Source of the DNA: Patescibacteria group bacterium | GTDB lineage: Bacteria; Patescibacteriota; Minisyncoccia; UBA6257; GWB1-50-10 | DNA: 64,000 bases | Assembly: GCA_024239035.1 (NCBI GenBank) | Contig: JANBVK010000001.1 | Location: 338,115 to 402,114 of the forward strand | Direction: 5' to 3' | Part shown: one piece after another, positions 1 through 64,000 of the stretch | How positions within the stretch are numbered: the stretch's first letter is position 1 | How the letters are laid out: every line of letters begins with the position of its first letter | Translations under genes and position numbers: made by a program | Notes under the pieces: generated by a model | The model's database searches: none | What the model was told of the DNA's origin: nothing | The model's input: only the letters and a program-made list of their open reading frames with translations

Positions 1-1
1 C

Positions 2-154
2 TTGGGAAAAGTATCAGGCTCGTCCCCAAATATGATAATATGCGACACAATTAAAGGTCACGGTTGGAAGAGGGCAGAAAACAACAATCTCTATCACTAT
101 AAAGCTCCTTCAAAAGAAGAATACGAAGAAGCTTTATCTGAACTAAATGGCTGA
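2..154 (+). CDS. Transketolase N-terminal (TPP-binding) subunit, 3' end only
   Basis: Manual translation ...IICDTIKGHGWKRAENNNLYHYKAPSKEEYEEALSELNG*. TIKGxG motif; overlaps the start of the next transketolase subunit. Confidence 0.8.
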   Translation: MGKVSGSSPNMIICDTIKGHGWKRAENNNLYHYKAPSKEEYEEALSELNG

Positions 155-653
155 AATAATTCAGAAACTGGATAATCGGAGGATATTCATTGATACTCTT
201 TGTGAATTGGCAGAGAAAGACAAGGGTATAGTCTTTATAATTCCGGACGTCGGCTTCAATTATGCAGAGAAATTCCAAAAATTATACCCAGGAAGATTTT
301 TCAACCTCGGCGTTACAGAACAAAGTTCAATGATAATTGCTTCGGCCTTGGCGCTTTCAGGTTTCAAGCCTTATATTTACTCTATGATTAATTTTGTTAC
401 CTTTAGAGTTCATGAAATGGTAAGAAATGCTATTTGTATGCACGGGGCAAATGTAAAAATTCTGGGCGTTAAAGGAAGTGAGAAATACGCTTTTTTGGGT
501 TTCAGTCACAACCTTCTACACGAAAACGAAGAGATAGATTTCTTGAACAAATTGCCCGGCATGAGCACCTACGTTCCGATAGATCCGCAAGAAACCAGAG
601 AAGTCATATTAAAAACTTACCAAGACCCCAACCCAGCCTATATAAGGTTATAA
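147..653 (+). CDS. Transketolase pyrimidine-binding subunit, short (no C-terminal domain)
   Basis: RFFNLGVTEQ, GFSH and PAYIRL motifs; 168 aa. Confidence 0.85.
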   Translation: MAEIIQKLDNRRIFIDTLCELAEKDKGIVFIIPDVGFNYAEKFQKLYPGRFFNLGVTEQSSMIIASALALSGFKPYIYSMINFVTFRVHEMVRNAICMHGANVKILGVKGSEKYAFLGFSHNLLHENEEIDFLNKLPGMSTYVPIDPQETREVILKTYQDPNPAYIRL

Positions 654-657
654 GAAT

Positions 658-1827
658 ATGGAATATAAAGTTAGATTCGCAAATCCGCAAAAGCAATATG
701 CCGACCACCGCGATGAATTTCTGAAAGTCTTTGATGAGACGCTCTCGCGAGGCGCAATCGTAAACCGTGAAGAGCTCTGGAAATTCGAAGAAGATTTTGC
801 CAAATTTGCCGGCACGAAATACGCTGTTGGCGTAAACTCAGGTACCTCAGCGCTTGATATCGCCTTTCAGGCGGCTGGAATCGGCCCCGGAGACGAAGTA
901 ATCACCGTTGCCCACACTTTTATTGCAAGTGTTTCCACGGTATATCTTACTGGCGCAAAACCGGTTTTGATTGACGTTGGCAAGGATTTCAATATGGACG
1001 TAAAACTCATTGAAAAAGCGCTAACTCCAAAAACCAAAGCAATTGAACCGGTTCACTTAAATGGCCGGCTTTGCGACATGGAAGCAATAATGGACGTAGC
1101 CAAACGCAAAGGACTTACGGTGATTGAGGATGCGGCACAAGCTTTGGGAGCGACAATGAAAATGGCCGACGGCCCGGTGAAGCGCGCTGGTACATTCGGT
1201 TTGGTCGGCTGTTTTTCCCTTTATTTCGCTAAAACCATGGGCGGCTTCGGTAACAACGGAATAGCAATAACCAACGACGAAGAAATAGCTCAAAAAATGA
1301 AACTTATGCGCTACAATGGGGAGGATCGGGAAAGCCGCAAATTCTACTATCACGCTCATAATTTCCTAATGGATAATGTTCACGCCGCACTTCTTAACAT
1401 TAAACTCAAACATCTGCCTGATTGGCTAAAACAGAGAAAGGAAATCGCTGAAAAATATCGTGAAGGATTTAGTACTCTATCACGGGTTTCACTTCCGCAT
1501 TTTGACGACCCCCGTTTCTCCGATGTTTACACCAATTATGTAATTCGTGCCGAACGCCGCGACGAACTTAAAAAACATCTTGAAGAACGAGGGATTGAAA
1601 CTCTAATTTCATGGGAAATCCCTATATATGAAGAGCCTGTTTTCGCGGAGCCGAAATTTAATAAAGGTTTTGGAACACCAAAACTCATAAGCGAGGGGGG
1701 TGAGTCAAACAAACTCCCCGAAACTGAAAAAATATGTGAAGAGGTGATCTCTCTACCAATGTATCCCGAGTTGACAGAGAGCCAAATTAATTATACTGTG
1801 AAAGCGGTTCGTGAATTCTATAACTAA
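658..1827 (+). CDS. DegT/DnrJ/EryC1/StrS family PLP sugar aminotransferase
   Basis: VNSGTSAL, IEDAAQA, SLYFAKTMGG (PLP lysine), ISLPMYPEL. Confidence 0.93.
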   Translation: MEYKVRFANPQKQYADHRDEFLKVFDETLSRGAIVNREELWKFEEDFAKFAGTKYAVGVNSGTSALDIAFQAAGIGPGDEVITVAHTFIASVSTVYLTGAKPVLIDVGKDFNMDVKLIEKALTPKTKAIEPVHLNGRLCDMEAIMDVAKRKGLTVIEDAAQALGATMKMADGPVKRAGTFGLVGCFSLYFAKTMGGFGNNGIAITNDEEIAQKMKLMRYNGEDRESRKFYYHAHNFLMDNVHAALLNIKLKHLPDWLKQRKEIAEKYREGFSTLSRVSLPHFDDPRFSDVYTNYVIRAERRDELKKHLEERGIETLISWEIPIYEEPVFAEPKFNKGFGTPKLISEGGESNKLPETEKICEEVISLPMYPELTESQINYTVKAVREFYN

Positions 1828-3673
1828 CTTTTTAGGGCGGCAAAAAGTAATCCTTTTTGCGCTTACCGACGTATTTTTCGTCGCCCTCAGTTTAATATTG
1901 GCGTTTCTTTTAAGGTTTGACGGCGTACTGCCCCTTGAATATCAGGGGAGATTTTTATTGTACGTCGTGATCCTTGCCGCGCTAAACGTTTTCTTTCTTT
2001 TCAGACAACGTCTTTACTCGTTTGCGTGGGAGTTCGTGAGTCTCCGGGAACTTGCAAAACTCTTAAAAGCGATCACCTTTGCCAGTACGGTTTTTGCTCT
2101 TATCGTCTTTTTGGGACTCGGAAACACCGAGCTTTTTGCGGGATTCCCTCGCTCAGTAATATTTATTAACTACGCGCTGAATTTAATTTTTATCGGCAGC
2201 GTCAGAATTGCAAAACGAACGTGGCAAGAGGTGGTAAAGAAACAGCCTGTGTCTCAAGCGCCGCGAGCCCTCATTGTCGGGGCAGACGTTGAGGGAGAAA
2301 GACTCATCCGCAATTTAGTCAACACAACAAAAAGCTATCCTTTTATGCCTATAGGCATTGTTGACCACCGAAAAGAAAAAGTTGGTACGAAAATCCACGA
2401 TATAGAAGTAATGGGCACCATTGAAGATATCCCTAAATCTGTTCGCGATCATAATGTGGAATACGTCATCATTTCCCTTGCTTCTGCCGACGCCCATGTA
2501 ATTCGTGAAGCGGTAAAGCAGGCCCGGGAAGCCAACGTCAAGCATATAAGAATTATTCCCGACACTCATGAGTTACTTTCAGGCCGAGTAACCTTGACCG
2601 ACCTGAGAGAAATACAAATTGAGGATCTCCTCGGCCGGAACCCGGCTCACATCGAAACAGAGAAAATAAGCGAGTTTATTCGCGGTAAAGTTGTGATGAT
2701 AACCGGTGCGGCAGGATCAATCGGTAGAGAACTAGCCCGCCAAGCCGCCGCTTTCGAACCAACTAGTCTCGTCTTGGTTGATTTTAATGAAAGCGATCTC
2801 TATGATCTCCACGCTGAACTTTCGAGTACTCTCTCTCACGAACATCTGAAACCAGTTATTGCAAATATCAACAACCGAGGAAAAATATTTACTCTTGTAA
2901 AAGAATTCAAACCCCACATCATCTTCCACGCCGCTGCCTACAAGCACGTGCCGCTTATGGAAGAATTTCCAGATGAGGCAGTGGAGACTAACATTTTTGG
3001 GACTCTAAACGTCGCCGAAGCCGCACTTGAAGCAAACGTTCATAAGTTTGTTCTCGTCTCAACAGACAAAGCGATTCGCCCCGTCTCCGTGATGGGTAAA
3101 ACAAAACGAGTCGCTGAACTTATCGTCCAAGAACTAAACGAACAGGCCAAAACAAAATTTGTATCTGTCCGATTTGGTAACGTCATTGGTTCTCGCGGCA
3201 GCGTCGTGCCGCTCTTTAAAGAACAGATTAAACGCCGGGCGCCTATTACCATCACTCATCCCGATATGACGCGGTACTTTATGACTATTCAAGAAGCTGC
3301 CCTCCTTGTGATGGAGGCGGGTGCAGTTGGCGGGGGAGGAGAAATTTTTATGCTCGATATGGGAAAACCGGTTAAAATAGAGGATCTTGCCAAAGAAATG
3401 ATCCGTCTTGCCGGCCTAAGACCCGACGTTGACATCCCTCTTGTTTTTACCGGTATTCGCCCCGGTGAAAAGATTTTTGAAGAAATATTTAGCGCTGACG
3501 AAAAGCAGGTTGGCAAAACCCAATGGGATAAAATATTTATTACAAAAAACAACTACCCAAACAATTCCGCCCCGAACAAAGAAAGGTTAGCTGCTCTCAA
3601 AGAATCTCTTATAAACCCTTCTCAATCGATAGAGAGAGCCCTCGATAGGTTCTCAGAACCTAAAGAGAATTGA
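1811..3673 (+). CDS. Membrane-anchored UDP-sugar 4,6-dehydratase (CapD/PglF-like)
   Basis: Four N-terminal TM segments, ITGAAGSIG, HAAAYKHVP, STDKA, RFGNVIGSRGSV, GIRPGEK. Confidence 0.93.
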   Translation: MNSITNFLGRQKVILFALTDVFFVALSLILAFLLRFDGVLPLEYQGRFLLYVVILAALNVFFLFRQRLYSFAWEFVSLRELAKLLKAITFASTVFALIVFLGLGNTELFAGFPRSVIFINYALNLIFIGSVRIAKRTWQEVVKKQPVSQAPRALIVGADVEGERLIRNLVNTTKSYPFMPIGIVDHRKEKVGTKIHDIEVMGTIEDIPKSVRDHNVEYVIISLASADAHVIREAVKQAREANVKHIRIIPDTHELLSGRVTLTDLREIQIEDLLGRNPAHIETEKISEFIRGKVVMITGAAGSIGRELARQAAAFEPTSLVLVDFNESDLYDLHAELSSTLSHEHLKPVIANINNRGKIFTLVKEFKPHIIFHAAAYKHVPLMEEFPDEAVETNIFGTLNVAEAALEANVHKFVLVSTDKAIRPVSVMGKTKRVAELIVQELNEQAKTKFVSVRFGNVIGSRGSVVPLFKEQIKRRAPITITHPDMTRYFMTIQEAALLVMEAGAVGGGGEIFMLDMGKPVKIEDLAKEMIRLAGLRPDVDIPLVFTGIRPGEKIFEEIFSADEKQVGKTQWDKIFITKNNYPNNSAPNKERLAALKESLINPSQSIERALDRFSEPKEN

Positions 3674-6086
3674 GAATCTCCCAATTCTCTTTTTCCGCTA
3701 AATCAATAATAATGTCCATGTCGGTCTCGAGTGTAGGATCAAGTGCTTTTAGCTTTTGGGCATTGCGGATAATACTCTCTTTGTCTTGCAGGATGCGGTA
3801 AATCGTTAATGCGTCGTAGTAGTAATCTATCTGACTCGGGTGAAATGAAATAAGAACCTCCAAGACATCTGCAAATTTATCAGTCTTTCCCCAGGTCTTG
3901 TAGAGAATTAACATATTCTTCAAGTCACTCTCAAGAAAGAGGTAATATTGCGTGCTGGTTGGATCAGAACCCACGTACAGCTCGGGCGAACCGAGCCGGT
4001 TTCTACCCAACCGACGGGTGACATCAAGTTCTTTCTCGGCTTCCTCACGGTAGACAACTTGAAGCGGCGTCCCTTTGTTCTTATCTGAATCAGCAGCAAG
4101 AGCAAGCACTATACCAAGCTGGTAGTGCGATTTAGCTAAACGATCGTCCAGCGCGGCTGTACTCCTGGCGAGCTCAATTGACTCGTCGTACCGTTCTTCC
4201 CCCGCCAAAACAAAAGCTAATTGATAGAGAAGGCCCTGACGTTGCGGCGAGAGTTCAAGAGCCTCTTTTATAAACATCTCACTTTTTGGAAATACTGCGG
4301 AATCATCCTTCGCTCGCTCATTGTACGACTCAACAAGGCGGGTGAAATTACGCGGTTCGTAGGGTTCTTTTTTAACTACTTCTTCCAGGGCGCCGAGCGC
4401 CTTATCAACGAGCGGTTCAAACTTCTCTTCATTGATAACATTGTTATTGTATAGCACCTCTATAAACTGGGCTCGTATTTCCATCTGCGCAAATGTATAG
4501 GGAAAAAGGAACGAATCGGATGCGGCAAGTATCTTCTCACCTACCCTTAGATCAAGCGTTCCAAAAAATCTAGTCGTCTGCCGCCACGGCACAATGTTAT
4601 ACGCATAAAGTGTGTATGTTACTACTATAATGATGATGACGGCAGAGAACACTTTTAATAGATATGATTTTGGTGGTGGGATACTACTGGGTTGTTCTTC
4701 TCCACTGAAACGCTTATCCATAAATGCCACCATCATTCCGAGTGAAGCAAAAAACGGTATGTAGGAAGTAACCTGATCAAACACAAATAGGTTCTGAACA
4801 AAGTATGCAACAAGAACTGCCCCAAAAGAGACTAGAAAACCAAACGGGTACAATCCGGACCTTCCGTATTTTCTGCTTATAAGAAAATAAAAAAGAACCG
4901 CAAATATGCTAAGGTAGGCCGCAACACCAACTATACCCTGCATCACGGCGACATCAGCGAGGCGGTTGTGAGCCCTATCAAACCAATCCTCTGCATAAAA
5001 AGCGTAGGCAGGATCGTAGTGTTTGTTATAGGCGACGTTGTAATTTTCAAGTCCCCATCCTAAAATTGGCTTCTCTTTAAACGCATCCCAACTTACCCCA
5101 AGAGCAATAAGCCGTGTAGCGACCGATGGATTCTCCAAAGAAACCGTTGCCGCTCTCTCGACTCCGGGAATAGACTGCCACACAGGAGCGCTGCGCGTCA
5201 TCCAGAAAACAACCACTCCAGCCAAGAGCACAACAAGCAATCCAAAGCTTACCCAACGCAACTTGATACTCTTGAAAAATAGATACAATAATAGGAAAAG
5301 AACACCCGACAACAGACCAAGCAACGCCCCGCGGATAGCAGTGATAAAAATCGTGAGAACCGCAACCACAGTAAAAATTGCCGTTCCGTACCGCCAGAAA
5401 CTTTTTTTAGGAGAGAAAAAGAAAACAAAAGCTGCCGCCCCAAGAGAAATAATAATTGAACTTGCCAGAAAAGCAGCATTACCGGTAAACGACCCCGGCT
5501 GTGATGAAGAACCAATGAGATTTACAAACTGCCTCAGACGGTCACCGCTGAAAATCAAAGACAGCATCCCCCCTGCCAATCCTAGATACTGTATCCACGC
5601 CCATATCATCAGTAGAAACACTGTCACAAGCATAAATTTTGCAAACTTAAGCCACTCATGTCTATTAAACACAAGAAGTCCCATCACAAAAAACAATCCA
5701 AAGTGCAGAAGACCAAAAAAACCTTCTCCCCGCTCAAGCGTCCCGAAGAACGCCCGATAAGCATTGGGCGCCAAGATACTACTAAGAAGCGCAGAGATAA
5801 AAAATACCCCCACCGCGATAACGAGAGGATTACGAATAAGTGCTCGGAATCGTCTGTGTAATTCATTAACATCCTCACCCTCCCTCCGGTAGAGAATCAT
5901 AAGGTAATAGACGGCAAGTAAAACCGCGGCGAGTTCTATTAGAACTCTGTAAAAAACCGCCTTACCAAATACGAGTGGGAAAAGCGAACCAGGAGTAACA
6001 ATGAGAAGAGCTAAAACGCTAAGGAAGAGTAATCCTTTTACCAGCCTTAGTACAATCTTGGAATTCATGACACTCATTGTAATCAT
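3660..6086 (-). CDS. O-antigen ligase/O-oligosaccharyltransferase-like membrane protein with C-terminal TPR-like region
   Basis: About 12 TM segments; PILGWGLENY and FDRAHN Wzy_C-type motifs; helical C-terminus. Start moved from 6104 to 6086 because a TAGAAT -10 box lies 7 nt upstream of that ATG. Confidence 0.8.
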   Translation of the reverse strand: MITMSVMNSKIVLRLVKGLLFLSVLALLIVTPGSLFPLVFGKAVFYRVLIELAAVLLAVYYLMILYRREGEDVNELHRRFRALIRNPLVIAVGVFFISALLSSILAPNAYRAFFGTLERGEGFFGLLHFGLFFVMGLLVFNRHEWLKFAKFMLVTVFLLMIWAWIQYLGLAGGMLSLIFSGDRLRQFVNLIGSSSQPGSFTGNAAFLASSIIISLGAAAFVFFFSPKKSFWRYGTAIFTVVAVLTIFITAIRGALLGLLSGVLFLLLYLFFKSIKLRWVSFGLLVVLLAGVVVFWMTRSAPVWQSIPGVERAATVSLENPSVATRLIALGVSWDAFKEKPILGWGLENYNVAYNKHYDPAYAFYAEDWFDRAHNRLADVAVMQGIVGVAAYLSIFAVLFYFLISRKYGRSGLYPFGFLVSFGAVLVAYFVQNLFVFDQVTSYIPFFASLGMMVAFMDKRFSGEEQPSSIPPPKSYLLKVFSAVIIIIVVTYTLYAYNIVPWRQTTRFFGTLDLRVGEKILAASDSFLFPYTFAQMEIRAQFIEVLYNNNVINEEKFEPLVDKALGALEEVVKKEPYEPRNFTRLVESYNERAKDDSAVFPKSEMFIKEALELSPQRQGLLYQLAFVLAGEERYDESIELARSTAALDDRLAKSHYQLGIVLALAADSDKNKGTPLQVVYREEAEKELDVTRRLGRNRLGSPELYVGSDPTSTQYYLFLESDLKNMLILYKTWGKTDKFADVLEVLISFHPSQIDYYYDALTIYRILQDKESIIRNAQKLKALDPTLETDMDIIIDLAEKENWEILNSL

Positions 6087-6105
6087 TCCTATAATTCTAT
6101 GCAAA

Positions 6106-6134
6106 CAAAAAACCGCCGGATGGGCGGTTTTTTG
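6106..6134 (-). terminator. Intrinsic terminator of the surface-protein gene
   Basis: caaaaaaccgcc-ggatg-ggcggttttttg hairpin with A/T tracts. Confidence 0.85.
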
Positions 6135-6169
6135 TGCACTCAGCGCAATTTCTAGAATTACCAGAATTA

Positions 6170-9100
6170 CTAGTTAGACAGCGAGAACGTGTCAGACGGG
6201 AAGGTATCAACAAAGACACCGTTTGCCCAGTCTGTCGTCAGAAGCGTGTGTCCAACCGCTGAATTATCCGACCAGACAAATCCGCTGTCATCAGCGTCAA
6301 CCACTCCATCAACTGCCGTAGCACCTGAACCAGCAGCTACTAGGAAAGCAACGCCTTTTGCGATGCTCACTGAACTAGTATCCTGCCGCAAAACCAATTG
6401 CGTGGAAATATTATCACTGGTATCAGTGGTAATGCTTCCCATACTGATCCTGTACTGGCGAGATCCGCCACCGGCAATCTGCTCTTCGCTGGAGAGGTAC
6501 AACGATATGTTCATCGACGTTGCGCTATCCGCAGCTGATGTCGCCGTAGTACCAATCGTGAGATTAACGCTGTTAGTCAAGTCACGAAGGGTAACTGTTA
6601 ACGTACCACTACTAGCAGGCAGTGTCGCGCCGGCCGCGCTCACTTTAAAGCTCACCACTCCCCACGAGAGCTGCTCGTTGGAAGTTTTGTTTACAACAGT
6701 GAACTTAATGAGGTCGTTAGTTCCGCCAACAAGTGCCGAAGTGCCGGGTGTCTGAACGGTGATCTCTGGGTAGGTCTCGTAGTAGACTTTTTGTTTACCC
6801 AACGCACCTGGACTCAGCGTCGATACTGTTGAAGCGGCACCGGTTGCCTCAAAGCCAGTTTCCCTGACATGGACGTAGATGCTCCTTCCGGATGTTCCAC
6901 CTCCCGTTCCAACGGTAGGATTGAGATCAGCCTTTACGGTAAGCGTCTTGGTTGTATCTTTCGGAATCAACCAACCCAGGTCCTCAATGGTGACCTCGCC
7001 TGCCGAGCTACCTGAACCAATCGGGACATACCCTGAAGTTGAACCTATCAAGTTTGTACCGTCGTAGAGGTAGACCGCAGAAACCTCAGCCGTTGAGGTT
7101 GCCGCCGCAGCCGTGGATGAATCATTGTTAACCAAGAGTTTGAGGTCTTGGATTGTCAACGATTCGTTGGTTGCGGTGAACCGGAACTTGCTGAAGATCG
7201 TCTTGTTCCCGCCAGCTGCAACGATGGTTGCTTTGCTCTCGGAATCATCCGGAGCAGTCGCAACGGTCACAGAGCCGGCGTTCAAGATAGTGATTTTCAC
7301 ACCAGCTTCCACATTCAGAAAATCAGAGCCGCTGTAAGCGGGCTCATTACCCTCCGTGTCAACGGCGACAATGTCAACACCGGTTGTATCTGCAACATTT
7401 ACAATAGCAAGCGCGTACTCATTATTGAAGGTTGCTGAAGACGAAAGGTTAACCTTTACAACAAGTACTTTCTGGGCACCTTTCGGAATTATGAACTCAA
7501 GGTTGTCAAACGTAGCCGTCGCGGGCGCAGAAGAGCCCGTCAAGGCCTCAGTTGCCCCGATCTGTGTCGTACCGTCAAAAAGCTTCAAGCTTAACATGTC
7601 GGCTTTCTGCTGGGCAAGCGTACCGCTCGCAGCAGATGCCGAAATCTTAATGGTTGTCACTTTAATCTGGTCCGAAGTTGCCCGCAAACCGATGCCAATA
7701 AGAGGAACATCAGTTGACCCCTTCACAAAGCTGTCAGATACCGGCAAACCGGCCAAGCTCACATCCAAAGTCGGGGCTTTCACCGTCAACGTATTGCCGG
7801 GGATAACCGCATCTGGCACCACCTCCGTAGTGGTTAAGAACTGGTTGTTATCCAGGTTCTTAAGATCGCTTGTAAGCGTAAAGGCGTTCAAATCAACTTT
7901 AATGGTCTCGAGGTCCAACCAGTTCGTGTCAGTGTCACCTGTTATATTAAGGTGCCTGGTCTGACCCGCATTAATGGTAAAGACGTCAGAGAGAACAACG
8001 GTTCCAGTAGCATCATCTACCGGGCCCGCGATCACAAAGCCACTATCAACATCAACCACCTTGAAGTCATCAACACCTGCTTGGGTCGTTGAAGCGGTAA
8101 CCGTGAAACGGATGTTCCGCACCTCAAGATTAACATTGGAGTGCATTGTGAAGTCGTAGAGCACTACGTCTTTCAGGTTCTTTGCAACGTCTCCTGTGTT
8201 CGGACCGCCGAAGGCAATGGTAAGTGTCCCTCCTTGCAGGGTCAAAACGTGGTGATTAGACGCAGTGGAGTTAAAGTTGTTTGTCACACTGACCCCGTGA
8301 CCGAACTGCTGACCAATACCAAAGATGTCGGACTTCTCCTCAACGTAGATCTTAATGGTTTCATCCTTTTTGGCGTTGCCAACATCGGCAGTAATCTTAA
8401 GAGTTTCGTTGTCTCCCTTAAGGACCTTAAGGGGAGTCGAAAGCTCAAAGATTATCAAGTCATCGGTGTTTATCGAAGCAACGGTAGCAAGAGTATTTCC
8501 AGCTACGTCTTTCAAGACGAAGTTAGAGATATTTGACTTAGAAATAGTTCCTGCGTAGAAAAGCGCGATACGCTCCACCTCCACATCCTCGGTAGCTGCC
8601 GAGAGACGGAACTGTGAAACGTTCGCTCCTACCTGACCGATACTCGGATTAGACAAACTACCTGTTTTTGCCGCGGTAAGCGAACCAGCCGTTGAGCCCG
8701 AGACATTCATCTCGTTGCCCCGTGTTGGGATACCGGACACGCTCGCATCTGCGGTAACAGCAACCACCTCAAACGAGTGGCGGTTTGCAGCAGCAGCAGT
8801 TGATGACATATCAGCTACAACCGTGAGCGTCTTCACGCCGCTTACTGCCAAGTTAAGGTTAGTAAACGTTGATTCGTGAGAGGACGAATTCACTGAACGA
8901 CCCGAAGTGAGCCGTGTCACGCCATCGTAGAGATACACGTTGTCAAAGTCGGTGGTTGCACCGGCTCCCACGCGTCTCACTACAATAGTTTGAACTGTCC
9001 CGCTTCCTGCAAGGTTAAACTTCAGGAAGGGAACGTTTGCCGCTCCTTTCGGAAGTGACGTACCCAATTGTGTGTCAGATGCCAAGCTCACGGCTAAACC

Positions 9101-9577
9101 AGTAGCCGGAACAGGCACACCGGGCACACTAGGAACTCCGGGGGTTGCCCCGACAACAGCCGTGTACTTAGCCTGAGAAACACTATTCGCAGCCTGCCAT
9201 TTCGCGACAGCACCTCTGGTCAAAGGACCAAAGTAGCTTGTCTCGTTTCCTGGCGAACCAACTCCGCTTGCAGCGAGTGTGTTACCGGTTGCATTGAGGT
9301 ATTGCTGTAAACACTTTACGTCATCACCTGTTGCTCCCAATGTGAGGCTTCGGGAAAACGAACAGGATGCAGACATAGCACCACCTCCTTGCAAAACGGC
9401 TAAACTCGCTTGCAATTGAGAAATGGTAGCCAACAGAGCATTAATTTGAGCTGTAAGATCAGCTATTGATTGAGCTGAAGTTACAGGTATAGGGACGAGA
9501 AGAGAAGCTCCGGTGAGCCACACTGCCGTTGTGACAGAGAGACCGACCGCAGCAACTTTTTTCGTTAATTTACTCAT
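6170..9577 (-). CDS. Large secreted Ser/Thr/Val-rich surface (S-layer-like) protein with N-terminal peptidoglycan-binding-like domain
   Basis: Signal peptide, coiled coil, LTLGATGDDVKCLQQYL..YFGPLTRGAV motif, then repeated beta-sandwich-like modules (LYDG motifs). Confidence 0.75.
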   Translation of the reverse strand: MSKLTKKVAAVGLSVTTAVWLTGASLLVPIPVTSAQSIADLTAQINALLATISQLQASLAVLQGGGAMSASCSFSRSLTLGATGDDVKCLQQYLNATGNTLAASGVGSPGNETSYFGPLTRGAVAKWQAANSVSQAKYTAVVGATPGVPSVPGVPVPATGLAVSLASDTQLGTSLPKGAANVPFLKFNLAGSGTVQTIVVRRVGAGATTDFDNVYLYDGVTRLTSGRSVNSSSHESTFTNLNLAVSGVKTLTVVADMSSTAAAANRHSFEVVAVTADASVSGIPTRGNEMNVSGSTAGSLTAAKTGSLSNPSIGQVGANVSQFRLSAATEDVEVERIALFYAGTISKSNISNFVLKDVAGNTLATVASINTDDLIIFELSTPLKVLKGDNETLKITADVGNAKKDETIKIYVEEKSDIFGIGQQFGHGVSVTNNFNSTASNHHVLTLQGGTLTIAFGGPNTGDVAKNLKDVVLYDFTMHSNVNLEVRNIRFTVTASTTQAGVDDFKVVDVDSGFVIAGPVDDATGTVVLSDVFTINAGQTRHLNITGDTDTNWLDLETIKVDLNAFTLTSDLKNLDNNQFLTTTEVVPDAVIPGNTLTVKAPTLDVSLAGLPVSDSFVKGSTDVPLIGIGLRATSDQIKVTTIKISASAASGTLAQQKADMLSLKLFDGTTQIGATEALTGSSAPATATFDNLEFIIPKGAQKVLVVKVNLSSSATFNNEYALAIVNVADTTGVDIVAVDTEGNEPAYSGSDFLNVEAGVKITILNAGSVTVATAPDDSESKATIVAAGGNKTIFSKFRFTATNESLTIQDLKLLVNNDSSTAAAATSTAEVSAVYLYDGTNLIGSTSGYVPIGSGSSAGEVTIEDLGWLIPKDTTKTLTVKADLNPTVGTGGGTSGRSIYVHVRETGFEATGAASTVSTLSPGALGKQKVYYETYPEITVQTPGTSALVGGTNDLIKFTVVNKTSNEQLSWGVVSFKVSAAGATLPASSGTLTVTLRDLTNSVNLTIGTTATSAADSATSMNISLYLSSEEQIAGGGSRQYRISMGSITTDTSDNISTQLVLRQDTSSVSIAKGVAFLVAAGSGATAVDGVVDADDSGFVWSDNSAVGHTLLTTDWANGVFVDTFPSDTFSLSN

Positions 9578-9931
9578 TTATTTTTCTATTTTTTTATCAG
9601 TTTCAACCTAAATTTATTAAATTTAGAGTCGTCGACCTTTTTTTCTGGAACATTACTCCTCATCCTCGACCACCGCTAACATATAGTGAGGATTTGCAAC
9701 GGAAAGACGGGAAGTAACGGTTAATATCTTTAAAATTTAACAAAAAAGCCCGCTTTTTAGAGCGAGACAAAAACTAGCTTTTAGGCGCTAATAACTAACA
9801 CCCAAAAGCCAATTCACGAAGCTTAGCCTCACTCTAAGCCTATTACCAAACTATTATACACTAGTCGCGTGCTTGTTAAGAAAAGAGCTGTGGATAACTC
9901 TGGTTTCTTTTGGCTTTACGTATATAACGAA

Positions 9932-10119
9932 TGTATCTCCCTCACGTTACTTCCTTTCTTAGTTTTTGAAAGGATCTTGGAGGAACTTGCTTATACTCTC
10001 GCTCAAACCCTCATTATTTGAGTCAAAACATCCAGGTTTGAATCCCGGTGGCGGCACAAGTGAAAAAACATTCAAAAGTTGGTGATCGGTCGGGAAATCA
10101 AACAAGGAAAGGGTCGGGA
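9932..10119. pseudogene. Decayed tRNA 3' half (T-arm plus acceptor strand) with fragments of the tRNA-linked element
   Basis: ccaggtttgaatcccggtggcggcacaa at 10032-10059; cgggaaatcaaac-aaggaaagggtcggga at 10091-10119; ctcaaaccctcattatttgagt at 10002-10023. Confidence 0.5.
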
Positions 10120-10207
10120 CATGGATGATATTTTAGAGAAACCTTATTTATGAATGATATAATAAAGATATAAAGGTCGAATTAAAAATTGGAAACGCTC
10201 AAATATT

Positions 10208-12253
10208 ATGAGAAAAAGTTTATCTATAACTTGGGTTATTCTAATCATGCTCCTTGCGTCTGCGTCTGTTGTGTACGCTGTTGTGAAAAATCTTAATGGT
10301 CAGACTGGAGACATTCAATCATTTGCCAATGATACTAATATCATCATTACATCCGCTAGTGATGTACATACGCTCGGTTGGAGTGGTGTGCTGCAATTAA
10401 CACGAGGAGGAACTGGAGTAGCAACCTTTACTGACGGAGGAATTTTGTTCGGTAATGGAACAGGAACTATTCAAGCATCAGCGGTGATGACAAATGGCCA
10501 ACTGCTTATAGGTGACGGAACTACTGAGCCTACACTCGCAACTCTTATCGGAACTGCTTCTGAGATAGATATTACCAATGCAGCTGGTTCTATCACCATT
10601 GGAATAATCGATCCCCTTATAGTGGGTAAGGGGGGAACTGGTGCAGCTCTCACTATTACTAAAGGAGATATGTTAGTCGGGGCTGCTGCCGGTGGAAATC
10701 TTACGAACGTTGCAATTGGAACTAATGGTTTTGTATGGACTGCGTCTTCAACTGCAACTAATGGGGCATCTTGGGAAGCATTATCTGGTGGCGGTGAAAG
10801 CGGAACTGAGATTGATATTTTATTTACTGCAGGTGAAGATTTAACTATTGGAGACCCAGTAGGTATAGGAACAGTAGCAAATGAAGTTTTAGTGGCTTTC
10901 AAAGATTTAGCATATAATGGATTTGGTTCAGAAACAGATTTTGAAACTGCTGCTACAGCAAATGGAGTAGCTGTTATTGATATTTCTATTAATAAGTTTG
11001 TAGTAGCTTATACAGATACTACTGCCGGTAACGTTGGGGTAAGAGTCGCTACCGTTGATGAAACTACTATTACTTTTGGGACTGAAGCAATTGCAACCAC
11101 TATTAATATTCCTCCACAAAATGAAGGATTAGATGTTTGTAAAATTGATACTGATAAGTTTGTTGTAATGTATGAACAGCAGACAACGGGAAATCAAAGA
11201 ATGAAAGTAGGTACTGTTGTTGGAACTACTATCACTTTAGGTTCGGAATTTGCTTTTGGTACACCGGTTGGGGCAGGGACTGCGCTTAGATGCGCTCAAC
11301 TGGATACTGATAAGTTTGCAACCATTGCAGCAGAAGATAGAGCAAGTGGAAGTTTGGTAATTGGGATTCACTTAGTAAGTGGAACAACAATTACGGTACA
11401 AGCAGGGGTAGATCAAACAGTAGTAACTCCTATGGTTACAGACGTTGCCAGACAATACGATATAGCCATTGCGCAAATTGGTGTTGATAAAGGAGTTATA
11501 GCTTATAAAAAGCAATCTGATACTCTCGGTTACGTTAGGATATTTACTGTTTTTGATGCTACAAGTACAACTCTTGGTACGGAAACTGTTTTTAATGCGG
11601 CAGCTACCAGTAACCTAGATGTTTTGAGTTTGACTGAAGATAACATCATTGTTTCTTTTAGGGACGAAGGGAATAGTAATCAAGGGACTTTTGTAGCCGC
11701 AACAATATCTGAAACTACTCCTACTTTTGGTAGTGAAGTTGTATTTGAAACAGGAGCAACAATTGTAACCTCTTTGACAAAAGTAAGTGATAGAATATTT
11801 GTTGTAGCTTATCAAGATACAGATGATTCAAGCAATGGTAAAGTTGTCTCAGGGGAGACTTCGTTAATAGGAGGAAACTCAGTCCAAAATGTTGGTTCAG
11901 CTTTAGCAATTACTACTTTTAATGCCGCAGATACCAATAGAATTGATGTAACTTCAATAACCCCCGGGGGAACAATAGCTGTCGTATTTCAAGATATTGG
12001 TGATACAAATGACGGGACAGCAATGGTCAATGATTCTTCAAGAGCCCCTAATTTTATAGGGATAGCCCAATCGACTGCAACTAGCAGTACTGCTTTAGAT
12101 ATAAGAATTGTTGGAGTGGATACGAATCAAAGCGGATTAGAGGTTGGTGCTAAATACTATGTTGACAATGGTGTTTTGTCTACCAATTCAGTAAATAGCA
12201 ATGATTCTTTTGTTGGATACGCAGTTAGTTCGACGGCGATCTTCATAAAATGA
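10208..12253 (+). CDS. Secreted beta-rich repeat protein (GGTG fibre-like N-region, then repeated FVVAY-type blades)
   Basis: Signal peptide, GGTG repeats, about six repeats of D/NKFVVxY; AT-rich codons; extended -10 TGATATAAT at 10155-10163. Confidence 0.6.
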   Translation: MRKSLSITWVILIMLLASASVVYAVVKNLNGQTGDIQSFANDTNIIITSASDVHTLGWSGVLQLTRGGTGVATFTDGGILFGNGTGTIQASAVMTNGQLLIGDGTTEPTLATLIGTASEIDITNAAGSITIGIIDPLIVGKGGTGAALTITKGDMLVGAAAGGNLTNVAIGTNGFVWTASSTATNGASWEALSGGGESGTEIDILFTAGEDLTIGDPVGIGTVANEVLVAFKDLAYNGFGSETDFETAATANGVAVIDISINKFVVAYTDTTAGNVGVRVATVDETTITFGTEAIATTINIPPQNEGLDVCKIDTDKFVVMYEQQTTGNQRMKVGTVVGTTITLGSEFAFGTPVGAGTALRCAQLDTDKFATIAAEDRASGSLVIGIHLVSGTTITVQAGVDQTVVTPMVTDVARQYDIAIAQIGVDKGVIAYKKQSDTLGYVRIFTVFDATSTTLGTETVFNAAATSNLDVLSLTEDNIIVSFRDEGNSNQGTFVAATISETTPTFGSEVVFETGATIVTSLTKVSDRIFVVAYQDTDDSSNGKVVSGETSLIGGNSVQNVGSALAITTFNAADTNRIDVTSITPGGTIAVVFQDIGDTNDGTAMVNDSSRAPNFIGIAQSTATSSTALDIRIVGVDTNQSGLEVGAKYYVDNGVLSTNSVNSNDSFVGYAVSSTAIFIK

Positions 12254-12274
12254 GGACTATCGCCTAGAGACTGA

Positions 12275-13441
12275 TTAAAATCTCTCTCTTATCCACCTTT
12301 GGAAATTTAAGCTCAATTTGTATTTTCTTTTCCATCGACTGATTGCTGTAATATCTCTATCTGTCTTATCTTCATGAGTATGTTCAGTAAGAGTACCTGT
12401 AGCGTGCTCATGTTCGTATTCAGCAAATTCTATTATCCCAGCATCACCTACGAACACATTTAATCCACTATCTACTGAGACTGTTTTGGGAGATACAAAT
12501 ATACCTTCACCGCCGAACTGATAAAGAAATTCTCCCTCGCTTGTGAAAATTTGGATTCTCTTATTCCGAGTATCAGCAACATATATATTATCATGTTTAT
12601 CAATGGCTATCTCGTGCGGATAATTGAATTCGCCCGGTTGGTCGCCTAGTGTCCCGTCGCCGCCGTTTCTGCCCCATTTAAGCAAGAAATTGCCATCTGG
12701 GTCAAACTTTTGGATACGGTTGTTGCCCCTGTCTACAACATAAATGTTGTCTTCGCTGTCAGATTCAATGTAGTAAGGTTGGTTGAACTGCGCATCCTTA
12801 TTTCCAATAGTCGTAGCGTATTGAACATCTATAATGCCATTCACTGACTCATATTTTTTGTTTAAAAAGTGAGTAAGTTCTCCATTTTTATCAAACTTTA
12901 TTACTAGGTTACTACCGTAATTTGAAATGTAAGAGTTGCCGGAACTGTCAAAGGTTATTCCTAGTGGCTCGATAAGCAGATTGATTGTCTTGCCACTGTT
13001 TGATTCTGCTAATATCTTGAAGTTGTCAATGAATTCGCCTTCTTGGGTAAATTTGGATACTCTATTGTTCTTTTCCTCAACTATCCAAATATTACCTTCT
13101 GGGCCAATGGTTAGGTCGGCTGGGTGGTCTAACTGTCCTGGCTCACTACCTAGTTCTCCAAACCGGGAAACAAAGACACCATCGAGGGTAAATTTTTGAA
13201 TGTTGTTATTAGTGCAATCTGATATAAGAATAAAACTACCATTCTCGTCTTCAATAATATCCGAGCCATAAGGCAGGTCGAATTCGCCTTCATCTGTTCC
13301 ATAACTACCCCACACCAAATCACGCTCGTAAGAGAACCCTAATTCTTTTTCTTGTTCTTTGTTTATCGAATTTACTCCCCAGACAATCAAAATAATTAAG
13401 ACAGCCCCTATTCCTATTTTCCAAAAGATTTTATTGGTCAT
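12275..13441 (-). CDS. Membrane-anchored NHL-repeat (6-bladed beta-propeller) protein
   Basis: Repeats such as FNQPYYIESDSEDNIYVVDRGNNRIQKFD; N-terminal TM; likely start MTNKIF at 13441. Confidence 0.85.
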   Translation of the reverse strand: MTNKIFWKIGIGAVLIILIVWGVNSINKEQEKELGFSYERDLVWGSYGTDEGEFDLPYGSDIIEDENGSFILISDCTNNNIQKFTLDGVFVSRFGELGSEPGQLDHPADLTIGPEGNIWIVEEKNNRVSKFTQEGEFIDNFKILAESNSGKTINLLIEPLGITFDSSGNSYISNYGSNLVIKFDKNGELTHFLNKKYESVNGIIDVQYATTIGNKDAQFNQPYYIESDSEDNIYVVDRGNNRIQKFDPDGNFLLKWGRNGGDGTLGDQPGEFNYPHEIAIDKHDNIYVADTRNKRIQIFTSEGEFLYQFGGEGIFVSPKTVSVDSGLNVFVGDAGIIEFAEYEHEHATGTLTEHTHEDKTDRDITAISRWKRKYKLSLNFQRWIRERF

Positions 13442-13470
13442 TTTAAGCGGATCGCCTGCAATATTACTTT

Positions 13471-14226
13471 TTAGATAGACCACTGGGAGGCAGCAAAAAT
13501 GATAAGGGTTATAAAAACAAAAAAAGCGAGTTCACGAAAAATAAAAGATAAATTCAAAAAACCCCTGAAATGGACCGCCAAACTATCTCTCACCAATAAG
13601 AAAAAAAGCGTTAAAAACACTGCGGCATTTATAAAACCAAGCGGTAAAAAACTGGTGAGCCAGGCAATTTCCACCGCCAGAATGCCGACAATCCCGAGGG
13701 CGGCAAGCGTCCTTTTACCTTTATAGATGCCAAAGAATTTAAAAACTTCCTCAAAAATCAAAACCATCATAAAAAATAATACTATCCCTAGAAACCAAAA
13801 ATTATCCGGCCGACCCAGATGAAAGACCAATAAAAAAAGTAAAAGCAGTAGCGAGGTATTAAAAATCCCATAAACCAAAAATTTATCTTTAAAAAAGAAG
13901 CTCATCAAACCTAAAAGGATAAAAAAAAGAAAAGCGAAAAGCGCAAGCGCAATTATAATAAATAGAGGCGGTGAAAACGAAGACAAAAGCAGTTTGATGC
14001 CAATCAAGCTGAAGATTGGTAAAAACCAAAACGAAACTTTGAGTAATCGCCGCTCCGTAATCTGGGAAAAGTAAATACTGACGAACACCGTAAAGAAAAC
14101 AGCTAGAGCAACCAGACTAAAATCAAACCACAAAACAAAAAGTAAGGTGAGTGTTGCGAGAGCCGTTTTAAACGGCAATCTCCACGCGGTTCGATCGGTT
14201 AAGAGAAATGCTAATTTTTTGGCCAT
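13471..14226 (-). CDS. Hypothetical multi-pass membrane protein
   Basis: 251 aa with about 8 hydrophobic segments; overlaps the 3' end of clpB. Confidence 0.7.
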
Positions 14227-16801
14227 CTTTAACTTTACCCCTCACCATTTTATCAGCAAGGCCATCAACAATAGTTTTCTGAATTAAACGCTTAATCGGC
14301 CTCGCCCCGTAATCCGGATCAAATCCTTCCTTAGCTAAATAATCTTTAACCTGAGATTTAACATTAAGAAAGATACCGCGTTTTTTTAATCGTTCTTGAA
14401 CTTCGATGAGCTGAATATCCACAATCTTCCGAACCTGAACGGGAGTCAACGCATTAAATATAACAATTTCATCAAGCCGGTTAAGAAATTCAGGTTTAAA
14501 CGTGTGTTTCAGAGCATCCATTGCTTTTTCCCGAAACCCGTCTTCTTCTTTAGAAAAAGTTTCTCCGCTAGCACCTGACTCAAAACCTAAGGATGACATT
14601 TGACGGAAATATTCACTGCCAACATTAGATGTCAAAATAATAATGGAATTTCTGAAGTTAACGGTTTTCCCTTTGCTGTCGGTAAGCCGGCCATTATCAA
14701 GCACTTGAAGTAAAATATTAAAGACTTCAGGATGAGCTTTCTCAATTTCATCGAATAAAATTAGTGAGTAAGGACGGTGACGAATCGTCTCAGTGAGTTG
14801 TCCCCCCTCTTCGTGGCCAATGTAGCCGGGCGGTGAACCAATAAGACGTGAGATGGCGTGGCGTTCCATGTACTCTGACATATCAATACGAATTAGAGCT
14901 TTTTCATCATTGAACATGAAAGTTGCCAGAACCTTAGCCAATTCTGTTTTCCCTACACCGGTCGGACCCAGAAACATAAAAGACCCTGCCGGCTTGTCTT
15001 CGTCAGCTAAACCAGTTCGTGAACGCCTGAGAGCCCGGGCAACGGCGTTTATTGCCTCTTTCTGACCAATCACTTGCCCTGATAGTTCGCTATCCAGCCG
15101 GACCAATTTCTTCATCTCCGACTCAAGCATTCTCGCAACTGGAATCCCGGTCCAGCGGGAAACCACAGCCGCTATATCTTCATCATCAACGTACTCTTTA
15201 ATAAATTTACCTTTCCGTTCAACTTTGAAGTAACGTTTTTCAAATGATTTAAGTTCGCGCAGGGCTTTAGGCAGTTCACCATAAGTAATTTGAGCCACCC
15301 GTTCCAGGTCCCCCTCTCTTTCAGCAACCTCGGCAAAACGACGGAGATCGTCAACCACCTTTCTTAAATTGTGCAAATTCTCAACAGCGATCTTTTCAGC
15401 GTGCCAACTAGCTGAAAGAGTATCATTCTCCTCCTTAAGTTTAGTAAGTGCTTTCCCTACTTCTTTTAGACGATCAATCGTCTTTTTAGATTTATCCTTA
15501 CTAAGAGCTGATTTCTCAACTTCTAAACGGGTGATTTCCCGGCGCAACTTATCAATCTGGCCAGGCGTACTGTCAGATTCAAGGCGCCTCGCGGCAGCAG
15601 CCTCGTCAATCAAATCCACTGCCTTATCGGGCAAAAAACGGTCAGTAATGTAACGAGCGCTTAAATTCACCGCGGCAATAAGAGCTTCATCGCTAATTTT
15701 CAAACCGTGGTGCATCTCATATTTTTCTTTGAGACCTCTCAAAATTGTAATACTATCCTCAAGGTTCGGCTCTTCTACTAAAACCGGCTGAAACCGGCGT
15801 TCAAGAGCGGCATCTTTCTCAATATGTTTCTGATACTCTTTCAGGGTAGTGGCCCCGACGGCGTGAAGTTCACCTCTGGCTAGGGCTGGTTTTAATAAAT
15901 TAGACGCATCGATCGCCCCTTCAGCCGCCCCGGCACCGACTATCATATGAATTTCATCAATAAAAAGGATAATTCTCCCGGCTGATTGCTGAACTTCTTT
16001 TAAGAATGCCTTCAGCCGATCCTCAAACTCTCCCCGGAATTTCGTACCGGCAATAAGCGATCCTAAGTCAAGCATAACAACCTCCCTATCCTTCAAAGAT
16101 TCAGGAACATCCCCCGTCACAATCCGCTGAGCCAACCCCTCAACAATAGCTGTCTTACCAACGCCCGGCTCGCCAATAAGCACCGGGTTGTTTTTCATCC
16201 GGCGGCTTAAAATTTGTGTCACCCGTCTTAACTCTTCATCCCGCCCGATTACCGGGTCAAGCTTTCCATCTTTCGCTCTCTGCGTTAAGTTGATCGCGTA
16301 TTTTTCTAAAACTTGAAATTTGCTCTCCGGCATCTCATCAGTCACCCGCACCGAACCCCGAAGGTGGGCTAAAACACGTAAGAGAGCGTCACGACGGATG
16401 CCGAAACGAGTTAGAGTTTCTCGAGCTGCCGAAGGAACGTCCAAAAGAGCTAAAATCAAGTGTTCACAAGACACAAATTCATCTCTTTGTCTTAAAGAAA
16501 TACCAGCGGCTCGATCCAAGACCTTCATTAACTCCTGAGAAAGATAAAGCTGACTGACGTTACTGCTGCCCGAAAAAATCTTTGGAAGTTTTGTAAGCTC
16601 ACTTTCTAATTCTTTCTCGAGCTCTGCCAGGTTCACATTAGCCCGAACGAGCATTGGCCGAACAAGAGTGGTATCATCGCCAAGGAGTGCGTGCAGCAGA
16701 TGTAGGGCTTTTAATTCGCCGTGATTGTACCGCGCGACAAGTTCTTGCGCACTCTGAAGCGCTTCTTGAGCTTTAATAGTAAAACGATGGAAGTTTGGCA
16801 T
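14168..16801 (-). CDS. clpB: ClpB/ClpC-family AAA+ chaperone
   Basis: Clp-N domain, two Walker A motifs ([16 protein letters not shown]), FIDEIH and FDEIEKAH Walker B motifs, coiled-coil M domain. Confidence 0.92.
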
Positions 16802-16822
16802 GCGTAAATAATCCTCTTTATA

Positions 16823-18076
16823 TCATAAATCCGGTCTTTCTTCAAGTGTCACGCTAAGCGTAACTATCTCTCCTCCGCGGCGTACTTTAATGAGTATTGT
16901 ATCACCAATATTATACTTTTGAATTAAAAGACCGAGTGGATTATCTTTATTAACGCGCACATTCTGAATCTCCAAAATAATATCTTCAGCCATAAGTCCG
17001 GCTCTAGAGGCGGGTGAATCAGGAATTACGCCCGGACCATCGTCCCCCCCTCGAATAAGCGCTCCGTAATCAAACGTCACATTTTGCTCCTCCGCAAACT
17101 CGGGAGTAATTGTAAAGTAGCGAACGCCAAGATAAGGCACTTTGATGCTTCCTGTTCGCTCCACTGAGTCTATATCACGTTTAGCTTGGTTAATCGGAAT
17201 CGCAAATCCTATATTTTGAGCGCCGACGGCAAGAGCAGTATTTACGCCGATAACCTCCCCTTTCAAGTTTAGAAGCGGACCACCAGAGTTGCCGGGATTA
17301 ATTGCAGCATCTGTCTGAACAACTCCCTGAAGCGTCTCAGCGCCTCTCTGCCCAGATGCGGTTATGGTGCGTGCGAGACCGGAGATCACGCCAACTGAGA
17401 CAGTGTTCCGAAGTTCACCTAGAGAATTCCCAATCGCAATAGCGGTCTGACCGAGTTTTATGGCATCTGAGTCACCAAGCACCGCGGGAATGAATCCATC
17501 GGCCGGTGGGTCAATTTTGATAATTGCTAAATCCTGCACAGGATCTCGCGCCAACACCTCCGCATCGTGTTTTTTACCATCATTAGTGAGCACTGTATAT
17601 TCAGCCCCAGCATCGGCAACCACGTGCTTGTTAGTTAAAATCATGCCGTCTACTGAGACAATAAATCCGGTGCCGCCGCCAACTTCCCTGCGCTCAGTAC
17701 CCCTCTCACATGGTTGAAAAAATTCAAAACCACGAGAACCGAAAAAATCCTGAAATCCCGGAGGAAGATCGCCAAAGGGGTCATACGAACACCGCTCAAT
17801 AATAGGTAAATCTTTTGTGACGACGATTGAAACTACGCTCGGTTCGGCTCTCTCAACCGCTCGTATCACCGCTTCTTCATAATCAAGAGCTGGTTTGTAA
17901 AGTTCAACCGGCTCCGGGGTTGATGGAGAAACCTGCTGTTCTACCCTCAGTTTTGTAAATAAATTTAGGAAATCGTCAATAATATTCGCATCCGCAAGCT
18001 GCGCCGAAATAAGCGATCCAAAAAACCCGCCAACTAAAGCTGAAGCTATTATGATAGTCAGTAGTCTTTTAGACAT
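16823..18076 (-). CDS. htrA: HtrA/DegP serine protease with PDZ domain
   Basis: LTNKHVV, DLA, QTDAAINPGNSGGPL; C-terminal PDZ. Confidence 0.92.
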   Translation of the reverse strand: MSKRLLTIIIASALVGGFFGSLISAQLADANIIDDFLNLFTKLRVEQQVSPSTPEPVELYKPALDYEEAVIRAVERAEPSVVSIVVTKDLPIIERCSYDPFGDLPPGFQDFFGSRGFEFFQPCERGTERREVGGGTGFIVSVDGMILTNKHVVADAGAEYTVLTNDGKKHDAEVLARDPVQDLAIIKIDPPADGFIPAVLGDSDAIKLGQTAIAIGNSLGELRNTVSVGVISGLARTITASGQRGAETLQGVVQTDAAINPGNSGGPLLNLKGEVIGVNTALAVGAQNIGFAIPINQAKRDIDSVERTGSIKVPYLGVRYFTITPEFAEEQNVTFDYGALIRGGDDGPGVIPDSPASRAGLMAEDIILEIQNVRVNKDNPLGLLIQKYNIGDTILIKVRRGGEIVTLSVTLEERPDL

Positions 18077-18095
18077 ACCAAACTTAATTTGTGAG

Positions 18096-18866
18096 TTACT
18101 CTATCTCGTAACTCATCGTTACATTCACAACCACCTCCTGGCTCCCTGGCTCAATATCAGGAGTGACAGCGCCACCCACTCCTAGCGCCGCTTCTCTAAA
18201 GAAAACCGGAGGAGGAGTGCGACCCGATTCGCTAATTGAGAGAAGTCGCCCCAACCTAAAACCTGCTGCTTTAGCAATTGATTTTGCTTTCTCGTTAGCT
18301 TTTGCGATCGCTTCCGCCCGCGCCTCACTTTGGAATTGATCTGGATCATCTATTGTGAAGTTTAGCTGGGAAACAGTGTTAGCGCCGCTTTGAACGACGC
18401 CGGCGAGGATATTGCCAATCACAGTAAAGTCTCTCACCTTCACAAGTATTGTCTGAGTAATTGTATATCCCACTATCTCGGGTGGCGGACAAGGTTCTGC
18501 CTCAACGGCCGCACGAGGGCAACTATAACGCTGGTAACGGGGTGTTAAATTATAACTTTGGGTTTTGATATCTTTATCATCAACGCCGCTAGATTTCACA
18601 AACGCGATTGCTTGATTTACCTTCCCGGTATTCTCGTCCTGTAAACCGGCAATATCTGTTTCACCTTCTGTTACAACACTAAAAGTAAATTCTGCTACGT
18701 CCGGTACTGTTATCACTTTACCCTCACCTGAGACAGAAAAACTCCTGAAAGATGAAGGTTCAATTGATTTGGAGTAAGAACGCGTGTAACTCCACGCCGA
18801 AGATGCCAGAACTAAAATCGAGATAATAACCGCGATGCCTAAATAATTCCTTAATTTGTCGCTCAT
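18096..18866 (-). CDS. SIMPL (DUF541) domain protein
   Basis: SVSGEGKV..PDVA, IKTQSYNLTPRY, A..KA..IA..AG..LG, IEPG.QEV. Confidence 0.88.
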   Translation of the reverse strand: MSDKLRNYLGIAVIISILVLASSAWSYTRSYSKSIEPSSFRSFSVSGEGKVITVPDVAEFTFSVVTEGETDIAGLQDENTGKVNQAIAFVKSSGVDDKDIKTQSYNLTPRYQRYSCPRAAVEAEPCPPPEIVGYTITQTILVKVRDFTVIGNILAGVVQSGANTVSQLNFTIDDPDQFQSEARAEAIAKANEKAKSIAKAAGFRLGRLLSISESGRTPPPVFFREAALGVGGAVTPDIEPGSQEVVVNVTMSYEIE

Positions 18867-18910
18867 GAAAGTGATTCTAACTACTTAAACGGTTCTGTCA
18901 ATTATTAGTT

Positions 18911-20161
18911 TCACAAACTCACGTTCCGAACATCTTCAAAAACTTTCTTAATTCTCTCCAAAGCTTCTTTAATTTCTTGTCTGTCTGTAAACCTACCCAA
19001 ACTGAAACGTATACTATTCTTAATACGTTTAGTTGGTAATCCTAACGCCTCAAGCACATGCGAAGGTTTAGTAGAACGCGCCCGGCAGGCAGAGCTGGAA
19101 GAGACAGCCACACCGGCCATATCGAGTTTAATCAATAAATCTTCAGCTAAGTGATCGGGAAAATAAACATTTAAAATATTGGGTAAGTATTTTGGTTGCC
19201 CTAGGTTATAACCTAGGTTATAACCTAGGGCAACTTCTTCGGGGTTTGTATCAGCTGAAGGATAGATTTTTTTTAATCCTTTCCAGAAGTAATCTCTAAG
19301 TTCCTTAATTCTCTCGTTTTCCAATTCACGTTTATCCCGAGTAGGATCGACTGGGATATGCTTAGAGATTAATTCTATTGCCCTCGCGAAACCGACAATC
19401 CCCGGGATATTTTCGGTTCCAGAACGCAGGCCAAATTCCTGGCCACCGCCAGTAATAAGAGGGTCTACCTGCCTGCTGGGTAGGGATTTTTGGGTTTCAG
19501 GCTCTAAGTTACGGACATAGAGTGCTCCGACCCCTTTCGGACCGTAGATTTTGTGAGCAGACAATGTCATCAAGTCAACACCAAGTTCATCTACATCACA
19601 ATCCAGATATTGAAATGCCTGAACCGCATCAGCATGAACTAAAATTTTTGAGTTAAACCCCTTGACGATTTTGGAAATTTCGGCAACGGGCTGAATCACA
19701 CCCACTTCATTATTCGCATACATTATAGAAACAAGAACCGTCCGCTCATCCAAGGAAGATTTTAGCCCTTCTAAATCAACAAACCCCTCACGACTGACCG
19801 GCAGGTAAACTACCTCTACATCCTCTTCCTCCAAATCCCGGGCAGTTTCTAAAACCGACTCATGTTCAATAGAAGATACTATTATCTTTAAAGGTAAAAA
19901 GTTGAAGTTTTTTACCACGCCGCGCAGCGCCAAGTTGTTTGCTTCTGTTGCGCTGCCGGTAAAAACGATTTCTTCAAATTTTGCCCCGATGGCTCCGGTG
20001 ATTGTTTCCCGCGATTTATCAACCGCCGCTATCGCCTCCTGGCCAAATGAATGAAGCGAACCCGGATTACCAAATTTATCGGTAAAATACGCGTTCATTG
20101 CTTCAAGCACTCTCTCATCAATCGGTGTGGTAGCCGCGTAGTCCAAATAAATTTTCTTCAT
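18911..20161 (-). CDS. iscS: Cysteine desulfurase (class I, IscS/NifS)
   Basis: YLDYAATTP, SAHKIYGPKG, RSGTENI, SSSSAC catalytic loop. Confidence 0.92.
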   Translation of the reverse strand: MKKIYLDYAATTPIDERVLEAMNAYFTDKFGNPGSLHSFGQEAIAAVDKSRETITGAIGAKFEEIVFTGSATEANNLALRGVVKNFNFLPLKIIVSSIEHESVLETARDLEEEDVEVVYLPVSREGFVDLEGLKSSLDERTVLVSIMYANNEVGVIQPVAEISKIVKGFNSKILVHADAVQAFQYLDCDVDELGVDLMTLSAHKIYGPKGVGALYVRNLEPETQKSLPSRQVDPLITGGGQEFGLRSGTENIPGIVGFARAIELISKHIPVDPTRDKRELENERIKELRDYFWKGLKKIYPSADTNPEEVALGYNLGYNLGQPKYLPNILNVYFPDHLAEDLLIKLDMAGVAVSSSSACRARSTKPSHVLEALGLPTKRIKNSIRFSLGRFTDRQEIKEALERIKKVFEDVRNVSL

Positions 20162-20166
20162 GCAAC

Positions 20167-20730
20167 CTAATAAGAAGGGTTTTCTTCTTTAATTCCCAGC
20201 TCGTGATTCACATAACGAGCTAAGGCAAAAAGAATGCTCGAGAGACGATTTAGGAATTTAAGCACCGGCTCTCGCAATTGTTTCTCTTCTGAATATTTTT
20301 TGGCTTGTCTTTCAGTCCTTCTTGCAATTGCTCGCGCGACATCAAGACGAGCACTAAGCTCACTGCCGCCCACGATAATAAATTTTTCTATCTTTGGAAC
20401 AACACTATCGATTTCTTTGATAATAGTTTCTAAGTATCGAGTTTTATCCTCGTTAATTTTTGGGCTCTTTGGATAACCAAAACCTAATGCTGCAACTTCC
20501 GCCTGAACAACAAAAAGCGATTCTTGAATTTGCCCTACAACATTTGAAACGTTAACTAATCCTTTTTGAGAAAAATTATTTTCTGCCTCCACTCGACAAA
20601 AACCAACCCATGAATTTAATTCATCAAGACCACCAAGTAAATCAATCAACGTGTTGCTTTTAGAAATCTTCTTACCGCGGACCTCACTCTCACCACGGTC
20701 ACCTTCTCCAGTAAAAAACTTTGTACGCAT
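20167..20730 (-). CDS. PduO-type ATP:cob(I)alamin adenosyltransferase-like protein
   Basis: TGEGDRGES, GGLDELNS, RAIARRTER, FLNRLSS.LF.LAR. Confidence 0.85.
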   Translation of the reverse strand: MRTKFFTGEGDRGESEVRGKKISKSNTLIDLLGGLDELNSWVGFCRVEAENNFSQKGLVNVSNVVGQIQESLFVVQAEVAALGFGYPKSPKINEDKTRYLETIIKEIDSVVPKIEKFIIVGGSELSARLDVARAIARRTERQAKKYSEEKQLREPVLKFLNRLSSILFALARYVNHELGIKEENPSY

Positions 20731-20746
20731 AAATTCATTGTAACAA

Positions 20747-20778
20747 AACGGCTCAACGGTAAGTACCGTTGAGCCGTT
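20747..20778. repeat. AACGGCTCAACG...CGTTGAGCCGTT palindrome, copy 1
   Basis: The same 12-bp arms occur at 28556-28587 and 40440-40472. Confidence 0.85.
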
Positions 20779-20797
20779 CCTTTCTATCTGAAAAATC

Positions 20798-21040
20798 CTA
20801 CAATTGATTCAATTCAGCATCAATCGCTTCAAATTCTGCATCCAAGTCTATAAGATCAAGACTGTCTAAAACCTCAATAGCAGCGGAAGTTGTATCTTCT
20901 TCTAATAATTCCTCTACTAATACAGCCTCCTCAGTAACAACTGGAGCAGGAGTCAAAACTTGCCCCGTCTGCCACCGCCAAATAACAACTAGCGCCAGAA
21001 CAATTATTATAACAATGACTATGACTAAATTTTTTTTCAT
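20798..21040 (-). CDS. Small membrane-anchored acidic protein
   Basis: N-terminal TM and acidic tail; 12 nt downstream of the coiled-coil gene. Confidence 0.7.
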   Translation of the reverse strand: MKKNLVIVIVIIIVLALVVIWRWQTGQVLTPAPVVTEEAVLVEELLEEDTTSAAIEVLDSLDLIDLDAEFEAIDAELNQL

Positions 21041-21052
21041 GCTCCGAATTTA

Positions 21053-21940
21053 TTAATTATTATCCTCATCAGATTCTCCCGTATCAATTTCTAATTCATC
21101 AACCTGGCGGACTTGAGCTAAAGTCGTAGCCGCATTTCGTACCGCATCATGTGCTGACTTCACTGTTAACCGAACTGCGGCTAAATCATCGTGCAACGCT
21201 CGACGCACTCCGCCAACATCCACTCTCAATGATTCCTCGTCACTTACAGGAATGTCATACTCCTTGTCAGCTTGCTCGTCTATTGCCGCACGACTTGCAT
21301 CAATTGCGTTCTGTGCTTCTTCAATTGCAGTCCTCGCCGCAGAAACATCCCTGCCGTGCTCCTCAGCTTTGTCAGCCCGGCTTGAGATATTATCCAAAAC
21401 CTTATCCATCTTCTCTAACACTAGAGAGAAGTGATCAAGCAACCGGTCATTTAGTTTGGCGATTTGCTCGTGGATACGCTCAACTGCCTGCTTTTTACGT
21501 TCATCTCTAACTTTCGTGAGACGCTCTCTTAGCTCTGTTCTGCGTTCCTCAACTCGCTCTTTCATATCCGCACGCTTCGACTCCAACTTCGTCCTAAATT
21601 CCACACGTCTTTTATCAAGACGGTCCCGTGCATCAGTTCTTCTACTCTCAAATCTATCACGCGTTTCACCCCGGAGTGTTTTCACCTCAACTCTCACGCG
21701 CTTTCTAACCTCGCGAGCATCTTCTCGTAGGTCAGTTGTTCGCTCACGGATTTCTCCACGAAACTCTTCCGCTCGCTCCCGAATATCTCCTCTCTTCTCT
21801 TGAATGCCTTCCCGAACATCCTTAACAAAATCTTCTCGGGCATCACGAAGTTGATCTCTTACGGCATCAAGCCGCGTCTGTGCCACGGCCGGCAGAGCAA
21901 AGGCTAACGAGAGAACAATAGAAATAACGATTTTTAACAT
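21053..21940 (-). CDS. Secreted coiled-coil protein with approximately 11-residue charged repeats
   Basis: Signal peptide ending AVA; R/E-rich helical repeats. Confidence 0.75.
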   Translation of the reverse strand: MLKIVISIVLSLAFALPAVAQTRLDAVRDQLRDAREDFVKDVREGIQEKRGDIRERAEEFRGEIRERTTDLREDAREVRKRVRVEVKTLRGETRDRFESRRTDARDRLDKRRVEFRTKLESKRADMKERVEERRTELRERLTKVRDERKKQAVERIHEQIAKLNDRLLDHFSLVLEKMDKVLDNISSRADKAEEHGRDVSAARTAIEEAQNAIDASRAAIDEQADKEYDIPVSDEESLRVDVGGVRRALHDDLAAVRLTVKSAHDAVRNAATTLAQVRQVDELEIDTGESDEDNN

Positions 21941-22057
21941 GCTTTAATATAAACTTGCTCAAATGCCCTTGTCAACATGGCTTATGGATAGCTGACTAGA
22001 AACAGTACAGAGTATAACGAGATGAGGTAAGTTTCTGTTTCAATAAGCATGATAAAA

Positions 22058-22090
22058 GAAAAACCGCCCGGATCTGGATCCAGACGGTTT
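22058..22090 (-). terminator. Intrinsic terminator
   Basis: aaaaccg-cccggatctggatccaga-cggttt hairpin after the 22089-22742 gene. Confidence 0.6.
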
Positions 22091-22742
22091 ATCGCTGATT
22101 GTTGTTCGGAAAAAACCGCTCAACAAGCCGCGGGGAGAAAAACGCTGCAAGTGCAACCATAGCGACGGCAAAGAACGCCCATCCTACCGAGACACCCAAC
22201 CAGAAAACAACAGAGAAAGTGGTGAGCTTTACTACATTCCCTAGAAGGACAGTAGCTACACCCATTCTCATAGGATGTTTCCTTAGGTGAAGAAAACCGA
22301 CCCACCAAATTGTGGGAATAATACCGACACTAAAAATTGTTGCCCTGTTTCTTTTCTTATTCATCCTTGCTTGAAGACGAGAATAACGAGCGGGATTGAA
22401 TAAGCGCTTCGCAATTGGCAGATCTAAGAGAGGTCCTTTTCCTCTAAAGACAATAAACCATATCATTGCGAGATGGATGGTCCCCGTCGTAAGGACTATT
22501 GGGAGATACCCCTTCAGCGGATGGAGGCCGTAAAAATAGTGCCAGAGAAGGTAAGAGCTTTCCCCTTGGACAAAAGTCCAAAAAAGAAATGCTCCGACTT
22601 GGGGCGAAAAAAAACTCAAGACCAAGCAGACCCCCATCACCGAACCGACATAGATGAAAAGCGCCATGATTCGCTGGTCAAGCGTCTCAAGCCACACTTC
22701 TTTGTTGAGACGTGAAGTCTCAGACTTCAGATTCGTTGCCAT
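22089..22742 (-). CDS. Orphan membrane protein
   Basis: 217 aa with several TM segments; GAGG SD; own terminator. Confidence 0.65.
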   Translation of the reverse strand: MATNLKSETSRLNKEVWLETLDQRIMALFIYVGSVMGVCLVLSFFSPQVGAFLFWTFVQGESSYLLWHYFYGLHPLKGYLPIVLTTGTIHLAMIWFIVFRGKGPLLDLPIAKRLFNPARYSRLQARMNKKRNRATIFSVGIIPTIWWVGFLHLRKHPMRMGVATVLLGNVVKLTTFSVVFWLGVSVGWAFFAVAMVALAAFFSPRLVERFFPNNNQR

Positions 22743-22765
22743 TCGTTATAACCTCGCGAAACAAA

Positions 22766-22777
22766 TGTTAAAGGGCA
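22766..22777 (-). promoter_or_regulatory. boxA-like antitermination sequence
   Basis: Minus strand TGCCCTTTAACA matches the boxA consensus TGCTCTTTAACA at 11/12, just downstream of a TAGAGT -10. Confidence 0.5.
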
Positions 22778-22849
22778 GTTTCTACTCTACTATCTCTCAG
22801 TCCTTATATCAGATTATTAAATTACTGACAACTATAGATTAATCAACTA

Positions 22850-23053
22850 TCAGTTAATTCTCCTACTTAGCTTATTGGGAACAACAAAAATAGAAATTAT
22901 ATAAACAACTACTCCGGGTACGAAACCTGTAAAAACAACTACCAACAGCCACGTGAGTCGCAAGATAACGGGGTCGACATCAAAATATTCCCCAACGCCG
23001 CCAACTACGCCGGCGAAAACCTTATTCTTTTTGCTTTTATAGAGTTTTTTCAT
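22850..23053 (-). CDS. pspC: PspC domain protein
   Basis: KLYKS..NKVFAGVVGGVGEYFDVDPVILRL. Confidence 0.9.
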   Translation of the reverse strand: MKKLYKSKKNKVFAGVVGGVGEYFDVDPVILRLTWLLVVVFTGFVPGVVVYIISIFVVPNKLSRRIN

Positions 23054-23057
23054 AAAT

Positions 23058-23134
23058 TGGGGTGAGCGACGGGGATTGAACCCGCAACCTCTTCTGCCAC
23101 AGAGAAGCGCTCTACCGATTGAGCTACGCCCACC
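23058..23134 (-). tRNA. tRNA-His (GTG), G-1 and CCA encoded
   Basis: Cloverleaf; anticodon arm cttct-ctGTGgc-agaag. Confidence 0.95.
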
Positions 23135-23160
23135 ATTTTCACTATTTTCTAATTATTTAA

Positions 23161-23553
23161 TTACTGACTACTAATCCTTCGACCCCGTTTCTTATCACTC
23201 CTTATTTTCTTTGCTCGTATCCGCACATCTTCCGCGCTCCTAGGCGGCTCGGTTGGGATCCGCGGCTTAGGAACTTTAAGCGCGTCCCTAATCATTTTAT
23301 TTATATGCCAAAGCGCCTTGTCCCTGTTTAACTTCTGAGTACGTTCTTCTTCATTTTCCGCCCAGAGCTCATCTAGATGGTTGATGTGCTTTGCCAACTT
23401 TCTCCTCAATCTTTTCTTTTGAATATCGGAAAGCGGTAAGTTTCCTATTTTAACCCAAATCTGCACTTTTGTCGAGCGCCTGTTAGCTCTCTGCCCGCCG
23501 GGACCGCTTGACCTGACTGCTTTAAACTTTACGTCCTTTTCTGTAACTAACAT
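23161..23553 (-). CDS. arfB: Alternative ribosome rescue factor B (peptidyl-tRNA hydrolase)
   Basis: RSSGPGGQ, ERTQ..N, basic C-tail with PRIPT. Confidence 0.88.
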   Translation of the reverse strand: MLVTEKDVKFKAVRSSGPGGQRANRRSTKVQIWVKIGNLPLSDIQKKRLRRKLAKHINHLDELWAENEEERTQKLNRDKALWHINKMIRDALKVPKPRIPTEPPRSAEDVRIRAKKIRSDKKRGRRISSQ

Positions 23554-23580
23554 GATTACCGCTTATAGTATAATGGAACG

Positions 23581-24225
23581 ATGGCTAACCTGCTAGATGT
23601 TCTGGGTCAATGGGTTATAAATCATTATTCCTTCAGACACTTCATCGTTGCGATCGGTATTCTTATCCAGGGCGAGATAACGGTACTAATTGGGACATAT
23701 CTAATTCTAAATGGCTATCTCGGCTGGGGTAGTTTCCTGATCTCCATTGCAATTAGTATTTTTGTATATGAGGGTTTCTTTTATTTTTTAGGGAGATCTC
23801 TTAAAGGCACGCCGCTCGGCCTGCGACTGGAGAAAAAGATTCCCTACCACGATAAGATTCATTTTCATTTAAAAAACCACATAAATAAAATTCTTATCCT
23901 CTCCAAATTTATTTCTTATGTAAACGTTGGGGTAATCTTCTTAAGCGGCTGGATAAAATTTAACATTAAAAGTTTTATCAAAAATCGAATTATTGCTAAC
24001 ACGATTTGGTTCTCTGTTTTAGTGACTGGATCTCTCTTCGTAATTGAGGGGTTGAGCTTACTCAAGCTCCGCCAAATGGAGATAGCTATATTTATAATTA
24101 TTCTCTTTATCTTTAGCTGGAAACACCTGCTTAAAAAACTTATCGGTAAAGAGGTTTCTATTGAGAAGAAAGTAGAAAAAATAGGGGGAATGATAGAAAA
24201 GAATTTTCAGCCAAAAAAAGACTAA
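23581..24225 (+). CDS. DedA/VTT-like membrane protein
   Basis: IQGE, FYFLGR and LSKF motifs typical of the DedA family. Confidence 0.65.
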   Translation: MANLLDVLGQWVINHYSFRHFIVAIGILIQGEITVLIGTYLILNGYLGWGSFLISIAISIFVYEGFFYFLGRSLKGTPLGLRLEKKIPYHDKIHFHLKNHINKILILSKFISYVNVGVIFLSGWIKFNIKSFIKNRIIANTIWFSVLVTGSLFVIEGLSLLKLRQMEIAIFIIILFIFSWKHLLKKLIGKEVSIEKKVEKIGGMIEKNFQPKKD

Positions 24226-24237
24226 AATAATACTATC

Positions 24238-24576
24238 TCAATTCTTCTCATCTAATAAACTGTTAATTTTTGCCGCTAATATAAAGTCGTTTTCAGAGAG
24301 CCCTCTAATTGAATGGGTTGAAAGCTCAATGTGCACGCGGTTGTAAGATACATGAATATCCGGATGATGCCCCTCACTCTCAGCAACTTCAGCTACACGA
24401 TTTATAAAACTTATTGATTCTTTGAAGTCTTTAAATTTAAACTCACGTTCTATCCCCTTACTATCGGAGTTTAACTTCCAACCGGATACCTCTCTTAAAT
24501 ATTCTTCCGCTTGACTACTGGTAAACGGTTCCACGCCGCCTTCACACGCAACGCACTTTTTGCTGAGTAAGTCCAT
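24238..24576 (-). CDS. Pterin-4-alpha-carbinolamine dehydratase
   Basis: CVACEGG, AESEGHHPDI, THSIRGLSENDFILAAKI. Likely start MDLL at 24576; the upstream ORF extension lies inside the tRNA direct repeat. Confidence 0.9.
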   Translation of the reverse strand: MDLLSKKCVACEGGVEPFTSSQAEEYLREVSGWKLNSDSKGIEREFKFKDFKESISFINRVAEVAESEGHHPDIHVSYNRVHIELSTHSIRGLSENDFILAAKINSLLDEKN

Positions 24577-24582
24577 ATTTTT

Positions 24583-24811
24583 TGTGCCGCGGGAGGGAAT
24601 CTCACTGCTCCCGAGCACATAACGCTTTATGTGCTCGGTGCGCTTTCACAACCCTGCTCCACCGCTGAAGCTAAGGCGGCACACGCGGTCGGTTTTGAAT
24701 AATTTCCAACACGGGGGAACCTCAAACTTTACCCCGACCCCCTTTCGTGTTCAATTCCTTTTCTACAAAGATGAATTTTTGGATACCTCAAGGTATCCAA
24801 AAATTCATATG
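24583..24811 (-). repeat. tRNA-linked non-coding element, copy at tRNA-Phe
   Basis: 19-bp exact direct repeat of the tRNA 3' end (24583-24601 = 24810-24828), hairpin, ggaattgaac inverted T-arm, shared GAAAGGGGGTCGGGG and TCAAAACCGA core. Confidence 0.85.
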
Positions 24812-24883
24812 TGCCGCGGGAGGGAATCGAACCCCCGACGCATAGCTCTTCAAGCTATCGCTCTACCACTGAGCTACCGCGGC
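24812..24883 (-). tRNA. tRNA-Phe (GAA)
   Basis: Cloverleaf; atagc-ttGAAga-gctat; CCA not encoded. Confidence 0.95.
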
Positions 24884-24923
24884 GAGTAGATTCTAGTATA
24901 ATTAAAAAAAACCATTAGTCAAA

Positions 24924-25661
24924 ATGTTTATTCAAATTATAATTGCGAGTTTAACCGGCAGTGTATTCGCACTCGTAGGCGGGATTCTCTTGCTCACCAA
25001 AGAACAATTAGCGAGAAAGGTTTCTTTGCTTCTCGTGAGCTTCGCGGTGGGAAGTCTTTTGGGAGCGGCCTTTTTTGAACTACTACCAGAGGCTTTGAGC
25101 GAGATCGGAGATAAAAGCGCGTTCTCTTTTGTTATCCTGGGACTGCTTACTCTATTCCTTTTTGAGAAATTCTTAAAATGGTACCACTGCCACGACCGAG
25201 AAACGTGCGACATTCACACTTTCTCTGAGGCAGTGCTCTTTGGTGACGCATTACACAATTTTATCGACGGCATTATTATCGCGCTAAGTTTCAGTTTAGG
25301 CGTCCCCGCAGGTATTGCCGCAACTATCGCAGTTTTTTTTCACGAAGTCCCGCAAGAAATTGGCGACTTCGGTGTACTACTCCACGCCGGCTATAGTAAA
25401 AGCAAAATACTTTTATACAACACTCTTACTGCCCTTACCACGCCGGTGGGAGCCGTAGTAGGCTATATTGCGCTTCCTTTAATCTCCGGAGTACTGCCCC
25501 AACTTATTTCATTTGCCGCCGGCACCTTCATCTACATTGCTATTTCAGATTTAATGCCCGAACTCCGCCACAAAACCAAAGGCCCCGACTTTGCCCACTT
25601 ATTCGCAATCCTTCTTGGTCTTCTTGTTTTGTGGGGTATTGGTATACTTTTTCCGGAGTAG
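24924..25661 (+). CDS. ZIP family metal transporter
   Basis: LHNFIDG, HEVPQEIGDF, His-containing loop. Confidence 0.92.
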   Translation: MFIQIIIASLTGSVFALVGGILLLTKEQLARKVSLLLVSFAVGSLLGAAFFELLPEALSEIGDKSAFSFVILGLLTLFLFEKFLKWYHCHDRETCDIHTFSEAVLFGDALHNFIDGIIIALSFSLGVPAGIAATIAVFFHEVPQEIGDFGVLLHAGYSKSKILLYNTLTALTTPVGAVVGYIALPLISGVLPQLISFAAGTFIYIAISDLMPELRHKTKGPDFAHLFAILLGLLVLWGIGILFPE

Positions 25662-25677
25662 AATAAATTTATGATTA

Positions 25678-25906
25678 TGTCTCCCCGCGAGAAAGCAAAC
25701 GTCACTCATATTCACTCACTCCCTCAAACCCCTCGGTTTGAGTAATTCCGCTTCACCCCGCCATACGGCGAGGCAGGCGGGAAAACTCCCCTTGGCCCGG
25801 GCAGGCCGCTTTCCTGACCCCTGCCTACCGGCAGGCAGGTCTTTCACAGTTCGATTCCTCCCAGCATAACAAAATCTGGACAGGCTACTGTCCAGATTTT
25901 GTCTTG
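25678..25906 (-). repeat. tRNA-linked non-coding element, copy at tRNA-Arg(TCT)
   Basis: 19/23 direct repeat of the tRNA 3' end (25678-25700), hairpin, gaggaatcgaac inverted T-arm, core interrupted by REP-like palindromes. Confidence 0.8.
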
Positions 25907-25978
25907 CCTCCCCGCGAGGAATCGAACCCCGATTTAGGGATTAGAAAACCCTCGTTCTATCCGTTGAACTACGGGGAG
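25907..25978 (-). tRNA. tRNA-Arg (TCT)
   Basis: Cloverleaf; acceptor stem ctccccg/cggggag; anticodon TCT. Confidence 0.92.
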
Positions 25979-26030
25979 ATTAAAACGTACGTTGATTCTA
26001 AAGTAAAAATCGGATAATTTAAAGTGGTAA

Positions 26031-26101
26031 CGGGCCGTGGTGTAATGGTAGCACGCTTGCTTTGGGAGCATGTAGTTCGAGTTCGAATCTCGGCGGCCCG
26101 A
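26031..26101 (+). tRNA. tRNA-Pro (TGG)
   Basis: Acceptor stem cgggccg/cggcccg; cttgc-ttTGGga-gcatg. Confidence 0.93.
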
Positions 26102-26102
26102 C

Positions 26103-27080
26103 ATGAAAAGAGATTTAAAATCAGACCAAGATTTTTCGGCCGAGGAGGTTCGGCAAATTTTTCAACTGGCAAAAAAAGTTAAAGAAAAACAGAAAAAGAA
26201 TGAACCGCATGAGTACCTGAAAAATAAATCATTGGCAATGATCTTCCAGAAGCCTTCCACCCGGACGAGAGTTTCCTTTGAGGTAGCAATGACTCATTTG
26301 GGTGGCCATGCTTTGTATCTAAACCCGAACGACCTCCAGCTCTCTCGTGGTGAAACCATTGCCGATACAACCCGAACTCTTTCCCGATATGTTCATGGAA
26401 TTATGGCCCGGGTTTTTAGTCATCAGGACATCCTTGATTTAGCCCGTTTTGCCTCGGTACCCGTGATTAATGGTCTTTCTGATAAGTTTCATCCATGCCA
26501 GAGTTTAACTGATATTTTCACAATTTGGGAAAAACTGAGTTACCCAGAGAAATTTCCTAACGGCTTTACCATTGTTTTTGTCGGTGACGGAAACAACAAT
26601 GTGACCAATTCCCTGCTTCTTCTCTGTGCCCGTTTGGGAATAAATTTCCGAGTCGGCTGTCCTAAAAAGTATCAAACCAAAACCGAGATTTTAGAATTAG
26701 CTAAGGCTGATTTTTCCAAAAGCGGTTCAACGGCGGAAATAACGAACGATGTTAATCAAGCGGTTAAAGGCGCTAATGTTTTATATACCGATGTCTGGAT
26801 TAGTATGGGACGGCAAGATGCTGAGAAAAGAAAAAAGATTTTAGTCCCCTACCAAGTTAATCAGAGGGTCTTGTCTTTAACCAAAAAGAAAACGATGGTA
26901 ATGCATTGTCTGCCGGCTCACCGCGGCGAAGAAATCACCGACGAAGTTATTGATGGACCTAATTCAATTGTTTTCGACCAAGCAGAGAATCGTTTGCATG
27001 TTCAAAAAGCTATCCTCATTTTCTTACTTCAACCTAAGTCTGTGGTTAACGGAGGTTTGGCTACTCCGGCTCCAAAATGA
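26103..27080 (+). CDS. argF: Ornithine carbamoyltransferase
   Basis: STRT, HPCQ, SMG and HCLP motifs. Confidence 0.92.
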   Translation: MKRDLKSDQDFSAEEVRQIFQLAKKVKEKQKKNEPHEYLKNKSLAMIFQKPSTRTRVSFEVAMTHLGGHALYLNPNDLQLSRGETIADTTRTLSRYVHGIMARVFSHQDILDLARFASVPVINGLSDKFHPCQSLTDIFTIWEKLSYPEKFPNGFTIVFVGDGNNNVTNSLLLLCARLGINFRVGCPKKYQTKTEILELAKADFSKSGSTAEITNDVNQAVKGANVLYTDVWISMGRQDAEKRKKILVPYQVNQRVLSLTKKKTMVMHCLPAHRGEEITDEVIDGPNSIVFDQAENRLHVQKAILIFLLQPKSVVNGGLATPAPK

Positions 27081-27562
27081 AAATAATAATTCAAAAATTC
27101 TGGGCGTGGTACGAACGCAACCTCACGCTCAATATTGCTATTGTCGCCCTGCTCTTCACATGGCAGCTCGTTCACCTCTACTGGCTTACGACTGATGTAG
27201 TTACTGTGCGTCTCTTTGGTGTAAGTTTCTTCAACCCAACGGGGGTTATAGAATTTCTCATCATCATTGCAGACTATGTGGAGATCCCCGCCATCATAGG
27301 TGCTTCCTTACTATATATAAGTCTCCTAAGGAAAGGGTTCAGTATAAAGAGCATAGCCATGCTGGTTTTTGTAAACAGTCAGTGGCTCCATATTTTTTGG
27401 ATAACTGATGAATTCATAATCGGACAGTTCGCCGGTGGGTCTCCAATTCTGCCGTTATGGCTTGCGTGGGTAGCAATTGGCGTTGACTATCTTGAACTGC
27501 CTGTCATCTACGATACTCTAAAGAGATTCTTCACCTCAATTTCACCTAAAAGAATTCGATAA
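27077..27562 (+). CDS. Hypothetical membrane protein (about 4 TM)
   Basis: Internal duplication (QLVHLYWLT..DYVEIP and QWLHIFWIT..DYLELP); ATGA overlap with argF. Confidence 0.7.
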   Translation: MKIIIQKFWAWYERNLTLNIAIVALLFTWQLVHLYWLTTDVVTVRLFGVSFFNPTGVIEFLIIIADYVEIPAIIGASLLYISLLRKGFSIKSIAMLVFVNSQWLHIFWITDEFIIGQFAGGSPILPLWLAWVAIGVDYLELPVIYDTLKRFFTSISPKRIR

Positions 27563-27584
27563 AAGTAAGTATCTTTGCTCGGTC

Positions 27585-28196
27585 TTACAGGGACTTATCA
27601 AACTTCTCTATTTTAACCAAAAACTCTTCGTTCAAATCGTTAATTTTCTCCGCACGTTCGTTCACTTCATCGAGGTAATTCTGAACTGCTCTCCGGTCAG
27701 CAAACGAGTTGGTTTGAATAGCCCCTAATAAACTCCCCAAAAAATTATTCAAGTTTTGGGTATAAATAATAAATTCACTGACAAGCGTGATCTCTACCGC
27801 TACTGCTTCATAGGCCAAACGCTGACTCTTCGCTGAGGAAATCGCACTTAAAGATTCCGCGAGTTCCTGTAAATACCCGGATAATTCAAAGGCTTGATTG
27901 TGCGCTTCTGCATTGTTCTGACGCGCTTCTTGAATTAAGGTATGAGCCTGGCTCGCATTACCACTTAAATCTGAAAGATTAACCGCCTTAATTTTCTCAT
28001 TGGTGGCGCCCGTGAGTGCCACAATTTTCTTACTCACCACTGCAGCGTTCTGTCTGGCCGCTAGAAATTCGTTGGGTACCTGAATCGGCTGGTTAAAATC
28101 GAGAAAAAAATAAAGAGCTATAATCAGAACCGCAATTACAATGAGTACAAACCACAGAATTCTACGTTTTACTGCTTTTTTTAGCTTCAATTTCAT
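27585..28196 (-). CDS. Membrane-anchored helical hypothetical protein
   Basis: N-terminal TM and helical body; -10 box 8 nt upstream. Confidence 0.7.
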   Translation of the reverse strand: MKLKLKKAVKRRILWFVLIVIAVLIIALYFFLDFNQPIQVPNEFLAARQNAAVVSKKIVALTGATNEKIKAVNLSDLSGNASQAHTLIQEARQNNAEAHNQAFELSGYLQELAESLSAISSAKSQRLAYEAVAVEITLVSEFIIYTQNLNNFLGSLLGAIQTNSFADRRAVQNYLDEVNERAEKINDLNEEFLVKIEKFDKSL

Positions 28197-28283
28197 ATTA
28201 GCTGATTATATCTCCAACCAAACCCTCAATCAAATAATCGTGTGGTTGCAAAAAAAACATGCTATATGCAAACATTAACGTAG

Positions 28284-28354
28284 GCGGGATTAGTTTAGTG
28301 GTAGAATGCTAGCCTTCCAAGCTGGAGACACGGGTTCGATTCCCGTATTCCGCA
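28284..28354 (+). tRNA. tRNA-Gly (TCC)
   Basis: Cloverleaf; ctagc-ctTCCaa-gctgg. Confidence 0.93.
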
Positions 28355-28544
28355 CAAGAAGATAAACCCGTGGATCTATTCCGCGGGTTTATCTTTTGCG
28401 GGAATCGAACAGGAAAGGGGGTCGGGGAAAAGTTAGGTTTCCCCGTGTCGGAATGAGCGAAGCAGACTCAAAACCGAGGGTTTTGAGGGAGCGATCCTGA
28501 GTTTGTCGAAGGAAAGTGACATTCGCTTCCCGTATCCCGCACAA
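28355..28544 (+). repeat. tRNA-linked non-coding element, copy at tRNA-Gly
   Basis: Hairpin, cgggaatcgaac inverted T-arm, core GAAAGGGGGTCGGGGAAA..TTCCCCGTGTCGGAAT..TCAAAACCGAGGGTTTTGA, 21/23 direct repeat (28522-28544 vs 28335-28357). Confidence 0.88.
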
Positions 28545-28550
28545 CGAATA

Positions 28551-28592
28551 AATCTAACGGCTCAACGACACCTGTCGTTGAGCCGTTAGATT
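28551..28592. repeat. AACGGCTCAACG palindrome, copy 2 (terminator-like)
   Basis: aatctaacggctcaacgaca-cc-tgtcgttgagccgttagatt followed by a T tract. Confidence 0.85.
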
Positions 28593-28706
28593 TTTACAGA
28601 CTTCCCTATTTGCATAGAAAAGACGAATCTGGTAGATTTCTCCTGTAACGTTACAATTAATTTATATATTGTTACATGTGGTTTTCAGTTTATTTTCCCG
28701 AGTTAA

Positions 28707-28731
28707 GAAACATATTACTAACTATATCGTT
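28707..28731 (+). promoter_or_regulatory. ECF-type promoter, probably autoregulatory
   Basis: GAAAC-N16-CGTT immediately upstream of the ECF sigma gene. Confidence 0.6.
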
Positions 28732-28738
28732 CTAGTTT

Positions 28739-29299
28739 ATGAAAGAAGAACAAGAGCTCGTTAAAAAGGCCCAAAAGGGAGAACCTGAGGCTTTTGGTGT
28801 GTTATACGATAAGCACCTTACACCAATTTACCGATTCATCTTCCTAAAAGTTGGAAACAAAGCTGACGCTGAAGATCTCTGCCACCAAGTATTCCTTAGT
28901 GCCTGGAAAAATATTGGGCGCTACCGTTTCCAAGGATTCCCATTCTCAAGCTGGCTCTACAAAATTGCTTCCAACACCGTTATTGACCATTGGAGAACCA
29001 AAAAAAATAATACTAGCATTGAGCTAGTAGCAGAAAGCCTCCTCTCTGAATCACCCAAACTCGATCACCTTCTGGACCAAAAACTCGAAGTACAGCTCAT
29101 TAAAACCTCTTTAATTAAATTAGAATCGGAACAGCAGAACGTTATCATTATGAGATTTGTAGACGAGCTCACTAACAAAGAGATTGCACAAATTCTCGGC
29201 AAAAGCGAAGGGGCAATACGTGTGATCCAACACCGAGCTATCAAACGACTCAGAAAACATATAAGCGACCATAATCATCACGAAACCGAAAACGCATGA
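28739..29299 (+). CDS. ECF RNA polymerase sigma-70 factor
   Basis: Region 2 (DAEDL..VF..AW, FSSWLYKIA.N) and region 4.2 (EIAQILGKSEGAIR). Confidence 0.92.
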   Translation: MKEEQELVKKAQKGEPEAFGVLYDKHLTPIYRFIFLKVGNKADAEDLCHQVFLSAWKNIGRYRFQGFPFSSWLYKIASNTVIDHWRTKKNNTSIELVAESLLSESPKLDHLLDQKLEVQLIKTSLIKLESEQQNVIIMRFVDELTNKEIAQILGKSEGAIRVIQHRAIKRLRKHISDHNHHETENA

Positions 29300-29760
29300 A
29301 TACAAACAAAGAAATTATTACCCAGTTAAAAAGGCTCCGTTATATAGAGCCTGATTCTGCGTTTGCCAGAGGTTCCCGAAGTATAGTTCTCTCAGTAAAC
29401 CATGGACGAACTCGTTCCCAAATTTGGTTGTGGACTAGCGCCACGGCAGTAACTTTCTTGTTCCTTGCTGCAGTCATATCTTATAACGCACTATTCTCAT
29501 CTAAGCCTGTTCTTTCCTCTTCTTTTAATCCTGAAAGTCTCGAACAAGAGTTCAGCAACCTCACTATTAACATCCAACTTGAAGAGATTAAATACCAACA
29601 AAGCGTGAATCAAGCCATTGCATCGGCTCTAAACGAAATACAAAACACTTATCCAAGACACCTCAATAATTCACTCCTAGAATCGGAGGAGGCGGGTATT
29701 AATCTTGATGAGTCAATCAACCCATACATTGATGAGCTTCTAGAGAAAGCTATATTTTAG
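29296..29760 (+). CDS. Putative single-pass anti-sigma factor
   Basis: Overlaps the sigma gene stop; one central TM. Confidence 0.6.
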   Translation: MNTNKEIITQLKRLRYIEPDSAFARGSRSIVLSVNHGRTRSQIWLWTSATAVTFLFLAAVISYNALFSSKPVLSSSFNPESLEQEFSNLTINIQLEEIKYQQSVNQAIASALNEIQNTYPRHLNNSLLESEEAGINLDESINPYIDELLEKAIF

Positions 29761-29779
29761 AATGTTTCAGACCTAAGCC

Positions 29780-30700
29780 ATGAAAAAATTCTTAGTTGCT
29801 TTCATAGTACTGGGTATTAGCTATTCACTTCTGGCTGCTTCTGCAAACGCCCAGTCAGCCGCAGTACAGGAAGCTTTTGAAAATGTTGAAGACCAAGTAG
29901 AGGACTTGGTTATTGCTAAAGACGAAAATATACCCGACGATTTGGCGTTCAGAATTGAAACTTTTAAAGAGGTGGTTGATTTTTCTATTCTTGAGGCGAA
30001 AGACTTAAAAATTAAATTATTAAGCTTGGACCAAATTGAAGAAGACGCCTCTTCTTGGAAAGAAGAAAGAATCAAAGATCTAAACCGAGCCCTAGTCCAC
30101 TACGACGAACAAAAACAATTAATAGACGATAGCGAAGTAATCGACCTGGAAACCATTAAGAATATTGCGAGTGATTTTAAGGACTGGCGGGAACAAACGT
30201 ATCTCCCCGCCGCCGAGCAAGTTAATGAGTTCCTCCTGGTTGAACAAGAACAAAACGCGGTTAATATTGCCGAAAGGCGTTGGCAAAGAATTGATAAAGA
30301 CATAACAAAACTACAAGAAGCTAACCTTAAAGGCGTCTCAGGTCTGCGAGAACTTTTAGATAAGGCTGGAGAACTAATAGAGGAAAGTGATGAGATAAAC
30401 CAAGCTGCTGAAAATCTTTTCTTTGATCGCTATATCTACACGAACTCTTCTACAAGTTCATCCACCGCCACAACTACTGAAATTACTGACGAGACCGAAG
30501 ACCAAACTATCATTCATACCGAGGAAGTATCTGATGAACCCGACTCTACGGGTACTGAGGCTGACGCAACGGACGTAGAGTCTGTGCCACCACCCCCTTT
30601 GTCAATAAAGGATTTGGTTAGGACATCCTTAACAAAAATTAAGGAGGCCTATCGGATCTTTATTGAAATGAGTAATTCGGTGAGGGAGTTGCTCAGTTAG
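29780..30700 (+). CDS. Secreted acidic helical protein
   Basis: Signal peptide ending ANA; Ser/Thr-rich linker. Confidence 0.7.
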   Translation: MKKFLVAFIVLGISYSLLAASANAQSAAVQEAFENVEDQVEDLVIAKDENIPDDLAFRIETFKEVVDFSILEAKDLKIKLLSLDQIEEDASSWKEERIKDLNRALVHYDEQKQLIDDSEVIDLETIKNIASDFKDWREQTYLPAAEQVNEFLLVEQEQNAVNIAERRWQRIDKDITKLQEANLKGVSGLRELLDKAGELIEESDEINQAAENLFFDRYIYTNSSTSSSTATTTEITDETEDQTIIHTEEVSDEPDSTGTEADATDVESVPPPPLSIKDLVRTSLTKIKEAYRIFIEMSNSVRELLS

Positions 30701-30732
30701 TAATCCACGGCTTTTTTGCGCGTGGAAATAAC

Positions 30733-30769
30733 AAACCCCTCCGACTAGAATTTAGTCGGAGGGGTTTGT
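30733..30769. terminator. Bidirectional terminator hairpin between convergent genes
   Basis: aaacccctccgacta-gaatt-tagtcggaggggttt. Confidence 0.75.
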
Positions 30770-30793
30770 GTTTCTCCAAAACCTGGAGATGCC

Positions 30794-31069
30794 TTACCTA
30801 ACTGCTTCTTTAAAAACCTTACCTGCCTTAAATTTAGGAGCAGTCGAAGCAGCAATTTGAATTTTTTCACCGGTTTTAGGGTTAACACCCATCCGAGCGG
30901 CCCGTTTCACGACTCTAAATATACCGAATCCAGTAATTGCGACTTCTTCGCCTCGACTGAGTGTCTTTTGAATGGTGTCGAAAACAGCCTCAACCGCATC
31001 CTGGGCCTGCTTTTTAGAACCGAGGTCCGCGGCCTGCTGAACAGCTTCTACAAGACCATCTTTTCTCAT
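30794..31069 (-). CDS. hup: DNA-binding protein HU
   Basis: GFGIF..RAARMGVNPKTGEKIQI..PKFKAG. Confidence 0.95.
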   Translation of the reverse strand: MRKDGLVEAVQQAADLGSKKQAQDAVEAVFDTIQKTLSRGEEVAITGFGIFRVVKRAARMGVNPKTGEKIQIAASTAPKFKAGKVFKEAVR

Positions 31070-31235
31070 AATTATTTATTAGTTATTTTAGGTATTTAGC
31101 CACTTGGCATCCAGTGACCATCTCATACTCAATCGACCTTTAAAAATCGCTTTTATTATAGCACATTCGCCATTGCCCACGTATTTTACCACTTTTATAT
31201 CCTTTTAAGCTAGTTTAATCCAGTTTAATCACTTG

Positions 31236-32765
31236 CTACTTCGCATATTCAACGGCTTTCACTTCCCTAATAACAGTAACCTTAATTTCACCGGGATATT
31301 GCACATCGGATTGGATTTTATTGGCAATTTGTTTTGCAAGCTGCAACGCACCAAAGTCATCTATCTTCTCGGGGACAACAAATACCCGTACTTCCCGCCC
31401 CGCTGAAACCGCATAGGCGTCTTTTATCCCTTTAAAGGTCTTTACCGTGTTCTCTATATCTTCGAGGCGCCTCAAATACTTCTCTAAAGTATCACGACGA
31501 GCCCCAGGTCTAGCAGCGGAAATTACATCAGCTGCCGCTACAATATAAGACTCAGGGGTAGAGAAAGGATACTCCTCATGATGAGATTCCATAGCTTTTA
31601 TAACAGCCTCATCAATACCATATTTCTTCAACAGTTTTCTTCCGAGCTCAACGTGCGTTCCTTCAACCTCGTGGTCAATTGCCTTGCCTATATCATGAAG
31701 AAGAGCTCCTTTCTTGACAACGTCTACATTAACTCCCAATTCACTGGCGATCATCCCTGAAATGTGAGTCATCTCAACTGAGTGGGTTAATACATTCTGC
31801 CCATAGCTAGTACGGTAGTTCAACCTTCCTAAAAGACGAATTATCTCTTTTGGTAAATCTAAGACCCCCACCTCATAGACGGCTTCCTCACCAATGCGCT
31901 CTATCTGATTATCTAGCTCCTGTCTTGCTTCCTCGACTTTCTCTTCAATCTTAGCCGGTTGAATCCGACCATCTTGAATCAGCTTCTCTAGGGCCAGCTT
32001 CGCCACTTCCCGACGAAGTGGGTCAAAGGAAGATAAAAGCAAGCTCTCCGGCGTCTCATCAATAACAATCTCAACTCCAGTCAGACGCTCAAATGTTCTT
32101 ATATTCCTGCCTTCCCGACCAATAATCTTTCCCTTAATTTCTTCATTAGGAAGATGAACTACGCTTGTAGTAATATCGGCAATGCTACTACGAGCGTAGC
32201 GCTGTATCGCTGAAGTGATCACTTCTAAGCCTTTCGCTTCCACTTCTTTTCTTTTCTCTTTCTCTAACCGGCTAATCACATCAACTAATTCTTGCCGATT
32301 AGTTTGCTCTAATTCCTCAATCAACTTGGCTTTTGCCTCATCTCGAGTCAACCCTGATACTTTCTCCAGTTCCTCCCCAATTTTCTTCTGAAGCTCTCTA
32401 GCTTGTTCCTCAATTTTTTGAACTCTCTCTAATTCTTTTTTACACTCCGTCTCTCTAGATCCAACTTCACTTTTTTGCTTTTCAAGAACGTCCTCTTTTT
32501 TAAGAAATCTCTCTTCTAGATGGCGTAATTCCTGCTTCCGTTCGCGTTCTTCCTTCTGAGCCTCGGCAATAATGGAGGCAGCTTTATCTTTTGCCGCCAA
32601 GACTACCTCTTTAGCTTTTGAATCAGCAGAAGTTAGCTCTTCTTGAGCTTTGCGTTCTAAAGAGGATGCTTGTTGAAGAGCAAGCGACCGCCTTAGAAAA
32701 TATCCGAGCACTATTCCTAGAATTAATAAGCCTCCTGCCAACCAAAAATTGATTCCTAAAATCAT
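31236..32765 (-). CDS. rny: Ribonuclease Y
   Basis: N-terminal TM, coiled coil, KH domain (IIGREGRNIR), HD domain (LLHDIGK). Confidence 0.95.
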   Translation of the reverse strand: MILGINFWLAGGLLILGIVLGYFLRRSLALQQASSLERKAQEELTSADSKAKEVVLAAKDKAASIIAEAQKEERERKQELRHLEERFLKKEDVLEKQKSEVGSRETECKKELERVQKIEEQARELQKKIGEELEKVSGLTRDEAKAKLIEELEQTNRQELVDVISRLEKEKRKEVEAKGLEVITSAIQRYARSSIADITTSVVHLPNEEIKGKIIGREGRNIRTFERLTGVEIVIDETPESLLLSSFDPLRREVAKLALEKLIQDGRIQPAKIEEKVEEARQELDNQIERIGEEAVYEVGVLDLPKEIIRLLGRLNYRTSYGQNVLTHSVEMTHISGMIASELGVNVDVVKKGALLHDIGKAIDHEVEGTHVELGRKLLKKYGIDEAVIKAMESHHEEYPFSTPESYIVAAADVISAARPGARRDTLEKYLRRLEDIENTVKTFKGIKDAYAVSAGREVRVFVVPEKIDDFGALQLAKQIANKIQSDVQYPGEIKVTVIREVKAVEYAK

Positions 32766-33018
32766 AAAAGTATATTAGTTTATTTTTTGCCCCCTCTAGA
32801 AAATCAAAATGAACCTTTCCCTTATTAGAAAGGTTTTCAAAAATACGAGTTGTAGTTCTCACGATATCAATTAGTTTCATTAATTTTCCAAAGCGGGGTT
32901 TACGACGTTTTATTTATAAGTTTGTATTAATTATCGTAACGTGCCTTCTTTAAAATGTCAAGCCCGGATACTTCAGATAGTAGTGATGAAACGCTTCTTT
33001 TGATGCTAGAATTAATCC

Positions 33019-34575
33019 ATGAGAAAAACTTTCGTCCTCGCCATCCTCGATGGTTGGGGGATTGGAAAACTCAACGAGTCAAATCCAATCCATATTGCGG
33101 GTCTCAAGACTATTAGGTATATAGAAAATTCTTTCCCAAGCGGCGCTCTCCAAGCCTCGGGAATCGCCGTAGGTCTCCCTTGGGGAGAAGAAGGGAATAG
33201 TGAAGTAGGCCATCTTACTATTGGCACCGGCAGGACTCTCTACCAACATTTTCCGAGAATCTCAATGGCAATTGAGGATGGTTCTTTTTTCAAAAACCCC
33301 GCGCTAAGGAGTGCGTTTCTACATGCACGAAAAAATAACTCTGCCGTTCACCTTATAGGGCTTTTGACTAAAGGTAATGTCCATGCCTCTCTCAAGCACT
33401 TAGTGGCGCTAATTGAGATGGCTAAAAAAGAAAACTGCCCAAACCTTTACCTTCATCTCTTTGCTGACGGGCTCGACAGTCCTCCTCACTCTCTTCTCTA
33501 TCTTGTTAAAAACTTGGAAGGAATTTTACAAAAAAATAAAGTTGGCGTTATTACAAGCTTAATGGGCCGATATTATGCCATGAACCGCGACAACCATTGG
33601 GAGCGGACCGAAAAGGCCTACAGGACCCTCACGGGCATTGACACAAACGTCAAATCCTACAAGGAAGCAACAGAAGAAATCTACCAGAAGGACCTAGACG
33701 ACGAATTTATCGAACCAATTATCATAGATAAACCACATCCTATCCAAGACAACGATGCGGTTATTTTTTTTAATTTCCGCGAAGACAGTATGAGGCAGAT
33801 AACCGAATCCTTTGCGAACCCTGCTTTTAATAAATTCCCGATCAAAAAATTGAGCAATCTTTCTGTTACAACAATGACCGAATATCAAAAAGGACTGAAA
33901 ACAGCCGTCGCTTTCCCCAGCGAGAAAATTAAAAACTCTTTGGGGGAAGTACTCGCAGACAACCAAAAAACCCAACTCAGAATCGCTGAAACCAAAAAAT
34001 ACGCCCACGTTACCTACTTCTTCAATGGTTTAAGAGATGCTCCCTTCCCAAATGAATACCGCGTGCTCATCCCCTCCAAAAGCACTATCCGTCAGGAAGA
34101 ACACCCTGAAATGATGGCCGGTGCCGTCACTGAACGGTTACTCATTGCCTTAAACGAGGGAGGGTTTGATTTTATTCTTATAAATTATGCTAACCCGGAC
34201 ATCATTGCCCACACCGGCAACTACCAAGCAGTTCTGGAAGCAGTCAAGGTAATCGATAAAGAACTAGAAAAACTCATAAAAAGCGTCCTAGCTGGTAACC
34301 ACGTCCTTTTAATTACATCTGACCACGGCAACGCCGAATCGGTTCTAAACCTTAAAACTGGGGAGCCAGAAACTACCCATGATCCAAATCCGGTGCCCAT
34401 TTATCTAGTCGCCAAAGATTTAGAGAAGAGTCCCCCAGCAAACTCGGGACAAACTCCGCCTCGTTTAAAAACTATCGGTATACTCTCCGATGTCGCCCCA
34501 ACCATTCTTGATTTAATGAACATACCAAAACCCTCCAGTATGACCGGGCAAAGCTTATTAGACCAACTAGTTTAA
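33019..34575 (+). CDS. gpmI: 2,3-BPG-independent phosphoglycerate mutase
   Basis: ILDGWG, GNSEVGH, ANPDIIAHTG, TSDHGNAE. Confidence 0.95.
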   Translation: MRKTFVLAILDGWGIGKLNESNPIHIAGLKTIRYIENSFPSGALQASGIAVGLPWGEEGNSEVGHLTIGTGRTLYQHFPRISMAIEDGSFFKNPALRSAFLHARKNNSAVHLIGLLTKGNVHASLKHLVALIEMAKKENCPNLYLHLFADGLDSPPHSLLYLVKNLEGILQKNKVGVITSLMGRYYAMNRDNHWERTEKAYRTLTGIDTNVKSYKEATEEIYQKDLDDEFIEPIIIDKPHPIQDNDAVIFFNFREDSMRQITESFANPAFNKFPIKKLSNLSVTTMTEYQKGLKTAVAFPSEKIKNSLGEVLADNQKTQLRIAETKKYAHVTYFFNGLRDAPFPNEYRVLIPSKSTIRQEEHPEMMAGAVTERLLIALNEGGFDFILINYANPDIIAHTGNYQAVLEAVKVIDKELEKLIKSVLAGNHVLLITSDHGNAESVLNLKTGEPETTHDPNPVPIYLVAKDLEKSPPANSGQTPPRLKTIGILSDVAPTILDLMNIPKPSSMTGQSLLDQLV

Positions 34576-34622
34576 GTCTTGCCTGCCGGCGGGCAGGTGT
34601 CCCTAGATTGCAGATAGAGGTA

Positions 34623-34650
34623 TTGACAGGCTTAAAATTAGGATTATAGT
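34623..34650 (+). promoter_or_regulatory. Sigma-70 promoter for the candidate ncRNA
   Basis: TTGACA-N16-TATAGT with no ORF of 60 aa or more downstream. Confidence 0.7.
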
Positions 34651-34679
34651 GGATTTATCATCGCACATTGACATTTTCC

Positions 34680-35091
34680 GTGGCGAGGTCTGAGGTTGGT
34701 GGCCTTTCTTAGACGGGTGGTTAACGAAACAGCTCGCGAACCCTACGGGCAAAGGCCTATAATGTGGTTGTGTAGACCACTAGGCTGGCTCTAGAGCTAG
34801 TCCCACAGTACTGCGTTCTTCGGAAGGGGAGGACGTGCCCGACTGCTGGGTCTAATGGTAGGGAAGGGTTACAAGCGTGGTGACGGCGCAACGTCGTCCC
34901 GAAAAAGCGCGTCTCTCCTCCGTCGGAGGCAAGCTACCCACCCCAAGCAAACGGTGTAACTCCCTCCAAACTCACGCCTCGCCACTTTTCCAAATAGTCG
35001 GGGTGCAAAGATCGACGAATCCGAAGTACCGCCTCTCGAGACATTAAGAAGCGGTGTGATAGGATTTTGTCAGACCTCCTGCACCTCGACT
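34680..35091 (+). ncRNA. Candidate structured ncRNA of unknown family (two domains)
   Basis: GC-rich; closing helices gtggcgagg/cctcgccac and agtcggggtgca/tgcacctcgact; several internal stems; flanked by promoter and terminator. Confidence 0.6.
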
Positions 35092-35098
35092 CCAGCAC

Positions 35099-35129
35099 AA
35101 CTCCCGCGGCAACCAGCCCGGGAGTTTTT
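35099..35129 (+). terminator. Intrinsic terminator
   Basis: aactcccg...cgggagttttt. Confidence 0.75.
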
Positions 35130-35192
35130 CATTTCTGGTACAATAAAAATAAAGTAAAGTAAGGGTTTTTCTTCTATGAACTAGACTCTTTT

Positions 35193-35558
35193 ATGAAACT
35201 CATCGGAAATATAATCTTCCATATTTTCTCAAATGCCATCGCAATCCTCGCTGCAGCTTATTTCATAAGTGGGTTTTCTTTTAGTGGGGATTTCATAGCC
35301 CTTGCTATTGCTGCAGCAATTCTCACAGGCATTAATTTAATCCTCCGCCCTATCCTACGTCTTCTCCTTGGACCGCTTATCGTCTTAACTTTTGGCCTCT
35401 TCACCATCATCATAAATGCAGTAACCCTTTACCTCCTTGACATCTTGAGCGACCCTCTTATAATAGAGGGGTATATTCCACTCCTTATTGCTACTATTAT
35501 CTTTAGCATCGTAAACGCTATTATAAACTTCTCAGCAAGAACTACTTACCGAAGGTAA
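35193..35558 (+). CDS. YvlD/phage-holin-like 4-TM membrane protein
   Basis: N..LRPIL.LL..PL..LTFGLF..IINA motif. Confidence 0.85.
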   Translation: MKLIGNIIFHIFSNAIAILAAAYFISGFSFSGDFIALAIAAAILTGINLILRPILRLLLGPLIVLTFGLFTIIINAVTLYLLDILSDPLIIEGYIPLLIATIIFSIVNAIINFSARTTYRR

Positions 35559-35562
35559 TAAT

Positions 35563-35778
35563 ATGTTGGTCATCGGTCAGGTTGCTATATCTATAATCCT
35601 TATAGTTCTAGTGCTTATTCAGGAGCGAGGAGAGGGCCTCGGGGCTCTATTTGGCGGTGGTGGGGGAGGAACTCCTTACCACACTCGAAGAGGCTTGGAA
35701 AAAGTAATTTTTTGGTCAACTATCATCTCTGCGGTTATCTTTGCAGTACTTGCTATTATAAATCTCTTTATAATTTAA
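35563..35778 (+). CDS. secG: Preprotein translocase subunit SecG
   Basis: VLIQ.RG.GLGALFGG..TRRGLEK; two TM segments. Confidence 0.88.
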   Translation: MLVIGQVAISIILIVLVLIQERGEGLGALFGGGGGGTPYHTRRGLEKVIFWSTIISAVIFAVLAIINLFII

Positions 35779-35857
35779 GCTTGGATTAGCAAACCCGAGC
35801 GCGGGGTCATAGATACTGTTTTTCTAGAAAACATTGCCCTCTCCCAGTACAGGAAAG

Positions 35858-37468
35858 ATGGTTATAATTAAAAAGATTTTTTATTCCTTAACGCACCAAG
35901 AACGCTTAATCCTAATAGGCGCGGCGGCGATATTGATTTTATCATCAATAACAAGGGTCTCGGTTGCAATCCAAGAATCAAGTGAGTGGATAGCTGTGTC
36001 CGGCGGCACTTACCGAGAAGGAGTCTTAGGACAGCCAATTACAATTAATCCTATTATTTCAGATAACCAAACCGATCAGGATATAAGCCGCTTGATTTAC
36101 AGCAACCTCTCCGACCTCATCGAAAATTATGAGGTTAAAAATGAGGGACGCACCTATATTCTAAAACTTAAAGAAGGACTCTTATGGGATAACGGTCAAC
36201 CCCTTACAAGCGATGATATTGTCTTCACAATAGAAACGGTTCAGAATCCCGACTCGCGATCACCCCTTACAAAGGATTGGCGAGGTGTTGTGGCTGAACG
36301 CATAAGCGAACTCAGAATAAGCTTATCTATTCCAACACCCTACGTCTTCTTCACAAAAAATATCGAAAGACTCCCTATTATTCCCGCCCATATCTTTGGG
36401 AAAATTCCTCCGGCCAACCTCAGGCTTTCTTCATATAACCTTGAACCCGTCGGTAGCGGACCATACCGCTTTGAAGGATTTACCAAACGCAAAGACGGTT
36501 TTATAAGTCAATATCGTCTCACTGCCAATGACAACTATCACGGCGAGGGACCCTTCATAGAAGATTTCTATTTCATCTTCTATGAAGACGCTCAGAGCCT
36601 TACGAACGATTTTCTACTCCGTAAAGTTGACGGTTTTGGAAGTTTACTGCCGGCTGTTGCCGAAGGACTGCCGCCAAACAATATAGTTATCAATCAAATC
36701 CCAATGCCTAGTTACTACGCTATCTTTTTTAATCCCTTAGTTAATCCTGCATTTAAAGATGATGAGTTCCGCCACGCTTTAACCGCCGCAATTAATAAAA
36801 GGCGTATAATCCAAGAGGTTTTAAACAATCAAGCAGAATCCATAAACGGTCCGCTGGGTAATTTTGTATCAATTAGAGAACCAAGCGTAGTTTACAGTCC
36901 CGAGGAAGCAAGAGAAAAATTAAGCACTCTAAATAACGAGAAAATAGAGATCACGATTATCGTTCCTAAAGTTGAATTCTTAGAGAAAACCGCCAAATTA
37001 ATAAGAGAGGACTGGCTTTCTGTTGGTGTGGATGAAGTAAATATAATAAGCCTGCTCTCGGACGAACTGTTGAATAATGTTATTAAAACCAATAACTACG
37101 AAGTAATTCTCTTTGGTAACGTCCTTGAAAATCCTTTGGATCTTTTTCCCTTCTGGCATTCTTCACAACGTTTTTACCCAGGTTTAAATCTTGCTCTCCA
37201 CAAAAGCTCTAAAGTAGACAGCTTAATTGAGATAATCCGCCAGACCGAGAGCGAGAGCGAACAGAGATCTCTGGCGGAAATAGCAGAGGAACTCATTATA
37301 GAAGAGAGATCGGCCATCTTTCTTTTCTCTGTTCCCTACACTTATATTCACACAAAAAATCTCCGAGGCTTTGAATTTAAGGACAACGAAAAACTCATAA
37401 TCGCACCATCGGATAGATTTAAAAACGTTAACGAATGGCACATCGCAAAGGCACGAGTACTGAGATAA
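35858..37468 (+). CDS. ABC-type peptide substrate-binding protein (family 5)
   Basis: WDNGQPLTSDDIVFT and PVGSGPY motifs; N-terminal TM; ATG 35858 preferred over TTG 35834. Confidence 0.85.
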   Translation: MVIIKKIFYSLTHQERLILIGAAAILILSSITRVSVAIQESSEWIAVSGGTYREGVLGQPITINPIISDNQTDQDISRLIYSNLSDLIENYEVKNEGRTYILKLKEGLLWDNGQPLTSDDIVFTIETVQNPDSRSPLTKDWRGVVAERISELRISLSIPTPYVFFTKNIERLPIIPAHIFGKIPPANLRLSSYNLEPVGSGPYRFEGFTKRKDGFISQYRLTANDNYHGEGPFIEDFYFIFYEDAQSLTNDFLLRKVDGFGSLLPAVAEGLPPNNIVINQIPMPSYYAIFFNPLVNPAFKDDEFRHALTAAINKRRIIQEVLNNQAESINGPLGNFVSIREPSVVYSPEEAREKLSTLNNEKIEITIIVPKVEFLEKTAKLIREDWLSVGVDEVNIISLLSDELLNNVIKTNNYEVILFGNVLENPLDLFPFWHSSQRFYPGLNLALHKSSKVDSLIEIIRQTESESEQRSLAEIAEELIIEERSAIFLFSVPYTYIHTKNLRGFEFKDNEKLIIAPSDRFKNVNEWHIAKARVLR

Positions 37469-37476
37469 AATACTGC

Positions 37477-37560
37477 GCCGAGGTGGTGAAATTGGCAGAC
37501 ACGCAGCGTTCAGGACGCTGTGCTCGCAAGGGCTTGTGGGTTCAAATCCCACCCTCGGCA
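37477..37560 (+). tRNA. tRNA-Leu (CAG)
   Basis: cagcg-ttCAGga-cgctg; long variable arm. Confidence 0.95.
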
Positions 37561-37652
37561 CATAGAGAAGTATGTTCACTGAAGAAATCTCAAAATATTA
37601 CAAATTTGAAAAAATAAAATTACCAATTACTAGTTACTAATTTACTAAAATT

Positions 37653-39437
37653 ATGGCTCCAAAACCCCCGAAAATACCAAAGAGGACAAGTATTCGTAGA
37701 ATTACCCAAACCGGACGGAAACTCCGTCCTAAAACCGGTGAGTCGCGGACTGAAAAAAAACCCGTGAGAGATGAGGTAGTTCGCTGGGTCGCGCTCGGCG
37801 GCTTGGAAGAAATTGGCCGCAATATGATGTTCTTTGAGTACAAAGACGAAATCATCATCATTGACGCGGGGCTGCAATTCCCTGAAGAAGAAACTCCGGG
37901 CATTGATTACATCATTCCTAATGTCTCATATCTCGAACCCAAAAAACAAAATATCAAAGCTTTAGTTATAACTCACGGACATTACGATCATATCGGCGCA
38001 ATCCCTTACATTCTTGAGAAAATTGGAAATCCTCCAATCTATACAACCCCCATGAGCAGAGAAATTATTCTAAAAAGACAGGGGGAATTTCCAAACTCAC
38101 CAAAACCGTCCTTTGAAATCGTAAAGGCCGGCGAAAATTACAAGCTCTCGGAGCACTTCTCAGTAACGTTCTTTGATGTCGTTCACAACATCCCTGAAGG
38201 CGTGGGTATGATAGTTCACACGCCCATCGGCAACATAGTTCATCCCGGTGAGTTCAAATTTGACTATGATATGGAAGGAAAGCCTCGCGGCCTTGATACC
38301 TGGAAATGGGTAAGTAAACAAGACATCCACACTCTTATGCTTGATTCAACCGGCGCAGAAAATCCCGGTTGGTCTACCTCAGAACGAGTAGTTGAAAAGG
38401 AGCTGGAAAAAATCTTCAAAGCTGCAGAAGGAAGAGTTATTGTAGGAACGTTTTCTTCTCTTCTTGATCGCCTCGCTGAAATTATAAAAATTGCGGAACG
38501 CCTGAAGAAAAAAGTTGCCATCAGTGGTTATTCTATGAAGACGAATATCCAAATCGCCCAGAATCTCAAATACATAAAAATTCAAAAAGGGACTATGATT
38601 CCGCTCGAGGAAATTCATAAACACCCTGATAACAAGATAATGATTCTCGCAACCGGCGCTCAAGGAGAACCCAACGCAGCCCTAATGCGCATTGCAAACG
38701 GCGAGCATCGCCATATAAAGATAAAGAAAAGCGACACGCTTGTGCTGTCATCGTCTGTCGTACCCGGTAACGAACGGGGCGTCCAAACCTTAAAAGATAA
38801 TATCTCCCGCCAAGGGGCAACCATTTATCACTACACAATGCTTGATATTCACTCATCCGGCCATGCTCCCCAAGAAGAATTAAAAACCGTAATGCGACTC
38901 GTAAAACCGAAGTTTTTTCTGCCAATTCACGGTTACTATTTTATGCGCTGGAGAAATGCTAAATCCGCGCAAGAAGTGTTAGGGTTAACCCCTGAGAAAA
39001 CTATTATCGCGGATAACGGCCACGTTGTTGAGTTCCGAAAAAACTCCGCACCGCGCGTAACCGATGAAAGGCTCCCCGCTTTTTATGTAATGGTAGATGG
39101 CCTGGGTGTGGGAGATGTAGGAGAAATAGTTCTCCGTGATCGCTTAACTCTTTCTCAAGAAGGTATGGTGGTTATAATTACAACTCTTAGCCGCCAAACG
39201 GGGAAGGTTCTTAAAAACCCCGATATTATCTCGCGTGGTTTTATTTACTTGAAAGAAAGTCAAGAATTATTAAACGAAATTCGCCGTAAAATCCGGGGTA
39301 TCATTAGCCGCATCCCCCGCCATCAGACACTAGACGCCGACTATATAAAATCGCTGATTCGCGACCAAATCGGCCAGTTCTTGTACAATAAAACAAAGAG
39401 ACGACCGATGATCCTGCCTGTAATTATAGAGGTATAA
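37653..39437 (+). CDS. rnj: Ribonuclease J
   Basis: LGGLEEIGRN, THGHYDHIG, HSSGH, RRPMILPVI. Confidence 0.95.
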   Translation: MAPKPPKIPKRTSIRRITQTGRKLRPKTGESRTEKKPVRDEVVRWVALGGLEEIGRNMMFFEYKDEIIIIDAGLQFPEEETPGIDYIIPNVSYLEPKKQNIKALVITHGHYDHIGAIPYILEKIGNPPIYTTPMSREIILKRQGEFPNSPKPSFEIVKAGENYKLSEHFSVTFFDVVHNIPEGVGMIVHTPIGNIVHPGEFKFDYDMEGKPRGLDTWKWVSKQDIHTLMLDSTGAENPGWSTSERVVEKELEKIFKAAEGRVIVGTFSSLLDRLAEIIKIAERLKKKVAISGYSMKTNIQIAQNLKYIKIQKGTMIPLEEIHKHPDNKIMILATGAQGEPNAALMRIANGEHRHIKIKKSDTLVLSSSVVPGNERGVQTLKDNISRQGATIYHYTMLDIHSSGHAPQEELKTVMRLVKPKFFLPIHGYYFMRWRNAKSAQEVLGLTPEKTIIADNGHVVEFRKNSAPRVTDERLPAFYVMVDGLGVGDVGEIVLRDRLTLSQEGMVVIITTLSRQTGKVLKNPDIISRGFIYLKESQELLNEIRRKIRGIISRIPRHQTLDADYIKSLIRDQIGQFLYNKTKRRPMILPVIIEV

Positions 39438-39441
39438 ATTT

Positions 39442-40431
39442 ATGGCAAAACCAGTTCTTGTATCAGGTATTCAACCTACAGGAAAGCTCCACTTAGGTAA
39501 CTATTTGGGTGCGCTTAAAAATTTTGTTGAACTCCAAAATTCCGGTAAATACCTGTGTTACTTTTCTATTGTTGACTACCACTCACTATCCGAGGTTTTC
39601 AGCCCAAAAGAGAAATCAAAGCAAATATTAGAATTAATTGCCGACTTTCTGGCAGCGGGTTTGGACCCCCAAAAATCTACTATCTTTGTCCAATCAGCAG
39701 TCCCGGCCCACACCGAGCTAGCTTGGGTTCTGAGTACGGTTACTCCCTTTGGTGAACTGCGTCGGATGACACAGTTTAAAGAGAAATCAGAGGACACCCC
39801 TCAAAACATAAATGTGGGTCTTTTTAACTACCCGGTACTCATGAGCGCCGATATAATTATCTATAATGCTAAATTTGTCCCAGTCGGCGATGACCAACTC
39901 CAACACCTAGAATTCACTAGAATGATTACAAGAAAGTTTAACAAGAAATTTGGTAAAACCTTCACAGAACCGAAACCTCTTCTTACTAACGTCCCCCGTC
40001 TCATGAGCCTAGATAATCCAAGTAAAAAAATGTCCAAATCTAGGCCGGGAGGATGTCTATTTATTGACGACACACCTACCACAATAAGAGAAAAAATCAA
40101 AAGAGCCGTCACTGACTCCGGCTCCGAAGTTAAATACAGTCCCAAAAACAAACCAGCAATAAGTAACCTGCTTCTCATTTATTCTGCAATGAGCGGCAAA
40201 TCGGTAAAAACCCTTGAGAAATCCTACAAAGGAAAGGGCTATGCTGAATTCAAAAAAGATTTAGCCGAAGTTGTCGTAAAAGCCCTCACGCCGTTCCAAA
40301 AGAAAAAGAAAGCATTAAAAACTCAAAGCTTAAAACTCAAAGCTACGCTAACTGCCGGCAATAAAAAGGCTAATACTGTCGCCTCAAAAAAACTCCTTGA
40401 AGTCAAAAAGAAAATCGGTTTGATCCTATAA
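39442..40431 (+). CDS. trpS: Tryptophanyl-tRNA synthetase
   Basis: SGIQPTGKLHLGNY, VPVGDDQ, KMSKS. Confidence 0.96.
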   Translation: MAKPVLVSGIQPTGKLHLGNYLGALKNFVELQNSGKYLCYFSIVDYHSLSEVFSPKEKSKQILELIADFLAAGLDPQKSTIFVQSAVPAHTELAWVLSTVTPFGELRRMTQFKEKSEDTPQNINVGLFNYPVLMSADIIIYNAKFVPVGDDQLQHLEFTRMITRKFNKKFGKTFTEPKPLLTNVPRLMSLDNPSKKMSKSRPGGCLFIDDTPTTIREKIKRAVTDSGSEVKYSPKNKPAISNLLLIYSAMSGKSVKTLEKSYKGKGYAEFKKDLAEVVVKALTPFQKKKKALKTQSLKLKATLTAGNKKANTVASKKLLEVKKKIGLIL

Positions 40432-40439
40432 CCTTTATA

Positions 40440-40472
40440 AACGGCTCAACGGCGTCGAGTCGTTGAGCCGTT
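40440..40472. repeat. AACGGCTCAACG palindrome, copy 3 (between convergent trpS and ileS)
   Basis: aacggctcaacg-gcgtcgagt-cgttgagccgtt. Confidence 0.85.
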
Positions 40473-40551
40473 CGGTTTAGATGTAGACAAAATCTGGTTT
40501 GTGAGGTCGTGTCTTCACTCCGTCCACATATGTGGATAAACTGAGGACACG

Positions 40552-43500
40552 TTATTTCAGTTTTCGGAGCGCGAGCCAAATTGGCCACGTATTAAGTTTT
40601 GTTTCCAGTTCAATATCAAATTTACTCGATCGCTTAAACTCTATTGTCTTCGCATTAACTTCCTTTTTCACTAATTTCTCATTTGTCTCAACAACGTGGT
40701 GTAACTCCTGCGGCAGCTCAACCATCAAAACAACCTTGTCTTTTGGCTCAAACCCCGCATCCTGCCGCAGACCCTGAACTAAACGAACAAATTCCCGAAG
40801 CCAGCCTTCTTCTTTCAGCTCGTGAGTAAGAGTAGTATCCAGTTTAACTTCTTCTTCTAAATTTTTATCGAAGATGACGTTTTTAATATTAACTTCGTCT
40901 TTAATAATTTCGTAAATACCAAAACTTTTAGAAAACTCTATTGAAGTACTTACTTTCGAAAGAGGTTGACGAACCTTAATGCCTTCTTCGGCTCTTTTAG
41001 CTAAAATAATACTTGAAAGGCGACGGGCGTCTTCCATCTCTTTTAATAATTTTTTATTAATCATCTTTTTATTTGCCTTTGGCCAATCCTCCAAGTGAAC
41101 CGACAATTTACGATTCGCGGCCAGTGATTTATAGAGCGCTTCTGCAAAAAACGGCACAAAAGGCGCAAGAAGCTTACTGACCTCCAAAAGTACGTATCCG
41201 AGTGTCTCTGATGCTGCTCGATAATCTTGTTGGCTCTCCGGTCTTTGAAATCTTCTTCTGGACCGCCGAATATACCACCTAGAGAGATCGTTTACCAAGA
41301 CCTCTATCGCCCGGGCAGCACTTCCCACTTCATACCGTTCTAAGTCCCCGGTCACTTCCAGAATAGTCTCATTAAGCCGGGATAAAACCCAAACATCGAG
41401 TACGTTGGTTGTTTTTGGCGCGCCATCGGGCGACCTCTTATCTGTATATGTATTAAAGAAAACAAAAGAATTATAAGTTAGTGAAATAAATTGCCGCAAC
41501 ACCTTAGCTAAATCCCTCTCATCAAAACGTTTAGGTTCGCTTGGGGAATTTACTGTGTAAAAATACCAACGAATAGCATCGGCACCGTACTTTGAAATCT
41601 CTATCCACGGATCGACAACATTCCCTTTTGATTTTGACATTTTCTGGCCACGCTTATCCAAAACTAATCCATGAGAAATCACGTTCTTGTACGATGTGCC
41701 ACGCCCCAAAAGAACCGAGACCGCTAAGAGCGTGTAAAACCATCCACGAGTTTGATCTAATCCTTCAACAATGTAATCAGCCGGGAAATCAATCCGCCCG
41801 CTGGCAGACTTTTCAAAAGGATAATGCGCTTGCGCAAACGGCATCGCTCCCGAATCAAACCAGGCATCTATCACTTCTTTAACCCGTTCCATATTTCCCT
41901 TACATTGAGTACTAGGACAAGAAAAACGGACCTCATCTATGTAGGGTCTATGAAGATCTAATTCACCAATCTCGTTGCGAGGGATATTCCTGAAATGCAC
42001 CGGATAAGCTTTACTCTTTTCAGGATAAAAGCCTTCCGGTAAACCTTTTTTTGCGCTCATTTCACTTTCTCTGACCAAACCAGTCATCAAAGAGTACATC
42101 ATCCATAAAGGATCGCCGTGACTTACAATAACAATGGTCTTATTTTTATATTTCTTCTCTGTAAACTTTATAAAATCAAAAATTCTCGCACTCAAATCGT
42201 TCAATGACTCGCCATTGGGAGCTGGCCGCGTAAAGCGCTCGTGGGGATAATTAAAATAACGATGATATTCCTCTATACTTTTATCGTTAAAATCACCGAC
42301 ATCTAACTCTCTCAAACGGACATCATAGACAACCTTAAGGTCGGTTTTGTGAGCAATTATCCCAGCTGTTTCTTTGGTACGAAGTAAATCCGAAGAGAAA
42401 ATCAAATCAATCTTTTTCTTTTTCAACTCCCGGCCAAGCCTACGCGCTTGATCTTCACCGATAGTAGTAAGAGGATATTTCTTCTTCTCCGGCCAACAAC
42501 TATTGATGCCTTCTAAATTATTTTTAGCTTCTGCGTGCCGCACAAAAATGTACTGATTTGTGCTCTCCCCCCAAAGTTTTTCAAGTCTTTCAATACTTCC
42601 TACCACCTCCGTCTTACCGCATTTCTTACACTCCCAGATAGGTAAAGGCGTGCCCCAGTAACGCTCTCGGGAAAAAGCCCAATCCTTCGCCTCTCTCAAC
42701 CATTCGCCAAATCGGCCTTCTTTAATGTGTTTAGGTATCCAGTTAATCTTTTTATTGGCGGCCAGAAGCTTGGGCCGTAGCTTACTCATTGCGATAAACC
42801 ACGAATCGCGGGCGTAGTAAATAAGAGCCGTGTCACAACGCCAGCAAAATGGGTAGTCGTGAGTGTATTGCTCGGTTTTTAGCTTATAGCTTTTAGCTTC
42901 TAGGTGGTGTAAAATTTTCTCTTCGGTTTTTTTATCCTTGACGTATAGACCGGATAAACCTGGAACTTCTTTAGTAAATTTTCCGTTCTCGTCAACTGTG
43001 TGATACTGGGGTAATCCCACTTTTTTCCCGAGATTATAATCATCCTCTCCGTACATCACTGCCGTATGCACCACACCGGTTCCTTCAGCCGTCGTCACAA
43101 ATTCAGCTGGATAGACTTTATAAGAATTTTTATGTTTTAGCGGCTTTACGTTAAAAAGCGGTTCGTATTCCCAACCAACAAGATCTTTCCCGTTGAAGGT
43201 TTCTTCTTCATTCCCTTTATAGGAATCTTCATCAAGAATAGAGAGCCGATCCTCCGCAAGAATAAGAATTTCCCCGTTTTTCATGCGCACTCTCTTGTAG
43301 AGAATATCTTTACCGACTGCAAGCGCCACGTTGCCAGGTAGAGTCCAGGGAGTTGTTGTCCAAGCGAGAATGTATACTTTTCCTGACTTTATTTGCGGAT
43401 CAGATCCCCTACGAACGCGGAACTTCACATATACCGAGCTGTCAGTAGTCTCTTTATAGCCCTGAGCGAGCTCATGAGAAGAAAGAGCCGTTCCGCAGCG

Positions 43501-44046
43501 GGGACACCACGGTAACACTTTGTGCCCCTTATAAAGCAGTTTTTTCTTTGAAATCTGTGAGATTATCCACCAGAGCGTCTCAATATATTTTGACTCGTAA
43601 GTAATATAGGGATTCTCCATGTCCAGCCAGAAACCGATGCGTTCGGTGAGCTTCTCCCATTCGTCTTTGTATTTCCATACCGATTCTTTGCACTTTCGGT
43701 TAAACTTGGCAATGCCGAATTTTTCAATTTCCTGCTTTGATTTAAGACCCAATTCCTTCTCAACTTCTATTTCAACCGGCAAACCATGCGTGTCCCATCC
43801 GCCGCGCCGAGGCACAAAAAAACCGGACATCGTTTTGTAACGAAGGATAATATCCTTAAACGAGCGGGCTAAAACGTGGTGAATCCCCGGCCGGCCATTC
43901 GCTGTGGGAGGCCCTTCGTAAAATACGAATTTCTTACTCTTCACTCTCTGCGCAACTGCTTTATCAAAAATTCTGTTAGTTTTCCAGAATTCCAAAACTT
44001 TCTCTTCTATTTCGGGTAGTGAAAACTTTTTGAGCTGTTGAAGCAT
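40552..44046 (-). CDS. ileS: Isoleucyl-tRNA synthetase (type 2-like) with inserted histidine-phosphatase domain
   Basis: GPPTANG..HH, WTTTPWTLP, GTGVVH, EGLDQTRGWF, KMSKS; internal RHAE...SHG domain. Confidence 0.93.
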   Translation of the reverse strand: MLQQLKKFSLPEIEEKVLEFWKTNRIFDKAVAQRVKSKKFVFYEGPPTANGRPGIHHVLARSFKDIILRYKTMSGFFVPRRGGWDTHGLPVEIEVEKELGLKSKQEIEKFGIAKFNRKCKESVWKYKDEWEKLTERIGFWLDMENPYITYESKYIETLWWIISQISKKKLLYKGHKVLPWCPRCGTALSSHELAQGYKETTDSSVYVKFRVRRGSDPQIKSGKVYILAWTTTPWTLPGNVALAVGKDILYKRVRMKNGEILILAEDRLSILDEDSYKGNEEETFNGKDLVGWEYEPLFNVKPLKHKNSYKVYPAEFVTTAEGTGVVHTAVMYGEDDYNLGKKVGLPQYHTVDENGKFTKEVPGLSGLYVKDKKTEEKILHHLEAKSYKLKTEQYTHDYPFCWRCDTALIYYARDSWFIAMSKLRPKLLAANKKINWIPKHIKEGRFGEWLREAKDWAFSRERYWGTPLPIWECKKCGKTEVVGSIERLEKLWGESTNQYIFVRHAEAKNNLEGINSCWPEKKKYPLTTIGEDQARRLGRELKKKKIDLIFSSDLLRTKETAGIIAHKTDLKVVYDVRLRELDVGDFNDKSIEEYHRYFNYPHERFTRPAPNGESLNDLSARIFDFIKFTEKKYKNKTIVIVSHGDPLWMMYSLMTGLVRESEMSAKKGLPEGFYPEKSKAYPVHFRNIPRNEIGELDLHRPYIDEVRFSCPSTQCKGNMERVKEVIDAWFDSGAMPFAQAHYPFEKSASGRIDFPADYIVEGLDQTRGWFYTLLAVSVLLGRGTSYKNVISHGLVLDKRGQKMSKSKGNVVDPWIEISKYGADAIRWYFYTVNSPSEPKRFDERDLAKVLRQFISLTYNSFVFFNTYTDKRSPDGAPKTTNVLDVWVLSRLNETILEVTGDLERYEVGSAARAIEVLVNDLSRWYIRRSRRRFQRPESQQDYRAASETLGYVLLEVSKLLAPFVPFFAEALYKSLAANRKLSVHLEDWPKANKKMINKKLLKEMEDARRLSSIILAKRAEEGIKVRQPLSKVSTSIEFSKSFGIYEIIKDEVNIKNVIFDKNLEEEVKLDTTLTHELKEEGWLREFVRLVQGLRQDAGFEPKDKVVLMVELPQELHHVVETNEKLVKKEVNAKTIEFKRSSKFDIELETKLNTWPIWLALRKLK

Positions 44047-44107
44047 AATCTTAATTCTATAAATTATCTTGCTAAAATTAAACCTGACCCTTGGTCTCTC
44101 TATTTCT

Positions 44108-45811
44108 TTACATCTGTTTAGGAGCAGAAATTCCTAAGAGAGAAAGGCCGCTTGTAAAAGTTATAGAAAGAGCGCGCGCAAGAGCAACTCGAAACGCTTT
44201 CTTTCCCGTACTTTCTTCCTGCATAACCGGATGTGAATGATAAAACTCATTAGCTTTCTGCGAAAGATTGTGCAAATAGAAAGCTAAAGTATTCGGTGTC
44301 CGTTTCTCAAGCGCTGATTCTATAACTTCCGGAAACCTCAAGAGAGCGACAAGCAATAATCTTTCGGTATCATCTAACGTCTCGCCCTCAGACATTTTGT
44401 TCGGTGTCTTTCCAATCTTTCGTAGAATGCTTAAAAAACGTGCATTAGTGTACTGGATATACGGACCAGTATCACCCTCAAAGGATAATGCTTCCTCACG
44501 GTTAAAGATTATATTTGATTTCCGATGATGAGATAAATCAAAGTATTTCAAGGCTCCAATACCCACTTCTTTTGCAACTTCATCTGCGTTCTCTAAATCA
44601 GGATTCTTCTCCTGAATCACTTCTCTAGCCCGAGCAACCACGTCATCTAGCACGCTCTGAAGAGAAATAACCGAGCCTTTACGAGTACTCATTGCCCCTT
44701 CAGACAAAGACATGAAACCGAACTCAATATGCTCACTCTCGTTGACGCCTTTAAGACCTAAAAGTTCGGAAACTTTAAACAACTGTTTGAAATGATGCAA
44801 TTGCCGCACGTCCACCACGTAGAGATTTTTCCAAAAATCCAGCTCTCTTTGCCAATATTTGAGAGTAGCAAGGTCACGAAGCAGATACGTCGAGGCTCCA
44901 TCAGATTTAGTAAGCACGGCTTCATCTAAGCCGTAATCTAAAAGATCTACCACAACCGCTCCATCGTCCGTCTTTTTAGCTACTTTTTTTCGTAAGGACA
45001 GTTCTACAATTTCGGGCATCAAATCCTCATACGCGCTTTCGCTTCTATGCTTTTCGAAAGGCAGAAGATTTAGTTGGCTTATAATCTCCCGGAATTTTTC
45101 CATTGACACATCCACCATCCACTGCCAGATTTCTCTGTTTTCTTTATCACCTCGTTCTAATTTTGCAAATTCTTCTTTCGCCTTCTTGCGGCGTTCAGGA
45201 TCGTCTTCAATAAGGCGGGTTTCATCAATATAAAGCTGATTTAATTTTTCAACCGGGTTCTGCTTTACTTCGTCTTTTTCCTGCTCGCTCAATGACTTAT
45301 AACCGTAGATTAAAATACCAAATTGTGTTCCCCAGTCACCAATATGGGTATCTGATACAACCGTATACCCCTCGGTAATAAACATTCGCTTCAGAGCGTC
45401 ACCTATCACCGCTGAACGCAGGTGACCCACATGAGGAATTTTTGCAACGTTCGGTTGAAAATATTCCACCCGTACCGTTTTTCCACGCCCTATATCGCTT
45501 TTTCCCCACTGACTAGTTTTCTTAAGTAGATGATTTAGGTTAGAAAGAAGTGCTTTGTCGTGAATCCAAAAATTAATAAAGCCTGGGGGCACCACTTCAA
45601 TTTTCTTGAAAAATTCCTCAGGCGCTTTTTGCCTCAGATGAGAAATAATATCCTCGGCAACGCTCACGGGGGTTTTCCCCAAGTGCTCCGCCAGCTGAAA
45701 AGCGACGTTTGTCGAATAATGGCCGAATGTTTCCTTTTCGGGAACAGTTACGTTAATCTCAGTATTTCTAGGGACAACTTTCTTAAGATAAGTAATAATT
45801 TTATCTCGCAT
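44108..45811 (-). CDS. argS: Arginyl-tRNA synthetase
   Basis: PNVAKIPHVGHLRS, GDWGTQFG, MSTRKG, GDTGPYIQY. Confidence 0.95.
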   Translation of the reverse strand: MRDKIITYLKKVVPRNTEINVTVPEKETFGHYSTNVAFQLAEHLGKTPVSVAEDIISHLRQKAPEEFFKKIEVVPPGFINFWIHDKALLSNLNHLLKKTSQWGKSDIGRGKTVRVEYFQPNVAKIPHVGHLRSAVIGDALKRMFITEGYTVVSDTHIGDWGTQFGILIYGYKSLSEQEKDEVKQNPVEKLNQLYIDETRLIEDDPERRKKAKEEFAKLERGDKENREIWQWMVDVSMEKFREIISQLNLLPFEKHRSESAYEDLMPEIVELSLRKKVAKKTDDGAVVVDLLDYGLDEAVLTKSDGASTYLLRDLATLKYWQRELDFWKNLYVVDVRQLHHFKQLFKVSELLGLKGVNESEHIEFGFMSLSEGAMSTRKGSVISLQSVLDDVVARAREVIQEKNPDLENADEVAKEVGIGALKYFDLSHHRKSNIIFNREEALSFEGDTGPYIQYTNARFLSILRKIGKTPNKMSEGETLDDTERLLLVALLRFPEVIESALEKRTPNTLAFYLHNLSQKANEFYHSHPVMQEESTGKKAFRVALARALSITFTSGLSLLGISAPKQM

Positions 45812-45868
45812 ATTATAATTGTAACCTAAGAAGGTGTTTTCGGGTAAATAAGGGATTAGAATTAATAT

Positions 45869-46306
45869 ATGAGTACATTAGCCATAAATAAACGAGCAAC
45901 GTTTGATTATGAGACTCTAGAAAAGTTCACTGCGGGCATTGAGCTTACCGGGCATGAAACAAAGTCTATGAAGCTCGGCCACCCAAACATTGTGGGCGCA
46001 CATGCAATTATACGAGATAACGAGGTTTTTTCGGTTAATATAGATATTCCTTCTTTCCAACCCTTAAATGCTCCGAGTAACTACGATCCCCTGCGCACTA
46101 GAAAATTACTCCTGAGGCGCAGTGAGATAAAGTATCTCGCCGGTAAATTGCTGAGCGGCTTGACGCTCGTACCCTTGAAACTCTATACTGACCACGGATT
46201 AGTAAAGGTAGAAATTGCGCTGGCACGCGGCCGCAAAAAACACGACAAACGCGAGCTCATTAAAAAACGAGAAAGCGATAGAGAGATAAGAAAGTTCAAA
46301 AAGTGA
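45869..46306 (+). CDS. smpB: SsrA-binding protein
   Basis: NKRATFDY, AGIELTGHETKS, RTRKLLL, GRKKHDKRE. Confidence 0.95.
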   Translation: MSTLAINKRATFDYETLEKFTAGIELTGHETKSMKLGHPNIVGAHAIIRDNEVFSVNIDIPSFQPLNAPSNYDPLRTRKLLLRRSEIKYLAGKLLSGLTLVPLKLYTDHGLVKVEIALARGRKKHDKRELIKKRESDREIRKFKK

Positions 46307-46308
46307 TA

Positions 46309-46619
46309 GGGGATGTTAGGCTTTGACAGAATACATTCTGGTAAATTGCAGGTCGAGCTGATTGACTCGTAAATCCGATCAAACTAATTTAACTGCTAAT
46401 AAAAACGCAGCTCCAGCTCTAGCATACGCTTAAGCTGGTATCGGTCCTTGATATCTAATATAGGTTAACCGGTATAATACATTAGATTCGCTTCTGGCAA
46501 AACGGTCCGATAGTCAGAAGTTAAATTATAGGATCACTTCTGTTTTCGTAAGAAAACTAAGCTTGTAGATTATCTACTCAGAAATATTTTGGACACCGGT
46601 TCAACTCCGGTCATCTCCA
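46309..46619 (+). ncRNA. ssrA: tmRNA, tag peptide ANKNAAPALAYA*
   Basis: 5' GGGGATG pairs with 3' CATCTCC(A); T-arm ccggttcaactccgg; tag ORF at 46395-46433; directly follows smpB. Confidence 0.93.
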
Positions 46620-46824
46620 CAAACAAAAAATACTCCGCCTTGTGCGGGGTATTTTTTGTTTTCTGGAATGGTCACGGAGTTGAACAAGCGGAGGGGGTCG
46701 GGGAACCACGATTGGTTCCCCGTGTTGGAATGAGTCCGCCATCTGGCGGACGGATTCAAAACCGAGGGTTTTGAAAGAGCTCCGACGTAAAGTTGGAGCG
46801 ATGTGAAACTCCTCATCTCCACAA
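46620..46824 (+). repeat. tRNA-linked non-coding element, copy at tmRNA
   Basis: Hairpin, cggagttgaac inverted T-arm, core GGGGGTCGGGGAA..TTCCCCGTGTTGGAAT..TCAAAACCGAGGGTTTTGA, direct repeat tcatctccacaa (46813-46824). Confidence 0.88.
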
Positions 46825-46885
46825 CTTGACGAATCGTTGTAGATGTGCTAGTCTATGATTAGCTCAAATCCAACATGGAGGAAAG

Positions 46886-47212
46886 ATGAAGAAACGAATC
46901 ATCTCCCCGCTACTGGCTACGTTTGCGGTCATCGCCCTTGTCGGATGCGACCCGGCTGCGCAACCACCTGATGAGAACACTCCCACGGACACTTCCTTGG
47001 AAAGCGTGATGGACTACGGCAACGGCGTCTACTACTTCCCACAGGACGGTTCGAGATTCGGCAACGCACTATCCGAATTCATCGCCGATCATCCTGATTT
47101 GGAACTCGTCGCCTTCGCCGATAACGGGAAGGGAGCCTTTGGACTCAGCATCGGGCACTTCATCGTGTTTCGAAATCGGGTCGATACCCCGCCAGACTCG
47201 ACCTCCAACTGA
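46886..47212 (+). CDS. Orphan lipoprotein
   Basis: Lipobox LVGC; GGAGG SD; TTGACG promoter; terminator at about 47229-47260. Confidence 0.75.
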   Translation: MKKRIISPLLATFAVIALVGCDPAAQPPDENTPTDTSLESVMDYGNGVYYFPQDGSRFGNALSEFIADHPDLELVAFADNGKGAFGLSIGHFIVFRNRVDTPPDSTSN

Positions 47213-47300
47213 ACAAACAAGAACAAAGTTCGAGACGGTCTCACCAGAGATCGTCTCTTTCTTTTATCCAACCTACTCAACTACCACTATGTGATATATA

Positions 47301-47450
47301 TCATCTCTCTGAAGTTTCGATAACTTCTAGTCTCTTTCCCAATGTTTTCATACCGCTCAATAACTCATACGTTTCAAATATATAGCTTTCTAACTGGTTC
47401 TCCTTCAACTGCGCTCAGGACAGGCAAGTTTTTTGCGCTATCTCCACCAG
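47301..47450 (-). pseudogene. Short coding remnant reading out of a tmRNA 3'-end copy, possibly a displaced recombinase C-terminus
   Basis: Reads LVEIAQKT[W]NQLESYIFETYELL.. once a 24-nt REP-like insert is removed; atctccac matches the tmRNA 3' end. Confidence 0.35.
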
Positions 47451-47532
47451 AAAGAATTTCACACACCATTGACAAATCCTATTTAATAGTTTACAATCAA
47501 GCACAGATCGACTCTTGAAAAGGAGCGAAAAA

Positions 47533-47820
47533 ATGAGTGGACCAGCAAATCCGGAAACGAAAGAGGTTCACGGCCACACTTTTGAGTTTGTCAGCGAAGG
47601 CAAACCAGAAGTAGGCCTCCATCCTCACTGGAGAAGCATCGGCGCCAACTCCGTGTTCATTTTCCCTCCACATGGACAGAGAGAATCCTGGACTATCTGG
47701 TCCCCGTATCCCAATCTATGTGTTCATTCAACAGGAGAAGATGCTGAAGAAAAATCTTTCTCTATGGTTGGAACAATCATAGAGACTCTAACTGCCCGGC
47801 AACACGCCGTATCGGTCTAA
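47533..47820 (+). CDS. Orphan hypothetical protein
   Basis: TTGACA-N17-TACAAT promoter, AGGAG SD before ATG 47533, terminator at about 47842-47870. Confidence 0.6.
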   Translation: MSGPANPETKEVHGHTFEFVSEGKPEVGLHPHWRSIGANSVFIFPPHGQRESWTIWSPYPNLCVHSTGEDAEEKSFSMVGTIIETLTARQHAVSV

Positions 47821-47938
47821 TGGAGATCTAAATTCTACCAACGGGCCCCGTTCTCTATAGAACGGGGCTCTTGATGTTTTAATACGTCTAAGCTCAACTG
47901 GCCACTTGCGCTTCTCAGAACACTTGTAGTATCCTACT

Positions 47939-48445
47939 ATTACCATTCGTTACAGAATCAACAACCAAATAACCGCAAAAGAGGTCAGGGTCATCGATGA
48001 TACTGGTCAGAGCCTAGGTGTTTTAAAACAGGAAGATGCTCTGCGTCTGGCCCAAGAGAAAAACCTTGACTTAATTGAGGTCGCTCCAAGAGCCAACCCA
48101 CCCGTTGCAAGAATAATAAGCTTTGATAAGTTCCGCTACCAAAAGGAAAAAGAAGAAAAAAAACAGCGTCAAGCCCAGAAAGTCAAAGAACTAAAACGAG
48201 TTAGGATAACTCCTAGAGCAGCTCTAAATGACCTTCAAATCAAGGCCAGGAGAGCAGACAAGTTTTTAGAGGGTGGTCATAAGGTAGAAATTAATCTGTT
48301 CCTTAGGGGTCGAGAAAAGAGAAATAAGACCTGGAGCCTGCAAAAACTGGATGAATTCTTACATATGATTAAGACCCCCTATAAAATAACTATGGAGGCA
48401 AAACGCGGTGGGAGAGGTTTTATCACGCAGATTGCAAAAAAATAA
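47939..48445 (+). CDS. infC: Translation initiation factor IF-3 with ATT start (absent from the ORF track)
   Basis: Manual translation RINNQITAKEVRVID..LDLIEVAP.A.PPVARI..FLRGRE; first gene of infC-rpmI-rplT. Confidence 0.92.
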   Translation: MTIRYRINNQITAKEVRVIDDTGQSLGVLKQEDALRLAQEKNLDLIEVAPRANPPVARIISFDKFRYQKEKEEKKQRQAQKVKELKRVRITPRAALNDLQIKARRADKFLEGGHKVEINLFLRGREKRNKTWSLQKLDEFLHMIKTPYKITMEAKRGGRGFITQIAKK

Positions 48446-48618
48446 TGGCGAAAAACAGCATCTCAGACAGAATTAAAATTACCAAAAAAGGGAAGGTGAT
48501 ACGTCGGGCAATGGCACTCGGCCACTCGCGCAGCAACAAGCGCAGCGTTCAGATACAAAGAAAAAAAAGGAAACGAAGTCTAGGCATCCCGAGAAAGATA
48601 ATAAAAAAGTACTTATAA
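48445..48618 (+). CDS. rpmI: 50S ribosomal protein L35
   Basis: 57 aa basic ORF MAKNSISDRIKITKKGKVIRR..GH; lies between infC and rplT. Confidence 0.85.
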   Translation: MAKNSISDRIKITKKGKVIRRAMALGHSRSNKRSVQIQRKKRKRSLGIPRKIIKKYL

Positions 48619-48966
48619 ATGACACGAGTCAAACGAGGAACAACAGCCCACAAGAAAAGAGAAAAACTACTCAGCCACACTAAAGGATTCCGCTGGGGTA
48701 GGAAATCAAAAGAACGCGCTGCGAAGGAAGCGCTCCTTCATGCTTGGAGCCGCGCATTCAAAGGACGTAAAGAGAAAAAACGCGTCTTCCGCAGGTTATG
48801 GAATGTACGGATAGATGCTGCAGTTAGAGCGGAAGGATTGAAATACAGCATATTTATAAATGCGCTCAAAAAGAAAAACATCAAGCTTGATCGCAAAATT
48901 CTGGCTGATCTCGCCAGAAACGAACCTCAAACTTTTAAAAAGATTGTTGAATTCATCAAAACTTAA
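48619..48966 (+). CDS. rplT: 50S ribosomal protein L20
   Basis: [24 protein letters not shown]. Confidence 0.96.
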
Positions 48967-49258
48967 AACCGAACTTGTTCAAATTAACTCCTCCGCGCCG
49001 TATCTCAATACCCTCTTCCTCCAACATCTTTATTTTTGCTTTTACTCCTTTAGCATAACCGCCTACTAATCCATCTGACCGCACTACCCGATGACAAGGA
49101 ACTCTCTTACTACTGTAAGGATTTCTATTCAACGCGTTCCCAACCGCCCGAGCCGCTCTCGGTCTACCAATAGCACGTGCAACTTCCCGGTATGTAGCAA
49201 CCCTACCTCGGGGTATATTTCTAATGATGAGGTGTACTTTTTCGCTGAATAGCCGCAT
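48956..49258 (-). CDS. O6-alkylguanine alkyltransferase (MGMT domain only)
   Basis: IPRG.VATY, ARAVG, PCHRVV active site. Confidence 0.9.
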
Positions 49259-49694
49259 ATACTTTCCTTAAATTATTTTTCAGGTTCTGATACATAAGCA
49301 TTCTCAAGGCGTCTCGGTAGAGAAACCACCCGAACCCATTATGCTCGCGTGGAGAAATTTTTACTTGTGAAGTTCTTGTTTCGGCAAGGTAATAAATAAC
49401 CGTTTTGAAAACTTTCTTTTTATTTCTAGTGTATGTAAATCGGTCATAGGCCTTAAACCACTTATTAAAGCTGAGATCACGACTACCCAAGCCCGTTTCT
49501 TCCCGTACTTCTCTTAATGCAGTCTTGAATGCCGTCTCTTTACGTCCGGGTGACGCACCGTTTTCAAAATCAGAGTCTGATTCTATTTTCCCTTTTGGGA
49601 AATTCCAGTACTTACCGCCGTGATAAAGCAGCAAAAACTTCGGTCCCTCTTTTGTCTTCCTATAAATAATAATACCCGCTGAAACTTCCTTCAT
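49221..49694 (-). CDS. NUDIX hydrolase (Ap4A hydrolase-like)
   Basis: SAGII, WNFPKG, ALREVREETG. Confidence 0.85.
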   Translation of the reverse strand: MKEVSAGIIIYRKTKEGPKFLLLYHGGKYWNFPKGKIESDSDFENGASPGRKETAFKTALREVREETGLGSRDLSFNKWFKAYDRFTYTRNKKKVFKTVIYYLAETRTSQVKISPREHNGFGWFLYRDALRMLMYQNLKNNLRKVYAAIQRKSTPHH

Positions 49695-51430
49695 TTTTTT
49701 AATATAGATAACATTTCATTAACCGGTCTTGTATTAATAACGTCCTTCTTTGATGCCCAACCGCGTCTCGCCTGAGCAATGCCATATTCCAAATATCCGA
49801 AGTGTTGCGGGGCATGGGCATCAGAATCAATCGCTACCTTTACCCCTACCTCCATACACCTCCGGACGTACTCAGCTTTCAAATCCAGCCGATCAGGATA
49901 CGCATCAATTTCCAAAACAGTTCCGGTGCGCTTAGCGGTTTTTATAATCTCTTCCATGTCTACTTCGTATGCATCGCGCCTTTGAATAATACGCCCCGTA
50001 GGATGAAACAGGATATCTACGTAAGGGTTACTGATAGCGCGTTTGATACGCTCAGTTTGCTCCCCGTAAGAGAGATTAAAATGAGAGTGGACTGCAACTC
50101 CTACCACATCAAGTTTGGCTAGAATCTTATCCGGTAAATCCAAACTCCCATCTTTCAAGATATCACATTCCGTACTTTTCAAAACCTTGAATTTGCCCCG
50201 CAATTTTCTATTCACCGCATCAATCTCTTTCCACTGTCTCTTGATTCGTTTCTCATCTAAACCATTGGTCATCGCGAGTCGCTTCGTGTGATCTGTAACG
50301 GCAATATACTTCAACCCCTTATCCATTGCAACCCTTGCCATCGCCTCAATAGAAGCATTGCCGTCAGTCCAATTCGTCTGCACTTGCAAGTCCCCCTTTA
50401 GGTCTTTGTAACCAACAAGTTTCGGCAGCCCGCCGGGTTTACCCTGAGCCTGTCGAAGGGCAGCCTCAATCTCGCCAAGGTTCTCACGCATTTCAGGTTC
50501 TATATAGTCCAACCCAAGTGCTTTGTAGATCCCTTCTTCTGTTTCACCGGCAATTTGTTTTTTTCCTCTAAACAATCCATACTCATTTAGTTTATATCCT
50601 TTTTTAATAGCGATTTCTCGAAGCGCAACGTTATGGTCCTTAGATCCGGTAAAATAATTTAATGCCGCACCATACGACCTCTTTTGGACCACTCTTAAAT
50701 CAACATCCAAGCCGTTTTTTAATTTCACTGCTCCCTTAGTATTACCCTTAGCATAAACACGCACCACCCCCGACATTGAAACAAAATAATCAATAACGGA
50801 TTTTGGATTTTTAGCAATCGCTAAAATATCAATATCACCAATAGTTTCCTTGCGGCGGCGAACCGACCCCGCCACCACAACCTTCTCCGTCGCTCTTAAA
50901 TCTCTAAGACGGCTCTCGATCTCTTTAATAAGTGGTTCGGTAAAACCCAAAACAAACCGGCCACCCGAACGCTTTAAAAACCCTATCCCTTTTAAAATAT
51001 TTTCTTCGCTTTTTCTACCAAATCCTTCCAGATCTCTAATTTTTCCTTTCTGAGCCGCTTTCTCTAAATCTTTTAAACTCTTAATCTTAAGTTTCTTGTA
51101 AAGCTTCAAAACCTGTTTCGGACCCAAGCCCTCTACTTTGGTTAAAGCGTGAACATCAACTGGAGTTTTCTTTTTAAGGGTTTCATAGTACTTTAAACGG
51201 CCTGTCTTGATAAGCTCCTCAATTTTCTCGGCAATAGAAATACCCACTCCGGGAATGTCTTCTAGTTCTTTCAACCCACCCCTTTTATAGATATCGCTAA
51301 CTCCCTCCTCAAGCCCCTCTATAACGTCTGCTACCTTTTCATAAGCACGCGGTTTAAATGCCACTTCCTCCATTTCCAGGTACTCACTAATGCTTCTTAG
51401 GATTTTTGCAACCTCCTCGTTACTTATCAT
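49691..51430 (-). CDS. polX: DNA polymerase X with PHP domain
   Basis: AGSVRR.KETIGDIDIL, YFTGSKDHN, C-terminal PHP (TDH, HPTGR, SDAH). Confidence 0.93.
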   Translation of the reverse strand: MISNEEVAKILRSISEYLEMEEVAFKPRAYEKVADVIEGLEEGVSDIYKRGGLKELEDIPGVGISIAEKIEELIKTGRLKYYETLKKKTPVDVHALTKVEGLGPKQVLKLYKKLKIKSLKDLEKAAQKGKIRDLEGFGRKSEENILKGIGFLKRSGGRFVLGFTEPLIKEIESRLRDLRATEKVVVAGSVRRRKETIGDIDILAIAKNPKSVIDYFVSMSGVVRVYAKGNTKGAVKLKNGLDVDLRVVQKRSYGAALNYFTGSKDHNVALREIAIKKGYKLNEYGLFRGKKQIAGETEEGIYKALGLDYIEPEMRENLGEIEAALRQAQGKPGGLPKLVGYKDLKGDLQVQTNWTDGNASIEAMARVAMDKGLKYIAVTDHTKRLAMTNGLDEKRIKRQWKEIDAVNRKLRGKFKVLKSTECDILKDGSLDLPDKILAKLDVVGVAVHSHFNLSYGEQTERIKRAISNPYVDILFHPTGRIIQRRDAYEVDMEEIIKTAKRTGTVLEIDAYPDRLDLKAEYVRRCMEVGVKVAIDSDAHAPQHFGYLEYGIAQARRGWASKKDVINTRPVNEMLSILKK

Positions 51431-51447
51431 ATTTTCTACTATCCTTT

Positions 51448-53940
51448 TTACTCAACTATCCGAAACTCAAAATTACCATCCTCGAATGTAAGTTTAATTA
51501 TATTGCCTCGAGCAATCTCTTTTCGTAAAATTTTTTCGGCTAGAACACTCCTTATTTTTTCGGAGATAACCTGCCTCAACGGCCTTGCGCCAAAGACCGG
51601 GCTGTAACCTAATTCGGAAATCTTTCTCACGGCCGACTCATCAATAGTCAGTTCAATGCCATGAGTTTCCTGCAGAAGACTGGTAATTTCTTTAATTAAT
51701 ATGCCTGTGATAGTAAAAATCTCCTCCATATTGAGGTTACGAAACACAATCACGTCGGAAAAACGGTTAAGAAGCTCCGGTTTGAAATAATCAGTTAATT
51801 TTCTTTTCAGGTTTTCCCCAATCTCCTCAATACTTTTCTCTTTCTCAATCTCCGACTTAATGAAATTAGAGTGAGCATTGGAAGTAGCAATAATAACCGT
51901 ATTCTCAAATCCCACTGTCCGACCAAGACTGTCGGTTAAACGGCCGTCATCAAAAACCTGAAGAAAAAGATTCAAAATATCAGGATGAGCTTTCTCAAAT
52001 TCATCAAGTAAAACCAGACTGTAAGGTTTCTCTAAAATCGCGTCAGTTAGCGTCCCCGTCCTCTTACCGTCGGGTGTGCCGATAAAACGGAAGACACTCT
52101 GCTTATCTTGATATTCAGACATATCAAAACGCTCCATTAAATCTTTAGAGCCGAATTGGACTCTAGTTAGAATTTTAGCTAACTCTGTCTTACCAACGCC
52201 TGTCGGGCCTACAAAAAGAAAGGTGGCAATGGGACCACCGCGGCGGGAGAGCCCGCTCCTATATTCCCGGAGCGCTCGCGAGACCGCCTGCACTGCCGCC
52301 TCCTGATTAACAAGTCGCTCATGGATAATCTTCTCTAGATTTAGCAGTTTTTCCGTCTCCTCAGGCCCGGCTTTCTGAATTGGAATCTTACTCTGCTCTT
52401 CAGCCACCTTAACTACTATCTCTTCCTCTAAGGTTTTTAGGCTTTTCTGATTAGCTCTAGCGAGGGCCTGTTTTAACAGATCAACCGCACTACCGGGCAA
52501 AAGTTTGTCTCTAAAGTAACGATGAGCCAGAGAAACCGCCCTCCTTACCGCTCTAAAGGTTATGAAAACTTTAAATTCTCTCTCCAAAATGAGGCTGTTA
52601 TGAACAAGAAAACGCAGGGCCTCCGACTCGCTTATTTCGTGAACGTCCACAACCTCAAATTGATTTAGAAAATCCGATCTCGGTTCAATAAAGCGTTTAA
52701 ACTCTCGGGGATAAGTCTCGCCGATCATAGGAATCCCACCACTCTTTATAACCGGCAATAGAATATCCATGGCATTTAAAGAACGGCTTTGAGCCGTCCT
52801 AAACAAATCATGAATATTAGGAATGAAAAGAACAATATTCCCGGCCATAATAATCTCTTCAGTAATCTTCTGAAGCCGACCGGCCAAAACTTCAGGTGGA
52901 GCATCGGCCATTAAATCCGAAATCTCTAAAGAAACCAGACGTTTGTCAAAGAGAACTGATGGAACGTCATCTTTTACCATCTTAAAAGCCAGATGAGCAA
53001 TCATAGTTGACTTACCAGCACCGGGCTCACCAACAAGAAGAACATTTGGCTTCCCCGGCCTTGAGATAACGTTCAACATTGCTCTAAATTCCCTTTTATG
53101 CCCTATAAGGAACCCGATTTTCTCGGCTCTGGCTAAACTCGTCAGATCAACGCTAAACGAATCAAGAGTGGGCGTCGGCCGAGCAGTCCAGGCTCGGTTC
53201 ATAACCCGCCTTCTCAAAAATCTGGGCCGATGAGCAAACTCACCCAAAACAGAGGGTAGTCGATGAACCCGGGCAAAAAGTTTACGATAACGACCAAAGA
53301 CAACAACTTCCTCTAAATCAGTAACTGTTATATCAAAAAGCTCAAAAAGCTTAATAAGACTTGTGTCTTTCACCGAACACAGAGCCACAAAGATGTTACG
53401 AGGTTCAATAAATTTCTCACTAGTTCTTACCGCGTTCTGATGAGCAGATATAATCAACGTTTCAATCAAATCCAAAAGTTCTGCCCGCCTAAATTTCTTA
53501 ACCGGCTTTTCTAAATATTCCTCTATTTTTTGGATAAACTCCTCAGGTGAAACACTTAGCCTCCTAAAGGCCGCTTTAACGTCTCTCCGATAAATTAACT
53601 CTTTCAAGAGAACTAAATAAAAATTCTGGTTTATTAAAAGCGCCTTACGAAAAGCATAGTTTAGAACACGATAAGCAGCCGGTGTAATTGTTGAGGCTAG
53701 GTTGACTTTCTCGCCTTTAAGATTAGGTAAAGATCTCTCTGCCTCGCCAAAATGAATCAGCCGGTCAATTAAGAATAGAGTAAATAGCACTGCCAGCCAC
53801 CTCAAAGAAGAAACGTCGGAGAAAAGCAAAAGCAGGGTTACTGCGACAAGGACGATGTAGAAAGAGTAGGTAACCAACCTTACCAAGAATTCTCCTGGTT
53901 TCGTCAGGTAGAAACGTGGTTCTTTAAAATACAAAACCAT
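51448..53940 (-). CDS. Membrane-anchored Clp-family AAA+ protein
   Basis: Two N-terminal TM segments; GEPGAGKS with degenerate Walker B (FIPNIH); GPTGVGKT and LDEFEKAH intact. Confidence 0.85.
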   Translation of the reverse strand: MVLYFKEPRFYLTKPGEFLVRLVTYSFYIVLVAVTLLLLFSDVSSLRWLAVLFTLFLIDRLIHFGEAERSLPNLKGEKVNLASTITPAAYRVLNYAFRKALLINQNFYLVLLKELIYRRDVKAAFRRLSVSPEEFIQKIEEYLEKPVKKFRRAELLDLIETLIISAHQNAVRTSEKFIEPRNIFVALCSVKDTSLIKLFELFDITVTDLEEVVVFGRYRKLFARVHRLPSVLGEFAHRPRFLRRRVMNRAWTARPTPTLDSFSVDLTSLARAEKIGFLIGHKREFRAMLNVISRPGKPNVLLVGEPGAGKSTMIAHLAFKMVKDDVPSVLFDKRLVSLEISDLMADAPPEVLAGRLQKITEEIIMAGNIVLFIPNIHDLFRTAQSRSLNAMDILLPVIKSGGIPMIGETYPREFKRFIEPRSDFLNQFEVVDVHEISESEALRFLVHNSLILEREFKVFITFRAVRRAVSLAHRYFRDKLLPGSAVDLLKQALARANQKSLKTLEEEIVVKVAEEQSKIPIQKAGPEETEKLLNLEKIIHERLVNQEAAVQAVSRALREYRSGLSRRGGPIATFLFVGPTGVGKTELAKILTRVQFGSKDLMERFDMSEYQDKQSVFRFIGTPDGKRTGTLTDAILEKPYSLVLLDEFEKAHPDILNLFLQVFDDGRLTDSLGRTVGFENTVIIATSNAHSNFIKSEIEKEKSIEEIGENLKRKLTDYFKPELLNRFSDVIVFRNLNMEEIFTITGILIKEITSLLQETHGIELTIDESAVRKISELGYSPVFGARPLRQVISEKIRSVLAEKILRKEIARGNIIKLTFEDGNFEFRIVE

Positions 53941-54352
53941 TTCTAAAAATTAGAAAAATAAGGTAGGCGGGGATAAGGAGCCAAAGAAGATACAGACCAA
54001 TCGCAATTAAGAAGAGGATCCCGTAAACCACGCTTGCTATCGTTAATCTCCCCAAACGAAAGAGAAAACCTAAAATATAACCAATTGGAGAATAGTCTTT
54101 ATATAGCGGTTGAAAAAGATATTTTAAAGTTATCTTCCATGCTAAGTAATAATCAATTCTACTCAAAATATCCAAAACAAAATTTGAATATATCTTAACG
54201 CTCTTCACATACCAATGACGCAAGAACTCTATGGCCCTGTAAACAAACCTCTGCGCCAAGTAACCCAAGGCGAAATTCACCCCGTTAGAAATCCACCCTG
54301 CCTTTGGCACGGCGGCAGCCGCCTGGGGCGGCTTATTTCTAACGGGGTTCAT
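53924..54352 (-). CDS. Small membrane protein overlapping the Clp-like gene, with a palindrome insert at its N-terminus
   Basis: LFQPLYKDY.PIG motif; C-terminal TM segments. Confidence 0.75.
   Translation of the reverse strand: MNPVRNKPPQAAAAVPKAGWISNGVNFALGYLAQRFVYRAIEFLRHWYVKSVKIYSNFVLDILSRIDYYLAWKITLKYLFQPLYKDYSPIGYILGFLFRLGRLTIASVVYGILFLIAIGLYLLWLLIPAYLIFLIFRNGFVF
54279..54348. repeat. ACCCCGTTAGAAAT...ATTTCTAACGGGGT palindromic element, in frame in a CDS
   Basis: 14-bp perfect inverted arms enclosing GC-rich mini-hairpins. Confidence 0.85.
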
Positions 54353-54397
54353 ATCTTCATTATAGCGGAGAATATGATCACTGTTCTGAAAAGTGTA

Positions 54398-54426
54398 AGC
54401 CCCCGGAGATTCTCTTCCGGGGGCTC
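54398..54426 (-). terminator. Terminator hairpin
   Basis: agcccccgga-gattctct-tccgggggct. Confidence 0.7.
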
Positions 54427-54551
54427 AATACCGAATCAGTCGGTTCCTGGATGATGCTAGGGAGGCTTTCCGCTACGAGGTATCATAGTGCCCCTTCTTC
54501 GCGTTACGGGTTAAAATGAACTGCGACGACCCTGACGCTTACGCTCGGTGG

Positions 54552-54662
54552 TCAGTGGTCGGCGCCCTCCGGGGTGGCCTTCGTTGGCTTCGTGGTGGCC
54601 GTCTCCGTCGCCGCTGCTGTCGCTTCTTTCCTTCTCCTCCGGCAATGCTCCCTGTACCGCAT
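54552..54662 (-). CDS. Possible 36-aa peptide MRYREHCRRRRKEATAAATETATTKPTKATPEGADH
   Basis: GAGAGGT SD 5 nt before the ATG; lies in a GC-rich intergenic unit. Confidence 0.4.
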   Translation of the reverse strand: MRYREHCRRRRKEATAAATETATTKPTKATPEGADH

Positions 54663-54791
54663 GTTACACCTCTCTTGTGCAGGGTTGTGAGGTTGCACCT
54701 GGGCTTACATGGTCATCATCTAAAAACCACAAAGGGCTGTTATTAAAGTAAACTTATTCCCGGAATGAATCAACAAACGGGGTGTGGAAAA

Positions 54792-55412
54792 CTAGAACAG
54801 TGTGTCCTGTTGTGAAACAACATTTTCATCATCATCACTAATTACCTCTTCAGCCAGTGACTCGTGCTTCTCGATAATTAATGGGAGTCTTCGAAAACTC
54901 TCGGTGAGCGCATTAAGTGTTCCTGTCCCTCTTAATGCTGCGGCTGGGTGAAAAAGCGGCACAACAAACCATTTACCAACCTTGAATATCTTCCCCTGAT
55001 CACGGGTGATTTTTGCCTTCGGTAGAAAATAGTTCATGGCAAATCTACCCAGAGGAGCGACTATTTTCGGATTAATAATCTCGATTTGCCTTGCAAGATA
55101 GGGTTTGTACGCCTCAATTTCTTCAGGGGAGGGATCACGATTCCCCGGCGGACGGCGCTTTATTATATTAGTAATGTAGACTTCTTCGCGTTTCCATCCG
55201 ATGCCTACAATAAGCTTATCAAGGAGTTGTCCGGCCCGCCCCACAAATGGGCGTCTCAGCTGGTCCTCGTGGTAGCCGGGACCCTCCCCGATAAACATAA
55301 CTGCCGCATCAATACTCCCTTCTCCAAAAACTAAATTTGATTCCCGGAGCGGGAGCGAGGCATCGCTTCGCATTTCTTCTTCTAGTTTCTTAAGTTCCTC
55401 CTCTTTGCTCAT
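54792..55412 (-). CDS. Uracil-DNA glycosylase, family 4
   Basis: GEGPG, PFVGRAG, RPPGNRDP, FHPAAAL; start 55412 preferred (-10 box 7 nt upstream). Confidence 0.92.
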   Translation of the reverse strand: MSKEEELKKLEEEMRSDASLPLRESNLVFGEGSIDAAVMFIGEGPGYHEDQLRRPFVGRAGQLLDKLIVGIGWKREEVYITNIIKRRPPGNRDPSPEEIEAYKPYLARQIEIINPKIVAPLGRFAMNYFLPKAKITRDQGKIFKVGKWFVVPLFHPAAALRGTGTLNALTESFRRLPLIIEKHESLAEEVISDDDENVVSQQDTLF

Positions 55413-55465
55413 AAGCTCTATTATAGTCCACTTAATAAAGTAAAATCCGAGCCGCAGACACAGAC

Positions 55466-56395
55466 TCAAAAATATTGTATTTCTTCTTCTAGCTCAATCC
55501 CGAACTTTTTTTTAACCCTGCTCTTTAAAATTTGAGCAAGTTTTTTAACATCGGCCGCCGTACCCCTTCTCTTGTTAATAAATAGATTCCCGTGAAAATC
55601 AGCAATCTCAATGCCGCCCACACACATTCCCTTTGCTCCTACTTCCTCTAATAAGTAACCTGTGGGAATTTTACCTTCAATAATTTTAGACTTATCAATG
55701 CGCAGAAGAGTTTTCTTCGAGACGTCTCTCACGAGTACGTTCTTAAAGAAGCTGCCGGGGCATCGTAGATCAGGTTTGTATTTCTTAAGCCTTAATTTAA
55801 TAATGTCTCGTGAAACTTTTCTAAGTTTTTGCGGATTCCCTTTTCCGAATTTAAGCACAGTCTTCAGCAAAAGATATGGTTTCCCTTTAAAAACGCTCTC
55901 GCGATATTTAAATCGGCAGTCTTTGTTCATGAGCCACCGCCGTTTACCTTTACCTTGAGTTCCACCAGAGGGATCCCAAATCTCCACCTTCTCTACAACC
56001 TGAGAGATTGAGCGTCCATAAGCCCCGGCGTTACCGACAACCGCGCCGCCAACAGTCCCGGGAATCCCGGAGAGTGTCTCAAGGCCTTTTAGCCCCGACT
56101 CAATTGATCTCTTGATAACACTCGCCAAGGGCACGCTTGCATCAACGAACATCCTCAAGCCCTTAACCTCTAACTTCCCGCCACGAAGATGTATAAGCAA
56201 TCCATTAAGTTTTGCGTCAGGAAAAACAATGTTGCTTCCGCCCGCTAAAACTCTATACGGTATACTTCGCTGCCCTGCCCACTTAATTACCTCAATCAAA
56301 TCGTCCGATTTTTTTACTGAACAAAAATACTCAACCCTACCACCGATCCCGAAGGTACTAAGAGGTGCTAATGAAATATTTTTTCTAATCCTCAT
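55466..56395 (-). CDS. murB: UDP-N-acetylenolpyruvoylglucosamine reductase
   Basis: GGSN, GIPGTVGGAVVGNAGAYG, GSFFKN, HGN, LEEE. Confidence 0.94.
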   Translation of the reverse strand: MRIRKNISLAPLSTFGIGGRVEYFCSVKKSDDLIEVIKWAGQRSIPYRVLAGGSNIVFPDAKLNGLLIHLRGGKLEVKGLRMFVDASVPLASVIKRSIESGLKGLETLSGIPGTVGGAVVGNAGAYGRSISQVVEKVEIWDPSGGTQGKGKRRWLMNKDCRFKYRESVFKGKPYLLLKTVLKFGKGNPQKLRKVSRDIIKLRLKKYKPDLRCPGSFFKNVLVRDVSKKTLLRIDKSKIIEGKIPTGYLLEEVGAKGMCVGGIEIADFHGNLFINKRRGTAADVKKLAQILKSRVKKKFGIELEEEIQYF

Positions 56396-56397
56396 TG

Positions 56398-56469
56398 CGC
56401 CCTCGAGAGGAATCGAACCCCTACCTTAAGCTCCGGAAGCTCACATTCTATCCGTTAAACTACGAGGGC
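56398..56469 (-). tRNA. tRNA-Arg (CCG)
   Basis: Acceptor stem gccctcg/cgagggc; tgagc-ttCCGga-gctta. Confidence 0.94.
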
Positions 56470-56526
56470 TAAGAACCTACCTCCATAATAATTCCTTAGG
56501 TTCTTAATCCAAAATACCCTATAAAC

Positions 56527-57636
56527 TTAAAGAACGAAAGTAACCATGGCGTAGACAAGAGCCACTGAAAAAACTAGATATAAAGGCCAACTTACCCATC
56601 GCCAAGAAGCTTTCGGGAATGCTTTCCGCCACATCGAAATAACGAAGATTCCCTCAAGTCCCATAAAAACACCCCCAGTAAAATTGACTGCAGTTAAAAA
56701 ATTCTGAAATCCAACAAAGTAAAGCATGAGAGGTATAAGAAGGACAACTAAGGCACTCAGCCAACCCGGAGTTCTCAAGTCATCTTTTAACATCTCCCGA
56801 ACGTTCGCCCCGATCATAAAATAAGAAGTCCAAAGCGTTAAAAGACCCATAACACCCAGAAGCGTTAAAAGCTCAGACGATAAAAAACTCAAACTATTCA
56901 AGGCCTCCGGCGAAACATCACTGCTCAACCGCAGAATACCCACCACAAATAAGATATATACAATAACCGGAATAAACGTTCCTAAAAAAATGGCCTTACC
57001 TAAAGGAAAGCTCCTACCGTTACGCTTTGCTTCGCGGTATTCATCTACAACCTTCGGTACCGCTGACCTTGCTGCAAAGGCGAATAGTAGCGGACCAAAG
57101 GGTAAAAAAAACGAGGTTATATCTAACCCCTTAAAGAGCGGTACATCGAGCGGAGAAGTACCACCAACACCAAAAATAACAGCGACGATGGCTATAATAC
57201 CCAGCGCACCAAGAAATTCTGCCAAGCCCTGCCACGACAGCTTTACAAATATAAAAATGGAACCCACCGCCCAAAAGATAAATAAGGGAATAAGACCTGG
57301 GGCATCGGCGATTAGTTCAAAAAAAGTAGGAACTAGAATTAAATAGATAGTTAAAGTCAATAAAAGCCCGCCCAAAACGAGGAACGAGGCAAACCCAGAG
57401 AGGTATTTAGGCAAAAAGTTCTTAGCGAGATAAAAAAACCGATGTTCTTCCTTGCTCGTCTGTACAAGTTTTGCATACATTAAAAAAATAGCGAAATACA
57501 CAAATGCGAAGAAAACCAAATAAAAAAAGCCGCTCAGTAATCCCAGCTGGACAAAAACATACGGTAAGGAAAAAATACCCGCGCCAATAATTGTCCCCGC
57601 TAAAAAACCAGTTGCTAATAAAAAATTCCTGTTCAT
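56527..57636 (-). CDS. Aromatic amino acid/APC-type permease
   Basis: GTIIGAGIFSLP; about 11 TM segments. Confidence 0.85.
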   Translation of the reverse strand: MNRNFLLATGFLAGTIIGAGIFSLPYVFVQLGLLSGFFYLVFFAFVYFAIFLMYAKLVQTSKEEHRFFYLAKNFLPKYLSGFASFLVLGGLLLTLTIYLILVPTFFELIADAPGLIPLFIFWAVGSIFIFVKLSWQGLAEFLGALGIIAIVAVIFGVGGTSPLDVPLFKGLDITSFFLPFGPLLFAFAARSAVPKVVDEYREAKRNGRSFPLGKAIFLGTFIPVIVYILFVVGILRLSSDVSPEALNSLSFLSSELLTLLGVMGLLTLWTSYFMIGANVREMLKDDLRTPGWLSALVVLLIPLMLYFVGFQNFLTAVNFTGGVFMGLEGIFVISMWRKAFPKASWRWVSWPLYLVFSVALVYAMVTFVL

Positions 57637-57688
57637 ACGACAGTTCCTAAAAATAACAATTAAATTGCTAAAAATCTGTTAGACTGTT

Positions 57689-57967
57689 CTATTCAACAGC
57701 GTATACCTTATCTCCATCTCTAACCTTGTCATTCACTTTTATACCAACCTCCTGATTCTTCTTTGCTAATTCAACGTCTTTGTGGTCATACTGTATTGAT
57801 TGAATCGTCTCCTCAAAATCAGTTGTCGCGCCCTTAAAATGAATCCGCTCGCCAGGCTTGATAGTCTTATTAAACTTCACGATAGCAACTCCCAAACCTC
57901 CATAGTAGTGAGTCACCACGCCGATTGGTTTAGGTTCTTTAGATTTAGAACTAGAGAATAATCCCAT
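57689..57967 (-). CDS. Small translation-factor-like beta-barrel protein
   Basis: IGVVTHYY..LGVA, G.TTDF, VR.GDKVY. Confidence 0.75.
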   Translation of the reverse strand: MGLFSSSKSKEPKPIGVVTHYYGGLGVAIVKFNKTIKPGERIHFKGATTDFEETIQSIQYDHKDVELAKKNQEVGIKVNDKVRDGDKVYAVE

Positions 57968-57982
57968 ACTTTTAAAAACTTA

Positions 57983-58600
57983 CTAAAGTATTCGACCTTT
58001 AACGCCGTTTTTAGCCTCCTCCGCTTCAATTAAATCTAATAATTTATCCAGTAAATCCGCCGGATTTTTAGAAAAAACCACTTTACCAGATCCCCGATGA
58101 GCTCTGTTTATAATCTCCGGAATCATATCGGTTGTGCCGCCCAAACCCATAAGCACTCCCTGCGGCTTCGCATCCTCAAACGCATTGGTGAATTCATTCA
58201 AAGTTCCAATTCTCCCGCATAATGTAATAACAGCGTCGGCAGCTCTTGTTAGGAGTAAATTTCTCCCCGCGTATTCAAAACCAGTGTAGATAATCAAATC
58301 GTGATAATCAACTGGCAGATGGTAGGTTTTAATATGGGCGGCTTTAGAGGCAGCGGGTGAGAGTCCAATCACTATTCCCCCTTCTGCTTTAGCTCCTTTC
58401 GCAGACCAATAAGGCATCCCGGTGGTAGCGCCGGTTACCAAGACCAAACCGCGTTTGGCAATTTCTCGACCAACTTCTTCGGCCACCTTGTGAGCATCGG
58501 GAGCACAATGACCCGTCTCAGCTGCTCCGGAAACACAAATTTTATACTTTAACTTATGGCTATGATTATGGTTTTTGGGGGGAACAATTTTTCTCCGCAT
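57983..58600 (-). CDS. LOG/SLOG family nucleotide-binding protein
   Basis: LVTGATTG, RN, GRIGTLNE. Confidence 0.8.
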   Translation of the reverse strand: MRRKIVPPKNHNHSHKLKYKICVSGAAETGHCAPDAHKVAEEVGREIAKRGLVLVTGATTGMPYWSAKGAKAEGGIVIGLSPAASKAAHIKTYHLPVDYHDLIIYTGFEYAGRNLLLTRAADAVITLCGRIGTLNEFTNAFEDAKPQGVLMGLGGTTDMIPEIINRAHRGSGKVVFSKNPADLLDKLLDLIEAEEAKNGVKGRIL

Positions 58601-58607
58601 GTAATTA

Positions 58608-59954
58608 TTATAACACTAGCTTTTCTCCTAAAGAAGGGATTGTAGCCGCTACCGCTAGTTCATCTTTTATTTTTTGGGCCAGAGGGGCTGATTGATCATC
58701 CTCTCCTTGGACCACAAACACCTGTTTCAGATGTAAGCGCATCTCTCTTAACCATCTTATAAGCTGTGGCTGGTCAGCGTGCGCAGAATAACTCCCAATT
58801 TCTTTCTTATAGCAACGTACGGAAACTTCATCACCAAATATTTCCACGCTTTTAGCTCCCTCTAAAATTCTCCGGCCCAGTGATTCTTTGGCTTGGTAAC
58901 CAATAAAAAGAATTGTGCTCTTGGGGTCAGAAAGGTAGCGACGTTCATGGTGTAAAATTCTGCCGCCCTGAGACATGCCCGCACCGGCGATAATTATCTT
59001 TGGAGATTTAATCTTGCTAATGGATCTTGACTCTTCGCTACTTAAAGTTTTCTTAAGGCCCGGAAAATTAAAAAGCTGGTTCCCCGACTCTAAAAATTCT
59101 TTTGTTTCTTTGTTTAGTTCCTGTTTAAACTGCTTGTACACTTCAGTAAGTCTAATAGCTAAAGGGCTATCAACAAAAATTGGAATCTTAGGAATTCGCC
59201 CTCCTTCTACTAACTTATTAAGATGGAATAGTAAGTCCTGTGTTCGCTCCATCGCAAAAGCCGGGATCATAAGTGTCCCTCCCCTCTTAACTGTATCTTC
59301 TACAATATTTTCCAACATCCCTAAAGCTTGCTTTCTTGGTTCATGAACTCTGTTACCGTAAGTGGACTCTACCAAGCAGTAATTCGCATCATGAACATAC
59401 TCAATCGGTTTAATAAGTGGGGCCGGCGAGTTGCCTAGGTCCCCTGAAAAAATAATTTTCTTACCTTCGGCGGAAATTTCAATAAAACTGGATCCTAAAA
59501 TATGACCGGCATTATAAAATTTCACCTTAAAAGCGCCAAGAGAAATCTCTTCGTGATAGGGAACATCCTGCCATAATTCCATCAGCCGCCGAACGTCTTG
59601 TTTATCATAAATAGGTTTTTTATGTTCCCGTTCGGCTTCCCGCCGCAGAATACTTTCAGAGTCTCCTAAAAGCAACTCCGAAAAAGCTCGGGTTGGTGCC
59701 GTCGAGTAAACAGTTCCTTTAAAACCGTCTCTTATTAGTTTCGGCAGACGACCGATATGATCGAGGTGAGAGTGAGTGATAAAAACTCCTTTAATCTCCT
59801 TGGGATCATACGGAAAGGACTCAAAATTCTGCCGCTCACAATAGCGACCGCCCTGCTGCAGACCACAATCTACCAATATTTTCTCGCCTTCGGATTCTAA
59901 AAGATAATTAGCACCCGTTACCATCCGCGCGCCGCCGTAGAAGGTTAAACGCAT
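58608..59954 (-). CDS. MBL-fold beta-CASP ribonuclease
   Basis: THSHLDHIG, AGHILGS, ESTYG, SAHAD. Confidence 0.9.
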   Translation of the reverse strand: MRLTFYGGARMVTGANYLLESEGEKILVDCGLQQGGRYCERQNFESFPYDPKEIKGVFITHSHLDHIGRLPKLIRDGFKGTVYSTAPTRAFSELLLGDSESILRREAEREHKKPIYDKQDVRRLMELWQDVPYHEEISLGAFKVKFYNAGHILGSSFIEISAEGKKIIFSGDLGNSPAPLIKPIEYVHDANYCLVESTYGNRVHEPRKQALGMLENIVEDTVKRGGTLMIPAFAMERTQDLLFHLNKLVEGGRIPKIPIFVDSPLAIRLTEVYKQFKQELNKETKEFLESGNQLFNFPGLKKTLSSEESRSISKIKSPKIIIAGAGMSQGGRILHHERRYLSDPKSTILFIGYQAKESLGRRILEGAKSVEIFGDEVSVRCYKKEIGSYSAHADQPQLIRWLREMRLHLKQVFVVQGEDDQSAPLAQKIKDELAVAATIPSLGEKLVL

Positions 59955-60030
59955 AATTTAGCCATTATAACACTTACAGTCAAACCAATCTATTGTAGCC
60001 TCTTAGCAATATGCGGGAAAACTTTATATC

Positions 60031-61362
60031 TCATTGCGTTTTACTGAGAATTTCCTCGACTGTTCCCCGATCATCCCATGGAATCTTCTTTCTCTTCGCT
60101 AAATGAATCCACTCTTCACTTCCTTTACCGGTTATAACTACCACATCTCCTTTTCGGGCTAAAAATATTGCTTTCTCGATCGCTTCCCTCCGGTCCAGAA
60201 CAACATACACTTTGGGTATTGGAAACTCGCCTGCCGGATGCGGCTGTTGAGAATTGGGAATCCCAGATTTTATCTCTCTTAAAATCTGGTTCGGATCTTC
60301 ATCATACGGATCTTCATTAGTGAGAATGATCTCATTGCAGTAGTGAGCGGCGATCTCCCCTATCTTGGGTCGTTTCCACTTATCCCTTCCTCCCCCACAA
60401 GAACCTAAAACACAAATAAGCCTTGAACTCTTAGTAAATTCCGGTTGTTCTTTAAGGTTTCTATATACAGCGCGGAGTGAGACGGGGGTATGAGCATAGT
60501 CAACCACGGCTGCAAACGGCTCTTTTTGAACAAAATCCATCCGACCCCGCAATCCTTTAAATTTAATGAGTGCGTCTCTTACCGTCTCATCTTTTACCCC
60601 GAATAATTTTGTAAGTGCACGAGCCGCAGCAGCATTCTCTATATTAAAATCAGCGCGCAGCCAGTTTGGGTTGCTGTCCTTTTTTATTGAATCCATTAAG
60701 CGACTCACACCGTCACGATTAAAAAGAATAATTTCGGCGCGCAATACCTTCTCTGTGACCTTTTTAAAGTACGAGGCGTGAGTATCGTCGCTATTAATTA
60801 CAAAATACTTCTTTTGTTTCTTCGATCGCCTGAGGTATCTAAAAAAATCTAATTTTGCTTCCCGATAATTTTCAAATGAGCCGTGCGCTTCAACGTGCTC
60901 TGGGGTGAGATTCAGAAAAACTGCTGCGTCCCATTGAATGAACCGATGGCGATGCTTAGTCACGCCTTCTGAGGTCACCTCAAAGAGAGCATATTCACAC
61001 CCAGCATCTACTGCCTCGCGCAAAAACCGCTGGATAGCAAAACGTCCAGGCATCGTGTTCTCAGAGGAATTTTTCCCATCACGCTCACCGACCTTCCGCC
61101 GTACGGAAGAGAGAAGCGCCGTACGTTTACCCGATGCTGTAAGCATCGCGTCTATAAGCTCAAGCGTCGTTGTCTTGCCCTTCGTGCCGGTTACTCCTAC
61201 AACCCTTATCCGCCTCGACGGGAAACCATAAAAAAGATTTCCTAAAAACGCCAAAAGGAAATGATAAGGCGACTGCCCCAAACGATAAATGGATTTTGGA
61301 ATAATGTATCGCTCAAAAAACCGCAGTGCCCTCTCAAGCATTTCTTTATTTAGACCTTCCAA
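60031..61362 (-). CDS. murE: UDP-MurNAc-tripeptide synthetase (Mur ligase)
   Basis: GVTGTKGKTT, EVTS, NLTPEH, DYAHT, GGGRD, TGKG. Confidence 0.88.
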   Translation of the reverse strand: MEGLNKEMLERALRFFERYIIPKSIYRLGQSPYHFLLAFLGNLFYGFPSRRIRVVGVTGTKGKTTTLELIDAMLTASGKRTALLSSVRRKVGERDGKNSSENTMPGRFAIQRFLREAVDAGCEYALFEVTSEGVTKHRHRFIQWDAAVFLNLTPEHVEAHGSFENYREAKLDFFRYLRRSKKQKKYFVINSDDTHASYFKKVTEKVLRAEIILFNRDGVSRLMDSIKKDSNPNWLRADFNIENAAAARALTKLFGVKDETVRDALIKFKGLRGRMDFVQKEPFAAVVDYAHTPVSLRAVYRNLKEQPEFTKSSRLICVLGSCGGGRDKWKRPKIGEIAAHYCNEIILTNEDPYDEDPNQILREIKSGIPNSQQPHPAGEFPIPKVYVVLDRREAIEKAIFLARKGDVVVITGKGSEEWIHLAKRKKIPWDDRGTVEEILSKTQ

Positions 61363-61936
61363 GCAATCTTAACGCTTGTTTTAACCTTTCCTCGAGTGTC
61401 TTCGCCTCGCCCCCAGCCTCTGATAAAACTCTCTTAACCTGACTGCGCGAATACCCCAAACTCGTGAGTGCCTCCTCTACTTCTATGTCAACGTCCATTT
61501 TCTCTGTTAGAGTTTTGGCCTCCGGCAGCTTAATTTTACTATGAAGTTCTAAAATGATGCGCTCGGCGGTCTTGCGTCCAATTCCCGAAGTCCGCGATAA
61601 AAGCTCAGTGCGCTTTTCAATAATCGCTGCCATGAGATTGGGAACTGTATCAACATCCAGTATCCCGAGAGCGGTCTTAGGACCGATACCCACAACCGCA
61701 TTTAACATCTCAAAAAGCTTCAGGGCTTGTTCCTCTAAAAAGCCGTATAATTCCATCTGATCGTCCCGAATGTATAGAAAACAAAAAAGCTCGACTAGAG
61801 AATCTTGCGGGAGTTTACTTAGAGTCTCGTTATTAGTAAAAACCTTAAAACCTAATCCGCCGGTTAGGCTACCCACCTCAACTACTAGAAACCCATCGCC
61901 ACGACTAATTAGTTTACCTTTAAGGGTATAGAGCAT
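61346..61936 (-). CDS. ruvA: Holliday junction DNA helicase subunit RuvA
   Basis: LYGF, GIGPKTAL, GIGRKTAERI, ALTSLGY. Confidence 0.95.
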   Translation of the reverse strand: MLYTLKGKLISRGDGFLVVEVGSLTGGLGFKVFTNNETLSKLPQDSLVELFCFLYIRDDQMELYGFLEEQALKLFEMLNAVVGIGPKTALGILDVDTVPNLMAAIIEKRTELLSRTSGIGRKTAERIILELHSKIKLPEAKTLTEKMDVDIEVEEALTSLGYSRSQVKRVLSEAGGEAKTLEERLKQALRLLGRSK

Positions 61937-62095
61937 CGTCTTTAACTTTATTATAGGGGGCTTTACCTCCGACGCAACGTCGGAGCTACAAAATTTTTAT
62001 TTGCTCGAATTTTACAGAGCAAAAATTTAAATGAGTACCCTTGTTTTATAACAAGCCTTGACTTCATTCAATTCTCAGGTTTTAATAGATTCAAT

Positions 62096-62359
62096 ATGCC
62101 ACAAACAAAATCAGCTAAAAAGGCTCTGCGGCAAAATTACGTGAGGCGTAAGAGAAATGTCGGACGGAAAAAGGAGGTCAAAGGAGCCATTAAAAAATTC
62201 AAAAAACTGGTGGCTGAGGGTAAGCTCGAAGAGGCCCGCGGACAACTTCCCCAAGTCTATAAAACTCTTGATAAAATAGCCAAAATCAAACTCATTAAAC
62301 GGGGTAAGGCCGACCGGTTAAAATCAAGACTTTCTAAAAAACTAGTAACCAGTAAATAG
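62096..62359 (+). CDS. rpsT: 30S ribosomal protein S20
   Basis: MPQTKSAKKALRQ, LDK, ADRLKSRL. Confidence 0.93.
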   Translation: MPQTKSAKKALRQNYVRRKRNVGRKKEVKGAIKKFKKLVAEGKLEEARGQLPQVYKTLDKIAKIKLIKRGKADRLKSRLSKKLVTSK

Positions 62360-62399
62360 TGATCTAAGGAACTTTGTCCGCACACCGGCTTACCAGTTA

Positions 62400-63209
62400 C
62401 TAATCACCAATTACAAAATCCGTTAACGCTTCCTCGTACTCTAGTCCGCCGCTTTTAATTGAAATGTCATAATCAGCAAGTCTCTGAGCTATCCTGCCCC
62501 CTGCCTGATAAGCTAAAGAATTAAAAATATAGGCCGGTGCTCCTTTTTGTAAAAGCAGTTTTTCTAAAACCCCTAATTTCCGACCAGAGTTTCCGGCTCC
62601 TAGAATCTGCCTAGCTATAAGAAAAACTTCTTCCCGCATCCTCCAATGGACAACCGACCTAAGATTGTCTAAAGATACTGGTTTAGGGAAGCCTACGAGG
62701 GAAAGTTTTTCCAACTCGTTATGAGCCAGCCAGCTCCTGTTATTTCCAGATGCGATATAAGAACAAAAAAATTGCCAAGCTTGAGGACTAAAAGATAAAT
62801 TACAACTTTCAGCTTCCTTTTCTAGAAACACTTCAAGTGATTTACCTTTTAACTCTTCAAAAGCCTGTGACCTAACCGGCGCTTTTAGCAAAAACTTGAA
62901 CGCCGCCCTTGGTGCTTTGCTGTTAGAAAGAAGGATAAACGTTTTTGGAGTTTTTAGTTGGTCCTTCAAAATCCCAATCCATTCTTTGCTATCGACTGCT
63001 CCACTTTCTTTAATAACAGCGATTTTTGAGTCGATAAACATTGACGGTTGATTCAGAAAATCTTTTACCCTCAGCCAGCCATCCGGCTCACTTTCTAAAT
63101 CACAGTAGAGCATATCAAGTTCGGTGTATTTTTCCTGATATGCCTTGATTAGCTCTTTTAGTTTTTTGTTGCGGTGATAAGAATCAGGACCGTAGAGAAA
63201 AATTATCAT
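62400..63209 (-). CDS. holA: DNA polymerase III delta subunit-like
   Basis: IIFLYGPDSY, PSMF, NELEKL, D.SIKSG. Confidence 0.8.
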   Translation of the reverse strand: MIIFLYGPDSYHRNKKLKELIKAYQEKYTELDMLYCDLESEPDGWLRVKDFLNQPSMFIDSKIAVIKESGAVDSKEWIGILKDQLKTPKTFILLSNSKAPRAAFKFLLKAPVRSQAFEELKGKSLEVFLEKEAESCNLSFSPQAWQFFCSYIASGNNRSWLAHNELEKLSLVGFPKPVSLDNLRSVVHWRMREEVFLIARQILGAGNSGRKLGVLEKLLLQKGAPAYIFNSLAYQAGGRIAQRLADYDISIKSGGLEYEEALTDFVIGD

Positions 63210-63216
63210 ATCTCTA

Positions 63217-64000
63217 TTATAACCTCTGACATTTAGGGCAAAAATGAGCAGAGCGGCCGCCGACCTTCAACCTTTTTATTTTCGTCTTACATCGCGGGCA
63301 GGGTTCATTCTCTCTCTGGTACGCGTAGCGCACCAAGTCATACCTACCCCGCCGGCCGGCTGCATCACGGTAATCACTAACTGAAGCCCCTCTAAGTATT
63401 AGGGCCTTTCTCAAAATCTTTTTTATCGCTCTGTAAACGGTTTTAAGCTCAGCCTCGCCCAATTTCTCTACTCTTCGTAAAGGGTGAATTTTTGCGAGCC
63501 AAAGGACTTCATCAGCATAAATATTACCAAGGCCGCTTATAAAATCCTGATCCATTAAAACTTGTTTAATTCTCCCTTTTTTGTTTTCGAAAAGATTTCT
63601 AAACACTTTATAGGTAAATTTTAGGTTGGAGGGGTCCGGCCCCAAATTTTTAAGATCGGGTAAGTTTAAAATTATCTCCCGCGGGCCGCAGAGAATTTTT
63701 GCAAATCTTCTCAAGTCAGAGAGAGCAAGCATCTCGCCGTTATCCAAAAATAAAATTAATCTTATAAACCTGTTCATTGGATCCATTAGCGTTCCTTTTA
63801 GAGAGTTGGGGATCCATTTCTGTCCCCGCCACGCCTCCGGCAGGCTTTCCGCGTTGTTCCGCGTTGTTCCGCGTTGTGAGCGAAGCGAACTAATCCACTT
63901 TCCCACCATTAAGTGACCGCTAATCTTCTGGTGGATAAGGAGAAGATGATCGTCCGATAAGTGAATAAGGACGTTTTTTCCTCTCCGGCTGACTTTGGTA
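63217..64000 (-). CDS. mutM: Formamidopyrimidine-DNA glycosylase, 5' end beyond the window
   Basis: Frame stays open upstream of 63909 (RRGKNVLIHL..HQKISGHL); GLGNIYADE; C-terminal CPRC/CPKCQ zinc finger. Confidence 0.92.
   Translation of the reverse strand, partial: TKVSRRGKNVLIHLSDDHLLLIHQKISGHLMVGKWISSLRSQRGTTRNNAESLPEAWRGQKWIPNSLKGTLMDPMNRFIRLILFLDNGEMLALSDLRRFAKILCGPREIILNLPDLKNLGPDPSNLKFTYKVFRNLFENKKGRIKQVLMDQDFISGLGNIYADEVLWLAKIHPLRRVEKLGEAELKTVYRAIKKILRKALILRGASVSDYRDAAGRRGRYDLVRYAYQRENEPCPRCKTKIKRLKVGGRSAHFCPKCQRL

Follow-up and report, generated by a model that had tools for sequence, protein, structure and literature searches.

A widespread protein-free mini-element of ultra-small (CPR) bacteria that carries an antisense copy of its target gene end

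PATEs are protein-less derivatives of the IS200/IS605 family. Homing endonuclease ORFs insert near the end of a gene and supply a diverged in-frame replacement, and Xer recombination requires a dif site. The accessible part of PMC4246890 describes a CTX attP in which two inverted copies of att pair when the DNA is single-stranded, and the corresponding parts of PMC4383910 and PMC5704250 include the ends of rpsI and rplL among known island targets. According to the available portion of PMC5934647, engineering was needed to obtain a long DNA guide in IS608.

The initial annotation described four copies of a non-coding element in the 64-kb window (the whole stretch of DNA that was analysed). All four are real. 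Each leads from a host gene end (tRNA-Phe, 24811; tRNA-Arg(tct), 25906; tRNA-Gly(tcc), 28355; tmRNA, 46620) through a hairpin and an inverted copy of the host's own T-arm to the core and a direct repeat; the remaining four tRNAs of the window have no copy. The element order is target (T), spacer, antisense guide, folded core, right end and displaced copy (T'). The inverted T-arm matches are 10/12 (Phe), 12/12 (Arg), 12/12 (Gly) and 11/12 (tmRNA), and the direct-repeat identities were reproduced as first reported (19/19, 19/23, 21/23 and 12/12 in the same order). The 19-mer common to the Gly and tmRNA copies has exactly two occurrences, at 28468 and 46756. As for the single layout attributed to all four, the overall order holds, but the Arg copy is degenerate and the Phe copy has a core insert.

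In the Phe copy (minus strand), T comprises tRNA positions 53 to the 3' end (24811-24832), with a predicted junction near 24825. It is followed by the spacer hairpin (24761-24810), the guide antisense to the T-arm (24749-24760), the core (P2, GTGKNGGA and P3; 24645-24741), whose second hairpin contains a 34-nt insert (24655-24688), and the right hairpin, GTGA right end and T' (24583-24644). The body of this copy is almost identical to that of a tRNA-Leu(tag) copy elsewhere in the same genome. The Arg copy, also on the minus strand, has T at 25906-25927, the spacer hairpin at 25861-25905, the guide at 25849-25860 and T' at 25678-25700. Between guide and core lies a 20-nt palindromic mini-repeat, which together with the degenerate core, altered in its first stem, occupies 25722-25838. 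The Gly copy (plus strand) consists of T (28334-28355), the spacer hairpin (28356-28398), the guide (28399-28410), the core (28418-28487) and T' (28521-28544). In the tmRNA copy (plus strand), T (46599-46620) and a spacer hairpin precede the guide (46674-46685), the core (46694-46775) has one more hairpin, located between P2 and P3, and a GTGAAA right end is followed by T' (46802-46824). GTGA, originally taken as the right end of the element, is merely one of several right ends across the family.

The core was searched for with a nucleotide profile, which recovers copies with E-values down to 1e-15 and finds nothing below E 2.1 in the reversed genome. The core pattern read backwards has 0 matches in 301 genomes, and 75 of 323 raw pattern matches were discarded because the second motif was absent. 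The four repeats are not chance matches. The core is present in 63 of the 301 sampled genomes of the class, and sister cores follow the same grammar. The source genome has 14 copies, 10 at tRNA or tmRNA genes and 4 at the ends of rpsI, rplK and fusA. Among 233 scorable copies, 122 lie behind tRNA or tmRNA genes (38 anticodons; opposite-strand controls: 5 and 4) and 111 have no called tRNA upstream. Many non-tRNA copies occupy the opening or closing codons of conserved protein genes and keep an identical guide layout; targeting therefore depends on the guide and not on the T-arm, and the proposed specificity for tRNAs is not supported. At gene 5' ends, copies in reverse orientation run antisense to the host transcript. 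Some sites seem long-lived, such as a dnaX site that is occupied in 6 genomes of a single genus.

The element had not been recognised as belonging to a described family, an assessment that holds. Rfam gives only tRNA and tmRNA matches on the window and no credible match for the cores of 7 loci, and no description of the family was found in the open-access literature, judged from titles and abstract openings. Phage and plasmid collections have no element match, and all 11 pattern matches in IMG/VR lack P3. Non-CPR pattern matches in a contig collection were dropped because P3 is absent; several look like what we take to be group II intron 5' ends read in antisense. The family is a widespread, protein-free mobile DNA of ultra-small (CPR) bacteria, uniform in length (about 180 bases; 5-95% range: 135-274).

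The guide is detected in 102 of 124 tRNA-linked copies, and in 97 of these 102 it ends at an offset of 5-9 nt before the core. Its identity is higher to its own host than to hosts of other isotypes (0.93 versus 0.60 at position 57, 0.90 versus 0.30 at position 59 and 0.83 versus 0.32 at position 63). Among non-tRNA copies, the anchored guide match scores at least 10 in 49 of 111, compared with 1% of 300 shuffled pairings. The guide is undetectable in 22 of the 124 tRNA copies and in more than half of the non-tRNA copies. At 117 guide positions where T and T' differ, the guide agrees with T at 106, with T' at 6 and with neither at 5. At positions 53-60 it is perfect to T in 50/79 copies and to T' in 1/79, and it tracks the dnaX codons in 4/5 genomes. 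In 76 of 82 tRNA copies, the nearest neighbour of the element body sits at another target, and the fusA copy of the source genome retains a tRNA-type GCGAGAT right end. Entry into unrelated tRNAs with host-matched ends, as first suggested, is supported in that the guide follows its own host and bodies recur at other targets. The antisense copy is likely to be a built-in, re-programmable guide for a candidate enzyme supplied in trans.

T and T' are about 0.5 identical at offsets 5-12 and 0.82-0.98 identical at offsets 13-28. The junction is placed about 13 nt from the core, with a bimodal distribution of junction starts. Empty and filled alleles of orthologous sites coexist among relatives, so the element is mobile, as had been suspected. 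One empty allele (G181) is 99% identical to its filled partner across 400 nt upstream; beyond the junction it matches T' at 43/45 positions and T at 27/45. In this close pair T has a foreign 3' part and the original host end has been displaced to T', and a second pair supports the same conclusion. The 99% pair has no upstream co-conversion. In a dnaX pair, similarity is higher in the T' flank (94/100) than in the gene body (77/100), which hints at longer homologous co-transfer.

Differences between T and T' in protein genes are often synonymous (synonymous/nonsynonymous: fusA, 10/2; dnaK, 7/3; gap, 7/2; rplL, 4/0). The pooled unambiguous protein set, with 52 synonymous and 58 nonsynonymous differences at 21 loci, misframed and tail positions included, is not clearly synonymous. 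Where T and T' of tRNA copies differ, T pairs better to the host 5' strand in 22/24, the opposite of a simple rule that T is foreign, and a re-matching step is therefore needed; the Gly copy of the window is the only scored case in which T' pairs better. The earlier idea that the ends are rewritten for each target is retained for jumps between tRNA isotypes, which need a re-matched end, but not for protein genes, where the element itself introduced the upstream copy, a foreign gene end. One locus (L186) is an exact head-to-tail dimer with the predicted circle junction inside, and the assembled contigs of two sequencing runs contain neither an empty-site joint nor a circle joint, an outcome that weighs on neither side. 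A self-splicing intron was rejected, given the complete and functional end that T provides and the existence of copies in reverse orientation.

The agreement of the guide with T, and not with the displaced host copy (a perfect match at 53-60 to only 1/79 T' against 50/79 T), would also suit a folded attP like that of the CTX phage. T and the inverted copy would then rebuild a double-stranded att site for exchange by a host tyrosine recombinase or by repair, and the inverted copy would be structural. The pairing of inverted att copies in CTX attP offers a precedent, GTGAGA yields tandem G.A mismatches resembling a designed bubble, and the source genome has a Xer-like gene. However, the targets have no common sequence (38 anticodons and many protein genes), and the guide also agrees with host bases that lie 5' of the junction and are absent from the element (positions 57 and 59, and the dnaX codons in 4/5 genomes). 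This explanation is improbable.

The fold of the core bears on whether DNA or RNA is the active form. P2 covaries at 5/9 pairs, and its covariation score, based on pair counts, is reached in 0/500 shuffles. GCGAAGC occurs 83 times on the element strand and 2 times on the opposite strand (flanks: 23/19). In the part of PMC13037366 that covers it, this motif is far stabler in DNA than in RNA and occurs at single-stranded DNA priming sites. Folded single-stranded DNA is favoured because of the strand bias of the motif. P3 loops are mostly G-N-G triloops and include 47 GNRA tetraloops. G.T pairs number just 8/986 in P2, and the spacer hairpins have an RNA-like G.T content (43/1109). The structured RNA initially offered as an alternative is, from the GCGAAGC bias and the triloops, probably the lesser candidate. 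As it is the plus strand that would fold, an IS608-like reading of the minus strand was dropped.

A transcript of guide and core could nevertheless scaffold a trans-acting recombinase or nickase in the style of bridge RNA or omega RNA, with spread by the enzyme or by homing. A guide at the 5' side of a conserved, covarying scaffold has this form, and the GNRA tetraloops, a one-strand bias of G.T over A.C, the foreign and synonymously altered gene ends (as in homing) and the possible co-transfer in the dnaX pair are consistent with it. Against this, the perfect guide match is kept in filled alleles (50/79), so that a cutting guide would target itself, and the triloops and GCGAAGC favour DNA. 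The cores have no Rfam similarity, the sole IS110 match is on a contig (C7) whose genes look foreign for the host, IS110 is absent among element neighbours, and the 99% pair lacks upstream co-conversion. RNA guidance is quite improbable.

The element is non-autonomous, as originally proposed: no cargo gene is present in 135 copies with both ends mapped. A longer, enzyme-bearing version was not found, since T' lies within 411 nt in 135 of 154 guide-bearing copies and the other 19 have no distant repeat enclosing an ORF. Clustering of 1869 neighbour ORFs gave no enriched enzyme, the neighbours being housekeeping genes and, at 4 loci, a small GIY-YIG gene. The 14-copy source genome has no Y1, serine recombinase, RT or host IS110. 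Y1 is present in 14/38 core-positive and 11/42 core-negative genomes, and none of 30 Y1 loci has a full core. GIY-YIG proteins occur in 79/80 genomes (UvrC included), so their co-occurrence is uninformative; 5 of the 30 small GIY-YIG genes examined directly follow a tRNA, and these five have no repeat belonging to them. As partner enzymes, an HUH/Y1-type protein and a small Slx1-like GIY-YIG nuclease acting with host repair are both conceivable though individually unlikely. Some other enzyme is rather unlikely, and a host Xer-type recombinase quite improbable.

Relics of integrase islands (CIME-like att scars) with hairpin mini-repeats, the inverted copy being kept as a terminator or RNA-processing hairpin, would account for the T-loop junction and gene-end restoration, which are classic island features, for the rpsI and rplL targets and for the long-lived dnaX site. 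This very improbable explanation is largely refuted by the single conserved core at all targets, the uniform length, the antisense copies at gene 5' ends and recent retargeting. Large serine recombinases are not enriched either (11/38 core-positive versus 24/42 core-negative genomes), and a full core is found at 1/25 of their loci, where an island had inserted into the mini-element. A fixed regulatory RNA module at tRNA 3' ends, although suited by the same-strand position behind tRNA genes (122/233 versus 5 and 4), is hardly credible, as orthologous sites are found empty and protein-gene and reverse-orientation copies exist.

The best reading is DNA-guided strand transfer of the IS200/IS605 type combined with island-like replacement of the gene end, by a mechanism that we infer as follows. 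With a probability of roughly 55%, the protein-less mini-element enters the ends of conserved genes as guide-paired, folded single-stranded DNA that brings a replacement end, and an enzyme acting in trans cuts and joins about 13 nt from the core. The plus strand of the element would fold as single-stranded DNA, and excision would produce a circle joining the right end to T. This circle would re-insert by strand transfer at the guide-paired site. By analogy, the polarity would be that of IS200/IS605, with the target 5' of the left cut, its look-alike in the element 5' of the right cut and the guide 5' of the hairpin. Once the element has moved to another target, its T, T' and guide could be re-matched by gene conversion or fold-back copying, with selection for a working gene.

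A broader proposal, more tentative and short of an even chance, is natural programmable DNA-guided integration in which one CPR enzyme serves several mini-element families, inserts each wherever a gene end fits its internal 10-20-nt guide, leaves the gene unharmed and relies on fold-back copying of the new target for new guides. The long natural DNA guide would make the missing enzyme a candidate for a compact, programmable integrase; if the partner is a Y1 transposase, the mini-element would rank as a variant of IS200/IS605. The element also shows that streamlined CPR genomes swap the ends of essential genes (tRNAs, rpsI, rplK, fusA and dnaX) across lineages, an exchange that leads to false starts and tRNA fragments in annotation.

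The mini-element falls outside every family with which it was compared. Unlike homing endonuclease ORFs, it has no ORF, and its filled allele retains a perfect guide match. With IS110/IS1111 bridge RNA, as outlined in the available part of PMC11208160, it shares a nucleic-acid-programmed target beside a conserved scaffold, but its guide is one contiguous stretch, its folding signals are of the DNA type, it replaces gene ends and no recombinase gene is linked to it. CTX attP(+) and other Xer-exploiting elements resemble it in their direct, inverted and far direct att copies, single-stranded DNA fold and lack of an integrase of their own (PMC4246890, in the part consulted); the mini-element differs in its arbitrary targets (tRNA T-loops and coding ends) without dif and in having no phage genes. 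As in tRNA/tmRNA islands (Islander, PMC4383910) and CIMEs (PMC5704250), as far as the accessible text of these papers goes, the target is split and restored from the element, a displaced fragment is left, a T-loop subsite and the rpsI and rplL ends are used, and tandem arrays occur. In contrast to these tyrosine-integrase systems, it is about 180 bp with no integrase between its ends, one core serves dozens of unrelated targets, so that a lineage is not tied to one target (76/82), and an internal antisense target copy lies at a fixed register. Like IS200/IS605 and IS608, as presented in the available portion of PMC5934647, it would have a folded single strand, a base-paired target, a look-alike of its own cleavage site at the right end and a guide through which it could be re-programmed. 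Its strand-specific hairpins, with the guide 5' of the stem, are of the IS200/IS605 type. Its natural guide is 8-20 nt long and spans both sides of the junction, whereas the same portion gives 4 nt for IS608. It is unlike IS200/IS605, PATE and REP-RAYT elements in carrying a replacement gene end, with no fixed 4-5 nt target and no TnpA found. In a single mini-element, the replacement of gene ends in the manner of islands appears to be joined to target choice by base pairing, two features otherwise found apart.

The four host genes named in the initial annotation (tRNA-Phe, tRNA-Arg, tRNA-Gly and tmRNA) were placed by ARAGORN at the positions claimed, and behind each lies the series described there: spacer hairpin, inverted T-arm copy, core and direct repeat of the 3' end. 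The inverted copies match the host T-arm at 10-12 of 12 bases, and all four quoted direct-repeat identities were reproduced. An Rfam search of the window returned tRNA and tmRNA only, with no family match for the element. Small palindromic repeats are inserted in element loops at 24655-24688, 25819-25838 and 46725-46745; in the Phe copy this is a 34-nt insert that is absent from a contig of run X1, which may reflect assembly collapse with the Leu copy. A AACGGCTCAACG...CGTTGAGCCGTT hairpin at 28555-28596 recurs immediately 3' of tRNA ends or displaced ends; it also follows the GIY-YIG gene at Gln(ctg), tRNA-Leu(tag) and tRNA-Ala(tgc).

Relatives carry orthologous sites both empty and filled. 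In genus g107, one of five genomes is filled. The empty allele (G181) is 99% identical to the filled one over 400 nt upstream, and beyond the junction matches T' (the displaced target copy downstream) at 43/45 bases and T (the upstream gene end) at 27/45, showing that the element introduced a gene end of foreign origin and pushed aside that of the host. A dnaX pair agrees (T' 23/25, T 19/25); its gene body is less alike than its flank (77 versus 94/100), and the two alleles belong to a single bin whose contamination is 4%. Of ten tRNA-Gln(ctg) sites located in genus g58, three carry this family, six a sister family (one both) and two are empty. The tmRNA end, located in 12 genomes of the host's family, is filled in three, without the element in seven and followed by a guide but no core in two.

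T and T' are identical in 55/79 tRNA copies. In 22 of the 24 that differ (seven nested loci skipped), the host 5' strand is better matched by T than by T', which counts against a simple foreign-T rule for these copies: either the working gene end becomes re-matched, or insertions that do not fit are lost. The nearest body neighbour lies at a different target in 76/82 tRNA copies, so that retargeting is common. The Phe copy and the Leu(tag) copy of the same genome differ in body by two substitutions and the 34-nt insert, and the fusA copy retains a tRNA-type right end. Repeated entry and loss are suggested by a single exact head-to-tail dimer (L186) and by three loci in which T' is followed by a second spacer, guide and linker without a core.

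An antisense guide was found in 102/124 tRNA-linked copies among the matches listed, with 5-9 nt between its end and the core in 97 of these. Among the same matches, it fits its own host far better than other isotypes at variable positions (0.93/0.60 at position 57, 0.90/0.30 at 59, 0.83/0.32 at 63), fading by tRNA position 68, and 49/111 listed non-tRNA copies have a guide score of at least 10 (1% of 300 controls). Where T and T' differ, the guide equals T at 106/117 positions, and in 4/5 genomes of one genus it changes with each host's synonymous codon at the dnaX site. T-T' identity steps from about 50% at offsets 5-12 from the core to 82-98% at offsets 13-28, which would place the junction near tRNA position 59/60, though direct-repeat starts are bimodal. 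Over positions 53-60 the guide equals T in 50/79 copies and T' in 1/79; copies with the common right end, GTGAGA/GTGAAA, have the host's base at position 57 in 18/19 cases. The T-to-T' length has a median of 182 (5-95% range 135-274, maximum 411) in 135/154 guide-bearing copies; the remaining 19 showed no distant repeat enclosing an ORF.

The exact core pattern occurs in at least 63/301 genomes of the class and at least 5/237 from other classes of the phylum, with no reversed-pattern control match in either set. From at least 323 loci plus the window's genome, 248 non-redundant matches with the required second hairpin were kept; 233 of those listed have enough upstream DNA, and copies from related genomes are not independent counts. 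Among the matches listed, 122/233 follow a tRNA or tmRNA on the same strand at a distance of no more than 300 nt (38 anticodons, one unassigned, and tmRNA) and 111 do not. Some of these listed 111 are tRNA or tmRNA ends missed by ARAGORN, some are decayed or at palindromic repeats, and others lie at ends of genes that we take, from their sequence, to be rpsI, rpsG, rplL, rplK, fusA, lepA, dnaK, dnaX, gap, murC, mraY, ftsH, deoC and a polX/PHP gene. In genus g58 (L163-L202), many copies now without a gene target lie among CCTCCC-GGGAGG palindromic repeats.

The window's genome (795 kb) holds 14 copies, ten at tRNA or tmRNA (two partial) and four in protein genes, presumably rpsI and rplK (3' ends, forward) and rplK and fusA (5' ends, reverse), judging by their translations. 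Upstream of each reverse copy a defunct start fragment remains, and the gene has a new start on the downstream side. Contigs C1-C3 were taken as host because genes on the small contigs C4-C12, which were set apart as probable bin contamination, look foreign (archaeal-type RadA, phage genes, an IS110 fragment). Core-less scars (target, spacer, guide and linker, ending inside the purine linker) lie at tRNA-Trp (C1:39760), tRNA-Ala(cgc) (C1:534937) and tRNA-Leu(gag) (C3:6914), and in L062, L077 and L191.

Seventeen tRNA loci have a guide without the standard core, most with other or permuted cores and then T'. A second family occurs nine times in the collected loci and shares GGGGTCG with the first. 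A circularly permuted core, with P2 as outer stem, is found at C1:4301-4385, the C1 end, C2:95-180 and L206, lying on the opposite strand within the spacer hairpins that follow tRNA-Tyr and tRNA-Ser(gga). At least five sister cores follow the same target-spacer-guide-core-repeat grammar (L154, L212, L229, L005, L008, L409-L414; L254, L052; L060, L395; L327; L056; L138), one forming tandem arrays at tRNA-Gln(ctg). The common feature of these families is the guide-target hairpin with a T-loop junction.

Core stem P2 has compensatory changes at 5/9 pairs, four pairs being fixed by the search pattern, and P3 shows several pair types. On the element strand, mismatches favour G.T over A.C and G.A over C.T. 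GAG and GTG triloops dominate P3, and G-N-G triloops are stable in DNA. GCGAAGC has 83 occurrences on the element strand against two on the opposite one; in the flanks the corresponding counts are 23 and 19. Such mini-hairpins are far more stable in DNA than in RNA and are located at ssDNA priming sites, according to PMC13037366; in that study GNA triloops alone formed the structure, so G-N-G loops are weaker support for DNA. GNRA tetraloops and G.T-rich spacer hairpins, also present, are compatible with a folded RNA as well.

No partner enzyme was found on the host contigs or by co-occurrence in 38 core-positive and 42 core-negative genomes. The host contigs carry no Y1, serine recombinase, RT or IS110 gene; present on them are one Xer-like gene, an integrase of prophage type and a pair of small GIY-YIG genes. 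This pair (C1:98348-98566 and C1:318146-318373, outside the window) lies directly 3' of the two tRNA-Gln genes, one behind each; palindromic repeats flank both GIY-YIG genes, and a GTGAGA/GCGAGA-like right end comes after each; 5/30 small GIY-YIG genes in relatives likewise lie behind tRNA. Serine recombinases are not enriched with the core (11/38 core-positive versus 24/42 core-negative genomes, the latter lacking the exact pattern and possibly holding sister families), Y1 occurs in 14/38 versus 11/42, and GIY-YIG is near universal in both sets. Serine-recombinase islands at tRNA ends that also hold a mini-element (L140/L355 on G262:C19, and L004) separate target from guide, or supply a displaced fragment used as target.

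The element is real, mobile and apparently undescribed, the literature searches having listed no description of the family. We infer its mechanism of movement at odds slightly better than even (about 0.55). Genomic islands (PMC4383910, PMC5704250) also restore the target gene, IS608 (PMC5934647) also reads its target via a guide beside a hairpin, and CTX attP (PMC4246890) also contains an inverted att copy; the element fails a defining test for each of the three.
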